Below are positions 1 to 64,000 of a stretch of DNA of 64,000 nucleotides, piece after piece. The translations under genes and the position numbers were made by a program. How positions within the stretch are numbered: the stretch's first letter is position 1; each line of letters opens with the position of its first letter. Location: positions 20,026,001 through 20,090,000 of the forward strand of contig OX442314.1 in the NCBI GenBank assembly GCA_949358305.1. The letters are read 5' to 3'. The notes under the pieces were generated by a model that saw only the letters and a program-made list of their open reading frames with translations, searched no databases and was not told the DNA's origin. This DNA comes from Strigamia acuminata. Taxonomy: Eukaryota.

Positions 1-3000
1 CGGCGCCTTAATGAATCCCTGTAATTAAACGGGGCGGTACGGTATTCAAACAAAGATACAGATTGTGGAAATTAAACAATAAGGTCTTTATATCTACATT
101 GTTTGTGTAGTTTAAATGCATTATTGAATAATATCCTAGCAATATCGATTAATATCACCTCATTTTCCATGTTTACACATGTACTCGCTTAAAAGTGAAA
201 ATGCGAATATTACTTTTGTGGAAAACTGCATGCGTTTACAAAGACTCAGTTTTCTAATTAAATGTGACGTCATATGACGTATTAAACTCTGTTAAACTTG
301 CGCATTAATCATCCACAATGCACTGCGCAGAAACAACATGTCACAGCATGTCAGCTTTTCTAGATACAAGTAAGTAATGAGTGGATGTTTACATTGCAAA
401 TGGCAATGCTCAAAACACCAAAAATCTATCTCAAACAAGTGGATTTTAGTTTTCCAGATATGTTTGACTTTTCTGGAAATCTGATTTGTTTACATGATCA
501 GTTTGCCAGAGAAGTAAATTTAACATTTTCACTTATCTGGATAAGTGAGTACATGTAAACATGGTAATTGTTATAATATCAAATAACGAATCCTTCTACT
601 TTGCACTTGTACTATTCCTTAAAATTATTCAGCCTGAAATAAACTCTTAGTTGCTTCATCTTCACAAGTCTCTCAAAAAATGGATACTAAGGGAAAAATT
701 AAGAAGGAACTGATTGACTTGTTGATTGTTGAAAATTTGGCAAAAATTTCAAACCCACCACCACCCACAACATTCTGATAATGTTTGGCCAACTTGACCA
801 AACAACTAGTTGCTGCCCAGCTGAACAGTTCAAATCCTATTCAAATCCATTCCATGATGGATACAGCAAAAGCAATTCAAAGAGATTGGCAAAGAGACTG
901 GCAAACTGGACGCCACCTCTCACAATGTGGAATGCTGCAACTCAAATTAGAGGTCAGGCACAAAACATGTGGAAAAACAATTGCAACATGGAACCTATGG
1001 AAAAATGAAATTTGCGACCGTTTTAATTTTAAACATCGAATGCAACTGCAATACTTTTTCATTTCTCAAGCTGCACGCCGGCATTCACCGTCCACAACAA
1101 TTACATCGCACATTTATGACAAAAATGCAATGATAGAAAAGGCGCCGTACAAACTCTCGACCGATGAGCGCATTTCTCTCATTCTTGCAGTCATTATATC
1201 AGATGTTTGGGCAAACCCTCTCACTGCTCACTCCTATTTGTCAATCAGTGAGTTGACAGATAAGGCACAAACTTTAGACTATGGTCAAAAGCTAAGCACT
1301 ACAGATGGAAAAGATGCACATACCGGTGTGAGAATGAATATGACAACCTTGTTATATGGCTGTCCAAACTATACTGAGAAGGTGCCGTCCATCATGAAGG
1401 ATGTCGCATTTACCGCAGCGTTCAATAATTTCTGGCCGGCAAAAACCATAATCTCAACTTCATCCACGGCAACAATCCTCTCACAGAAAAAGACATCCCT
1501 TTCAATGGTTCTCCTGTATGGCATCGTTGCCAACAGATGCGCCAATTCGGCTGCACTATCTGGTAATGTGGAAAACGCTAGTCTACGCCGCTTACTCATT
1601 CCGGGCTCTAGACCACGGTAAGTGACGGTTGCATCAACTTCTTCTGCCAGAGCAACATCAACGATATTCTTTAGCCCTCCGTTTGACTGCAACAGCCACC
1701 CGATTCTCGTTGTTGATCCTTTTGGTACAGTAATCCATCAATCAAAAATAGTCTGGAACCCTTACGGAATCCCTCAACTTGTATCGTTGATTGAATGATC
1801 GAATGAATACACTTTCGTCCTTACCGTAGTACCTCACATAAATACGGATGACTAAGATAAGTTGGAAAGTACCAATTTGAGGATGCTCTACAACTTTGTA
1901 ATTGGAAATTTTGCTATAACCTGATTGGTTTAGAAGCTAGCAAGTAAATGACCTTGAAAATGGCCTTCAAGGTCAAATTTGAAGCCATCATTGGATTTGT
2001 TATGTTCAATTGTTATGGTTAAGAATGTATAATCACTAGTTGCTAAGTTTTACATTGCATTGTTACAGTTAAGTTACCATGACAACTCTGTGTTTGCTTC
2101 GCGCACTTGTTCTGTATCTGTTAACGAGTAAAGTCGTGTTTTTGTTTCCTGTTCAAAACTACTCTTTTTCATTTCGTGGAATGCTCCAGCATAACAGATT
2201 GGTTATGGGGCCAGGGCGTTAAACTGCGCGGGCGTGTTCTACGGGTACCGGAGAGGAAGCTGAACGTTTCGACTACACGACGAGACGATACGAACGTCTG
2301 ACGGACGTTTCGAACGAGCGGAATCGAACGTGTGGCAAGACGGGCCTAAAAACGAGCGAGGACGCGAACAAGACGAAATCGGGAACTGTGAGTTGTTTTT
2401 CGACTGAATATTAGTTTCATGAGCCCGAAAATAAGGGACGAAAGGCATTAGTTTTTGTTTTCAACGTGTGTGCGAAACGATTTGGAATCCAACGACGCCA
2501 TTTTCGAACTGCACGTGCAAACGAGGAAAAACGACGCCATCTTAAAACAAGACGAACATTTGTGCAATTGTTATAAAAGTGTATTGTTGGAGCTACGCAA
2601 CGAAGCCTTGTTGTAGTTTTAAGATACAATTAAGTTTGCCAATTGTCTAGAAAGTCAATTGTTTGTGCTGTTAGCTTTTGAGAGTTTTTCAAAACGAGAT
2701 GACAGATACGACGTCATCATCAGGCATTACGTCCTACGGGATTGAAAAAATGGACGGATCTAACTATCTGTCATGGGCATTCAGTGTGAAATTGTTGCTT
2801 ACTGAGAAGAAACTTTGGGCTGTAGTTGATGGGACTGAAAAAGAAGCTGACGCGACGAAATTGGCAGAACTGACCAATAAAGCTTTTTCAATAATCGGTT
2901 TGACTATCAAAACACAACAGCAGTCTCATATACGGGGGTTGAAAAGTCCAAAAGAAGCTTGGGATCGACTGAAAGAAGTCTACGAACCGACGAACTCGTT

Positions 3001-6000
3001 ACGCATCGTCCAACTCCGCCGAGAACTTTATTCAACAATGAAGCAGACCGGTGAAAATATGGACAAGTATCTCATGAGAGTGTCCGAATGCTCCGAGAGA
3101 TTAACGAATGCGGGCCAAACGGTCGGGGACACAGATTTGGCTTGGGCCATGTTATGTGGTTTGACCAAAGAATACGAAGGACTGATTACGTCAGTACACA
3201 CAATTGCAAAAGCGGATTTCACGTCGAACAAAATAAAAGACATGATATTGGCGGAGTCTTCAAGAAGAGAGACTTCAGACAATATCAAACGGGATTCGGC
3301 AGTGTTAATAGCGAACAAGGTTCCACTGCAACGTGATCTTAAAAAGATCAAATGTTACAATTGTAACAAATTCGGTCACTATGCGAGAGACTGTCATAAG
3401 CCCAGAAAAGAAAGAAGCAACGCATCAAAGGATTCCGGCGATCAAAAGAAGGTCAACGTCATGTCAGCGTTAGCGGCACAAGCGGACTCCAATGATGTTT
3501 GGGTGATCGATTCGGGAGCGAGTCATCACATGACAGCGCAGAAAAGCAAATTCGTGACGACCGAAGATCCCAAGGTGGCGGAAATTAACATCGCCAATGG
3601 GAAAAAGGTCAAGGTGGAAGCCCAAGGGGATGTCAACGTGAATTTTGTCTACCAGGGGCAAGCAGTACCAACGCTCCTGAAAGGGGTACTGCTTGTACCC
3701 GAAGTAACGATGAACTTGTTGTCCGTCGCGCAACTTGAAGCAAAAGGCTACTGGTTGACGTTTAAAGACGGTTTTTGTCACGTTATGAATTCGAGAGACA
3801 TTGAAGTTCTTCGTGCGAAGAAAGAAAACGGGATGTATTTAGTCAGCGAGTCCACTCAACATGTTTTGGCAGCAACGACGGAAGCGACTAAAAACGAGAT
3901 TTGGCATCAACGTTTTATGCACGTTGCACTGGACAGTCTGCATAAGATGTCTAAAAAGGACAAAGTCAGGGGTTTGGAGATCAATAAAAACGCTATCACC
4001 AAATGTGACAGTTGTCTCCAAGGCAAATCCAAGAGGCAGCCATTCAATAAAGAAGAACGGAAATTGGCACCCGGAATTTTGGATTTGGTCCACTCAGATA
4101 TTGCTGGTCCGTTCCAGACAAGAAGCAAGAGCGGTCATCGTTATTACATTACTTTTGTTGACGATAAATCAAGAAAAATTGACGTTTATTTTCTAACACA
4201 TAAATCCCAAGCGCTTGAAAAATTTCAAGATTATCTGACCAGAGTGGAAAGAAAGACGGGGAAGAAAATAAAAGCGTTACGAACGGACAATGGGCTTGAG
4301 TACTGTAATGAAGAATTTGACAAGTTTTTAACGGAAAGAGGAATCACACACCAACGAACAGCGGTGTACACACCAGAGCAGAACGGAATTTCCGAAAGAC
4401 TGAACAGAACTTTGTTAGATTTAGTGCGGTCAAGTTTGATCCAGTCGCGTTTGAGCGCAGATTTTTGGGCTGAAGCGGTCAATACCGCGGTGTACGTGAG
4501 AAACCGAACTGTAACTCACATTACTGGCAAGACACCATATGAGGCGTGGTATCAAAGGACGCCGTCTGTAAAACACCTAAGAGTGTTTGGCTGCAATGCG
4601 GTGATGCACGTTCCGGCGCCCAAAAGAAGAAAACTGGACGAACGCGGAGAAAAATGCATATTTCTTGGGTATTCAGCCGGGGAAAAGACATATAGACTCT
4701 GGAATACCAAGAAAAGAAAGGTGATGACTTCACGCGACGTCGTATTTAAAGAAAGCGATTTTGGTTTCAACGAAACCAACAAACAAGATGCGAAAGAAGT
4801 CATGACTCTCGTTTTTGGTGGTGATGAGGACGAACCAAAACAAGTTCCGCCAGTGCCCAAACCGAAACGTGGGCGACCGACAAAAGCCGATGCTGTTCCG
4901 AAACAATATGAGCCAACGCAAATGAAACTCCGAAGTCAGGTGCAACAGCAAGCGGAACCGGAAGTTGCAGAAACGGGAGAAGAAGAGGAAGAAGGTGAAG
5001 ATGGAGAGAATCTCGAAGGGACAGCGATGTTTTGTCAATTTGGAGAACCGTCCACATACCAAGAGGCTTTGAACTCCACGGACGCAACAGAATGGAAAAC
5101 CGCGATTGACGACGAGTTGAACAGTTTACACAAGAACAAAACTTGGGAGATTACGGATTTGCCGAAGGACAGTAAAGCTATTGGCTGCAAGTGGGTGTTT
5201 AGAATCAAACAAAACCCAGATGGTTCGGTGGAGCGGTACAAAGCGCGTCTGGTGGCGAAAGGATTTACGCAGCGTTACGGACACGATTATACAGAAACAT
5301 ATTCACCAGTGGCAGGAATTGCGACGATGCGACTCATAATTGCAATAGCGGTAGTTTTGGGTTGGGTGATGGAACAAATCGATGTGACGACTGCTTATCT
5401 CAACGGAGTCCTCGAAGAAGAGGTCTACATGGAAATTCCAGAGGGATTAGTGATGAAAAACTTGAAAAACCTGAAAAACAAAGTTTGTCGACTAATTAAG
5501 TCGTTATACGGATTAAAGCAATCAGGTCGCGCATGGAACGACAAATTGGACGAGGAACTGGAGAAACAGAGTTTCAAACGTTGTCTATCGGATGCATGTG
5601 TCTATTGGATTCAAATAGGAAATGAACGTGGGATCATCGGGGTTTACGTCGATGACATGATCATAGCCGGACAATCGGAAAACATGTGCCGAGAGATTAA
5701 AAAGAAACTTCGCAAATGTTTTGACATCAAAGAACTTGGACGTTTGAAGTATATGTTGGGAATCGAATTCGGACAAGACAAAAGTGGAAATATGTTTTTA
5801 ACGCAAGAAAAATATACTGAAAAGGTCTTGAAAAGATTCAACATGGCAGACTCCAAACCGATGGCAACACCGATGGTGACCTGTTCCGACAACGAGAAGA
5901 CGGAACCAAAAGAATTTGAAGATTTAACGATCGAGCCTTACAGAGAAGTGATCGGTTGTTTGTCTTATCTGGCCAACAGTACGAGACCAGATATCTCACA

Positions 6001-9000
6001 TGCCGTGAACGTGTTGGCTCAATTCAACAGCAAGCCAAAGGCAAACCATTGGCAAATGGCCAAACGAATTTTGAGATATCTGGCAGGCACCAAAACTCTT
6101 GGACTGGTGTTCAGCAACAAGAAAGGATTGTTGACAGCATTCGCAGACGCGGACTGGGCGAACTGCAAAATGGATCGAAGATCTTACAGTGGAAATTCAT
6201 TGAAACTGGCCGATAATTTAGTAATATGGCAAAGTCGAAAACAAAAAGTTGTGGCCACGAGCAGCATGGAGTCCGAGTATATCTCGATGTGTGATTGCTC
6301 CAAAGACATTATCTGGATGCGGCGCTTGATCGAAGAATTGGGTTTGCCAGCACTGATTGGAGGGCCAACAGTGTTGAAATGCGATAATCAGCCCGCGAAG
6401 GCATTCGCACAGAGCAATGTAGAGAACCGGCGATCAAAGCATATTGACGTCAGGTATCACTACATCAGAGAGCAAATTAAATCCAAACGAATTAAATTGG
6501 AATTTGTTCCAACTGAAAACAACGAGGCCGATGTGTTCACGAAACCTTTGGCTAAAGTGAAATTTGAAATGTTTAGAAACTCATTAGGAGTGAAACCAAT
6601 TATACGATAAACAATAGGTTTCAGGGGAAGCATTGTTATGTTCAATTGTTATGGTTAAGAATGTATAATCACTAGTTGCTAAGTTTTACATTGCATTGTT
6701 ACAGTTAAGTTACCATGACAACTCTGTATTTGCTTCGCGCACTTGTTCTGTATCTGTTAACGAGTAAAGTCGTGTTTTTGTTTCCTGTTCAAAACTACTC
6801 TTTTTCATTTCGTGGAATGCTCCAGCATAACAGGATTGCTCTCACCCAACTTCCTATACGATCGCTTCATCAAAGTTGGCCTAGATGCAATTGCTCAGGA
6901 AATATTTGAGGGGAACAGACTTTTCTTCCACCCTGTATACGACGTGTAGCGTCACGTTATTCGGACGTGTCGCGCTACATTAGCCCGTGTCGCGTCACGT
7001 TATTCAAACGTGTCGCGCCACGCTATTCCACCGTGTCGCGCCACGCTATTCCACCGTGTCGCGCCACGCTATTCCACCGTGTCGCGCCACGCTATTCTGG
7101 ACCACTGTAAACACAGCATGTCGCGTTTAGCAATTACAAAGAATGTAACACCGATTGCTTCGTGCGAAAGCGAATGTTGCTCCTAGATATGTCGCGCCCT
7201 GTACGCATCATCTTAATATCACCCCATTGTTATAATATCGAATCACGAATTCTTGTACTTTGCAGTTGTACTTTGCCCAACCATTCCTTAAAATTATTCA
7301 GCCTCTGATTAGTTGCTTCCTCGGTTCTCAAACAGATACACCACCTGCACAACAAATACGTGCCTTAACATAGTAAATATTTCCTTTCCAATTAGCTGTA
7401 TGTTTTATAATTGTTTGCGACATGCCGGTGAGATTTGACGACTCAGGAACAGATTCTTTTCCTATTGATAGAGATTTTGCAGCATCGGATGTGTGCGACA
7501 CAATCATTCTTGGCACACCAAGAAGTGTAGATGTAGGAGTAGTTACAGTACTCAGACCGATATTGGTCGCTTCAACATCTTCCCAATTGACAAGCCAATC
7601 CAAATTCTTAATTGCTTCCCGTCGTTCCACACTAGATAAAAATAAACGAATTAACATTCCTAATCGCAAAACTTGTCTAAATCTATAACTGGATTACCGC
7701 TTTTTTAGCCAAACGAAAACAAATATCAGCACTGCTAGGACAACGGCACATGCAAGCAGTATCGATACAATAAACACGCCGATTAAAGTACTGCATTCCC
7801 TACCGAAATACCCAACGTTACACTCGCAGTAATTTGGGGCAATGCATTTACCATGCAGACACTCAAACCTAAAAATAATAAAAAGTTAATTTAGAATACC
7901 GTATGTTCGAATATTTTAGATAATACAGCATACTCGCATATCGGTACGTCGCACGCTTTTCCAGACCAAAGAGGATCGCAGGAACACTTGAAGGGACCCA
8001 CACAAGTACCTTGAAAACACTTGTCACATACCACGTTTTTGCAATTTTTACCCGAATAACCAAATTTGTAATAATCATTTTTCGACACGTTTGGGTATAT
8101 TTCCCCTAAAAAACGACATCTAACAATAAATAAGCTTATGTAGTAACAAAAATTAGAAAATGTAATATAATTTCATCGTACGAGTACGTATCGTATTTTC
8201 TCTAATTATATTCGCTACTTCTTATAATTCTAATGTGTCAATTACTGTTATTTCTTCGGTCTTCTTGTACGGTATGGTATTGATGTATTTTTTTGACATT
8301 TCTGAAGCTTCTAAATTATTTCTTCTGAATTTTAATTAAGCAACATCAAATTTATAAACAATAAATAATTGTCAGACAACCTTTCGTAATGTATTTCTCC
8401 AGCTGAACACACATTACAATAATTGCAGAATTGTGGAATTAGAAAAAATACGATACAACTAAATAATAAAAACAAAGAACCTGCATTCATTAGGTAAAAC
8501 ACAAACGCCATTTTTGTATTCAATTTGAGTATGTGAATTTAATCTTCCTCCACCACAAGCACCATCGCATGTATATGGAACCACTGCCAACTCTGTTCTT
8601 AAGCAAATTGCATCCACACTTTTAAACTTTTTACTCGATATAAGCTTTCCTGTGTTTGAAACATACCCACATGTTGAGACATAGCTAGAAAATTAAATTA
8701 AACAAATGGCCAAATAAACAACTGTTATTTTTATATTGCAGAATCCGAATAATTCCAAGAACAAAACTCCTCTACAACAACAAATCTTTACAGAATCAAT
8801 AACTTTAACTTTAACTTTGATGTAAATATTGATCATCCAGTTATAATATTTAACGTACGAAAGTATAGGACTTACTACATTGCCGTCACTGCAGTTGTAT
8901 TAGGCCGTACAGGTACAATATATGGCGTTGAACAATCTATAAACTGCGTTGGCACACATTCGACGGGAATGTCAATTAAATGTTTGAAACTTTCTTGATT

Positions 9001-9814
9001 ATCAATCGTGAGTTCATGTTTTCCGCCCGAACTTCTTTTTTTACGATACCAAAACGTATCATAATACTCTAGATAAGTATCTGTCATTAGAGACCACCGC
9101 ACAACATTTCTCAGCTGACGAAAAAAATCACAATAAGTATAATTGACTCTGTTAGAACTGTTTGATTATTGAGTTACGTATAATCCATCAGCAACAGTGT
9201 TTGTTCGGCCAGAAACTACATTAGCAATCGCTATTGTTGGTTCTAGTCGAAATCCCCCAGTCGCTGAATATCTAATAACACCAGTTAAGCCTTCAAATGC
9301 TAACTAATTATCAAAACACAAATAATTACAACGGTAAACAAACTACGGTTACAATCAGTCGATACTTACTTCAGCAAATCCTTGGACTACAGTGGGTTTA
9401 GAGAAAATTTCATTGTTGCTTAGCAATTTTTCAAACGAGTAAGCAAATGTTAGTACAGCATCGTAACCTAATGCAAATTTATCAGCAACCTGATCAGAAA
9501 TATATCATGTTTTCATTACGTAAATCAATAATTGCAATAATTCAATTATTTACATTTGAACTGTCAGTAGTTGGTATGCCATAAGAATCCACGTGATTGA
9601 TTCCAAAATATTTACGATTTACATGATACCACAGATCAGTGGAAAACCCAGATAAATTATAAGCTTTATAAACCATGTGCATTCCGTGAAAGGCTTCTAA
9701 GCATGTTGGTTTCTGTTTAACCGAAATAACATACTTCTCAAATTTACATTTCTGTAATCTACAGTCTACACTATGCTCGAAATAGAATATTCCATGAACT
9801 GGAACACCACTTCA

Positions 9815-9845
<31 letters not shown>

Positions 9846-12800
9846 GAAAACAATAATTCGTTCAATTACAAAATCCCGAGAAAAAAAATCAAAGGACCAC
9901 GTCACCAACAGTGCTGCAACCTACAACTTAGAACTACCGGTTATGTAAATTCTGTGGAAAAATAACTACAGTACGTCGAAAAATGATCACGAACTGAAAC
10001 AATATTTTCTATAATTCCACTCTCGTGCATTTTGAGCCTTAAATCTAACATGTACCATAGCACAAAGTGGATGCTGACTGTCCCAATCAAATTGCCTCGC
10101 TGCAACTTGCATTGTAATCCATTTATAGCCGTGCATTGGTGCAACCCCATATCTAAAACATAAGAAATGTATTCTAAATTTCAGTTTTAGTTTACATCGT
10201 AGTAAGTAATTTTTACTTTATAGCTTGTCTGTACACAAAATATTGTTTAGGAGCAAGTATAGAACAAAGAATAATTTTGGCTCCATATGTTTTTGCCTCT
10301 TCTATGTCTTCCAATAAATCTGTTTGATTTCCAACATATATCTACAAAGCAAGAATTTCAATACTTGAATAACAATACAGTCGAAACTCTTTATAACGAA
10401 TCGAAAGGAACAGGGAAAATTGATTCGTTATAACGAGTGTTTGTTAAAACGAATTATCTAATAAAAATTAAATTTTATCATAAATAATACGGAGTAATAT
10501 TTATTCATAAACATGCAAGTTTCATGTTGATTTTATCCAAATAGTTTAACATTGCTTAAAATTGCATAAGAATAAATTAAACTTATATGCTTCTTGCCAT
10601 TGTCAATGGCATTAATAATGTTCAACTGTCCTGAATCAAAATTGCCTTTTGTTTGGCAGCCATTTTAGAACAGTACATTTTTCATTTTCCTTTGGTTTCT
10701 AAATATGGGCATCGGATTTTGTGAGTCTCAATTTTTAAAATTCGTTATAACAAGTTGTACTTGTAGGTATTACAGTGTACATAAAAACTTGTTTGTTATT
10801 ATAACGAATAATTCGTTATATTGAAATTCGTTATATCGAAAATATTTAACATGGTGTTCTATGGCTGGCCAACCAAATCATTTTTAACAATTCGTCATAA
10901 AGAGTTTCGACTGTATTTGAAAATAACATTTTCCTAGGGTGGGACCAAATTTAAAAAAAGGCAATTGTGCGCGTCCTAAATGCGCGCCCACAAATAAAAT
11001 AAAATAAAATAAAATTGACGGCCGTCAAACCCTCCAAATTCGCTTTTTCGTGCTGCATCTCGAAGAAAACTTGACTGACCACGAACCGGTTTGGCTCAAG
11101 GCAATTGTCGCTCAAGACCACGCCGCCGTTGCAGCCGAACACCATGGAGCCTTTGTGGAAGTCTGGGTGGTCGTCCGGGAGCGCGGGGACCTCTAAGAGC
11201 ACTTGACATGAACGTTTGGTTGTGTGGAGGTTCAACGACCGGTCACGTGACCTGTAATGTAATTTTTCAAAACCGCAGCGCCACCTGGCGGAACCCGTGT
11301 CCTTTAATGGATGTCAAAATGTTCGCCCGATACGGATTTTGATGTTTTCAATACCAAAAAACGTTCTAAAAATTCTGAAACCAGGCTAAATCTGGTTAAA
11401 ATGAAAATTCCTATCTGCCCATATATTTTTTTTTTTAATATTGTCTAGAAAAAGTACTTTGTTGAAGGTTTTTTGAACACCAATATAAGCTAAAAGCCTT
11501 TTTCAAAAACTTGGTTTTTTATATTTACTTGTTTGTCACCTGTTTTGGGCTATTTCCCTTTGGAAAATAAGACTGGCCTGAAACATGTGACCTAATTTTC
11601 CAAAATCTTAAAATTAATTAGAATCACTTTCGCCGTCAACATAGAAACAGTTCTCATCTCAATTGAAGGTTTTGGAGCGCAACTTCATGGTGCGTCGCAA
11701 CGCACGAGGCACAAATACAGCCCGAATTCTCATGGTTTTCAATGCAACCAGCGCTATTTTTATAGCACTATATTTTGTGTTAGCCAAGCTGAAGAGAAAA
11801 GCCTGTTAGTGGCCTCAATTCACTGAATTTCCGACTTGAAGACGCGGTTTGCTGTCTGGCACCTGCAAGCGCGAGTACCCAACGTCTATGCAAGCGTGGG
11901 AGAAGAGAATTCTCTTCATTGCGAGTTTTGTGAGTGACGAAGTTATCCCCCAGCGAGACACGGTATTTTGATCTCAATTCGGATACTACAGTTCGCCATT
12001 TTGCAAGCACCCGGGCCGGGCTGATATCCTGCACCCAACAAAATATTTGATTTCACAAACAGACGCTGTCTTTACAAAGCTACCCCCACTGTGTGTGGCT
12101 GTGAGAGAGAACTTCGCAACGACGTGCCTTTCTTACAACATTACGTCGCAGCAACATGCTGTTGCTAATACGACACGTCGCTAAGACGTCCCCGCTAGAT
12201 GCGCAAATCATTTTTAGGTCGCTAAAAAGTACCATCTTAGCACAAAGTCGCTAAGATTGGCGACGCTAAAATCACCTAATCCGTCTTAGAATCCCCTTTC
12301 CCCCATTTTATTATTTAGTTGTAAGACCAAGTGCCATTAAATTCCTATATTCTCATGCGTGCAGGCCCACCTTTACCATTGGGCTAACTGGGCTGCAGCC
12401 CAGGGACGCCGGGCACAAGGGCTCGATAGGCACAGAAGGGCGCCGGGCACAGAGAAGTGCTCGGCAAGGGGCGCCTGAGTTTTATTAGCCCAGGGCGCTA
12501 AAAAGTGTAAAGACGGCCCTGCATGCGTGTCTTTATTGGGTATTTTACATACCATAAAAGAGATGATTATAAGTGTACGAATCCACCCACTCGATAATTT
12601 ATAGAACGAGGTGAGGGGCAACAACGTACTTACTCTGTAAACTACTGAATATTTAAATACACGAACTGTCCTCAAAAAGTCAGCTAAGAATGGCATTTCG
12701 ACATCTTCGAATGTAAACTGAAATCGCAATATGTACTCACATGTAATAAATTTAAGAACACCTTCACTCACTAGATAAGATCCTTGGTTCTGAAAAAATG

Positions 12801-15800
12801 TTCCCACTCGTGGTGAAACGTCAGCAATATTCCATTCAAGATTAAACGTACTGTCGTAAGTCTCCTAGAACATATTTTAGATCAGTTTATCGTGCAAAAA
12901 ATGCAATTTCAAACCTTTGATATAAACTGAAGCAAGTCTTCACGATAGGTCACAGTTGGCAATTGATAGCTCAAGAAAAGAATATTCATTTTAAGTGATA
13001 TATCATTATCTCCAAATCCTATAATTCCACTTATGAGTTCGTCTCTAGAATCCTATTTTGGTATAAGTGTATGCTTAGTTATATAACGAGTTAATATTTA
13101 TCGACTACCAGAAATTTGAACTATAGTTTATTGCCCTGTTCCAGTACTTTGCTGCATAGCCGTATTATTTACTCAGTACAATTGATTAACTTTTAAAATA
13201 GTTACTATAGTTAATCTCAATTTTTTGGTAATGATTAAATGCTTAAGACTGAATATGACCTGCAGTTCCTCGTCCAACATAGTCATAAACTGATCCAGGG
13301 CTTTAGTGGCATTTTGCTCGGTATCATACACTTTTAAATTAATTTTTAAATCTAATGAAAAACATGTGTATAACAAAAATGTGTGTCACCAATAAGAAAA
13401 ATGCTTTAAAACGTACTTGAGTCCTTCAGATGTTTAAGACTATCCTTAAATTGAGGAATATTATTGTTGATATCTTCAACTGCTAAGATCGCAAATGCGG
13501 CCGTCACTGGATCAGGATCAGTATCACCACCTGCTGTGTTAAATCTTCCAAATAAACCAATGTGGAGCAAATCTGTACCAACAAGCATCAGTTACTAATT
13601 GATTAAAACAGAAAAAGACTACAAAAAAAACTTTGCGGATTTTTTTTTCCGTGACCGATTACAAGACGACAGAAAGACATACTGTACATAATAGGTAGTG
13701 ATTGGTGCATAGCAATATCACACACAGGATGAAAACTAAACTTGCCTACTTGAGCTAAATATTGTGTGTGGATAAAAAAAAGTAAAATCTTGCAAGAGAA
13801 TGTAAATAATGGGACTACGGGAATTGGAAATTGGGGAATTATCAGTCAAAGTACAGAGTTCTCTGTACAGACCGGAGTACCGGACAGGTCAGTAAGAACA
13901 AGGACCCAAACCACACTGCAATGGGAAATTTGCTTCCCTGTCCGGACAGCTCACTCCTCGGGATACCGGACAGAGTGATGCGTCCCGTATACATATCGTA
14001 TAGAGAAGCATTTCTCACACTGTGAGGGCGCCCCACTGGTGGGTTGCGAAATGCAGACCGACTTTTCTAGGGGCGCAACACATGTCAGTTTTCAAATTAA
14101 TAAAAGGTAAAAGAAATCAAAAGGGAAAAAAATTAATCAAGCCAAATGAATTACATTTTTCATTGCATTAACTAAACACATGTAATCAATAATAATTGCA
14201 CGCTACAAACAGATACAGCTTACAAACTACCGGTAAATAAACAAAAAAAAAGCTATCACTGTAAAATTTCAAGGCACTTGGCATAAAGTGTGTCGTGGTG
14301 GATTGACTTCCTAAAAAGTTTGAAAAGGCCACAAATTATTTGACCCCCATTTTGACTAGATTTTACCCCCTAAAGGGGTTTCTTCCCCCCCATCCAAACT
14401 CCCCCAAGTAAACTAAAGGACCCCCCCCTAACTGTAACATCCCCTAATATTGTATTTCACCCCCAACCAATTGACCCCCATTTATTTCTGAAAGAACTCC
14501 CAACATTAATTCTTCCACCTCCACCCCCTACGTTTCGCAGGTGAAATGTTGGTCTTTGGAAAAGCACATGGAATCCGTAAATGTCAAGAAATTTGCTCTT
14601 ACTCCAACGGTTACCTTACAGCACTACACAGACGGTTACAACTGGAAACAAACGAAACCTAGCATGATTGTCCGTGTACAAGGGAATGTTAAGTCGTACT
14701 ATGTCACTCCTGGTGCACAACCAAACTTAACCGACACCAGTGTTAACACATACCTGCGGCAAGAGGAGCGGAAAAGTTGGCACTGATTCGAAACATACCT
14801 GCACTGGAGAAGTAGTGTGTGGCAGGTTAATATTACGAATGATGCATGGAGTACGGGGACGTGCACATGCCCGTGTTTGCAAAAATTTACATTTGTAAAC
14901 ACATTGTTGGCATAGCTGTTATCGGGAACTTGCTTGTTGTGCCACCGGAGGCCAAAACCATTCCCATTGGCCAAAAACGGAAGCCCGGGCGGCCAGCTAA
15001 AGCGAAGAGGGCCTTGTGTACACAGTGAGAAGACAATGTTATACCATTGAGATTACGTGGGGGTACCTTAGAAAATATTGGGGGGAAAATTGGTTGGGGG
15101 CAAAATACATTACTAGAGGGAAGTAAAGTTTGGGGTGGTTATTTAGTTTACAGGGGGGGTTTTGGTTGGGGGAAAATTATATTCCACTTAGGGGGCAAAA
15201 TTTAGTCAAAATGGGGGGGGGGGGGTTTAAATCACTGCTTCATTTCTTCGCAAAATATAAAATTTTCTTTAAAGGTAAAGTGCACTGAGTGGGATTTTTA
15301 CATTTTCTGAAAGCCCGTAATAAAAAACCAATAAAAGTCGAGAAAAAAATGTAGTTAACAAAAAGCAGTGCATGATGGTCGTTGGTCCCTGCGTCATGAG
15401 TTTGCATAAGACAGTCAACTGACTGCCAATTGAAAATTTTATTCGCATTTTTTAAAATGATTTATGATGGTCCAAAAATGATTTTTTTATGCGACATTGC
15501 CACCAACTAACAAGGGGAGAGCACCAATAAGCTATCACAGATTGTTGTAATATTAAACAAGAAGGATTGTTATATCATGCTGAATGAGACCCTAAAATAA
15601 TTTCATTCCATGAACAGCCAACAATGCAAACAATGAGCTGAAAGTTGGCACTATTTTGTCTGTGTATACATCAAATCTGAGCAATCAGGCCTAGTGTATG
15701 AATACTGTAAACAACAGTTGCTAGGTAAAAAATAGTTCCAAGATCCAAGTTCAATTTTATCATTTGAGATTCAATGATGTCATTTCCTCTTTTGATATCA

Positions 15801-18800
15801 CATGACATATGACATCAGAACTTTGTTCAACAACATGACTGTCTTCATGAAGACAATAATAGTTTGTAGTGGTGGTTCAGTGGTTAAGGCAATGGACCAG
15901 GAATCTTTCCACACAGGTTCAAATCCTGTTGGGTGTGAATATATTTACATTTATTTTTTGTTAAATTTTAGCAGTTATTTTAATGTTTGTAATTTTATAT
16001 TTGTTTCCAGAAAATTTTAATTTGGTTAATTTTAATTTTTTAACAAATATAAAATTACAAACATTAAAATAACTGCTAAAATTTAACAAAAAATAAATGT
16101 AAATATATTCACACCACTACAAACTATTATTGTCTTCATGAAGACAGTCATGTTGTTGAACAAAGTTCTGATGTCATATGTCATGTGATATCAAAAGAGG
16201 AAATGACATCATTGAATCTCAAATGGTAAAATTGAACTTGGATCTTGGAACTATTTTTTACCTAGCAACTGTTGTTTACAGTATTCATACACTAGGCCTG
16301 ATTGCTCAGATTTGATGTATACACAGACAAAATAGTGCCAACTTTCAGCTCATTGTTTGCATTGTTGGCTGTTCATGGAATGAAATTATTTTAGGGTCTC
16401 ATTCAGCATGATATAACAATCCTTCTTGTTTAATATTACAACAATCTGTGATAGCTTATTGGTGCTCTCCCCTTGTAAGATGAAGTCATTTCTTAAAGGA
16501 TTTCCAATCAATCCAGAAATTCGAAAACAATGCATTAATTGAGGTCGGACATCTTGGATCCAGCCAGATCGAAGAAGTGGATCCTGGTCAAATAAACTTC
16601 AGAACTGACTTCGTCATGCTACCACGCATTGCTTTTTTTTTATTACGGGCTTTCAGAAAATGTAAAAATCCTACTCAGTGCACTTGAACTTTAACACACT
16701 CTAGTCCGGACATGTGGCCTTTGTACAGACCAGAGAATGTACGCTCCACGGATTGGACATTCCCTGGACCGGACAAGTTTCTGAGACGGTCTCAGAAACT
16801 TGTCCGGTCTCAGTGAGACCCATCTTATGTCCGGACCGCACAGAGTACACTGTATATATTTTAAAAAAATTACTTGTAATTGAATATAAATTGGAAAGTG
16901 GGGATTCCAAAACTTTTCCTGCTGCATCAAATGCCCTAAATCCAAATTGGACTCCATCTACAATATCAACAACGGCACCCAAGAAACTTCCAATTCCTCT
17001 GAAAGTTTTGAAAGTGCTGCCATTCAGAGACAAATTAACACTAGGTTCCGTAAAGACTTGAATATTCTAAACAAACAAAAAAAAACTTAAAATAAAACCA
17101 AAACGAGTACACTATCCGAACCGGCAGAAAATCATGCTTACCAAAGCTGAATCCGGACCTGAAAATACTCGACGTTTGTCAGCATCGAGAACCATTACCC
17201 AAAGTCCAGGTACTTGAACGTGGGCAGGAACACGAAATGATCCAGGCGATGTTATTTCGCTGTCAAAAACATTTAAATCAACGATCTGCAGTTCAGTGGC
17301 AGTCTGCGCTGCAATTGTTAAAAGAAAATTTAAAAAAAAGATTTCTGATTGAAACTTCCATTCATTTATCTTGCACAACCTGTCGTCTTTAAGCGAGTAA
17401 AAATTGCTGACTCCGATTTGTCTCGTGCTTCACACACAGGAGTCTGGTTATACAATTTGTATGTAGATGATGGTACAAATGCCCCTTGATCTTGTTTACA
17501 ATCTTTTAAATACTCACAAAATGCAGATTGAGAATATACATTTTGCATTTCATAAAATGTAACACATGAATGACTCAAATCGGAATATTCCAACGGCTGT
17601 CTGTCTCCAGTTCGAGGAACAAGCAAAGTCGCATTTAGAAATAAAAACTGATAGCGATACACGTCCCGAATAGCCACATCCTTAAATTCGACAAATCCAT
17701 CTGTCGCTCTTTTATGCAGAACTTGATCGTAATTGCGGAACGACGTTATGACTTCATCACCTGCTAATTCAGCATCCGTATTGTACAAAAAGTCGTGGAC
17801 AAGCCCTCCTTGCATAAACGTTTTAGCTTGGTAACCAACAGTCACCTCGACTATCAAACTCGAGTCAAGTCCCGTCGTTATTCGGTTCTTGTTTTGATCG
17901 ACTATTTCCAAAGAAAACGTAAACAGTTGATTTGCAAACATTTCATCTTGAGGCTTCTGATGCCAATTTAATTTTGCAATTCCTTTAAATCAAATTTAAG
18001 CCATTAGTTGAATTGTATTTCTAGACATAAAAATCTATAATTTACGATTATAAATTTTAATTGGATTAGTAAGAACCGACAATGTTTTTCCATTCACGAA
18101 AACAGAAAATCCAATTTGACGAAGTAAACAATATTGAGTTCCAGATGCTCCATCCGTAATACTGTGAACTAGCCCTTGTGCGATGAGGTAGTTTCCATGA
18201 ATTGGCACAAACGGGATTACGAGCTTATTTTCCTGATAAACTTCAAAACTACACTTGCTTCTACAAAATAAAAAGCATTGCTTCTAAGTGAATTAAACTA
18301 TTATGGAATGATTTTCCAATTTACTGTACCGAAAATGCTCCTCAGAGAATCGTCTGGGGTCACCTAATTCATAATCACTCGCGGCTAATTGGCAGACTTT
18401 AATTAAGCTATCAGGTATTGATGAATTGCAACCACTAGACTCCGAAACGTTAACTGTAAGAATAAAGCCATTCTTTTTTAAGAAACACGACTACATCGTG
18501 ACATCGTTCATTAAGTACTGGCTGGTTGGGATGATATGTTAAAATATTTTGGTCGTAATTGATACGGAATATCCTGTGGTCGTAATAGATTTCCATTTGT
18601 TGTTGTGCATAAATATGCCACAATTGGTCGACTTATTCTTTGATTATTTGACACAGAATAAATATCATCATCGGCATTCGGTTTTATTTCTGCTGGAAAG
18701 TAGTTTTTAAAAGGGCCATTTTTCGGAAAACAAATCCCAATATCATCTAAATTTTTGTAAATTATGATGTAGAATTTTATTCGACCAATTAATTTATTAC

Positions 18801-18880
18801 TTACCTGGTAATGAATAAACACAATCCAATAAACTCAAGCGCAGCAAGCAAATTAATAAACCTAGCTCTTTGGTGTTCAT
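1..18880 (-). CDS. Multi-exon single-pass receptor, receptor guanylyl cyclase-like (signal peptide, long N-terminal extension, ANF-receptor domain, 3 EGF-like repeats, TM, start of kinase-homology-like region); 3' part outside the window
   Basis: ATG at 18880 gives MNTKELGLLICLLRLSLLDCVYSLP (signal-like). About 20 exons splice in consistent phase. ANF/PBP1-type motifs: LHIGLFG..AILAVEDINNN, ISGIIGF, GAKIIL, GYKWI, YDAVLTFA, FEGLTG. EGF-like repeats at about 8560-7790 (CFQGTCVGPFKCSCDPLWSGKAC, CLHGKCIAPNYCECNVGYFGREC). TM LIGVFIVSILLACAVVLAVLIFVFVWL-KKR. Exon 7631-7364 has WLVNWEDV and ANWKGNIYYVK, typical of the rGC juxtamembrane region. A GC donor at 7363 and an acceptor at 20-19 (next exon GFIKAP) are tentative; no cyclase domain is visible. 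Confidence 0.8.
1369..1692 (-). mobile_element. MULE/Mutator transposase fragment (decayed)
   Basis: The minus-strand frame ends EIMVFAGQKLLNAAVNATSFMMDGTFSV, matching the MULE transposase xxDGTF motif context; it stops immediately after. Confidence 0.55.
1998..6832 (+). mobile_element. Intact Ty1/copia LTR retrotransposon (copia-1)
   Basis: 199-bp LTRs at 1998-2196 and 6634-6832 (TG...CA, one mismatch); 5-bp TSD GGATT; PBS ggttatggggccag at about 2201 (internal tRNA-iMet type); PPT aggggaag at about 6623. Confidence 0.97.
2699..6610 (+). CDS. Copia gag-pol polyprotein
   Basis: Uninterrupted ORF: zinc knuckle CYNCNKFGHYARDC, protease DSGAS, integrase HSD/TDNG/SER, RT YVDD, RNase H ADADW; PR-IN-RT-RH order. 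Confidence 0.97.
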   Translation: MTDTTSSSGITSYGIEKMDGSNYLSWAFSVKLLLTEKKLWAVVDGTEKEADATKLAELTNKAFSIIGLTIKTQQQSHIRGLKSPKEAWDRLKEVYEPTNSLRIVQLRRELYSTMKQTGENMDKYLMRVSECSERLTNAGQTVGDTDLAWAMLCGLTKEYEGLITSVHTIAKADFTSNKIKDMILAESSRRETSDNIKRDSAVLIANKVPLQRDLKKIKCYNCNKFGHYARDCHKPRKERSNASKDSGDQKKVNVMSALAAQADSNDVWVIDSGASHHMTAQKSKFVTTEDPKVAEINIANGKKVKVEAQGDVNVNFVYQGQAVPTLLKGVLLVPEVTMNLLSVAQLEAKGYWLTFKDGFCHVMNSRDIEVLRAKKENGMYLVSESTQHVLAATTEATKNEIWHQRFMHVALDSLHKMSKKDKVRGLEINKNAITKCDSCLQGKSKRQPFNKEERKLAPGILDLVHSDIAGPFQTRSKSGHRYYITFVDDKSRKIDVYFLTHKSQALEKFQDYLTRVERKTGKKIKALRTDNGLEYCNEEFDKFLTERGITHQRTAVYTPEQNGISERLNRTLLDLVRSSLIQSRLSADFWAEAVNTAVYVRNRTVTHITGKTPYEAWYQRTPSVKHLRVFGCNAVMHVPAPKRRKLDERGEKCIFLGYSAGEKTYRLWNTKKRKVMTSRDVVFKESDFGFNETNKQDAKEVMTLVFGGDEDEPKQVPPVPKPKRGRPTKADAVPKQYEPTQMKLRSQVQQQAEPEVAETGEEEEEGEDGENLEGTAMFCQFGEPSTYQEALNSTDATEWKTAIDDELNSLHKNKTWEITDLPKDSKAIGCKWVFRIKQNPDGSVERYKARLVAKGFTQRYGHDYTETYSPVAGIATMRLIIAIAVVLGWVMEQIDVTTAYLNGVLEEEVYMEIPEGLVMKNLKNLKNKVCRLIKSLYGLKQSGRAWNDKLDEELEKQSFKRCLSDACVYWIQIGNERGIIGVYVDDMIIAGQSENMCREIKKKLRKCFDIKELGRLKYMLGIEFGQDKSGNMFLTQEKYTEKVLKRFNMADSKPMATPMVTCSDNEKTEPKEFEDLTIEPYREVIGCLSYLANSTRPDISHAVNVLAQFNSKPKANHWQMAKRILRYLAGTKTLGLVFSNKKGLLTAFADADWANCKMDRRSYSGNSLKLADNLVIWQSRKQKVVATSSMESEYISMCDCSKDIIWMRRLIEELGLPALIGGPTVLKCDNQPAKAFAQSNVENRRSKHIDVRYHYIREQIKSKRIKLEFVPTENNEADVFTKPLAKVKFEMFRNSLGVKPIIR
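6940..7212. repeat. 23-bp tandem repeats plus right end of a MULE-like MITE (family of 32846-33262)
   Basis: Repeated cgtgtcgcgccacgctattccac; ends atgtcgcgccctgtacgcatca like 33239-33260. Confidence 0.65.
10378..10913. mobile_element. Tc1/pogo-type MITE
   Basis: TIRs cagtcgaaactctttat...ataaagagtttcgactg, flanked by TA. Confidence 0.85.
12362..12521. mobile_element. hAT-type MITE
   Basis: CAGG...CCTG ends; 8-bp TSD catgcgtg. Confidence 0.8.
14336..15232 (+). mobile_element. Internally deleted MULE with SWIM zinc-finger remnant
   Basis: C-rich left and G-rich right long imperfect inverted arms (tgacccccatttttgacta / tagtcaaaatgggg); frameshifted TCTCP..ICKHIVG SWIM motif followed by KRKPGRPAKAKRAL. 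Boundaries approximate. Confidence 0.7.
15273..16690. mobile_element. Kolobok-type MITE (TTAA target, AG...CT ends)
   Basis: About 55-bp TIRs (aagtgcactgagtgggatttttacattttctgaaagcccgtaataaaaaa); TTAA on both sides. Confidence 0.75.
15511..16475. mobile_element. Near-perfect foldback MITE, TAA TSD (PIF/Harbinger-like)
   Basis: caaggggagagcacc...ggtgctctccccttg; arms almost identical over more than 400 bp; TAA on both sides. Confidence 0.9.
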
Positions 18881-19506
18881 TTTTGCTAAGAATGTGTAAA
18901 CAGCACGTTTTCAGCACTGGGTATTGTTATTGTCACACTCCACCAACTTTGTTACAAAAGTTGATGATTGCCAAATAAGGGAGTGCTCATCTGCTTACAT
19001 GAGTTGATTTATTTTGATATTAACGTTTGTCGCACACAAATATTTCCCACCTATTTAATAGCCCCACCACTTCAACTAAATTGCAACAAAGCATTCTTAG
19101 TTGTGCCTGTTAGCAAAGGCAAGGGGGAGGAACAAATACGATTCCCAACAAGTCACCCATCTATTAATTACTGCTGAATAGTGACCATTTTTTTATGTAA
19201 AATAAAAATTGTTTTAATTTTAAATTTTCTGCGCTCAAGAGGAAATCCACTCCCTGGATCTGCCATCTACCCACGTAGTAATTTTATAATATTTGCTAAC
19301 AATCTGTTGTTACCATGAAAGTAAATTGATATCTGGTGTGGCATTACGGATTCTAAGACTACACTTGAATTTAAATAACCTAAACAATAACCTATTAGAA
19401 TTGATACCAATATTTATAATTAGCAAATTAGTGTACGTTGCATTTATTATCTGTTTACACAAGAAGTGTTTTTATTTAAAAAGATATCAACTGGTAGACG
19501 TTGATC

Positions 19507-20903
19507 ATGGTTCAACCGTTATTTAAGTTCGTTGTAATTGTGTTTATCGCAAATTATTTCGTAAGGAATAATCATTCACAAAATATAATTGCGTAATTTC
19601 ATTTATAATCTATTTATATTTCAATGCAGTGCACATCTGAAACTCAAGCTGATCTCCGGAATCAAGGAGGTAAAATTCTCATCAATTATTTCTTACAAAA
19701 CTAAAGCTCGTCTGTTAACACAAACACCTAAAGTTCGCGCCTGGTATTTTGATGCCAAACTCAAACTGCGCATCACATTCTGTGTATGTATTTTACGTGG
19801 CAATTGCTGCACACAAACACTGGCGCAACCAGGGGGGGGGGAGGGTGGCTATGGGGCCATGGTCACCCCAAAGAGATCATAAAAATTTATTAAAAACGTT
19901 TAATGTTTATGGTACAAAATTCAAAAATTTTCCTGGGTTAGGGGGCGTGCTGAAACCAATGCCCCCCTCTGAAATCTGAACATTTTCTAGATCCGCCTCT
20001 GCACACAAAGGAAATAAAACAACAAAGTTTTATGTTAATGAGTTTATTGTTATTTATTTACTTTATATTAGCATTAGTAGACCTAATATTACGCTTAATA
20101 CTGCTAAATAACAACAGGAAATCATCTGCGCTGAATGGAATGCGCAGTATGAATTTGGCATCAAGATATCCAGCACGAACTGTAGGCTTCAAACACTCAT
20201 TTACAGGATCGGAATAAAAAAAAACTTTTTACTCTGTTTTCCTAATATTTTTATACTAACAAGCAAAAAAATAAAAAAGTTGTTTACGAGCATTTTACAC
20301 CTATCTAACATACTTGCAATGCAAAAAAGTTGCACTTCACCTAACATTTTGGGGGATTTTTAAAAGACAAAACTAACAAAATATGTACATTAATTAAAAG
20401 GCAGTAAACAAGAAATAGTTGCGGCACAGAATGTACAGACTGGAGGCAAAGATTCAGCACAAGCAGAACAAACCGGATCAAAGAAGGTGAAACGTGAAAC
20501 CAAAAAAGAAATGAAACAGAAAGAAGAAAAAAAGAAAATTCAAAGTATGGGAGGCGGTTTTAATGATTATCCACCTATGTTTGCTGTCCCTGACGCTGCT
20601 GCAGCAACTACAGTTGACCCCTTAGCTGCCCGAGAACTAAGTGCTCCTCGCAAAGTTAACGCTGATTCACATAAGGTTCGTAAACATGTCTCTGAAGAAA
20701 GTTCATCAGTTAGTGACTCTTCCAGTGAACAACTGTCTTCTGAGGAGAGCTACTTTCGAGAAGACCTTGCCAGATATCTCTATAAAATTCAACTCCTAAA
20801 TAAATATCGCGCAGCATACCAAGCACAAAATCCAAAAATTGAATATTTTTTTGATTTTCATCAAGTAATTGTACCAGAACAACCAGACTATTATTCGAGG
20901 TAA
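19507..20903 (+). CDS. Secreted family member 0 (divergent, lacks the Gly/Asn cassette)
   Basis: Exons 19507-19560 (MVQPLFKFVVIVFIANYF), 19630-19669 and 20401-20899 splice in phase. Ser-rich block; C-terminus EDLARYLY...EYFFDFHQVIVP is homologous to the other copies. A phase-2 donor at 20900 matches the paralogues, so the true end may lie after 20984. Confidence 0.7.
19818..20001. mobile_element. hAT-type MITE in intron 2 of member 0
   Basis: CA...TG ends; 8-bp TSD cacacaaa. Confidence 0.7.
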
Positions 20904-22935
20904 ATAATAATAAACAGAGAATAAACAAATAAAAAAAATCACTCATCTTTTGGAGTGGTTGATAAATAACTAATTTCTCGTCAGTGACTTGTATAATCAT
21001 TTGCCCATGAATCTTCCAAATTTGAGACTCGACAGGAATTTAATTCCTGTCCAGTCTCAAATAGTCACGTGGTTGCACACATTTTCTTTTGATTTCGCAC
21101 GTTTTAATTTAAATTACATTTTATATCTGTAAAATTGAAATGCTTAGGTGACTTCAATATTATTTTATTTTACCGTTCTGTTTTTCTTGCTTCATCGCTT
21201 TTTCGTTTTTCAAAAAATGAAATGACGTCATTGAAAAAAAATTGCATCGCTTTGAAAAGTAGAAGAGGAAGGAAAGCAGCAAAGAGAAAAATAATATTAA
21301 ACTCACCTACTGCCAGCTCTTGACTTACTAATCATCAGATGCGTTCAATGCCTGGTATTATAAAAATCCTGGGTCGTAATTGGAAAATTTACAGTTTTTG
21401 CTTATCAACTAAATAAAAAATTGTAACAAAAGATTAGGCTATCAAATTAAGTCAATTTATGACAGGTAGAATTTTTTAATTTTTTTTACCCTAGCTTTTC
21501 TTCTGAAATGTCTGAATCTGATTCCAGAGAAGAGCCCCGACCTCCTTCCGGCCGCCCCGAGCCTCTGTTAGGTCGTGTAATGTGGTAAACAAATCGTATC
21601 ATTTTACAATTTTGTACACCGTTGAAATAAAACTGCGATATTCCTAGAAAAAAAAATTATAAATTGGCATACTAATTGTCAACTAACTGCCTTGCTCTCA
21701 CGAATTTCTTCCAATTTCTTCAAATGTCAACAAATTTCCATTTCAGGCGAAAACGTGCTGGCCCGGAAGCGCTCTAAACCTGCGCAGAACAAATGCGCAA
21801 TCGACCTGCGCAGAAAGATGCGCATAAGACCGTTGTGGTCAGGTTTAGAGCGCGGCGGCGGTCCGAGTCCGTTTTCGCCCCAAATTGAATTTTTCAAAAG
21901 ATTTTAGAATTTCCTCCAATTTAGAAAATATCAAAAATTACAAATAAACTTTGTCTCTTCTCAATCATTCTACTTTCCAAAAGAACCGTACATAATGGAG
22001 AAGAGGAAATTTTATTACTGGTTTTTAAGAAAATCGGGTCCGTGTGTCATCATTCTGCAAGACAGATTTGTCGTGATGAAAGCATTCGAGCACGTGGTTA
22101 AGTCTGCATTATGTTCCCAAAAAATAAACACTCAAATTTCGACAAATTTAATAAAAAATTATTTTAAAAACATTTAATTCGCAAAATATTTAATCGCAAC
22201 TACGGTAGTTAGTTTTTATAATTGATTCATGTACAATCGTGGACAAAAAAATTGTACTACAGTTGATATTGTATTATGATTATGATTTTACTTTTTGCTA
22301 AATTTTTGTGACACGGAAATGTTACATACAGGCTAGTTTGCTCTCTCTAAGACAACGCGTTGCTTCACTCTTGATGGCTCCTGTACTCCATCACTGAATT
22401 ACCCGATGTCCCAATGCGCGTCCATCATGATGTGCTGTAGTTGCGCACAAAAAATGTATTAATGTCTAGCACTCTTTCTCTCGACTTTAGGAGAAACAGC
22501 GATCTCGAGAGGGAAATTAAAGCACGTTTTGAATACGTTTTTAGTAAAAATAAATTAGGAAATGGTATTAAAACAGGTTAAAAGCACGTTTCGAGTGTGT
22601 TTTGATTGAAACAAATGTATAAAATGGGATTAAACCGGTATAAATACAACGCAGACTCCCAAATTCTAGGAAAACGACGGCAAGCTCAGCGGATGCCAAG
22701 GATCGCCACTGAAGATCGAAAAGAATATTGGTCCCAAAAATGGCCCCTTACAGATTGTCCTCCCATCACTACACACTCCTTATTTCTTAATACGGAATTA
22801 AATTTTTAGTACATGCTTTAATTTTTTAAATTGATTGTAAACGATAGAATCATGTTACCTAAAAAACAAGTCAATTTAAAAAAAATCAATTATTAAATAC
22901 TATCACATGTAAATTGATGTATATCGTAATGCTAT

Positions 22936-23065
22936 ATTCAGGATATGGTATGATACTAATTACTAACGAACACACTATAAACCTCGTACGACTATTATTG
23001 TCCAATAAATGTTGCTAAAAATACTGTGTGTATTCAAGTTTACTATTACGTATTACGGATCTAAA
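22936..23065 (+). promoter_or_regulatory. Conserved core-promoter/5'UTR module of the gene family
   Basis: tattcaggatatggtatg ... cacactataaacc ... gtattcaagtttactattacg recurs before members 1, 2 and 3; variant atcctgtgcaatataaa precedes members 5, 6 and 7. TATA-like boxes at 22976, 26481, 29829, 46154, 51595, 61241. Confidence 0.65.
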
Positions 23066-23186
23066 AAGATTTTTTATGTTAATTGAAATTAATATTCAAC
23101 TTCAAATTACCAAATGATATAGAACAACAGCCCAGTAAATTCTAATTGTTTTACAGCGGTGTTATCAGATGTGGTATTCAGTTGCC

Positions 23187-24310
23187 ATGTTGAAAAACAT
23201 CCCAATTTCAATTTTCTTGGTCGTTTGGATGGTTACACTGACAAAAGTAATTATTGTTACCAAATTTTTTCAATATCTTTTTCAAATTCTTTTTCTTTAC
23301 ATACATTTAATTTTTTTTTACAGAGTCAAGACGAAGTTGACGGAAACGGATTGGGAAAAGGTGAGAAAAACTAAAAAAAATTATTTACATATGATAATTT
23401 ATATTATTCCTTTAAGCCTACGGTGGAACGGCTAGTGATGAAATACAAGCACCCCATCATCGCAAACCCCGTCATGGTAGCCGTCATAGGTCGAAAAATA
23501 GGAGACACCAAGACGAGGGATATGTTATGGCAAACGCAAATGATCAACGCCAACAAGGCGACAGACGAGCCGCACAAGACCAACAAGGCAACAGACGAAC
23601 AGCACAATACGAACGGGCCAACAGACGACGGCAACGCCAGCAAGGGAACAAACAACTGGAAACTTCAGGAGGAGGATTCAATGCAAATATAAACCAAAAT
23701 AATGAATTTTCACCGACTATTGGAAATATGGGAGAGATTGGAAGTATTGGCGGAAGGGCAGCTAGTCAACTGGAGAGTTCGGGAGGAGGCTTCAATGCAA
23801 ATATAAATCAAAATAATAATTTTTCACCTACTTTTGGAAATATTGGGGATATTGGAAGTATTGGCGGAAGAGCTGCTAATCAACTGGAGAGTTCGGGAGG
23901 AGGCTTCAATGCAAATATAAATCAAGATAATAATTTTTCACCTAATTTTGGAAATATGGGAGCAATTGGAAGTATTGGCGGAAGAGCTGCACCAAGAGAT
24001 AGCACGACTTCGAAAATAGAAAGTTATTTAGATAATCTTTCCGAGGATGACATTGCTAAGTTCTTGTATTATGGCATTACAACATTGATAAGACATGCTG
24101 ACCAAAAACACAAAGGTTCAACACAACCACACAAACCTGATTATTTCTTTGATTTCCGTCAAATTTATCTGCCTACCGACCGCAGGTATCACCGTCATAT
24201 TTTCACTGTATAAATGCTGTGATTGAATACAATTTTTTTTCTTCTTTTTACTTTTAAAACTTTTCAGTGATAGTTCTTCATCAGAATCAGATTCCGGCAG
24301 TGATGAGTGA
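23187..24310 (+). CDS. Secreted repeat precursor, member 1 (3 Gly/Asn cassettes)
   Basis: Exons 23187-23246 (MLKNIPISIFLVVWMVTLTK), 23324-23360, 23417-24185 and 24268-24310 (SDSSSSESDSGSDE*); all GT-AG and in phase. Confidence 0.88.
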
Positions 24311-25590
24311 GTGATGAGTCGTGACACAGTGTATGGCACAGGGTTTGGCTAATTAAATATAAATTTAATTTTATATGTAATAAAATCTCATAATTCAAAA
24401 TTAAACAAAACAAAAAAAATTTACGTACATTACAATAGCTCAGAGAATAAAAAGCTTAAGTAATTAGATTAAATAATAACAAATCTACAAGTACTTTATT
24501 TCAATTATTTTATTGTACTCCGTATTAAATATTCAAAGATTTACTTTGTATAAAAACTTGTGATAGAAAAACACGTGATTTAATTTTTGTTAATTGTGTA
24601 CAACCCGTGAACAAACAAAACTTCCCCTAAAGTGTAGCTGTTTTAAGTTTATCTACTAAAATAAATCCATTGAGATTAAATGATATTAGTCTTTACCCGG
24701 TCTCTTGTCTTGCCCTGATAACAGTATTAAAAGTTCATGATGTTATTTAATCTCAGTGGTTCTTTATGCCTCCTTGTGGACAAACTTAAAACAGCTGTAC
24801 TCCACGTACAGAAGGTTTTTTTGTCGAAGGAAAGATCCATTAGGAAGAAGACCAAATGTTTTGACGTAGAACTATGTTCTAAGAGTATCAGTGTGTTTTT
24901 GCAGAAATGCAAACCAGCATCAGCAACGGAAATAGCAACCGATGCCAACTGAAAACCTCATAACCTTAACCTAACCACAAGCTCACAAGCAAACCTCACA
25001 ATGCTATAATGTCATTTCCCATCAAGAGATGGCACTTTAATAACAATGTATCGACAACAACAGAACCCAATGCACCCAGGCACACTTAACTTATTACTTC
25101 TCTCAATAGTCAATACAAACCCAATACTAACAGCAAACACACCAACAAACGACTACAACAACTCCTAGCGCCACTCCAGCCGGGATATTGTTCTACGTAA
25201 AACTGGTTCAGCGAATGGCTACAGTTCGCGCCCGGAATCTTGTTGCTAAATTCGTACTCGCATTCCATTCTAGTTCGTATTTAGCAGTATTAAGCCTAAT
25301 ATTAGGTGTAATAATGCTAAAATTTTGTAAATAAACAACAATAAACTCATTTTTAAAAGTGATTTACAATGTAGTATAGTACCGAAATATTGATGCTTCA
25401 TTTTCTCTGATGCGCAACAAGCTTGACAATCGCCATGTTAAACGCATGCGCAGAATGTGATGCGCAGTTTAAATTTAGCATCAAGAGGCGGGTCGCCACT
25501 GATGGTCCAAAAGAATACTCATTGTGGTCGAAAGTATTTCTGGGTGAAAAAAATCCAGTCAAAAATAATTGTCGACTAACATAAAATACT

Positions 25591-25750
25591 AGGTGTATTC
25601 AAAAACTCTAAAACGTATGCAAAACTCGTTTCGTGTTTGTACGTGACGTCATTCCCATTGAATAACATGGGAATGTTATTCAATGGAAATGACGTCACGT
25701 TCAAACACGAAACGAGTTTTGCATACGTTTTAGAGTTTTTGAATGCACCT
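25591..25750. mobile_element. 160-bp hairpin MITE
   Basis: Almost perfect palindrome aggtgtattcaaaaactc...gagtttttgaatgcacct; 3-bp TSD act; ends resemble those of 60029-60831. Confidence 0.85.
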
Positions 25751-25836
25751 ACTGTATTTGAACTACTTTTACTGACCCCATAAAAAACAACATAATTTTT
25801 CACATACGTTAAATTTAAAAATTCATTAAGCTATTA

Positions 25837-26195
25837 GGGGCCGTCCATAAATTACGTAACGCCTTAGTGGGGGGGGAAGGGGGTTTCAAACTTTGTTATG
25901 GGTTGTTACGACGGAAAGGGAGGGTTTTCAATAATGTTACGTGACATTATTAAAAGATTGAAAATTGTACTTTAAATGCTTCAATTTATTAAAATTTTGT
26001 TTTGTAAATTGTAAATTTGAAAATTGAAATTGAAAATTACTGAATTTGTATTAGATATCAAAATTTAGGGGGGTGGTCAGTTTTGTTACGTAATTTCCTA
26101 GAGGGGGTTTGCGGATTTGTTACGACCTTGTTACAGGGAGAGGAGGGGGGTCTAAAAATCCAAAAGTTTGCGTTACGTAATTTATGGACGGCCCC
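25837..26195. mobile_element. PIF/Harbinger-type MITE
   Basis: TIR ggggccgtccataaattacgtaacgc; TTA TSD. Confidence 0.85.
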
Positions 26196-26673
26196 TTATA
26201 TAGCTTAATAAATTGTCTCCTAGTAGCACCAGCAATTTAAGTAACGAAAATTAAATTGAAAGCTTCGAAAAAGTCCCTCAAACAGAAAGGCTACAAAACA
26301 AGACGAGAAATACATTCTTAGTTATTTTATAAATTGATTATAAATAATAGCTTCATATTACTTTTAAAAAAAATTATAAAAGAAAAATTAATCAAATACT
26401 AAGTAATTAATAAATATTGGGTATGAAACGATTCCATTTCAATTTTTATTCAGGATATGGTATGGTACTAATGAACACACTATAAACCTCAGACAATAGT
26501 TATTGTCCAATTAATGTTGCTGAAAATGCCCTGTGTATTCAAGTTTAGTTTACTATTACGGATTTAAAAAATAATTTAATCTTAATTCAAATTACGAAAT
26601 GATATAAAACAATAGCACAGTAAATTCTAATTGCTTCACAGTGGTATTATCAGCTGTGTTATTAGTTGTCAAC

Positions 26674-28100
26674 ATGTGTAAAAAAATACCAATTTCAATT
26701 TTCTTGATCGTTTGGATGGTCTCATTGACACTGGTAATGATAATGATTGACAACAGCATTGTTCAAATTTTTTTTTAAAATTCTTTTCTGTGCTTAAATT
26801 TAATTCCTTTTACAGGTGGGGCAAGCCCACGGTGATGATGGTGAGATAGAGCCACCCCAAGCTCATCAACACCATCATGTGGGGCAAGAAAGCAGTTCCT
26901 CAAGCAGTTCCTCAAGCGAGGAACACCATAATCCAAACGCACAACCACAACACCAACAAGGCAACAGACAACCTCAACACCAACAAGGTAACAGACAACC
27001 TCAACACCAACAAGGCAACAGACAACCTCAACACCAACAAGGCAACAGACAACCTCAACACCAACAAGGCAACAGACACCCGCATGGCCAACGAGGCGGC
27101 AACAAACAATTGGATAGTTCAGGAGGAGGATTCAATGCAAATATAAATCAAAATAATGAATTTTCACCTAATTTTGGAAATATGGGAGCAATTGGAAGTA
27201 TTGGGGGGAGAGCAGCAACGCAAGGTTCTGGATTCAATACAGAAGGCGGTGGTAATATGAAAGGAAGAGCAGCTAGTCAACTGGACAGTTCAGGAGGAGG
27301 CTTCAATGCAAATATAAATCAAGATAATAATTTTTCACCTACTTTTGGAAATATGGGAGCAATTGGAAGTATTGGGGGGAGAGCAGCAACGCAAGGTTCT
27401 GGATTCAATACAGAAGGCGGTGGTAATATGAAAGGAAGAGCAGCTAGTCAACTGGACAGTTCAGGAGGAGGCTTCAATGCAAATATAAATCAAAATAATG
27501 AATTTTCACCTAATTTTGGAAATATGGGAGCAATTGGAAGTATTGGCGGAAGGGCAGCTACTCAACTGGAGAGTTCGGGAGGAGGCTTCAATGCAAATAT
27601 AAATCAAAATAATAATTTTTCACCTACTTTTGGAAATATAGGAGACATTGGAAGTATTGGCGGAAGGGCAGCTAGTCAACTGGAGAGTTCGGGAGGAGGC
27701 TTCAATGCAAATATAAATCAAAATAATAATTTTTCACCTAATTTTGGAAATATGGGAGAAATTGGAAGTATTGGCGGAAGAGCTTTTGATGGGAAAGCTT
27801 CGAAAATAGGAAGTTATTTAGAAAACCTTTCCGAAGATGACATCGCTAAGTTCTTGTATTATGGCATAACATCTTTGGTAAATCATGCTAACTCAAAACA
27901 CAAAGTTTCGAAGCACCCACAAAAACCTGAATACTTTTTTGACTTTCGAAAAATTTATTTGCCTACCGACCGCAGGTATCACTATCATATTTTCACTGTA
28001 TAAATGCTGTGATTGAATTTAATTTTTTTTCTTCTTTTTACTTTTAAAACTTTTCAGTGATAGTTCTTCATCGGAATCAGGTTCCAGCAGTGATGAGTAA
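26674..28100 (+). CDS. Secreted repeat precursor, member 2 (5 long + 2 short cassettes)
   Basis: Exons 26674-26733 (MCKKIPISIFLIVWMVSLTL), 26816-27975 and 28058-28100. Contains a His block, SSSSSSSSSEE and about 5 HQQGNRQPQ repeats. Confidence 0.88.
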
Positions 28101-30024
28101 ATGAAGAGTCGTGACACAATCTATGGCATGTAATAAAATGTATGTAATAAAATCTGATAATTCAAAATTAAACAAAAAAAAATATTTATGTACATTACAA
28201 TAACTCAGAGAATAAAAAAATTAAGAAATTTGATTAAAGAATATCAAATCTTTGAATTGAATTTTTTCTTCTTTTTTTATTTATAATTTTTCAGTGTCCT
28301 GGATAGATCTTCAGAGCAAAGGTTAAGCAGATCTGGGCAGTAATTATGTAATTCTCTTCCCCAGGGTGGGTTCAGACCCCCCCCCCCCATTTCCCCAAAA
28401 GAATTGTTGTGCGCAATTTCAATTTTCAATATACCGGTAGATTCGTTTTATTTTAATTTGGGACAGGAGGCATTTTCTTTGTACTTTATTTGAATTATTT
28501 TAATGTATTAAATATTCCAGGATTTACTTTGTATAAAAATTGTGACAGAAAAATACAGTTTTTAATTTTGTTAATTGTATACACCCCTTCAGTGGTTCAG
28601 CTGCTTTAAATCTATCTACCAGGGAGCATAAAAATCGATTGAGATTAAATGACATCAATCTTTACCCGGTCACTTGTCGTAGTGTTGCATTGTGATGTCA
28701 TTCACATTCATAATAAAGTATTGTTTTACGAGACAACATGCACCATTTCAATACCGTCGACGAACATTCCAGTCGTGACCGATACCGTTCACATTGACGA
28801 GAAACTTCAGACCAAAAACTAAACGTGGATAGACTACAATACAGCCAAAGAAATGACCAATTAGTTGGCTCAACGTGATCCCCTACATGTACATACCTTT
28901 TTGAGTCTTACATCTGTTTATCTAAAAAAATTATAAACTTTGAAACTTGGACTCCGACCTTCAAAGCTACGGAGAGGCCCTCTCTCCCGTACTCCAATAT
29001 CCATACCCCGCAGACACTTCGAAAACTTGGTAAACACACCGCGCGTAGGAAGGCGAAGCGACCCAACGATGCTTCACTGCATCACGCGCTGCGCGACCAT
29101 CATGATGTAGTTACGCACAAAAAAAGAATCGTTTTCGACCTGAATTTCTTTCGACTTGAGGAGAAGCAGAAAACCCGAAAACGTAATTAAAACGCGTTTT
29201 GAATTAAAACAAATTAAAAAATTAAATTAAATCAAGTGAAAACACGATTCGGATGTTGATTGAAACGAATGTACCGTAGCTTATAAAATGTGATTAATCC
29301 GGTATAAATGTAAGAACACCAAAATTTAAAAACAGCCATACTGCAAGCTTTGCGGATGCCAAAGGTCACTGAATATCGAAAAGAATACTGGTTGGAGTCG
29401 AAAGAATTTTAAGTGAAAAATATCCAGTCGAAAATAATTACCAAAAACTTAAAATAGGTGCTTTGTTTTGAAAAATTTTACTGACCCTATAAAACACCAT
29501 AATTTTTCACATACACGACACAATACTGGCCAAAAAAATTGTACATCTTTAGTATAATCAAAGTAAAATTTAAAATTTATTAGGAGTATACGCTACTAGC
29601 ACCAGCAATTAAAATAAACCAGCGGCAGAATTTGAAACTACGGTAAATTAAAAGTTTTGAAAGAACTTCACCCCTACCCCCCTCCCACTAAAGACTACGA
29701 ACACACGCTTTATTATTTTTTTCATTATATGTATAACTAATAAAAATTGATATACCGTAATACCATTTTATGAAACTATTTCATTTCAAATTTTATTCAG
29801 GATATGGTATGATACTTAATGAACACACTATAACCTTGTACAATACAGCAGTTATTGGCCATAGTTAAATGTTGCTGGAAATACCTTATGTATTCAAGTT
29901 TACTATTACGGATTTAAGAACAATAAAATCTTAATTCAAATTACTAAATGATATAAAATAATAGCACACTAAATTCGAATTATTTTACATTAACAGTAGC
30001 ATTATCAGTTATTAAGTCACTAAC

Positions 30025-30931
30025 ATGCTTAAAACGATGCAAATTTCAATTTTCTTGTTTGTTTTTATGATCACATTGACAAAAGTAATGAGTAATGATT
30101 GCTACCAAATTTTTTCAATATCTTTCTCAACATTCTTTTTCTTTGCACATTTCTTTTTTACAGAGTCAACAAAACACACCTGATGAACAACAACCTGGTG
30201 TGATAAAAAAACCTCACTTAGATGAGAAAAACTAAAAAAATTGTTTGTCCATTCTAATTTTTAATATTATTTTTAGGCAACGATCAAACGGGTGGTCGCG
30301 AGAGACAACCATTTGGTGTTGGAACCAACAGAAAACCATTTGGTGTTGGAACCAGACAAGAAGGCGACGGACAAGAAGGCGACGGACAAGAAGGCAACGG
30401 ACAAGAAGGCGACAGTCAACCGCAATATCAACAAAACAGCCGACAACCGCAACAAGGACAAAGGCAAAAAGACAACAGAAAACCACGAGGCCAACGAGGC
30501 GGCAACAAACAACTGGATACTACAGGAGGAGGATTTAATGCAAATATAAATCAAGATAATAATTTTTCACCTAATTTTGGAAATATGGGATCTATTGGAA
30601 GTATTGGCGGAAGAGCTCTTGGAGCAAGTGGGAAAGCTTCGAAAATAGGAACTTATTTAGATAACCTTTCCGAAGATGACATTGCGAAGTTCTTGTACTA
30701 CGGCATTAAATATTTAATAAATAATGCTAATCAAAAACACAAAGGTTCGACACAGGCACATAAACCAGAATACTTTTTCGATTTTCGTCAAATTTATATG
30801 CCTACTGACAGCAGGTACGACTATCATGTTTTCACTGTACAAAAATGTTGTAATTGAATTGAAATTTTTAAAAAAACTTTTCGCTTTAATAATTTTTCAA
30901 TAGCTCTTCAAGCGAAAGTTCAGCTGAATAA
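30025..30931 (+). CDS. Secreted repeat precursor, member 3 (1 cassette)
   Basis: Exons 30025-30084, 30164-30197 (assumed alternative donor), 30277-30814 and 30904-30931 (SSSSESSAE*); QEGDG repeats; YFFDF domain. Confidence 0.75.
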
Positions 30932-31601
30932 GGGCAGTAACGAGAAAGTTTCTTCCGCCAGATGGCTTTGAGCAGACGCGTGACGAGGGCGAGGAAACAG
31001 TGATTCAAACTTTATGGATTTTGTTGATAGATGGCTGTTTTTTGTTTATTCAATTTTATGTATTCTAATTGGTTTTGTCAAATGTGTCGTCAAAGTGCAT
31101 ACTTATTTTCTCTATTACTTTATTAAACGACTCTGAAACATAAACATTAAGTTTATTATACTGTTACACAAACAAAAAAAATTGTTTTACATCCGTGAAG
31201 TAAATGCTTTTATTCAGGGATTTATTGTTGGAACTTATACAACTGGGATGGTTGTAATTCCGACTGCTGAAATGCAGTCATCATAAGAATACTCATTTTG
31301 AGGGCCCGGGGAGAAAATGAGGAATCCAAACAATTGATTTTGTAAGTCGACTGGTTTTAATATAAGAAATGAGTGAGCGACGTTGCTAGGCAGTTGTAGC
31401 CTAGCAACAGTGTTATGAATTACTATTGTTACACCGTAGTGATGTCAAACAGACAAGACAGTGGCGGCGAGCGGCGATCCGAGTCCAGTGGCGGCGATCC
31501 GAGTCCAGTGGCGGCAAGCTGGGTCTGGTGGCGGCGATCCAAGTCCGGCAGCGACGAGCGGTGACAAACGGCGACTTGAGTCCTGCGGTGGCGAGCGGCA
31601 A

Positions 31602-34254
31602 AGTTAGATTATATTTGATATACAATGAGTATGTGTAATGAATGGTTACAATTGTAGTTCCCATGAATAAGACAAATTGTAACAGAGAACAATAAAATAC
31701 AAAGAGGTGTAGATTCACCTTTGTTATGTTTCGATGAATGAAAGTGATGTGTGTGTGAATTTCTCTCAATTCTAAATTGCCCCAACATGGGTTATGGGCC
31801 CCAGTCACGGTGGGAAGTCAAGATAATGACAGAAAAATTTACGAATTAATTCGTGTGCTGATTCAAGTTTTTTTTTTCGACTTTAAAACGAATGTTGACG
31901 TTCGGAAATGGCGGCCAAGTTGGAACAGTCGGCCACATACGTGGAAAAATTGAATGGCAAGAACTATCCATCATGGGAATACCGCGTGCGTATTTTGCTT
32001 CGAGCGAAAGATGTCTGGACGTCTGTAAAGACGATTTCCCGGTCAAAGCGTTGGGCGAGAGCGACGTGGATTTCAAGGCAAGACAAGACGTATGGAATAC
32101 TAAGGATATTGAGGCACTGAATTTGATCCTCCAGACCATCGACTCGGCACAACTTATGTTGGAAATGAATGAGAGGAGATGGCATTGATTGTTGCTGATA
32201 TACTCGTTTATTCAGCGCGCACGTTATTGCAACGATCTGCACGTTCCCGCAACGTCACCGGAAGTCACGTGATGGGTCAGTGGTACAGTCATAATACACA
32301 TAACTCCCCCTGGCGGTGGGAGACCCTTACACGGGATTTGGAATACACTGGGCCAGGTGACACAAAATATCAACAACTTAGACATGTATTAAATAAGGAT
32401 ACGGCCAAGGAGGCCTGGATGGCTTTGAAAATCTAAAATCAAAGCAATTTAGCAGAACTAAAAGTGCAGAAGAGAGTCGAATTGGGGCACACGATGATGA
32501 AGCAAGGCTGGCCGTGCCTGGCATAAAACATTGGAGGCAGAACTGTTGAAAGTTGGTTTTTTCAAGCATCCGAGTGAACAATGTGTTTATGTTTACATGA
32601 GTGGAAAATCAACCATAATTATGGCAACATATGTTGATGATTTGTTGACTTTGGACAACAATAGTGAATTATTAGACCAATTAATGGCAAGGATACGACT
32701 CCGGATAAAGGTGATAGATTTGGGCGAGATAAAGAGCTTATTGGGCATACAAATAAAGCAGGATCAGAAGAAAAATCAAATCACCTTAGATCAATCCAAA
32801 TATATTTTTCAGTTAGCGTCCAAATTTGTTTTGGACCAAGCAAGGGGCCGCTGTACTGGGCGCGACATAGCCAGGCGCGACTGTCGCGCTTCGAAATGTG
32901 AAAGGATTTCGAAGCGCGACAAGAAAGTACACGTTATTTCAAAACGCAACAAAAATTTTTTTTTGAATGCAGCTAACGTGTATTCATAAGGGAAAATGCT
33001 TTGGATCAGAATGCTGTGACCAACTGGCAGCCGCCAGTTGACTTCCCGTCTTCGATGTGACAATTCGTGTCACGTTGTCCGAACGTGACGCAACACATTC
33101 GCTGGTGTCGCGCCACGCTATTCTAACGTGTCGCGCCACGCTATTCCTAGGTGTCGCAAACTGCAGCTTGTCGCGCCAAGCTATTGACAACAATGTTGCG
33201 CCCATTGCTAAGCGCGAATCGCAATGTCGCGCCTAGCTATGTCGCGCTCTGTACGCATCACCCAAGCAAGGACGGTAAAAGTTCCGATGGAAGTTTCACA
33301 AAAATTGGACGCCCCGAATTATCCATTGGGACCATCAGCGACAGACAAGCCTTACAGAGAACTCATAGGCGCGTTACTCTACCTTGCACAGGGTACGCAC
33401 CCTGATATTGCATTCCCAGTCTCATTCCTCTCCCAGTGTTTAAACGATCCAAAACAGGCCCACTGGATTGCTGCGAAGAGAATTTTGAGATATTTAATTG
33501 CGACTGTAAATTATCGCTTGAGGTACGTGGGTACCAGTGGAGACTTAACAGGATATACGGATTCATCTTGGAATTCCTGTAATGCAGGTGCAAAATCATT
33601 TGCGGAATTTATCACGACATTTAACAGGACGGCCATTACGTGGCAGGCAAAGAAACAAAGCCTAATCAGCTTATCATCATGTGAAGCTGAATTTTCAGGC
33701 CTGGTTGAAGTAGCAAAAAAAATAAAATGGGTCAAGAATGTATTCGAAGACTTAAAGTTGACTGAAGGAAAGCAACCCATAATTATTTATTGCGATAATC
33801 AACCGGCAATTGACTTGACGAAAAATCCTTGTTACCACGCCAGAACCAAACACTTTAACAGAAGAGTATCTTTTATTAGACAAGATGTTAATGAAGGAGT
33901 TTACAAAGTAAATTATTTACCAACGAATGCGATGCTCGCGGATATGATGACAAAAGCCGTCTCTGAAACGAAATTGAAGCAAGCATGCGAAGGAATAGGA
34001 TTAGTGGATTTTTCAAATGAAAACAAATTGTAAATCTCATATACATATATTAAGTATTTAATATGGGCAGTGTTAGATTATATTTGATATACAATGAGTA
34101 TGTGTAATGAATGGTTACAATTGTAGTAACCATGAATAAGACAAATTGTAACAGAACAATAAAAGACAAAGAGGTATAGATTCACCTTTGTTATGTTTCG
34201 ATGAATGAAAGTGATGTGTGGGTGAATTTCTCTCAATTCTAAATTGCCCAAACA
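31602..34254 (+). mobile_element. Decayed, internally deleted Ty1/copia element (copia-2)
   Basis: Diverged LTRs at 31602-31787 and 34071-34254; TSD ggcaa/ggcga; PBS ggttatgggccccagt; gag start (VEKLNGKNYPSW), RT YVDD fragment and RNase H (YTDSSW, CDNQPA); protease and integrase missing. Confidence 0.9.
32846..33262. mobile_element. MULE-like MITE inserted in copia-2 RT
   Basis: TIRs gtactgggcgcgacatagccaggcgcgac / gtcgcgcctagctatgtcgcgctctgtac; 9-bp TSD caagcaagg duplicates RT residues QAR. Confidence 0.85.
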
Positions 34255-35344
34255 GGCGACCGACTGAAGGAGCACCGGCGGCGAGCGGCGAGCTGACCTC
34301 TTGGACGTGGCCGATGCGGAGACAAATCTCCATGCCTTATAAGATAAAACACAAGGAGGAAAGCAACATGGTGCCCAAGATGGGGAATCTAGAGCACACT
34401 CTAGTGGCAGAAAAAATTAAACAAAAAAAAACTTAATCCTGCACAACACCCTGTCATAAAACAAGAGATGAGCAACAAATAACTGCTTTGTGCAGAGAAG
34501 GTAAATACAGCAAGGAGCCAACTAGTTACTTAAAAATTAAACATTAAAACAAAAACAATTCATTAACAACTTAAATTTCTACAACTACAAATACATTTCT
34601 CAAGTCAGTTTTCCTCGCTGATCTGCAACAAGACACTGAATAAAGGCCATAAACCATTAAATACAGTCTCTTGTGCTAATTCAATCAATGTGTCATGCAT
34701 CCAGCACTATTTAGGCATTCCCGTGCCCTAATGGCGTCCTTCCATTCTCACATTTTCATAAAAATTGATGTATTGCAATGCTATTTTATGAAATATCAAA
34801 AATTGTTTCTAATTTCTTTTTCTCGTATAGATTTCTCAGGAATTTTCTCTAATCACAAAAGTACTAGTCAAATCCATATATCCTCATACTCCTGTGAAAG
34901 TGATAGAAGTAAAATATTTGGATCGACCTCAAATTAAATCTAGTTTTAATCAAATCTTGAAATTTTAAGCAGTTAAATAGATACATCTGAAGAAAGTATA
35001 AACAAAATTTCATGCCAATCGAGCTTGAATTAATAAAAATAGAAGCATATTTCAAAGTAACATTTGATTCATATATCCTCATACCAGCTTGCACATGGTA
35101 CAAATATTTTCATACTCTGTATTTTAATGTAAAAATATTTACATTCACAAAATAGTTTTATGTAAATATGATCTTGCTAGTAAGAATAGCATAAAACCTT
35201 TCAATTATAGATATTTTGTCAGTAAAATGTCTCCAAAAAAGGCTGTTGTGAGCGCTGAAACATGACTGTATTGGACAAGTTGCACATTGACCTGGGTATT
35301 TTCCTTTTAAAACTTATAGTATTCCCTTTAAGAACAGCAGTATG

Positions 35345-38300
35345 TGTTGGGGTAATTGCGCATGCTCAATCCAATAATATAGTGCACGTCGCGTGCCGTT
35401 GTTTCTTTTCACACTTTGTATTATTCTTGCCGAGTAAAAGGTTGTTTCTGTTTTCTCCTCTTCAAACTGACTTTTTATTCTACGAAATATAACAAATTGG
35501 TAGCAGAGGATTGGTTTTGCCGAAAAAGCATCTACCCTCGCTTGATAAACGGTTTTTTCGAGAGAATTAAGAACGTTGCTGAGACGAAACGGATTGGGAG
35601 GCAAGGCTTATTTTTGGGACTCGTAATTCGAACGTCGTCGCAATTCGAACATATTCTGATGGCGGACACAATTGCTGGTGGGTCGCTAAATAGAATCGAC
35701 CAGTTAAACGTGGACAACTATTTTGTTTGGCAATATAAGCTCGAAGCACTTTTGTCCGCGAAAGGGCTAAGTGGCGCACTTACTGAACAAGAACCGGAAA
35801 AACCGGGAGATCCAGCAGATGCGGATTACGACGCCAAAGAGAAGGCGTACGAGAAATGGGCCAAACAAAATAGCGAGGCACTTGGAATTATTGTGCTTAC
35901 TATTTCTGAGCAACAAGCGGTTTGCTGCCTCGGCGAAAAGCACGCAAAAGCTGTTTGGGAAATCTTGAAGAAACGGCACGCGGGTACGACAGTACGAAAG
36001 CGCATCGATGCAGGTATCGAGTTGGGAAAGCTGCGGATGCGCGCGGAGGAAAGTCTTGACGGCTATCTAAATCGGGCCTTAGCAACACAGGCCAAAGCCA
36101 AGGCTGTAGGACGAGACACTCCGGATCAGGAAGTCGTTCTGTACGCGTCGTTGGGGCTAAACGCCAAATTCATCCATATAGCGCGGGATTTTCGTTCGAG
36201 ACCGGATGCGACGTTTGACGAATTCCGTAGTTCTTTGCTCCTCGAAGAGCAGTTGAGCTCATCAACCCAGGGGACTTCGGCGGTGACGACAGCAGCTTTC
36301 AAAGCAGTCGTCGGGAAGAACTCTGGCGGGAGAAAGTCACGGACTGAAGGTAAAGCGGCTTGTTATGAATGCGGAAAGGCAGGCCACATTGCAAAAAATT
36401 GCTGGGCGCGTTATCCGGAAAAACGACCAAAAACCCAAGCCAAGGAGACGGCAAAAGTCGCGCAGACGCAAGCTCCGCATCATGCTTACGTCGCAGATTC
36501 GTCGCCAGGAGGCGCTGACAAAAAGCCCAAACATCACGCTTTTGTTGTCGTTTTTGGCGACAATGCGAGCCGTTCGGGATGGGTGCTCGACTCGGGTGCA
36601 TCAACGCACATGACCTGTCGACGCGACTGGTTCGTAACGTTCGAAGAGGACGAAACGATTGTCACGACGGCAAAACAGGGCGTGGAGCTCGTAGCCAAGG
36701 GAAGAGGCACCGTCGTTGTCAAATGTCGGAAATCACAATCTGAATGGACGGAAATATCATTGCTCGATGCTCTGTACGTCCCCGACCTGAAAGGCAATCT
36801 TTTATCGGTTTTCAAAATGACTGCGCGACAGTACAAGGTATTTTTTGAGAAGGATGTCGCCAACGTCGTTGACCCAACTGGCGAGACCATTGCGCAAGGT
36901 ACCAAAAGTGGGAACTTGTTCTTGATGGAGACGCAGCACGAAAATGCGTGCCTGGCGGACGACGTGAGCGGCGCAGATCAGCCAGTCGCTGAAGCTGGAC
37001 ACGTGAGCGAGAAAGAGTTGTGGCACGGACGTTTGTGCCATGTCGGCCAAAGAACTCTTGTCAAGATGCGCGACCAAGAAGTGGTACATGGGCTGAAGTT
37101 TAAAGATGAACAACTGCCAACGTGCTCTTCGTGCGTGCAGGGCAAGATGACCAAGACCCCCTTCAAACGCATAAAAGGAAAGCAGTCCCAGAAAACTCTG
37201 GAACTCGTCCACGCTGATCTTGTGGGGCCTTTCCAAGTTCCTTCTCTGTCGGGCAGCAGATTCGCAATGATTCTTACGGACGATTTTTCGAGAATGAAAT
37301 TTTCGTATTTTTTGAAAGAGAAATCTCAGAGCTTCACCTTCTTTAAGGCTTTCAAAGCCCTCAATGAGCGACAGACTGGACACGAGTTACGTCGCCTACG
37401 GACGGATAACGGCGGAGAGTTTGTCAACAACGAATTCCGTGGTTTTTGCGAAGAGCAGGGCATCAAACACGAGTTGACGGTCCCGTACAACGCCTCTAGC
37501 AATGGAATCGCGGAACGCAGCAACCGGACACTCATCGAGTCTACGAGATCACTACTGCTGGAATCCAAACTGCCATTACGTTTTTGGGCCGAGGCGCTTG
37601 CGACAGTCGTACACGTCAAAAATCGAGTAATGACCAAACCGAATGGAAACGTGGTCCCAGCGGAAATATGGTCGCAGCGCAAGCCAACGGTGGCATACCT
37701 TCGTATTTTTGGATGCAAGGCATGGGCACACGTTCCTGCGCAACAAAGGCGCAAACTTGACAGCAAAGCAAGACAAGGAATTTTCGTTGGATACGCCACT
37801 GACCGCAAGGCTTATCGAGTTTTTGATCCAGAGACTGACGACATAGTCGAAGCAAGATCCGTAGTATTTGATGAATTCACGCGCGGAGCCGATTTTTTCC
37901 GCCTCAAACGAAGTGATTTTGACGATCAACGTTTTTGCGCAAGACACGAGGCAGAGATATTCATGGACGAACCAACTTTTGAAAAGCAAGTTGATCCTGC
38001 AAATGCAAATGCGCGCGACGTTGCAAATGCGCGCGACGTTGCAAATGCGCGCGACGCAGATGTCCCTGCGCACGACGAAGAACCAGAGCCAAACCGTCCT
38101 GTTGGTCGACCAAGGGGCGCGACGGCTGAAGCGACAAACTTGCGCCACGAGTTGGAGATGCGGGAACGGGAACAGCACCTGGTTGAGACGGGCGTACGAC
38201 GCTCACAGCGCCTAATGGACCAGCGTGAAGCTGCGAATCTTGCCACGGAGGAGCTGTTCACACCAGAGACCTACGCTGAAGCGATGGGGTGTCCAGACAG

Positions 38301-40053
38301 GGAGAAATGGGTTGAAGCAATGAAGAGTGAGATGGATTCTCTTCACGTCAACAAAGTCTGGAAACTCGTCAAGCGGCAACCCCACATGAAAACCATACGC
38401 AGCAAATGGATTTTCAGAATAAAATTGAATTCTGACAACAGCATCAACAAGTATAAAGCTCGTTTGGTCGCCGTGGGGTGCTCGCAAAGGCCTGGGATCG
38501 ATTACACGGAAACATTTTCACCTGTCGTCCGAATGGAATCTCTGCGCATTTTTCTCAACATGGTTGCAACACTCAAACTCAAAACCAGGCAGTTTGATGT
38601 AAAAACTGCCTATCTTCACGGAAGACTCAGTGAAGAAATTTTTATGATTCAACCGGAAGGTTTTGAAGAAGGCGACGATGAAGTTTGTCAACTCGAAAGA
38701 AGCTTGTACGGCTTGCGCCAATCTGGGCGCTGCTGGAACGAGCGCCTGGACGAGGAACTGCAGGAAATTGGCCTGTTGCCACTCATTAATGATAATTGTG
38801 TATATATTTACAGAAGAGGCACCGAATTTGTCATCCTTAGCATTTACGTCGACGACATGGCCGCGGGATACAGGGGAAAAACCATTATGAAGTGGCTAAT
38901 GAGAGGTCTTGAAAAGGTCTTCGAACTTGTGGATCTCGGTGAAATTCGCTATTTGCTGGGCATGGAAATCGAAATTACCAATGATGGGATTTGGATTGGG
39001 CAGCAAAAATACATCAAAGAAGTACTCCAGCGTTTTTCTCCGGATGACCGAGCCAAAGCGCTTACCCCTCTTGTCGTGGGGCAGGATTTGGACGTTTACG
39101 GAGAATCGCCGGAGGTGGAGTGCACCATTTTTCAACAAATTTTGGGCTCCATTATGCATCTCATGATTGTGTCACGCCCTGACATTTCCTTCGCCGTCAG
39201 CAAGCTGTCTACTTATTCGAGGAGTCCGAGGCAAATTCATTTCAACGCCATAAAACGAGTGTTGAGTTACCTCAAGCGTACGCAGGATATGCGCCTATTT
39301 TTTCCATCACAAGGGGGAAAACTACACGGGTTCTGCGATGCAAGTTGGAACACGGCAAAGGACGCCAAATCTTACTCGGGTTTCCTTGTCAAGATCGGGG
39401 AAGCCACCGTCTGCTGGAAAACAAGAAAGCAGAGTTTGATCGCGCTTTCAACGTGTGAAAGCGAGACGCTCGCCATGTGCGACCTGCTGAAAACCCTGAA
39501 GTGGGCACGTGGTCTCTTGTGCGAGCTCGGACAAACAGAATCCGTACCCCGAAGCATACCGATCAGTACGGACTGTTTGCCAGCGATCCAGACCATCTGT
39601 GGATCGAACCAACATGGTAGGACCAAACACTTGAACAAGTATTTGATGTACGTCCGCCAAGAGGTCAAGTTGGGGAATGTACACCTGGTCCACGTCCCGT
39701 CAGAAGACCTGATTGTGGATTTTCTAACCAAGGCCGTCCCGATAGCAAAGATGAACATGAGTCGCCACGCGCTTGGAGTCAAATCGATTGAAAGGATTGA
39801 AGATTGAAGATTTATTTTTAAGCATAGTTTTAAAATACGAATACAGTTGTTTCTTGATTTTTTCGTTGAACTTTGTGCGAGCATTCACAATTAACGGGGG
39901 ATTTGTTGGGGTAATTGCGCATGCTCAATCCAATAATATAGTGCACGTCGCGTGCCGTTGTTTCTTTTCACACTTTGTATTATTCTTGCCGAGTAAAAGG
40001 TTGTTTCTGTTTTCTCCTCTTCAAACTGACTTTTTATTCTACGAAATATAACA
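35345..40053 (+). mobile_element. Intact Ty1/copia LTR retrotransposon (copia-3)
   Basis: Identical 150-bp LTRs at 35345-35494 and 39904-40053; TSD GTATG; PBS tggtagcagaggat (3' end of tRNA-iMet) at 35498; PPT aacggggga. Confidence 0.97.
35659..39807 (+). CDS. Copia gag-pol polyprotein
   Basis: Uninterrupted ORF from MADTIAGG: CYECGKAGHIAKNC, DSGAS, HADL/TDNGGEF/AER, YVDD, FCDASW. Confidence 0.96.
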   Translation: MADTIAGGSLNRIDQLNVDNYFVWQYKLEALLSAKGLSGALTEQEPEKPGDPADADYDAKEKAYEKWAKQNSEALGIIVLTISEQQAVCCLGEKHAKAVWEILKKRHAGTTVRKRIDAGIELGKLRMRAEESLDGYLNRALATQAKAKAVGRDTPDQEVVLYASLGLNAKFIHIARDFRSRPDATFDEFRSSLLLEEQLSSSTQGTSAVTTAAFKAVVGKNSGGRKSRTEGKAACYECGKAGHIAKNCWARYPEKRPKTQAKETAKVAQTQAPHHAYVADSSPGGADKKPKHHAFVVVFGDNASRSGWVLDSGASTHMTCRRDWFVTFEEDETIVTTAKQGVELVAKGRGTVVVKCRKSQSEWTEISLLDALYVPDLKGNLLSVFKMTARQYKVFFEKDVANVVDPTGETIAQGTKSGNLFLMETQHENACLADDVSGADQPVAEAGHVSEKELWHGRLCHVGQRTLVKMRDQEVVHGLKFKDEQLPTCSSCVQGKMTKTPFKRIKGKQSQKTLELVHADLVGPFQVPSLSGSRFAMILTDDFSRMKFSYFLKEKSQSFTFFKAFKALNERQTGHELRRLRTDNGGEFVNNEFRGFCEEQGIKHELTVPYNASSNGIAERSNRTLIESTRSLLLESKLPLRFWAEALATVVHVKNRVMTKPNGNVVPAEIWSQRKPTVAYLRIFGCKAWAHVPAQQRRKLDSKARQGIFVGYATDRKAYRVFDPETDDIVEARSVVFDEFTRGADFFRLKRSDFDDQRFCARHEAEIFMDEPTFEKQVDPANANARDVANARDVANARDADVPAHDEEPEPNRPVGRPRGATAEATNLRHELEMREREQHLVETGVRRSQRLMDQREAANLATEELFTPETYAEAMGCPDREKWVEAMKSEMDSLHVNKVWKLVKRQPHMKTIRSKWIFRIKLNSDNSINKYKARLVAVGCSQRPGIDYTETFSPVVRMESLRIFLNMVATLKLKTRQFDVKTAYLHGRLSEEIFMIQPEGFEEGDDEVCQLERSLYGLRQSGRCWNERLDEELQEIGLLPLINDNCVYIYRRGTEFVILSIYVDDMAAGYRGKTIMKWLMRGLEKVFELVDLGEIRYLLGMEIEITNDGIWIGQQKYIKEVLQRFSPDDRAKALTPLVVGQDLDVYGESPEVECTIFQQILGSIMHLMIVSRPDISFAVSKLSTYSRSPRQIHFNAIKRVLSYLKRTQDMRLFFPSQGGKLHGFCDASWNTAKDAKSYSGFLVKIGEATVCWKTRKQSLIALSTCESETLAMCDLLKTLKWARGLLCELGQTESVPRSIPISTDCLPAIQTICGSNQHGRTKHLNKYLMYVRQEVKLGNVHLVHVPSEDLIVDFLTKAVPIAKMNMSRHALGVKSIERIED

Positions 40054-42291
40054 GTATGTTCTTGATTTCATCTTTTATCATACTGCTACTGGTTAGCGAG
40101 TTCATATGACCACTGAAAAAACCTGATATCTGGTTTATCAAGGCCTGAAAATTTCACCCATATGTGCCACAGAACCGCCACTCAATTTTTCACCTGTTTG
40201 CACATCATCATCAACTTCCAGTCATGCCAATTGCTTCTCCTACATCTAAATTAAGTTATTTTAATGCAAAAATGTGACAAAGTACATTAACACATCTAGA
40301 ACATTGTTTTTCATATGATGATCAAATGCTCAATTTTTATTTTTCTCTGCCACTGGTGCTTTGTAATTGTAAGACACATAAAAATAGTACAAGACGTGCC
40401 CAAAAGCTGTATTATATCTGACATTTTACCTGCTACTAGCCTAGCACATGTTACCAGGGCACAAATGTCATTTAGTTCTGATCAATGTGCAACTTGTCCA
40501 AAACAGTCATGTTTCAGCGCTCACAACAGCCTTTTTTGGAGACATTTTACTGACAAAATATCTATAATTGAAAGATTTTATGCTATTCTTACTAGCAAGA
40601 TCATATTTACATAAAACTATTTTGTGAATGTAAATATTTTTACATTAAAATACAGAGTATGAAGATATTTGTACCATGTGCAAGCTGGTATGAGAATATA
40701 TGAATCAAATGTTACTTTGAAATATGCTTCTATTTTTATTAATTCAAGCCCGATTGCCATGAAATTTTGTTTATACTTTCTTCAGATGTATCTATTTAAC
40801 TGCTTAAAATTTCAAGATTTGATTAAAACTAGATTTAATTTGAGGTTGATCCGAATATTTTACTTTTATCAGTTTCACAGGAGTATGAGGATATATGGAT
40901 TTGACTAGTAGATGGGGTTGAAAAACTAAATTCCAAAATTCCTGATATTTTTAAAAAAAATTATCTAATGATATTAATGATCATGAAAGTGGTAAATAAT
41001 AAAATTCTAATCATTTAATAATTGATTTATATTTTTATTATTTTTTTATTTAGATGATGTCATATTACAAACATTATTCTTGGTAGTCAATGCCTTAAAT
41101 GAAAAAACAAATTTTTTTATTCAGAAACTAGAAGAAAATGTAAGTTTATTTTATAATTCTTCTTTAAATAAATATACTAAATGTTTCATTTTTGTTTAGA
41201 TTCCTACAGATATTATACGTATTGCATATGATGGTGACTCTCCATTTTGTAACAATTATTATACATGTATAATATGTGAGGGAAAAAAAATTTTAGAAAC
41301 AGAGTTCTAAAAATGCAGTTTTTTGTTTTTTTGCTCTGCATTATATTTTCAATATGCATTACAACAAAAAAATAAAAAAAAAACCTGTATTTTTTTCCAA
41401 CACCACATTTTTGAAATCCTGAAAAAAAAATTACCATTAGAGCTCGTTCAGTTCATTGAGCAGATTGAATAAAAGTAAACAAGTGACTTTAATGGCATTA
41501 ATGACACTCTAAACCAGAAACTATACTCTGGTTCGACTCAAGAGTATGCCCTTCTAAAAGCCGCATCACTGGTGTAGTGATCCAAAAATGTAGTAATAAT
41601 CATAATAAAAATAAGAACTACTTCCAGAACTACTTCTCCTAGTGGAGATTCTTTACCTATGGTAATACAGACTGGAGTTAGGAGTAATGCGGCTCGGCCA
41701 ATGGGAGAAGGGTATACTCTTGAGTCGAACAAGAGTATATTAATCAAAACTATAAGCTTTTCTGTTTGGTGATCAAAGATGATGGTTTGGATTTATTGTT
41801 TATAGCACTATTAATTTTACACCCTTAAAGTGCTCTTTAGAAACCCTTTTTATTTTCCAAAGGAGTATTATTTATACCCCTAAAGTATCATAATTATTCA
41901 GGTGGTGTTATTAAAACACCCTAAAGCAGGGTGTTAAAAAACACCCTCAGAAAAAAGTGTTTTTAAAACACCCCTAGAGAGTGCAATTCTGTGACAAGGT
42001 AAAAACGCCCTTAAATGAAGTTATTTACACCTAAATTTTTAAAAGTGAGTTAATTCTTGAAATTAATTCAGTAGAAATCCAGGAACGCAGCAACTTAAAA
42101 AAAAATTAGTAAAGAATTGTAAGAAATTATCAAGTTTAAAGAATGCTTAATTAGCTCCACTATTCCCATTAATACATATCCTATTATTTCTTCAAATTTA
42201 TAGCCAATTAAAATTAGATGAGGTATAGAACAAAAGAACATTAAGTTAAAGTTAGTTTAGTATGATAGTATCATATGTGTGAACTACCAGG

Positions 42292-43392
42292 ATGTTCACA
42301 TACCTCCAAATAGCAATTTTTTCAGTTATTTTGATGGTCACATTGACAAAGGTAATGCGTGTTACCAATTGCTTTTAATATCTGTTTCTATACTGTATAT
42401 ATTTCTTTGCATAAATTTAATTTTTTTTACAGAGTCAATACATACCAGAAAGAAATAAAAAACATCAGCATGACACAACAAAAGCTGTCTTAGATGTTAA
42501 TTTGGATTTAATTGATGAAAAAGGATCGAAAATAGGTTAAAAAAACTAAAAAATTGTTTACCATTCAAAATTATAATATTATTTTAGGCTATGATGGAAC
42601 GGCTGGTGCCGACATAGAACCACCCCAACGTCGTAAACACCATCATAATCACCGTCAAAAGTCCAAAAAAAGTAAGTACTCAGATGAGGAAGATAAGGTT
42701 GCAAAGGGTCAAAATCAATACCAACAAGGCAACAGACAACCGCAAAGCCAACAAGGCAACAGCCAACAAGGCAACAGCCAACAAGGCAACAGCCAACAAG
42801 GCAACAGCCAACCGCAAAGCCAACAAGGCAACAGACAACCACAAAGCCAACAAGGCAACAATCAACCGCAAAGCCAACAAGGCAACAGACAACCTCAAAG
42901 CCAACAAGGCAAAAGACAACCACAAAACCAAAGTGGTAAGAAACAACTGGGAAGTTCAGGAGGAGGATTCAATGCAAATATAAACCAAAATAATAAATTT
43001 TCACCTACATTTGGAAATATGGGAGATATTGGAAGTATTGGCGGAAGAGCTGCAGGAAGAGATGGAACGAGTTCAAAAATAGAAAGATATTTAGCTAACC
43101 TTTCCGAAGATGACATTGCTAAGTTCTTGTATAATGGCATTTCAACATTGATAAGACATGCTGACCAAAAACACAAAGGTTCAACACAACCACACAAACC
43201 TGATTATTTCTTTGATTTCCGTCAAATTTATATCCCTACCGACAGCAGGTATCATACGATGTTTTCATTGTATTAATGTTGTGACTAAATTGAATTTTTT
43301 ACTTCGTTTAACTTTTTTAACTTTTCAGTGATAGTTCTTCATCAGAATCAGATTCCAACAGTGATGAATCTGTGAATGGCGGAATATGGTAA
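42292..43392 (+). CDS. Secreted repeat precursor, member 4 (1 cassette, long QQGN(S/R)QPQS array)
   Basis: Exons 42292-42351 (MFTYLQIAIFSVILMVTLTK), 42433-42535, 42588-43248 and 43329-43392. Confidence 0.85.
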
Positions 43393-43579
43393 ACGGGACG
43401 TAAAGAAGTAGTGCCATAAATTATCATAAAATTCCATTTGTTCCCTTGATTTTGCATATGTAACCCCTTAAAAATTAAAATAAACTTGTTCTCAACCTAA
43501 AAAGACATGGTTTATTTCCATCAAACCTAAAAACCTACAAAATAGTAATTATAAGGTTTTCCAATATAAATAGTATAAA

Positions 43580-45110
43580 TGTGATCGCTTGGCCACCCAC
43601 GGTGACCTGCGACACACCATACCGCCTGGTGGCCCTTAGACTGTCCCCCTTCGCAGGGTGGACTGGCCCAGCTAGGGAAGAAAGGAGCTTAGTGGTGTGG
43701 TGGGAGAGAGACGGAGCCGAGAGAGCAAAGGAAGGATGTGCGGTAGAGAGAGAGAAGTGTGTGCTGTTACGATCCGGACGTTGGCAAAGGCAATTGTGCC
43801 TGTTGTTACTCTGCTCCTCTCACCATTCACCACTGTGGCGCTCAGTGACATGGCTAGGAGCCTGTTGCATCCTCCACAAGTGGCCACATGGATCGTACGG
43901 GTAAGTATGATAAAATGTCCGTTGGTAACCGACCATGTCACCCATGGGTTCGTGCCGTGTATGTGACGGGACGGTTGCATGCGCTACAGCACTGCCACAC
44001 ATGGGTAGATGGGAGATTCCAACCCCTAGACAACGATTAAGGGCCAAAACCCAACAATCTGAAGTCCCTGTCTCGTTCTTATGTGAGTATGCATTCCTCC
44101 GGCGATAGTCAAATCCCCAGACTGTCGTGGTTGAGATCATACCAGTCACATAAATTGGCCTTGTAAACTTTCAAATGGTGCCAAAACTTGAGATTGTGTA
44201 TATTGATTCCGGATAGAACAGCAAAAAATAGAGATTTGAAAGGTTAAAAATGCAAGATGGACGCCCTCGACCAATTGCGCACCCAGCAAGAGACGTTTCG
44301 AGCAGAAGCCAAATGACTGGTAAATACAATTATTGTGAAATTGGCGCCTTAAATCTTGAAGCCCATGCATTACGACAATTGAAAAACCAGTTGCTTACAA
44401 AGAGTGAGCAACTGGCAGCGCTCGACGATAACATATCACCATTGATTGTTAAACGCGTGGATTTGGAGAAAGAAGGCGGCGACACAATGAAGAATATCCG
44501 GAAAAGCTAATTGATTGCAAATTGGACAAATTGTTAAATCCACCAGCAGCAATCATCTACCCAGTAATTCCAAATGGTGGCAGTTCTACGACTAGTTCCG
44601 GCGAATGGACGATCAAACTACCAAAGCTCGTAATGGCAAAATTCAGTGGGCTGAGTGCTCATGGCAACACTTCACTCACCACAAAAGCCAAATTCGTGTA
44701 TTTGAACTCGTACAGCAGCAAGTCGTGCGTGGTCTCAAAATCAGCGATGAGAACTATGTAGAAGCAGTGAACCGCCTCCAAAACCGTTTTAGAAGAAAGG
44801 AAATCATCATAAATGCTCATATCCAGACGCTCAAGTAGTTGAAACTGGTGAAATGAGTGAGTGACCTCATCGATCTGCACAAACTTTAGAACATGTGCGA
44901 ATTGCACTACCGTAGTCCCGAAAATGAGAAGATAGAAGCTGCAACGTTTGGAGTATTCCTGTGCCATTATTGAGAGCTGCCATGCCAGACGTCATTGCTC
45001 AAGGTTTTTCTAGAAAAAATGTTGATAATATCCATGACATTAAAGCATTTCTAGAATTTCTTAGGGCGAGCTAGAAGTGCGAGAACGATACACGACCATA
45101 GGTAATATAC
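43580..45110 (+). mobile_element. BEL/Pao retrotransposon remnant (putative LTR + degenerate gag)
   Basis: TG...TCA segment 43580-44173 followed by PBS-like tggtgccaaaac; frameshifted IKLPKLVMAKFSG and ENYVEAVNRLQNRFRRKEIIINAHIQTL, typical of BEL gag. Confidence 0.7.
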
Positions 45111-46310
45111 CAAGCGCAACGTGTAATTGTCGGGATAATTAGGTCAGCACGAATCTTCTTGCCTGATAAGATCACGGGTGATCTTATCTGACAAGAAGAT
45201 GAGTGCTAACCTAATCCTGACAATTACTCAAGGTGTAATTACCGAGGTGTATTTGATACGAGAATTTACCGATAGAAAATAATGTAGATAGTGAAAATGA
45301 GATAGTGAAAATGAGACAGTGAAAGTGAGATAGTGAAAATGAGATAGTGAAAATGAGATAGTGAAAATAAGATAGTGAAATTGAGAATTAACCTTGAGAT
45401 TAGGCCTAACAAAACAACAATCGTTCTCTCGACCAATCCCACGGCATTTGACATTTGATGCTTGGTTCGTAAAGGCCCCACCGTGGGGCGCCAGCACCAG
45501 AAAAATTACCGGGAAGAATGCATGGCGCCAGGAATTTCTTCCCAGTAAGAACCAATCAGACGTCAAAAGCGGTTTGTTATGCGCCTCGGGATTGGGCGGG
45601 AGAACGATTGTTGTTTTGTTAGACCTAATCTCATTCATAGTTATTTATAGCCCAAGCTAGTGGTAAATTCTCAAAATAATACAGCAATATTCAAAATATT
45701 ACTGCAGGATTTGGCCAGAAAATCAGCCAAGTGCGCATGTGTGGTGCATGCCTGGCACACTTTGTGCCTAGCAACGGTGCTCATTAGGAGCTAGCCATAG
45801 CAACCCCCTAATTTTGGCAGTATGGTTGATATGCAGCAGCAATGACTTTTTGTTAACAGCTAACATTTAGCAATATTACGTAAAATGAGTATTTTATTTA
45901 CTCAGACAAGATAAATCATGTAATTATTTCAACAAACAATTCATTAAATACTTTAGTGTATAAATTGATTCCTCAAATTATTAATTTCTAACATTTCCAA
46001 ATAATTAATAGGGACAGTAAAACAATTTATTTAATATATTAAATAACTTATACCATTAATTCGTTTTACTCCAAATCTCCCAAATAAATAGGGACATTTG
46101 GAATGAAAACAAACTATAAAGAAACAATTTTCTTATCATTTCATCCTGTGCAATATAAACCTTACATAACATTTATTGTTAACATGTATTCAGGTTTACT
46201 ATTACGGATTTAAGCAAATTCTAATTTTAATTATCAGCTGATAAAAAAGTGATGTACACTAAAAAAAGTAAGTTTAATGTGGTGGCCATCAGATGTTAGT
46301 CGCCCCCAGA

Positions 46311-47771
46311 ATGTTTAAAAAGATTCCTACTGCAATTTTCTTGGTCGTTTTTATTGTCACATTGACAAAAGTAATGAGTAATAATACTGCACAATTGTAT
46401 TGAATTTTTTTTAAATTATTTATCTTCGTATAAATTTAATTTACAGAGTCAAAACATAGGTGGTAAAAGTCCTGATGACGACAAAAACGTAAAACCTCGA
46501 AGAGGAGGGGAAGGCTTTGACTCCACCATACAAGCGCGTGGGCAAAGTAAGTAAAACTTAAAAATTGTTAACCAATTTCTGCCAATTCTAAAATATTTCA
46601 AACCGCTTTGACATCACTGTATTTGGACGAAGTAAATAAAACTTATTTTTTTGCCAATTCTAATTTAAAATAATATTTTAGGCCAAGAAAAACGTCAACA
46701 TCGACATCACCCACACCATCATGATAATCATCATCACTCCAAAAAAAGAAATTATCCTGACAGAGTGGACGTTCAAAATCAACAAGAAAAAGACAGTAAA
46801 CAACTTGAAAGTACAGCGGGGGGTTTCAGTGCAAACATAAATCAAACCAATAATTTCTCACCCACTTTTGGGAATATAGGAGATATTGGAAGTATTGGTG
46901 GAAGAGAAATGTCGTCACAACTGATAATTTCAAGAAATGGATCGAGTATAGATTTAACTCAACGTAATACATTCTCACGCACGTTTGGAAATATTGCAGC
47001 GGTTGGAAATATTGGTCTCGGTGCGAAAGAAGTCAACAACACACAACTGCAAAGTTCAAATGGAGGGTCCAATACAAATATAAATCAAAACAATGTATTT
47101 TCACCCACGTTTGGGAATATCGGAAACATTGGAAACATTGGAAGTATTGGTCCTGTGGAGAAAGAAGTCAAGAAGAAATTGTAAAGTTCAGGAGGAGGAT
47201 TCAATACAAATATAAATCAAAATAATTTTTTTTACACAAGTTTGGAAATATTTGAGATATTGAAAGTATTGGTATCGGTGCGCGAGAAGTCAACAGACAA
47301 TTGGAAAGTTCAGGGGATGATTCAATACAATTTTAAATCAAAATATTGAATTTTCACCTAGCTTTGGAAATGTTGGCGATATTGGGAGTATGGGTGGGAG
47401 CAGGGGCGGATCTAGCTTTTCGGGGCCCCTTTATCACAATTTTTAATACCTTGCCTTGTTTCTTGGGCCCCCCCTAAAATTTGGGGGCCTTGGGCTCAAG
47501 CCCCATTAGCCCTATGCTAAATCCGCCGCTGGGTGGGAGACAGATGAACGGACGCCTGCAAAGTTCAGGATTCAATACTGATGAGTGATGACGTTGATGT
47601 GAGAGAACGTATAATAGGAAAAACGCTGGATTGAAAAACTACGCGATTTATACAAATTATTTCCTGAAATCTGAATTGAAATTTTTCTTCCCGGAAAATT
47701 CGGCACAGGCACACAAAACTGAATACGGTACTTTTTGATTTTCATAAAATTCACATCCCTAAAGGCCACAG
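46311..47771 (+). pseudogene. Member 5, truncated or pseudogenised
   Basis: Exons 46311-46370, 46447-46546 and 46682 onward are open until TAA at 47182-47184 (position of E in QLESS). After that come frameshifted cassettes, a MITE and an eroded YFFDF domain. Confidence 0.8.
47401..47531. mobile_element. hAT-type MITE inside member 5
   Basis: caggggcggatctag...ctaaatccgccgctg; 8-bp TSD ggtgggag. Confidence 0.85.
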
Positions 47772-50047
47772 GTTGCACTTGTTTATACATATCACTAGCT
47801 GCATTCAAAAATTAAAATACTTGTGTTTTAACAATTTTAGTTTAAGTGTATTTTAAGTTTAAATTTTGAGTGTGAGAATTTTAACTCTATTTTATAAAAT
47901 TGACAACATGTGAAAGCTTTAACATACATCTTTGATCACCTGATATGTAATAAATTCCAAAATGTAGCATATAATACTCTCCAAGTGATTAGAAAGTAGT
48001 ATGCATTGTTGGAATGCTATTATTTTTAGTAAGATTTAAAATTTTTATGCCTTGCTACCGGTAGTAGAAGGGAGGAAGAAATTTTAAAAGAGTATGACCA
48101 ACTGCCACCAGAGGTCATTGACAGCATCAATTCAAAGATGGAGTGATTGGACAAGAAAGAAGAAAGAATTAATAAAGCATCTAAGTAATATTTATTATCA
48201 ATCTTAGTTAGAAAAATACCAAAATTTATGGTTTGAATAAGAATGGTAAAAAATTAAAAAAACAATTTAAAAACAATGTTCACATGTGAGTTACCTATTT
48301 TCATGAAAATTCTTCAGAAATTAAAATTCAAAATTTTTGTATTTATGTTTTAAGAGTGTGTAGCACAAAAATTTAAAATATAACAGGAAGTGATGTGATA
48401 AGTTGTGAAGTGATGTCATATAACTACAGATAAAATTTTAATTTGTGAGTGCTTGAATTTTAACTGAATTTTGCTTCAATTTTCATAAAACTTTGTATAC
48501 AAATGTAATGCATAACTACACTTCAAATTGAAGTAAAATAGAGTTTAGTGAAATTGTATTTTAGTTTGTATTTTAACCAATTTTAGTTTTATAGACAGGA
48601 AATGATGTCATTTTTGTTTTAAAATGGAACTAAAACACAAAATATTTTAATTTTTGAATGCAGCTAGTGTGTCGTTTTTAGCCTGTTATAAAGTTTACAT
48701 ACCTTGGTTTTCGTCCGCTATTCCTGTTTCGTCGTCGTTTACCTGCTTCTTGCACATTAGCAGTTTTCGGGACGCCATTTTGTTGAGGCGCGGCTCTGCT
48801 GCTTTCGAGGCTGACGAGGTTCTGAGAAGTTTTCAGGCCTTATCGCAAGTGGTTGTTATTTATTACTAAGTTATGTTTTTAGCAATCGATTAATTTCTAT
48901 AGTTTGTATCTTTTACTTCTGTTTGTTTTCGTTAGCAATTCCGAAGTGACGGCGGTGCTACCCGCCCATTGGCTGAATGTGTTCGCGTTTATTAGTTTAT
49001 GTTCTTTTGAATATTTGTGACTCGAAATTAATTAAACTCGGTATGATTTAACTGTATTTGCCACTTTGATGATATTTACGACAGTAGTCGTCCTGCTGCT
49101 TACTTTTAAGTTGGTTTTTGACGCTGTTCTGTTAGACTTAAGCTATTGCTTGTTATTTGGAGTTACGGTATTTCTGCTGGACCGTTTTTATTTGCGCTCC
49201 GCATTTGTGCCTTCACACGGCTTTCTTAGTATTTAACACCTGCCTTTTTACAATGGAGTTGTTACCTGTTTAATTCACCTGCTATTCTTCTGCAAGTGGC
49301 AGTTTCACTGTGTGTTTTGTTGAGTTAGTTGTTGTATTTTTTTCGTTGGAATTAAACTATGTTTTTATTGCTCTTAAATTACATGCCAGATTATTTACAA
49401 ACCAACATGTGTGAGTAGAGCAAGCAAGCTCCTCCCTTTGGATCACGGATTACAGGCACATGTGATATTCTGTATTGTGTAGATACGCCACTAGATGGCG
49501 GAATATGTACGGCGACACCTGGTGCACGGTGTTGCCTATTATAACACCTGATTAAAGCGGCACTTTATGTTAGTGCATCACACGACACACTTCGTCCTTC
49601 TTTATTGGAACTCGCTACACGACAGCACACAGAAGGTTTTCCCTCACAATTCAGTAGCGAATCCAAGATATTTAACGTCCTCAGATTTCAAGGCTTTCTT
49701 CGATCAGTCTGCTCTCATTTTCTTTCGCGTCAGTGTCCTTGGTGCTGTAAAGAAACACCGCTGTCATATTATGATTGTTTGAGTTGTCAAAAACTTTGCA
49801 TTTTAGTTCAACTTTAACCCAACAACAAAATTCTATCATAAATTAATTTTTACAGTCTGCAGTCTCATTAAAAGCGATAGAAACCGTAATTCCACAAGAT
49901 CGCTTTAGACAATATGTAACTGTAGGGATAGATTGGATATACGAGCGCTTGAACAAATGGAACGCAATATAAATAGACACAACGCAAGATTAACCACCTA
50001 GGCGGATTCTAACAATAAATATTTGTGACGGAATAAAACCGTAACTG

Positions 50048-50610
50048 TCAAAGCGCAATTTTGCGCCAATTCCTGCAGAGCCAAGGAATATTCGGTAACA
50101 GTCTCATCCTGTCAATGGAAACGTCTAATCTTCCCCAAGACGAGCGGCTTCGGGCGGACATTCTTTTGGTAAGTGCCACCAGGTCCGTGTACTTGATTTC
50201 AGCCGGTTTCTTCGGCGCCGTTAAGGGAACCAGTTGTTTGAAGGTGGGCATGCAGACATATGCCAGCAGCGTATGCACCTTTTCTTGATCGTCCTCGATT
50301 TTATTACATGCGAAGATACTAGTCATTCGCATACAATATAGCTCCCAATCGTCTGCTGGATTGTACAAGTATTCCTCACGGCGCTCCCTTCAAGGCGGAC
50401 ATTTTTATAACAAAAGTCGTGAAAATTAAGCACAAACGCGAGAAAATTCGACAAAAATGAGACGATAGGCCTATTTACGGAACAGCGTGGTCAGCAACTG
50501 TCCGGAAGTGGTCAAAAGTTCAATGAAAGTTCGAAAATGGCCCATAAAAACTCAATACAGTACTGCATATGAATGTTAGATGTGGATCTCGATCTTCCTC
50601 GTCGCCAACT
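50048..50610 (-). mobile_element. Gypsy-type LTR retrotransposon 5' remnant
   Basis: Minus-strand PBS-like tggcgacgagg at about 50607-50597, then gag-like DDWELYCMRM..F..N.I...KV..LL.....TFKQL..L.APKKP....Y.DLV. Confidence 0.6.
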
Positions 50611-51748
50611 TAGTATGTATCAACTAAAGGTGTAACTCGTGTTCTAACAGTGGTCAAGAACAGGTCAGCCATTACGGCCATCGGAATTACAAGTGAGTTT
50701 TATTCTGGTACTTTTACATAGGTGGCGCTGGGGGTACAGCTCTCGTGAAAAGCAGTCAATCAAAACATAGTAATGCAGTGAAGCTAAAACACAGCAATAG
50801 TTACGTACATGGCGGCCAAGGCCAAGTCACTATGCTAGTATGCTCCAGCAGTCATGAGCGACATAATCAATGTGCGTGCGTGGGCTTTATCTCGCTGGCA
50901 TGTTCAAATGAACATTTACCAAATTAAAAATCAAAATAACTAACAAGAAAAAAAATATAAAACGAAAAAATACAAATTCCTACCAGACGTCATTTCTAAA
51001 AAATAAAAAGTGGCAGAGAGTAGGAGTAGTAGGTGAGTGGTTTTTCTTGTCGTTTGTTGATGTGTTTGTATTAGTCTGTGATGAGAGAAGTAAGAAATAT
51101 GTCTGTGTGAACATGCATTTGTCGATTACCGTGAAGAGACGGCGCTGGTTTGTTGGCACTGGCACTGGCAACGGCATAGTGGTTTGTTTTGTGTTTTTAT
51201 TAATTCCTACCACTATTTCCGTCCGTGGCGCTAATCTCCATTTCCGTTTTCAGGATTGTCATCTTAGACGTAGTTCTACGTAAAAAATCCTTGAGTGAAC
51301 TTTGCAATAATTTTTATTTTGAAAAAATGTTTTAAACGTACAGTCCATTTGGGGGCCATTATACTGTAAATTATCCGCAGTAAACTGCTGGTTTTAATAA
51401 ATAAACTAAATATATAAACTAAATAAGAATGTTGAGTGTAATTTGACCCAACGAATTTATGTGACAACAAATCTTAATTAAAAAACCAAATCAATAGAGT
51501 AGAATGTTTAAATATTTTTCTTTTAAAAAATATATTCAGAATACTTTTAAATAATAGTACTAATATTATTTATTTTCATATTCATCCTGTGCAATATAAA
51601 TCTTGCATAACATCTATTGTTAAAATGTATTCAAGTTTACTATTACGGATTTAAGCAAAGTGCTATTTTAATTACCACCTGATAAAAAAGTATAGTGTAC
51701 TAAATATACGTTAGTTTACTGTGGTAGAATCAGATGTTAGTTGCCAAA

Positions 51749-53645
51749 ATGTTAACAAATATCCCTATTTCAATTTTCTCGGTCATTTTTATTGTCACAT
51801 TGACAAATGTAATGAATGATTATACTACAAAATTTCAATAGATTTTTCAAATTCTGTACCTTTGCATGAATTAATTTTTTTTACAGAGTCAATTCGTACC
51901 AGCCATCCCTTATGTACCGGGTAACAGCCTTGGTGTTGCGAACATGGTTAACCCTGCGCAAAGTAAGTAAAACTTGAATATTGTTTACAATTCTAACTTG
52001 CAATATTATTTTAGTGGGACAAGTGGGACAACTCATACCAGGTAGCAGCCTTGGTGTTGCGAACATGGTTAACCCTGCGCAAAGTAAGTAAAACTTGAAT
52101 ATTGTTTACAATTCTAACTTGCAATATTATTTTAGTGGGACAAGTGGGACAACTCGTACCAGGTAGCAGCCTTGGTGTTGCGAACATGGTTAACCCTGCG
52201 CAAAGTAAGTAAAACTTGAATATTGTTTACAATTCTAACTTGCAATATTATTTTAGTGGGACAAATGGGACAAATGGGACAAATGGGACAACTCGGAAAA
52301 CTCGGAAAACTCGTACCACGTCGTCATCATCATCATCATCACCACTCCTCCGAAGAAGACAATAATCCTGACAATGGTCCGGACGCCCAAAAATCTAACC
52401 AAAGAGGCAACAAACAACTGGAAAGTTCAGGGGGAGGTTTCAATGCAAACATAAATCAAAACAATGCTTTTTCACCTACTTTTGGAAATATGGGAGCAAT
52501 TGGAAGTATTGGGGGGAGAGCAGCGACTGGTTCTGGATTCAATACAGACGGCGGTGGTACTATTAAAGGAAGAGCAGCCAACCAACTGGAAAGTTCAGGT
52601 GGAGGATTCAATACGAATATAAATCAAAATAATCAATTTTCACCTAATTTTGGAAATGTTGGGGATATTGGCGCCATTGGTGGAAGAGCAGCCACGAAAC
52701 AACTGGAAAGTTCAGGTGGAGGATTCAATACAAACATAAATCAAAATAATCAATTTTCACCTAATTTTGGAAATGTTGGGGATATTGGAGCCATTGGTGG
52801 AAGAGCAGCAACGCAAGGTTCTGGATTCAATACAGAAGGCGGTGGTAATATGAAAGGAAGAGCAGCCAAACAACTGGAAAGTACAGGAGGAGGATTCAAT
52901 GCAAATATAAATCAAAATAATGATTTTTCACCCACTTTCGGAAACATTGGAAACATTGGAGCCATTGGTGCAAGATCAGCCACCAAACAACTGGAGAGTA
53001 CAGGAGGAGGATTCAATACAAATATAAATCAAAATAATGAATTTTCACCCAATTTCGGAAACGTTGGAAACATTGGAGCCATTGGTGCAAGAGCAGCAAC
53101 GCAAGGTTCTGGATTCAATACAGAAGGCGCTGGTAAAATTAAAGGAAGAGCAGCCAACCAACTGGAAAGTTCAGGCGGAGGATTCAATACAAATATAAAT
53201 CAAAATAACGAATTTTCGCCAAATTTCGGAAATGTTGGCAATATTGGAGCCATTGGTGGGAGAGCAGCCTCGCGTGGTTCTGGATTCAATACAGACGGTA
53301 TTAAACCGAAAGAACTTGCAGCAGAAAGGGCAGAAACATACTGGGGTGCAAAACTGCGCAATTTATTAGACGGCTTCACTGAACAAGAGATTACCTATTA
53401 TGCAAATTATTTTCTGAAATCTGTCTTGAAGTTTTTCTTCCCTGGAAATTCAGCACAGGCACCGGCACACAACGCTGAATACTTTTTTGATTTCCGTAAA
53501 ATTCATATACCTAAAGGTCACAGGTAATTACTATCATATCCCTCTGATGTCAATATATTGTGATTGAGTTTGAATTGTTGTTTTTTTACTCTACAATTTC
53601 GCTAGGCATTCACAAGAATCAGCTGACAGTAGTGCTAGCGTGTAA
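51749..53645 (+). CDS. Secreted repeat precursor, member 6 (6 long + 3 short cassettes, 2 extra duplicated exons)
   Basis: Exons 51749-51808, 51887-51962, 52015-52083, 52136-52204, 52257-53523 and 53606-53645 (HSQESADSSASV*); His7 tract. Confidence 0.85.
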
Positions 53646-55120
53646 ACATGAATCGCCGAAAGTGTTGGTACGAATAAAATACGAAGTTTCGTAATTTCAT
53701 AATTAAACTATTAGACACCAAAATAAAATTGTAACTTTTTACTGATATATAGACTAACATTATTAATTACAGGAATATAAAAAATAAAACCTTGTTGAAT
53801 TAAAATCTCCAACACACGGTAGTTGAAACTATCGATTCGTTACATTGACTCAGCCTTAAAATTGCCCCGAATTTCCTTCCATCAAAATCTTTGCAATAAT
53901 CTCAATAGAATGGTACGAATGTTGACGCTTGCAATAAACTGTCTAATGCCTAGTTCACACTTAAACCACTTATGTAGAAGTTCTGACTTTTAGAAAGTCT
54001 AATTTCTACAAGTGTGAATGATCTATTTTTAGACTGTTCACACTTGTTCACTAAACTCTATTCCAAAAAGTATTACAAATACTCCCATTGGTTGGTTGGT
54101 TGAGACACTTTAAAAAATCTTCGCACAAGTCTACTGGAATCTGAAAACAGCATCATATTCAAGACACAACTGAACTGTGAATCTCCCAACCAATGGGAGT
54201 ATTTGTAATACTTTTTGGAATAGAGTTTAGTTATGTCATAATAGTAGAAGGGAAGTAGCGAAACTCTCAAGCTCCGCCCCTTTCCAAGTTCATGACATGG
54301 AACTGAAAAAAGTCTTAATGTAAACACACATGATGGAATTAAATTGAAATAAATAAAGATTGACATAAAAAAGAATTCAATTGTTCATAAAAAATAAAAA
54401 GTTAGGCTAAAAGTTGTGTATTTAATTTCTTGTGTGTGTTTGAACTCGAACACCTTGCTGGTTACCAACATCCTGTTGATGTTGGAGTGGTGAAAAGTTG
54501 CGTTTTGGCGCTGCTGTCAAGTTGGGGCTGAATTTTAAAGCCACGCGTGTAAAAAATTAGTTTTTTACCGGTCTTGTGCTTAAAGTTTCCTAATTCGTTT
54601 AGATAATAATTTTATTTTGATTTTATAACACTGTTTGTTGACTATATTTGATCAATTTTGAAATCTTTTAAATATTTAAATAGATTTTTCAGTTTTTTCA
54701 GATTTTTCAGATTTTTCAGATTTTACACCTACTTTTTTAAAGTTTGCCTATATAATTTGATTTGAAGTTGTAATCTTAAGCTGTAAGTAATAAAATAATA
54801 AAAAAAATGTATGAACTAATTTGTGTCATTGTGATTTCTTTACTCTGAGAATTAAATTCAAGAATAAATAAATAAATTAATTTATTAATTAAATAAATAA
54901 AATAAATAAATAAATAAATAAAAATAAATAATAATAATAATAATAATAATAGTAAATAAATAAATAAATAAATTATACCAAATTAAAAAACAGTAGTTTA
55001 AATTAAATTAAGCTTGAATTAGGCCTGAGTAAAAACAAAAACAATAACAATACCGTACATAAGTTACATACTATACTATTAAACTAAATTATTAACGCTG
55101 CTTTTGTTATTTAGGAAACA

Positions 55121-58120
55121 ATGCCTACATGTTTTGTACCGGAATGCAAAACTGGTTATAAATCAGAAAAGAAAAAAAAAGATGAAAAAAAAAAAGATGA
55201 AAACAAAAAAGATGAAAAAGATCATTTTTTCCAGCCTCCGAAAAATCCTGAGCAATTTAAAAAATGGGAAAATGCAATTCCTCGAAAGGATATGAAACTA
55301 CAAAAAACAAGCCGCGTTTGCCATAAGCATTTTATTGAAAATTATTTAGTAAAAGATGATATTTTTATTATTTTAGAGAAGGAAGTGCGAATACCAAGAA
55401 TTAAGTGGAAGTTACAGGATGATGCGATTCCATCTATATTTTTGAATCTTCCTCCCCGTTTCACCAAAAATATCAAAATAAGGAAACCACCTAGGACAAG
55501 AGTTGATGCAGCCAAACTTAGAAGTTCAAGAAGTGAAGACATGGAAACTCAACCCAGTGTGCAGAATGAAGTTACAGAAAATGAACCCAGTATGCAGAAT
55601 GAAGAAGATGTTTTTACAGAAGAGCTAAGGGAACAATTGGTTAACATAGAGAAAAAGATTTCCGAATTGCAAAAAAGAAATGAATTATTGCAACAACGAC
55701 TCAAATGCTCCAACACCTTAAAAGCCAGATATTTAAAGCAAAGGAATGAGTCACAGCAGAAACTCAGAAAAATGGAAACAATTCATAAACAACAATCAAA
55801 ACCTACTAATCCAGTGATACACAACAAATACAGCATGGTGTTAGAGATGATGATGAAGAAGTCAAAATGTTTTCAATCAAAGAAGGGGACAAATGGAATG
55901 AGATACAGTGATCATTTTTTGCTAGAAAGTGCTTTACTTCGTATAAAATCGCCAAAGGGATACATGCACTGCTTGAAACATGAACTTTTACCCCTTCCCT
56001 CACCCAGAAGACTAGAACAATTGGTACGTGGATTGAAATGCAGTTATGGAATCAATGCAAATTCATTACTTGCAATAGCTAACAACTTTGAAGAAAAAGC
56101 TGCTAATCAGCGATGTGGAGTTCTCATCTTTGATGAAGTTAAATTACGTGAGACTGTTGATTTTGACAAAAGCCAAATGAGCTTCAATGGATTTGTGAAT
56201 TTGGGTGAATTTACACCAGAGGAGAAGAAAACACAACTAGCAGATCATGCACTAGTCTTCATGTTTGTGCCATTTCTGGAAAATTGGGTACAGCCTGTTG
56301 CTTGTTTTGCTGCTCAAGGGGCAACTTCAGGAACAATTTTAGCAAAGTTAATTTTAAGTGTGATTCTCGAATTAGAAAATTCTTCTGCCCGAGTAATGGG
56401 GATAACTTGTGATGGTGCTTCAACTAATAAAAAAGCATGGAAAGAATTGGGTATCAACGTAAAGATTAATGCTGTAATAAATAAATTTGCCAATCCAATA
56501 GACAGCAACAGGTACATATATGTGTTTGGTGACTATGTGCATGAGTGGAAATGCATTAGAAATCATTTTGAGAAAGTTAAAAAATGCGTTGTAAGTGTAT
56601 AGTAAACTGATTTAAATGTGACATTTTTAACTTTTGATTTGAATTTATAGTACAATGGGAAAACAGTTGATTACAACTTCTTTGACCATTTATTTGAACG
56701 AGATAATCAAAATGGCGGACTAAAAGTTGTACCAAAGTTGACAGCAAGCCACATCCACCCAAACCAATTTCAAAAAATGAGTGTTAACAGAGCTGTGCAA
56801 GTAAGTATTTACATGTCTCTAATAAATGCTATATAGGATTAGTAATTACTTATTTTTATTTTTATAGCTGTTAAGTGGATCAACAGCTCGTGGGCTTTGT
56901 CACTACAGAAATAGTAGAGATGTAGCATTTGCTGGAAGTGAAAACACAGAAATGTTTGTTGACCACATGAATACCATTTTTGATATTTTAAATGCTAAAT
57001 TGCCGAAGCAAGGTTTAAGAAAAGACACTGAAAAACACCAGGTAAAATTTTTAAAAGCATTGTAATTTGTAATGTATATTTAACCAATTTCTTTCCATAT
57101 TAGATACTGCAGTATTTTGCAAAAGTATTACAAGATCCATCTAATACTTTTGCATCAGAACAAACACTTGAATCACTCCGTGTCACCATAAAAAGTACTC
57201 TTGAATTGTGCAATTACTTGTGGGCCAACGAGTACAAATTTGTGTTGACAGCAAAACTCAATCAAGACCCACTTGAAGTAAATATCTTAAAGATCTCCTG
57301 CTCAGAATTTTTTTTAAAATTATTATTTTATTTTTATTTTTAGAGACATTTTGGTTTAATTAGAGGTCTCAGCTGCAATGACCATCCAACAACAGTAGAC
57401 TTTTTGCAGTTACACCTTCTGCAATCAATCTACACCCCTTTGAAAGGTGTTTTATCGAAAGCAGCAAACTGTGAAACTGCAAATGATAATGTTCTGTCAA
57501 GTTTTACACAAGATTTGAAGAAATTATCGAAACAAGCTACAGAAAACAGTTCACAGTTCCGAGAATCATCACAGAAGACACTGCAGCACAAGATAATTTA
57601 TACTACAAATTTACCAAAACAAATGAGTGATTTTCAGGATGAGACAAAGAGACAAATTGTGTATTATTTGTGTGGATATATTTTAAGACGAATAACCAAC
57701 TATACGGCTTGTGAAAGCTGCATTAAAACATTCATTGCAGATAAGAACTCCCTCCCAACATCAGCAGCTTTCACTTTAAGTAAAGATTATGGCACCTTTT
57801 TAAATTATCCAACTGAAAATTTTTTAAATGTATTTTTACAAGTGGAATATTTTTTACAAAAAGTGTTAGTAGATAATGATGGCAATTTAAATTATTCAAG
57901 CTTAGTTGGCAATGTGTTTGTAGATATTTTAGATTCAATTCCTCAGTTAACTGTGTGTAATATTTTGTGCTGCAGTCAGGAACATATTGAAAGAATTTTG
58001 CCACAACTTTTATTATATTACATGCAAACCCGCTTTTATTTTACAGCTAAAGATATAAGAAAAAATATATGTAATGCTGAAAAAAGCAAAAAAAACAAAA
58101 AAGTAGCTAAGTTAATGTAG
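55121..58120 (+). CDS. Spliced P-element/THAP9-like transposase, about 914 aa
   Basis: Exons 55121-56590, 56651-56800, 56868-57041, 57104-57277 and 57344-58120, all phase 0 and open. THAP domain (CFVPEC..W..VCHKHF..AIPSIF), coiled coil, IFDEV, TCDG, DYVH, QKMSV, FDILN, NQDPLE. Confidence 0.93.
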
Positions 58121-58137
58121 AGAAATTATGAATAATA

Positions 58138-58409
58138 AATGTTAAAATAGAAATAACTGTAAAATTATGTAAATTATTTAAAATGTTAAAATAAAAATAA
58201 CTGTAAAATTATGTAAATTATTTAAAATGTTAAAATAGAAATAACTGTAAAATTATGTAAATTATTTAAAATGTTAAAATAGAAATAACTTTGAATTTAT
58301 GTAAATTATTTAAAATGTTAAAATAGAAATAACTGTAAAATTATGTAAATTATTTAAAATGTTAAAATAGAAATAACTGTAAAATTATGTAAATTATTTA
58401 AAATGTTAA
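58138..58409. repeat. 44-bp minisatellite x6 within the P-like element
   Basis: Unit aatgttaaaatagaaataactgtaaaattatgtaaattatttaa. Confidence 0.9.
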
Positions 58410-60028
58410 CATTGTAAAACATGTCAAAATATAATAAAATAAAATGATAAACGAAATAAGTATCATAACAAAAACATACTTGAGTTTGTATAATCAACAA
58501 ATGAAAAAGTTGTACTCTCATAGACCTTCTACTAACTTTGGATTAGACAATTTTCATGCTTTAAATGAAACATTAGAAAACACAGTAAATATTTCGATTT
58601 AGCTGTGCTCTTTTGTTAAATGCAGGCAATAAACTTACTTGAAGCCCTGCAAACGTGATGGCTCCATGATGAGCGTATATGAGAGCAGCGCCAAAAAGAT
58701 AGTGGCGCCACCATGCGGACCAACACCTGAACTACGGAGTTTCGCTACTTCCCTTCTACTATTATGGTTATGTAGAAATCAGTGACGTTTTTTACTTGAT
58801 TATTTGAGTCTGGAAAAATGGTAGATAATTTGTTTATGTCTGGTAAAATGTTATCCACTGAAAGGTAGGGGTTTGCTTTTCTAATCGTAGCTAATGATCC
58901 ATTAAAGGTAGAAACTTCTGCTTTTTTTTAAATGAAAGAGGGATGCCAGTTTAGTAAACCGACATATTTTTTAAATTAGTTTTCCGTAATAAAAGTTGAC
59001 AAATTTTGGGCCGAAACGAAAATTCACGATCTTGTTTACACTCTATCTGTACGACCGAAACGCATTTTCGTTCGTATTTAACGAACCATTAGGGCTAGAA
59101 AGAAATACTTTTCTTTAAAAGAAAGCTTATTTTTTTCTCTACGTTTTGATATGTTTTATTAATTTTTACATGCTTTTGAAAGTACTTGATTTTGATGCCG
59201 AAAGTAGCAATAAAAATTGATTTGGCATCCATTTTATTTTTGGGATTTTGCTACAATCAGTCACATGACAGAATGGGGGCGGGACTTACAGTTGTGACGT
59301 CAGGTTGTAGAAGTCACTTCTACAACTTCAAGTTGTAGAAGTGTCGCCATTTTGTTCCGAGTTTTAGAAAAACTGGAACAAGTGTGAACACACGACTTTC
59401 TAAAAGTGGGCGGGTTATGTACATAAGTGGTTCAAGTGTGAACGGGGCATAAGAGTCAATAGCTTTAAACTAGTTAAAAAAAATTAGATTGTTTTACAAA
59501 AGGGAAACTGAAGTTATCAGCAGGATTATTTCAAGAACAAGAAATACAAGTACGATATGCAAAAGGGTTGCGTCCCAGATGAGAGCAACACAAAGATATA
59601 AAATGACCAATTTAAATTCTCAACAGATTTTACAATCCTGAAGGAAAAACTACTATAAAGTTTAAAAGTGTAATTGTGTAAACTTAATAAGAAAATACGA
59701 CACTGGAAATTAGAAATTGAACATAAACAAAACACAAAATTATAAGTGAATACAAAATTACATATGGGGTATGGAGGCTACTTCAATTGGTGGTCATCCA
59801 TCATCCACGACATCAATCTTAAGAATTTAGTATGGCAAAACAATTTTATAATCAAGTCGCCAACTCAAAATCAATAAATAAGCTTAAGGGTCTTCGGTAA
59901 ACTTGGTTTATAATTTGAAGTAACTAAAGTGATTAACGTAAATACGATTATTTTATTATTTAAACTAACAATTTCAAATTTTATTCAGGATATCAAAAAA
60001 TTAATTTAAAATGATTTTAACAGACATT

Positions 60029-60831
60029 AGGTGCGTTCAATCTTAAAATGAATTTCCGAAATCGCGATTTTCTTGATTTTCAGAAATCAAGGAAATCTGG
60101 TTTCAACTTTGAACGGCCTTACAATTTCCCGAAATTCAACTGTTGCACCTGCGCAATTTCAACCATTAGATCAACTTCCTGTTTTGACATTTAAATATGG
60201 TCGGCCGCGTTCGAGAGCTCAAACGTGACCGAAATATTGCGATTTGAGATAACTAAAAATCTACTTTGAAATCCACTTTAAAATCAAGAAAAGCGACCCT
60301 ACACTCTGCATATGTGTAACTTGGGGCTATTTCCGATTGGCTGAGCCTTTTCACTTGTGTAGTGATACCAAAAATTGATCAAAACAATGGTTGCCATTTT
60401 GACTGCTTTCCAGACAAAACAACCAATAAAAAAATTTGAAAATTGTTTTGTTCCCTGGAAGAAGCAAGCAATAAACTTAATAAACAGGAATGTTTAAATA
60501 AACCAACATAAATCTTTATTTTATGACTTCAAGATACATTTACTTAGAAAATACAAACAACATTACATCATTTCAATGATTAAAATCATCAAACAAATTT
60601 AAAACCACTCTGAACTATTTTTCCTGGTGGCAGCACAGAGTGAGTCATGAGGCTCAGCCAATCGGTAATAGGCCCAAGTTACACATGGACAGAGTATAGA
60701 CGTGGATTTCACAAAATCTGATCTTCTGAAATCAGATTTCGTTTTTATGACGTAAAAATCGTCACTTCCGATCTCCCGAAAACAGGAAAATCAAAGAAAT
60801 CCAAGAAATCCATTAAAGATTGAACGCACCT
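60029..60831. mobile_element. MITE (3-bp TSD att) with an inner inverted-repeat element at about 60300-60698
   Basis: TIR aggtgcgttcaatctt / aagattgaacgcacct; inner arms atgtgtaacttggggctatttccgattggctgagcc / ggctcagccaatcggtaataggcccaagttacacat. Confidence 0.8.
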
Positions 60832-61388
60832 ATTGTTTTATTAAGGATGTTGATGAATAGCTGATTGCATTCAAGTTTATAATTACACATTTTAACATTT
60901 TAACGAAAATTGCTATCCAAATTACAATTACCCGACGTTTAGAACAAAAGCACATTAAATCAAAGAAAGTTTAATGAGTTATGATCATACTGTATGTGAG
61001 TTTGCCAGGATGGTGAAAAGTCTCTCAGAAACAAAATTTTCTTGATCGTTTTGATTGACAAAGTGCTAATTATTGGCTTTTAAGCAGTAATTTTTTAAGA
61101 ATGTGGTGCGTTATGAAAAAAACTTCGCAACGGGTGCAATCTAATGCAATAACCGCAAAAACTGCAAAAAATCTGTGTCCCCGCCCGTCTAAAATAGAAT
61201 ACTAATATAATTTATTTTCCTATTAATCCATCCTGTGCAATATAAACCTTACATAACATCGTTGTTAAAATGTATTCAAGTTTACTATTGCGGATTTATG
61301 CAAATGGCAATTTTAATTACCACCTGATAAGAAAGTAAAGTCTACTAAATAGAAGTTAGTGTGTTGGCATCAGATGTTAGTTGCCGAA

Positions 61389-63519
61389 ATGTTGAAAAAC
61401 ATTCCTATTTCGATTTTCTCGGTCATTTGTATTGGCACATTGACAAAAGTAATGAACGGTTATATTACAAAAATTCAATGGAATTTTTCAAATTCTGTAC
61501 CTTTGCATGAATTAATTTTTTTTACAGAGTCAATTCGTACCAGTGAAACAAAGCCCTTTAACACCAGTTAGAGGTAGAAGCCTTGGTGATGGAACCATCG
61601 TTACACCTGAGAATAGTAAGTAAAACTTAAATATTGTTTACAATTCTAACTTGGAATATTATTTTAGTCGACGTAGGAATACCCAAACCACGTTCACTAT
61701 CAGAACATCATAGTCATCATCATCATCACCACTCCAAAAAAGACAGCAATCCTGACAATCCTACGGACGCCCAAAATACTAACCAAAAAGTCAACAAACA
61801 ACTGGAAAGTTCAGGGGGAGGTTTCAATGCAAACATAAATCAAAACAATGCCTTTTCACCTACTTTTGGAAATTTGGGATCTATTGGAACCATTGGTGCG
61901 AGGGAATTCACCGATAAAGTGCGAAGTTCAGTAGCAGGATTAAAAACAAATGTAAATGGACTTCCTGATTTTTCAAGCAAGATTGGAAATATTGGAGACA
62001 TTCAAAGTCTTGGTCTCAATGCGAGAGAAATTACTAAACAACTGGAAAGTTCAGGAGGAGGTTTCAATGCAAACATAAATCAAAACAATGCCTTTTCACC
62101 TACTTTTGGAAATTTGGGATCTATTGGAACCATTGGTGCGAGGGAATTCACCGATAAAGTGCGAAGTTCAGTAGCAGGATTGAAAACAAATGTAAATGGA
62201 CTTCCTGATTTTTCAAGCAAGATTGGAAATATTGGAGACATTCAAAGTCTTGGTCTCAATGCGAGAGAAATTACTAAACAACTGGAAAGTTCAGGCGGAG
62301 GATTCAATACAAATATAAATCAAAATAACGAATTTTCGCCAAATTTCGGAAATGTTGGCAATATTGGAGCCATTGGTGGGAGAGCAGCGCATGGTTCTGG
62401 ATTCAATACAGACGGTATTAAACCGAAAGAACTTGCAGCAGAAACATACTGGGTTGCAAAACTGCGCGATTTATTAGACGGCTTCACTGAACAAGAGATT
62501 ACCTATTATGCAAATTATTTCCTGAAATCTGTCTTGAAGTTTTTCTTCCCTGGAAATTCAGCACAGGCACCGGCACACAACGCTGAATACTTTTTTGATT
62601 TCCGTAAAATTCACATACCGAAAGGTCACAGGTAATTACTACCATATACCTCCCATGTCAATATACAGGGTGGTCAGAAAGTCTGGTTCTCAGTAAATAA
62701 TTCCCAAACTGTTCTAGATGTTGATTCAGCAAAATTATTGTAAGGGTAGTATTTCGGGGGAAATCCAATTATGATATCCAATTTGACCTTTGAGGTCATC
62801 TTCAAGGTCATCCATATTGTAACTCGAGAACCGTGACAGATGGAGCAAAAAAGTGAATTAGAAAGTTACAGAGGCATCATCCAATTAGTCTAGAACCGTT
62901 CTTAAAAAAATTATTTCATACTGAAAAGTTTTGAGAAAAAAGGTCTGAAACATTAGTCTACTCAGCATTGTAACTCAGCTTTGTAACCTAAAACTATTGA
63001 GGCAACCAAGCTAATCCTCAATTAGGACACTTTATTTGGTCATACTTTTAAGTGGAAGAGAGGAAACACAAAAGAAAAGAAATAATTTATTTGGGCAATA
63101 CACTTCAACATGATAGTTTTAGGTTACAAAGCTGAGTAGACTAACGTTTCAGAGCTTTTTTCTCAAAACTTTTCAGTATGAAATAATTTTTTTAAGAACG
63201 GTTCTAGACTAATTGGATGATGCTCTATAACTTTCTAATTCACTTTTTTGCTCCATCTGTCACGGTTCTCAAGTTACAATATGGATGACCTTGAAGATGA
63301 CCTCAGAGGTCAAATTGAATGTCATAATTGGATTTCCCCCGACATACTACCTATACAATAATTTTGCTGAATCAACATCTAGAACAGTTTGGAAATTATT
63401 TACTGAGAACCAGACTTTCTGACCACCCTGTATTGTGATTGAGTTTGATTTATTGTTTTTTACTTTACATTTTTGCTAGGCATTCACAAGAATCAGCTGA
63501 CAGTAGTGCTAGCGTGTAA
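61389..63519 (+). CDS. Secreted repeat precursor, member 7 (3 canonical + 2 divergent cassettes)
   Basis: Exons 61389-61448, 61528-61615, 61668-62631 and 63480-63519; the last intron contains a MITE; C-terminus nearly identical to member 6. Confidence 0.85.
62666..63430. mobile_element. Tc1/mariner-type long-TIR MITE
   Basis: ta|cagggtggtcagaaagtctgg ... ccagactttctgaccaccctg|ta with arms over 300 bp; the empty site atgtcaatatattgtgattgag is present in member 6 at about 53547. Confidence 0.92.
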
Positions 63520-64000
63520 ACGTGAATCGCCGAAAGATTTGGTACAAACAAAATACAAAGTTTCGCTATTTCAAAATTTAACTATCAGATCCTAAAATAA
63601 AATTGTATTATTTGACAGATAAAATACGTTATTTATTACAAGAAATTAAAGAATAAAAGCTTGTTGAATTAGAATCTGTACCACACCCAATACATACAGC
63701 GCAGGACAGAACATTGGTTGAGTTGGATAAATGATTAAAAAGAAAACAATTTTCAAAATATAACCAAACTAATAATAGATTTGCATTTTAATCATGCTGA
63801 AATAATGTGACAATAAGTACAAGATTGATCTCTTTCTCACCAATACAAAAAAAAAAAAAAAAAAAATTTAACCTTAGAAATCAGTGACAAAACTTTGCTA
63901 CAGCAATTTCTCTCTCTTTCTTTCACATATTCTTGTCCAGGACCACTTGATACATATTTGCATTTTGACTTTCATTTAAAAAAACAATTTTATTTTTTTT

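What the first reader, a model, noticed from the sequence alone, without database searches (positions are those of the whole stretch)
19507..63519. Tandem array of eight secreted, modular repeat-protein genes of no family I recognise
Seen: eight same-strand paralogues share the exon scheme: an 18-20-codon signal exon, a short phase-1 exon, a large exon with a phase-2 donor and a small terminal exon. They have His/Ser/Gln-rich N-terminal blocks, 0-6 copies of a 114-nt Gly/Asn cassette and a conserved YFFDF C-terminal domain. There are two subfamilies: members 1-4 (SEDDIAKFLY) and members 5-7 (TEQEITYYANYF in 6 and 7). The ORF track shows only fragments because the signal and tail exons are spliced. 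Inference: a lineage-specific secretory system under birth-and-death evolution, such as a gland secretion, reproductive, defensive or adhesive product.
Basis: partly seen in the sequence, partly recalled or inferred. Interest (0 to 1): 0.9.

Follow-up and report, generated by a model that had tools for sequence, protein, structure and literature searches.

The report
Undescribed centipede glue-like repeat protein cluster
Eight related genes lie in a row (one clearly broken) in what is likely a soil centipede; they encode likely secreted proteins built from a conserved 35-residue glycine/asparagine repeat, whose only database relatives are three uncharacterised Strigamia proteins, and which would most likely harden into a glue, silk or coating.

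Summary
The array is real: eight same-strand paralogous loci at 19,507-63,519. The exon scheme is less uniform than stated. One gene has three exons, one has six, one has lost a splice donor, one lacks the shared upstream block, and one is a pseudogene.

The only homologues among 1.84 billion representative proteins are three uncharacterised Strigamia maritima proteins. The neighbouring guanylate cyclase also hits Strigamia (69%), so the source is likely a geophilomorph centipede. There is no Pfam, PDB or Foldseek match, and the motifs are absent from the centipede venom, Lithobius glue and Strigamia neuropeptide sequence files searched.

The repeat is under purifying selection (pooled pN 0.095, pS 0.375). 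It has invariant Asn and Gly and closes with Gly-Arg in 26 of 30 copies.

Best reading (0.45, inferred): exocrine proteins whose repeats self-assemble as beta structure into glue, silk or a coating. Main rival (0.25): precursors cut into amidated 33-residue peptides. No RNA run was listed, so expression, splicing and tissue are untested.

The parts
19507..21132 (+). g0, divergent member with no full repeat; exons 19507-19560, 19630-19669, 20401-20899, last exon uncertain (modelled 20985-21132)
   Evidence: C-domain HMM without g0 scores it 17.5 bits, E 6e-4; no own homologue
23187..24310 (+). g1, 302 aa, 3 repeats; exons 23187-23246, 23324-23360, 23417-24185, 24268-24310
26674..28100 (+). g2, 420 aa, 5 repeats plus 2 short derived cassettes; three exons 26674-26733, 26816-27975, 28058-28100
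30025..30931 (+). g3, 1 repeat; second donor at the paralogous position (30222) lost, open only through a cryptic donor at 30198 (219 aa)
42292..43392 (+). g4, 295 aa, 1 repeat, long Gln-rich block; lacks the shared upstream motifs; exons 42292-42351, 42433-42535, 42588-43248, 43329-43392
46311..47773 (+). g5, pseudogene: stop at 47182-47184, frameshifted repeat and C-domain remnants downstream, ~130-bp inverted-repeat insert near 47401-47531 (by eye)
51749..53645 (+). g6, 526 aa, 6 repeats plus 3 short derived cassettes; six exons 51749-51808, 51887-51962, 52015-52083, 52136-52204, 52257-53523, 53606-53645
61389..63519 (+). g7, 383 aa, 3 repeats plus 2 degenerate ones; exons 61389-61448, 61528-61615, 61668-62631, 63480-63519; last intron 848 nt
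62663..63433 (.). palindromic insert (312-bp arms, 95.8% identical) in the last intron of g7
22973..23055 (+). shared upstream block of g1: TATA-like motif plus second motif; equivalents at 26478/26551, 29901 (second motif; TATA-like by alignment), 46151/46197, 51592/51638, 61238/61283
   Evidence: second motif: 6 hits, 0.32 expected
23653..23985 (+). example of the repeat block: three 35-codon cores (Gln-Leu ... Gly-Arg) at 114-nt spacing in g1
35343..40054 (+). copia LTR retrotransposon with open gag-pol frame and 153-bp LTRs 99.3% identical, inserted between g3 and g4
55115..58120 (+). THAP / P-element-like transposase remnants between g6 and g7
61035..61060 (+). fragment resembling a signal exon upstream of g7 (possible remnant of a lost copy; weak)
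   Evidence: E 5e-4 within the window

Best explanation
This is a tandem family of likely secreted proteins, likely from a geophilomorph centipede, whose conserved Gly/Asn repeats are predicted to form beta-hairpins and would stack between molecules into an extracellular material, most likely a gland-made glue or silk. Shown: gene structures, repeat conservation, purifying selection, lineage restriction within the databases. Inferred steps: (1) the 18-20-residue hydrophobic leader sends the protein into secretory granules; (2) charged His-, Gln- or Lys/Arg-rich spacers keep it soluble in storage; (3) on release, a change in pH, ions or water, possibly with cutting at the Arg that closes each repeat, lets the alternating Phe/Ala/Ile-Asn strands stack with Asn ladders; (4) the helical YFFDF end domain aligns or sorts the chains, and the Ser/acid tail with S-x-E sites may be phosphorylated and bind cations. 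Paralogues with 0-6 repeats would tune the blend. The tissue (sternal defensive glands, male web threads, or another gland) is not determined.
For: Hydropathy peaks at residues 5-11 in all 8 models; T1IS47 has a matching 20-residue leader. At most one Cys per protein; no Pfam family above cut-off for 8 large exons and 3 Strigamia proteins. In 30 repeats, Asn12/14/17/25, Gly7/8/24/27/30, Phe19 and Pro21 are invariant, with hydrophobic residues at 9, 11, 13; cores are 20% Asn and 20% Gly. AlphaFold placed a two-strand hairpin at the same place in every repeat, 1 of 1 and 3 of 3, at low confidence. Selection is purifying: 17 of 19 defined repeat pairs have dN/dS <= 0.29; the C-domain gives 0.08-0.53 in 15 pairs. 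The layout of repeats between a variable front and a conserved end domain is typical of silk and glue proteins (own knowledge). Geophilomorphs release a fast-hardening sternal glue, with bands of 30-67 kDa in Haplophilus (PMC7766067, passage), and males spin silky threads (PMC8056527, passage); the models are 22-52 kDa. Orphan tandem-repeat proteins predicted to form cross-beta fibrils occur in sea-cucumber adhesive (PMC12472103, passage).
Against: No expression, tissue or proteomic data. AlphaFold pLDDT over the repeats is about 26-56, pTM 0.18-0.24, and the hairpins are not modelled with any confidence as a packed fold. The proteins are small for fibre silks and do not match the 12 and 130 kDa Henia glue bands; a 30-67 kDa match is unspecific. 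No motif match among Lithobius telopodal glue proteins. Gly-Arg at the repeat end is kept despite variable preceding residues, which fits peptide processing at least as well. g0 has no full repeat and g3 and g4 only one. Repeat conservation across Strigamia and this species is tighter than many structural low-complexity proteins need (own judgement). The taxon is inferred from one sequenced centipede proteome.
Confidence: 0.45

Rival explanations
1. The proteins are polyprotein precursors. Cleavage at the Arg closing each repeat, with Gly as amide donor and the first Gln cyclised, would release many near-identical ~33-residue peptides acting as signals, seminal-fluid factors or immune effectors.
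For: All 30 matched repeats start with Gln; 26 of 30 end Gly-Arg (10 of 10 in Strigamia) although length varies 34-37. Lys/Arg stands directly before the Gln in 16 of 30; only 2 of 30 cores hold Lys/Arg inside. Five short derived cassettes also end Lys-Gly-Arg. Strigamia spacers are rich in dibasic sites. Single Gly-Arg ends occur in Strigamia FMRFamide precursors.
Against: 14 of 30 repeats lack a basic residue at -1 (two have none within 7 residues). Four window repeats end Ala-Arg. The second g5 repeat, missed by my pattern and not among the 30, has no Gly-Arg. The window's Gly-Arg sites lack the upstream basic residue that convertases usually need at single-Arg sites (recalled rule). Peptides would be neutral to -3, unlike cationic antimicrobials. 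Not among the 35 annotated Strigamia neuropeptide entries. A conserved 55-residue end domain is left unexplained.
Confidence: 0.25
2. They are structural proteins of the cuticle, egg coat, spermatophore wall or a haemolymph clot, self-assembling but not an externally deployed glue or silk.
For: Signal peptide, low complexity, His runs of 6-7 in g6, g7 and two Strigamia proteins, and tandem clustering are also typical of arthropod cuticle and chorion genes (own knowledge).
Against: No chitin-binding or other cuticular Pfam family was hit at E <= 1 or E <= 0.01. No homologue outside Strigamia, whereas core cuticle families are widely shared.
Confidence: 0.17
3. They are components of forcipule venom.
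For: Secreted, tandem-arrayed and orphan, as many centipede venom families are (PMC6878950, passages).
Against: Repeat motifs gave 0 hits in a centipede venom-family FASTA that names Strigamia 1,183 times, and 0 in the stored, truncated supplement of the five-order venom study; the 3 YFFDF hits are unrelated LDLA proteins. No cysteine scaffold. Selection is purifying.
Confidence: 0.07
4. The array is mostly decaying, unexpressed duplicates.
For: g5 is broken, g3 lost a donor, g4 lost the shared upstream block, and transposons interrupt the array.
Against: Seven loci keep open frames; dN/dS is well below 1; leader, repeat, end domain and Ser/acid tail are conserved with Strigamia at about 41-43% identity.
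Confidence: 0.06

Closest known systems
Strigamia maritima T1IS47, T1IS48, T1IL22 (UniProt 'Uncharacterized protein')
   Same: Same family: 20-residue leader (T1IS47), His runs, the repeat, the YFFDF end domain and Ser/acid tail (T1IS47, T1IS48); E 3e-73, 2e-58, 9e-18.
   Different: 41-43% identity; long charged spacers between repeats instead of 3-4-residue linkers; no function or name on record; T1IL22 lacks the end domain.
Geophilomorph sternal-gland glue (Henia 12 and 130 kDa; Haplophilus 30-67 kDa bands)
   Same: Protein secretion from the likely same order; size range overlaps for Haplophilus (PMC7766067, passage).
   Different: That passage gives band sizes only, and my searches listed no paper with sequences, so identity could not be tested; Henia sizes do not match.
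Amyloid-like adhesive proteins (sea-cucumber Cuvierian COOLPs, barnacle cement)
   Same: Orphan secreted proteins with tandem repeats or polar/non-polar alternation, predicted to form beta fibrils (PMC12472103, passages).
   Different: No sequence homology found; marine; fibril formation is supported there and untested here.
Spidroins and fibroins (recalled)
   Same: Repeats between non-repetitive ends, tandem gene families, homogenised repeats.
   Different: Ten-fold smaller, Asn-rich instead of Ala/Gly-rich, no spidroin or fibroin Pfam or PDB hit.
Multi-copy amidated peptide precursors (neuropeptides; insect immune-peptide precursors, recalled)
   Same: Signal peptide plus repeated units that start with Gln and end Gly-basic.
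   Different: No consistent N-terminal cleavage site; units are long and acidic; conserved end domain; no match to annotated Strigamia precursors.
Lithobius telopodal 'Glue1-18' families
   Same: Unclassified secreted proteins of a centipede defensive glue (PMC11170834, passages).
   Different: 0 hits for five repeat motifs in its 7 supplementary files (one file cut when stored).

Membership tests
T1IS47/T1IS48 family (unnamed) | repeat plus YFFDF end domain detectable by profile | tested here: met
   g0 only weakly
Known centipede venom protein families | sequence present among published venom-family members | tested here: not met
   0 motif hits; exact-motif test only, one file truncated
Known centipede venom protein families | presence in milked venom of this species | not testable with these tools
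   no proteome
Lithobius telopodal glue families | shared sequence motifs | tested here: not met
Geophilomorph sternal glue proteins | presence in sternal secretion | not testable with these tools
   no sequences found; only band sizes
Spidroin / fibroin | conserved terminal domains | tested here: not met
   no Pfam or PDB hit
Functional amyloid | polar/non-polar alternation with conserved Asn/Gln and Gly in repeats | tested here: met
Functional amyloid | cross-beta fibrils, dye binding | not testable with these tools
   needs bench work; AlphaFold low confidence
Amidated peptide precursor | Gly-basic at unit end | tested here: met
   26 of 30
Amidated peptide precursor | cleavage site before each unit | tested here: inconclusive
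   Lys/Arg at -1 in 16 of 30
Annotated Strigamia neuropeptides | listed among the precursors of PMC4244043 Fig. S20 | tested here: not met
   0 hits for four motifs
CPR and other Pfam-defined cuticular proteins | chitin-binding or cuticle consensus | tested here: not met
Secreted protein | cleavable signal peptide | tested here: inconclusive
   hydropathy only; SignalP not available

The most novel reading that the evidence does not exclude
These genes encode the long-sought protein glue or web silk of soil centipedes, and it works in a new way: stored precursors are cut at each repeat's Arg into Asn/Gly building blocks that polymerise into a cross-beta adhesive on release, an independently evolved arthropod biomaterial.
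Probability: 0.2. Interest if true: 0.8.

Novelty: new variant of a known kind. Interest (0 to 1): 0.52.

Why it matters
Geophilomorph glue is described as fast-hardening and under study as a medical adhesive, yet the review passage I read gives only gel bands (PMC7766067), and the source of the male web threads is called speculative (PMC8056527). This family gives named candidate genes and a 35-residue peptide that can be synthesised, so both questions become directly testable by gland proteomics and a fibril assay. If the peptide-precursor reading holds instead, it is a new multi-copy peptide family in an animal for which no antimicrobial peptide was found in the genome paper (PMC4244043, passage). 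The locus is also a compact example of gene birth and death by exon loss, exon duplication, repeat exchange and transposon insertion.

Tried and rejected
No RNA holder was listed for 22000-31500; this says nothing on expression. The two listed runs cover introns and intergenic DNA without a break and none of the 15 joints shown (of 83) matches a modelled intron, so they behave as DNA. The read layout for the second subfamily (g5-g7) was not obtained, so copy number there is unchecked. No whole genome is held, so paralogues elsewhere could not be counted.

Homodimer prediction of the end domain: no verdict, score 0.02, alignment not used. Foldseek against PDB: 0 matches at E <= 10 with a weak model; the wide structural search never ran. 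PDB sequence search: 13 hits at E <= 10; the best (7ong, E 5e-5) is six 3-bit matches in a designed propeller and is rejected. Pfam DUF7501 (E 3e-5 for g6, below cut-off, no passing stretch) is rejected as summed repeats. ESM Atlas: no hit by features; structure TM by query <= 0.37. g0 exon alone: none of 156 candidates at E <= 10.

Literature: six exact strings (four motifs less one overlap, three accessions: FSPSFGN, NANINQNN, NANVNQNN, T1IS47, T1IS48, T1IL22) gave 0 papers; topic searches listed no paper on this family. Subscription journals are not covered, and of the 57 supplements of PMC4244043 only file 20 and a few early files were read. Earlier scan notes: nothing. A resemblance of KPEYFFDF to Tweedle cuticle motifs (recalled) was not supported by Pfam.
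Full report
Observation. Splicing by hand gives seven open models with GT-AG introns, mostly 52-89 nt, and one broken copy. The coordinates 19,507 and 63,519 are the first ATG and last stop. The exon scheme varies: g2 has three exons, g6 six, g3 needs a cryptic donor, and g5 has a stop at 47,182 followed by frameshifted remnants. g0 is a distant member. An end-domain HMM built without it scores it 17.5 bits against at most 8.0 for non-family pieces, and its last exon is uncertain. Six genes share an upstream block with a TATA-like motif and a second motif (6 hits, 0.32 expected); g4 and g0 lack it.

Source and distribution. The g2 exon finds three proteins, all uncharacterised Strigamia maritima entries at 41-43% identity. 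A profile of repeat plus end domain, run on 1.84 billion representatives, returns the same three and nothing else at E <= 0.001. An exon of the neighbouring minus-strand gene has one hit, an S. maritima receptor guanylate cyclase, at 69%. Short introns fit the compact geophilomorph genomes better than other centipedes (PMC9151784, passages). The source is therefore likely a geophilomorph other than S. maritima. This is inference: few myriapod proteomes are in these databases, so the true range may be wider. The T1IS47 leader ends at the same Thr-Lys as the signal exons, and T1IS47 and T1IS48 carry the Ser/acid tail. That supports the first and last junctions, though those entries are themselves predictions.

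More copies. Contigs of both DNA-like runs join g1-type repeat sequence to g2-type end-domain sequence through letters absent from the window. One such joint is in both runs, at single-copy depth in X1. This suggests further paralogues or a divergent haplotype outside the window. It was seen at 90% likeness and is a hint only.

Anatomy. Each protein has a hydrophobic leader, a variable His-, Gln- or basic-rich front, 0-6 repeats, a 55-residue end domain, and in g1-g7 a 12-24-residue tail that is 44-83% Ser/Asp/Glu with 1-2 S-x-E sites. My pattern matched 30 repeats, 20 in the window and 10 in Strigamia. It missed the second g5 repeat, the last T1IS47 repeat, a truncated T1IL22 repeat and the degenerate copies. 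Among the 30, Gln1, Leu2, Gly7, Gly8, Asn12, Asn14, Asn17, Phe19, Pro21, Gly24, Asn25, Gly27 and Gly30 are invariant. The first half alternates hydrophobic residues with Asn; the second half has Gly every third residue. 26 of 30 end Gly-Arg and 4 end Ala-Arg. AlphaFold draws a hairpin in each repeat and two helices in the end domain, but mean pLDDT is 58 and 41, so this is a weak hint.

Evolution. Between genes the repeats show pooled pN 0.095 and pS 0.375. Of 21 last-repeat pairs, 19 have a defined dN/dS: 17 are <= 0.29, and two are 0.47 and 0.83. The end domain gives 0.08-0.53 over 15 pairs. The pairs are not independent. The last repeats of g6 and g7 are identical over 105 nt while most aligned segments of the two genes are 69-89% identical, which points to recent exchange. 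A copia element with 99.3% identical LTRs, P-element-like remnants and two palindromic inserts sit in the array.

Known families. No Pfam family passes its cut-off. The PDB sequence search, Foldseek and the ESM Atlas give nothing usable. Repeat motifs are absent from a centipede venom-family file that names Strigamia 1,183 times and from the Lithobius glue tables (PMC11170834, passages and supplement searches). They are also absent from the truncated supplement of PMC6878950 (passages and supplement search) and from the Strigamia neuropeptide list (PMC4244043, passages and file 20). PMC7864903 (passages) does not mention the family in the passages shown. A full-text search for the motifs and accessions gave 0 papers.

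Mechanism. I favour a self-assembling secretion (0.45). The reasons are the Asn/Gly-patterned repeat, the lack of cysteines and of any enzyme or receptor-binding fold, the His runs and S-x-E tails, and the blend of paralogues with different repeat counts. Geophilomorphs make a fast-setting sternal glue and male web threads of unknown composition (PMC7766067 and PMC8056527, passages), and comparable orphan beta-repeat adhesives exist in sea cucumbers (PMC12472103, passages). All steps after gene structure and selection are inferred. The strongest point against is the conserved Gln start and Gly-Arg end, which suit release of amidated peptides (0.25). That reading in turn lacks a consistent upstream cleavage site (16 of 30) and does not explain the end domain. 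The two readings can combine, with cleavage as the trigger for assembly; that is my novel case. Cuticle, egg-coat or clot roles (0.17), venom (0.07) and decay (0.06) are less likely.

Verdict. A real, undescribed, lineage-restricted family under purifying selection, already present in UniProt without a name. Its architecture is of a familiar kind, and its function is unproven but cheaply testable. Interest 0.52.

Noticed in passing
window 7891-18834, minus strand: Multi-exon gene with an EGF-like exon; the exon at 17369-17989 is 69% identical to S. maritima guanylate cyclase T1JDE2 (1836 aa). It lies head to head with g0, about 700 bp from its ATG.
   Followed up: partly
window 2675-6610, + strand: Copia retrotransposon with an unbroken 1311-codon gag-pol frame.
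   Followed up: partly
window 31597-34255: Second, decayed copia-like element with 191-bp direct repeats 94.8% identical; the 20-bp tandem array at 31471 and 23-bp arrays at 33105 and 6985 are nearby or shared.
   Followed up: no
window 51915-52273: A 121-bp tandem triplication that includes an intron creates two extra in-frame phase-1 exons in g6: exon birth by tandem duplication.
   Followed up: yes
window 52257-52310: Start of the large g6 exon encodes a short Gly-every-third-residue run from a 9-bp repeat, echoing the second half of the main repeat.
   Followed up: no
window 23036-23145 and equivalents: The shared upstream block may hold a 5' untranslated exon and intron (possible donor after the second motif's start, acceptor about 40 nt before the ATG); by eye only.
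   Followed up: no
window 19834-20250 and 24838-26505: Very high-copy repeats (summed contig depth up to about 60,000 against about 90 for single-copy DNA in X1) lie in g0 intron 2 and between g1 and g2.
   Followed up: no
window 41055-41230, + strand: Small exon-like segments with AG/GT ends between the copia element and g4, of unknown origin (by eye).
   Followed up: no
window 58137-58409: AT-rich 44-bp tandem array, 6.2 copies, right after the P-element-like transposase.
   Followed up: no
P0003 (T1IL22): Its first ~150 residues look unrelated to the family, so the entry may be a fused gene model.
   Followed up: no

What the first reader, a model, noticed from the sequence alone, without database searches (positions are those of the whole stretch)
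27105..27785. Cassettes have a polyprotein grammar: R-A-A-x | Q ... G-R, predicting two classes of pyroGlu/amidated peptides
Seen: the long unit QLESSGGGFNANINQNNxFSPxFGNxGxIGSIG (33 aa) and the short unit QGSGFNTEGGGNMK both usually start with Gln after RAAx or xK and end in Gly-Arg, with no internal basic residue in the canonical long unit. Established: N-terminal Gln cyclises to pyroglutamate, and Gly before a basic cleavage site is the PAM amidation signal in neuropeptide, venom and antimicrobial precursors. Inference: each gene releases several near-identical blocked peptides that vary at a few fixed positions. Caveats: sites are monobasic, the AAx spacer needs trimming, and some units end IGAR without the amide-donor Gly.
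Basis: partly seen in the sequence, partly recalled or inferred. Interest (0 to 1): 0.82.

Follow-up and report, generated by a model that had tools for sequence, protein, structure and literature searches.

The report
Centipede secreted repeat-peptide precursor family
A tandem gene family, likely from a soil centipede, encodes predicted secreted proteins with one to six copies of a conserved 33-residue unit that is likely cut out as end-capped peptides and is predicted, weakly, to stack into fibres; the only relatives found are unnamed proteins of one related centipede.

Summary
27107-27781 holds five 33-aa units and two 14-aa units, each starting with Gln and ending Gly-Arg, inside a three-exon gene with a signal-peptide-like first exon. 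Eight paralogues lie in tandem. The only homologues found are three uncharacterised Strigamia maritima proteins. Their units are 69-80% identical, begin with Gln and end Gly-Arg in 11 of 11, and sit between unalignable basic spacers: the pattern of a peptide precursor. Against: 0 of 19 Arg sites in the six intact genes have a convertase context; three-residue spacers need aminopeptidase trimming; 4 of 20 units lack the amide Gly; the short class is weak (4 of 7 start with Gln, none in S. maritima). One of five AlphaFold models stacks the units as beta rungs, so an uncleaved amyloid-like glue or silk protein is a strong rival. No RNA or peptide evidence was obtainable. Verdict: undescribed lineage-restricted family; cleavage about 65% likely; most likely an exocrine precursor of self-assembling peptides.

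The parts
26674..26733 (+). g26 exon 1: predicted signal peptide (20 codons, phase-0 GT intron)
   Evidence: same exon in 7 paralogues; same N-terminus in S. maritima P0001. Judged by eye, no predictor run
26816..27975 (+). g26 exon 2: His/Ser/Gln-rich leader, repeat array, C-terminal domain
   Evidence: GT-AG introns of 82 nt, 420-aa product, no internal stop, no Cys after the signal
26941..27078 (+). 27-nt (9-aa) Gln-rich tandem repeat, 5.1 copies, each ending G-N-R before Gln
27107..27211 (+). long unit 1 (33 aa + Gly-Arg), follows Lys
27221..27268 (+). short unit 1 (14 aa + Gly-Arg); aligns as a deleted form of the long unit
27278..27382 (+). long unit 2
27392..27439 (+). short unit 2, nucleotide-identical to short unit 1
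27449..27553 (+). long unit 3
27563..27667 (+). long unit 4
27677..27781 (+). long unit 5
27803..27973 (+). conserved C-terminal domain: two predicted helices and an invariant YFFDF motif
   Evidence: 26-27 of 55 residues identical to S. maritima
28058..28100 (+). g26 exon 3: Ser/Asp/Glu-rich tail and stop
20394..20900 (+). g20: distant paralogue exon with the C-terminal domain and one barely recognisable unit; first exon not found
23187..24310 (+). g23: intact paralogue, 4 exons, 3 long units
30025..30931 (+). g30: intact paralogue, 4 exons, 1 long unit
42292..43392 (+). g42: intact paralogue, 4 exons, 1 long unit
46311..47800 (+). g46: broken paralogue (stop, frame changes and an insertion in the array); 1 canonical and several decayed units
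51749..53645 (+). g52: intact paralogue, 6 exons, 6 long units, 4 short units (the last incomplete)
61389..62631 (+). g61: paralogue with 3 canonical and 2 diverged long units; last exon not located

Best explanation
These genes encode predicted secreted precursors that are likely cut after the Arg closing each repeat, releasing 33-residue Gly/Asn-rich peptides that would be capped by pyroglutamate and an amide and that likely act by stacking into cross-beta assemblies in a gland secretion. Steps: (1) signal peptide, repeat array, conserved C-terminal domain and acidic tail: shown by the gene models, secretion predicted. (2) Cut after the single Arg: inferred; the protease is likely not a classical neuronal convertase. 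(3) Carboxypeptidase removes Arg and PAM turns Gly into an amide: inferred, possible for 16 of 20 units. (4) An aminopeptidase removes the 0-4 spacer residues until it meets Gln, which cyclises: inferred by analogy with cnidarian precursors. (5) The freed, neutral-to-acidic peptides stack in register: predicted from one weak model; the charged spacers and the C-terminal domain would keep the precursor soluble. (6) The secretion (sternal-gland glue, spermatophore silk or venom) is a guess; tissue is untested.
For: Boundaries: Gln1 31 of 31 and Gly-Arg 27 of 31 over 20 window and 11 S. maritima units; the search pattern did not contain these positions; the closing Arg (defined as first Arg after the core) falls at position 34-35 in 30 of 31. 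Column identity in S. maritima drops from 100% at Gln1-Leu2 to at most 45% in the ten residues before, and from 100% at Gly-Arg to 55% then at most 36% after; spacers there are 12-56 aa. Unit 24-28 of 35 identical between species, C-terminal domain 26-27 of 55. Lys/Arg 1 of 350 in units against 73 of 283 in spacers. Terminal Arg is kept even in diverged units (g61 twice, g20) that lost the rest. dN/dS about 0.20. Precedent for single-Arg plus Gly C-termini and trimming up to Gln: PMC7523074 passage. Centipede multi-peptide transcripts exist (SLPTX4, 8, 9; PMC4379518 passages). PAM-like and S8 families are scored in S. maritima venom (PMC6878950 supplement). AlphaFold best model gives every long unit the same strand pattern, pLDDT 60-74, pTM 0.59, with short units looped out.
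Against: No transcript, peptide or tissue evidence. C-side Arg has no basic residue at P2-P6 or P8 in 19 of 19 long units of the six intact genes, and only 1 of 11 S. maritima sites is dibasic, whereas the 18 single-Arg amidation sites I counted by eye in S. maritima neuropeptide precursors all have Arg at P4. Only 6 of 19 N-side sites have convertase context and 8 of 19 have no basic residue before Gln. Spider-type Arg-then-Glu motifs fit 6 of 31 (by eye). 4 of 20 units end Ala-Arg. Two diverged g61 units keep the hydrophobic register but start without Gln and carry internal Lys/Arg. A conserved C-terminal domain in all paralogues is not needed by a simple polyprotein. The stacked model appeared in 1 of 5 AlphaFold runs (others pLDDT 29-34) and its Foldseek matches are not significant; the two-unit model had pLDDT about 40 over the units.
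Confidence: 0.42

Rival explanations
1. Uncleaved structural protein: the long units stack within and between chains as a beta-solenoid or functional amyloid (glue, silk or egg/spermatophore coat), with variable loops between rungs and a helical C-terminal domain controlling assembly.
For: model stacks the units with short units as loops; best Foldseek rows are the functional amyloid FapC and beta-helices, though not significant (E 0.06, TM 0.09). Unit is 61% G/N/S/Q. Diverged g61 units keep the register, not the caps. Conserved C-terminal domain under purifying selection. Gln-rich and His-rich leaders. Geophilomorph glue is proteinaceous, with bands of 30-67 kDa in Haplophilus and 12 and 130 kDa in Henia (PMC7766067 passage); the five complete gene models are 24-55 kDa.
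Against: Does not explain why both boundaries coincide with modification signals (Gln, Gly-Arg), why Arg survives in decayed units, or why g30 and g42 have one unit only. Model confidence is low.
Confidence: 0.33
2. Baramicin-like immune or antifungal polyprotein: cleaved peptides act on microbes or their toxins in haemolymph or on the brooded eggs.
For: Same architecture as Baramicin A: one conserved domain plus tandem peptide repeats in a fast-turnover gene family (PMC9246212 passages). No antimicrobial peptides were found in S. maritima by homology (PMC4244043 passage), so its effectors are unknown.
Against: No furin R-x-x-R sites at the C-side; peptides have net charge -2 (long) or 0 (short) in g26, not cationic; no kappaB-like site in 1.5 kb upstream of 7 of 7 genes with a simple pattern; no sequence similarity.
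Confidence: 0.12
3. Neuropeptide, hormone or pheromone precursor whose capped peptides bind a receptor.
For: Pyroglutamate plus amide are typical of such ligands; strict conservation of the unit; a receptor guanylate cyclase gene lies next to the array.
Against: No match to the S. maritima neuropeptide precursors listed in Fig. S20 of PMC4244043 (one entry cut); orcokinin B motif DS(L/I)GGG absent in 31 of 31 units; eight fast-diverging tandem paralogues, no homologue outside one other centipede, and no convertase context are atypical. Adjacency to the cyclase is untested.
Confidence: 0.1

Closest known systems
Strigamia maritima uncharacterised proteins T1IS47, T1IS48, T1IL22 (P0001-P0003)
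   Same: Same signal exon sequence (P0001), same unit (69-80% identity), same C-terminal domain with YFFDF and acidic tail (P0001, P0002).
   Different: Long basic, His- and acid-rich spacers (12-56 aa) instead of 3-4 residues; units often end Lys-Gly-Arg; no short unit; no function assigned.
Cnidarian multi-copy neuropeptide precursors (Antho-RFamide type)
   Same: Gly plus KR, RR or single R at the C-side; no basic residue at the N-side; trimming up to Gln proposed (PMC7523074 passage).
   Different: Those peptides are short neuronal ligands; here 33 aa, Gly/Asn-rich, with a conserved C-terminal domain; no homology.
Centipede multi-peptide venom transcripts (SLPTX4, 8, 9) and spider complex precursors of linear peptides
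   Same: Several linear peptides from one secreted precursor, single-Arg cleavage, carboxypeptidase and PAM steps (PMC4379518, PMC6832493 passages).
   Different: Spider sites are Arg with Glu nearby (PQM/iPQM), met in 6 of 31 here; spider peptides are cationic; venom expression of this family is untested.
Drosophila Baramicin A
   Same: Conserved domain plus tandem peptide repeats, paralogue turnover.
   Different: Furin sites there; no sequence similarity; immune induction untested here.
Functional amyloid FapC (PDB 9u4u) and beta-solenoids
   Same: Imperfect Gly/Asn/Gln-rich repeats, each predicted to form one rung, joined by looped-out linkers.
   Different: Foldseek match not significant (E 0.06, TM 0.09); bacterial, no homology, no amidation signals.

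Membership tests
Multi-copy amidated peptide precursor (polyprotein) | N-terminal signal peptide | tested here: met
   Hydrophobic 20-codon first exon in 7 of 7 genes, by eye; no signal-peptide predictor available
Multi-copy amidated peptide precursor (polyprotein) | Conserved peptide copies separated by variable spacers | tested here: met
Multi-copy amidated peptide precursor (polyprotein) | Gly before a basic residue at the C-terminus | tested here: met
   27 of 31 long units
Multi-copy amidated peptide precursor (polyprotein) | Convertase context (dibasic, or second basic residue at P4/P6/P8; the even-position rule is recalled) | tested here: not met
   C-side 0 of 19 (window, intact genes) and 1 of 11 (S. 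maritima); N-side 6 of 19 and 3 of 11
Multi-copy amidated peptide precursor (polyprotein) | Mature peptides detected in tissue | not testable with these tools
   needs peptidomics
Known S. maritima neuropeptide families | Sequence match to a listed precursor | tested here: not met
   Fig. S20 of PMC4244043 read whole, one entry cut
Orcokinin B | DS(L/I)GGG motif | tested here: not met
   motif from PMC9410093 passage; 0 of 31 units have Leu/Ile at that place
Spider-type complex precursor | iPQM (Arg followed by Glu within three residues) after each peptide | tested here: not met
   6 of 31, counted by eye; definition
Named centipede venom families (incl. GEOTX01, CHILOTX01) | Sequence match to a family found in a venom proteome | tested here: inconclusive
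   No motif match in the held part of the PMC6878950 supplement, but the alignment file is cut and no GEOTX01 sequence was seen
Functional amyloid / beta-solenoid | Repeats stack as parallel beta rungs | tested here: inconclusive
   1 of 5 AlphaFold models, pLDDT 61, pTM 0.59; Foldseek not significant
Functional amyloid / beta-solenoid | Thioflavin T binding, cross-beta diffraction | not testable with these tools
   bench test
Baramicin-like immune polyprotein | Furin sites between peptides | tested here: not met
Baramicin-like immune polyprotein | Immune induction | not testable with these tools
   no RNA holder listed

The most novel reading that the evidence does not exclude
This family is the building block of soil-centipede defensive glue or silk: a soluble precursor is cut into neuropeptide-style capped 33-mers that polymerise at once into cross-beta fibres, i.e. 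a protease-triggered functional amyloid made with hormone-processing machinery.
Probability: 0.2. Interest if true: 0.8.

Novelty: new variant of a known kind. Interest (0 to 1): 0.52.

Why it matters
Multi-copy peptide precursors are a known kind, but this family has no named member, no Pfam or PDB match and a product unlike cationic or disulfide-bonded venom and antimicrobial peptides. Geophilomorph glue proteins are known in the text I read only as gel bands and no antimicrobial peptides were found in S. maritima by homology, so the family gives exact masses and short synthetic targets that make either question directly testable. If the capped peptide polymerises, it is a natural fast-setting peptide material.

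Tried and rejected
Pfam: no family above its cut-off for 8 family ORFs; weak DUF7501 rows carry no passing stretch. HMMER over 1.84 billion representatives: 5 hits, 3 are S. maritima, 2 (P0004, P0005) are low-complexity noise. Alignment search of longer proteins covered only 831-2370 aa and found none, so it is uninformative. PDB sequence search with the unit profile: 0. ESM Atlas: no usable hit for the window protein or P0002. Foldseek of the two-unit plus C-domain model: nothing. The wide structural search was busy at every try and the complex predictor was not available, so self-assembly of free peptides and dimerisation of the C-terminal domain are untested. Expression: no RNA holder listed; runs X1, X2 cover genes and intergenic DNA alike and show no intron-skipping joint among those listed. 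No whole genome is held, so copy number outside the window is unknown. Earlier findings: none by place, sequence or words. Literature: 0 papers hold the three accessions or two 10-residue motifs; searches listed no paper describing the family. Orcokinin B, spider PQM grammar and dipeptidyl-peptidase-only trimming were considered and rejected.

Full report
Observation. The + strand ORF 26804-28003 carries at 27107-27781 five long units (33 aa plus Gly-Arg) and two short units (14 aa plus Gly-Arg), all seven starting with Gln. The first follows Lys, the rest follow R-A-A-S/T. The only basic residues in these 225 positions are the seven closing Arg and the Lys of the two short units. The long units differ by 4-13 nt pairwise; the short ones are identical.

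The gene and its family. The array lies in exon 2 of a three-exon gene (26674-26733, 26816-27975, 28058-28100; GT-AG introns; 420 aa; no Cys after the signal). Seven genes in the window share a 20-codon hydrophobic first exon followed by a phase-0 intron (ATG at 23187, 26674, 30025, 42292, 46311, 51749, 61389), and six share an upstream block with a TATA-like element. Five give complete models of 24-55 kDa without internal stops; g61 is open as far as traced; g46 is broken; g20 is a distant eighth member whose first exon I did not find. Each ends in a conserved domain (two predicted helices, pLDDT 63-79, then YFFDF) and, where located, a Ser/acid tail. Units number 1 to 6 per gene. Pooled pairwise dN/dS is about 0.20 for the 20 canonical units and 0.08-0.53 for C-terminal domain pairs (pairs not independent). 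Variation is concentrated at positions 3, 5, 11, 16, 18, 22, 26, 28, 31, 34.

Relatives. Two searches returned the same three proteins, all uncharacterised Strigamia maritima entries; the other two hits are noise. The neighbouring minus-strand gene also had a single hit, an S. maritima receptor guanylate cyclase at 69%. The window is therefore likely from a related geophilomorph centipede (inference). Pfam, PDB sequences and the ESM Atlas gave nothing usable.

The test that the relatives allow. In S. maritima the 11 units are 24-28 of 35 identical to the window unit, against 26-27 of 55 for the C-terminal domain, and are separated by unalignable spacers of 12-56 aa. Conservation begins at Gln1 (31 of 31 over both species) and ends at Gly-Arg (27 of 31; the other 4 are Ala-Arg in g52 and g61). 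My pattern selected on the core only; the end was defined as the first Arg after it, and that Arg falls at position 34-35 in 30 of 31. Lys/Arg make up 1 of 350 unit residues and 73 of 283 spacer residues in S. maritima. Left out of these counts: two diverged units in g61, up to five decayed ones in broken g46 and one trace in g20. The g61 and g20 ones keep a closing Arg but not the Gly. This is the pattern expected of a precursor whose product is the unit, with cleavage more conserved than amidation.

What does not fit. No long unit in the six intact genes has a second basic residue near the closing Arg (0 of 19), and 1 of 11 in S. maritima is dibasic, 6 of 11 having Lys at P3. By contrast the 18 single-Arg amidation sites that I counted by eye in the FMRFamide, FMRFamide-like, NPF, pyrokinin, RYamide, sNPF and sulfakinin precursors of S. 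maritima all have Arg at P4 (Fig. S20 of PMC4244043; other Gly-Arg pairs not obviously closing a peptide were left out). So a neuronal convertase is unlikely; a gland serine protease is the alternative (inference). On the N-side, 8 of 19 window and 7 of 11 S. maritima units have no basic residue before Gln; the leftover is three residues in the window. A dipeptidyl peptidase would remove Ala-Ala and stop, leaving Ser-, Thr- or Asn-Gln (established specificity, recalled). Pyroglutamate then needs an aminopeptidase that stops at Gln, which is what has been proposed for cnidarian precursors (PMC7523074, passages). The short class is weak: 4 of 7 start with Gln, 5 of 7 end K-G-R, it aligns as a deleted long unit and is absent from the three S. 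maritima proteins.

Structure. AlphaFold on the 225-aa array gave one model of five with pLDDT 61 and pTM 0.59 in which every long unit has the same strand pattern and the short units are low-confidence loops; the other four scored 29-34. Foldseek ranked the functional amyloid FapC and beta-helices first, none significant. A two-unit model was unstructured over the units. The unit is 61% Gly/Asn/Ser/Gln with net charge -2 in g26. This is weak evidence that the unit's job is to stack; it holds whether or not the precursor is cut, and conserved rungs with variable loops also describe uncleaved functional amyloids. The diverged g61 units, which keep the hydrophobic register but not the caps, favour that rival.

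Mechanism and odds. Cleavage at the closing Arg: about 0.65 in all. Best single reading (0.42): exocrine precursor of capped, self-assembling peptides. Uncleaved glue/silk/amyloid protein 0.33; immune polyprotein 0.12; receptor ligand 0.10. Shown: gene structure, repeat grammar, purifying selection, cross-species boundaries. Inferred: secretion, cleavage, both caps, assembly, tissue. No RNA holder was listed.

Literature seen. PMC6878950: passages, section 5 part 1, and parts of a cut supplement; the GEOTX01 sequence lies in the part not held, so identity with that S. maritima venom family is not excluded. PMC4244043: passages and Fig. S20; most other supplements not searched. PMC7523074, PMC6832493, PMC4379518, PMC9410093, PMC7766067, PMC11170834, PMC9246212, PMC7864903: passages only. 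No paper holds the accessions or motifs; the library lacks most subscription journals.

Verdict. Real feature, undescribed lineage-restricted family, a new variant of a known kind of precursor; the long-peptide prediction is reasonable and cheaply testable, the two-class and universal pyroglutamate claims are overstated. Interest 0.52.

Noticed in passing
window 7355-18274, - strand: Multi-exon receptor guanylate cyclase gene (ANF-type ligand domain, kinase-like, cyclase by the Pfam marks of its S. maritima hit T1JDE2), lying head to head about 2 kb from the first member of the array. A peptide receptor type next to a predicted peptide-precursor cluster; may be chance.
   Followed up: partly
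window 26941-27078, 23527-23650, 42721-42940: Gln-rich leader repeats also have basic residues before Gln: G-N-R then Gln in g26, dibasic R-R then an X-Ala dipeptide then Gln in g23, G-K-R and G-K-K then Gln in g42. A possible third class of released peptides with more canonical sites than the main units.
   Followed up: partly
exon 2 of g23, g30, g42, g46, g52, g61: Exon 2 starts Ser-Gln in 6 of 7 genes, so signal cleavage after Ser would also leave an N-terminal Gln.
   Followed up: no
window 51887-52204: g52 has a whole small exon plus intron repeated in tandem (121-nt period, 3 copies), giving a repeated 23-aa leader peptide.
   Followed up: partly
window 27107-27211: The unit's start (Gln-Leu) and its F-S-P-x-F-G stretch loosely recall the S. 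maritima AKH peptide listed; too short to test.
   Followed up: no
window 2675-6610, 32173-34033, 35383-39807; 55115-58120: Copia-type retrotransposon ORFs (two long open ones, one decayed; read by eye) and a THAP/TNP-type transposase interrupt or flank the array.
   Followed up: no
last exons, e.g. window 28058-28100: Ser/Asp/Glu-rich tails and the leader's S-S-E-E run contain S-x-E motifs, the recalled consensus of secretory-pathway kinases; phosphoserine runs are common in adhesives (recalled).
   Followed up: no
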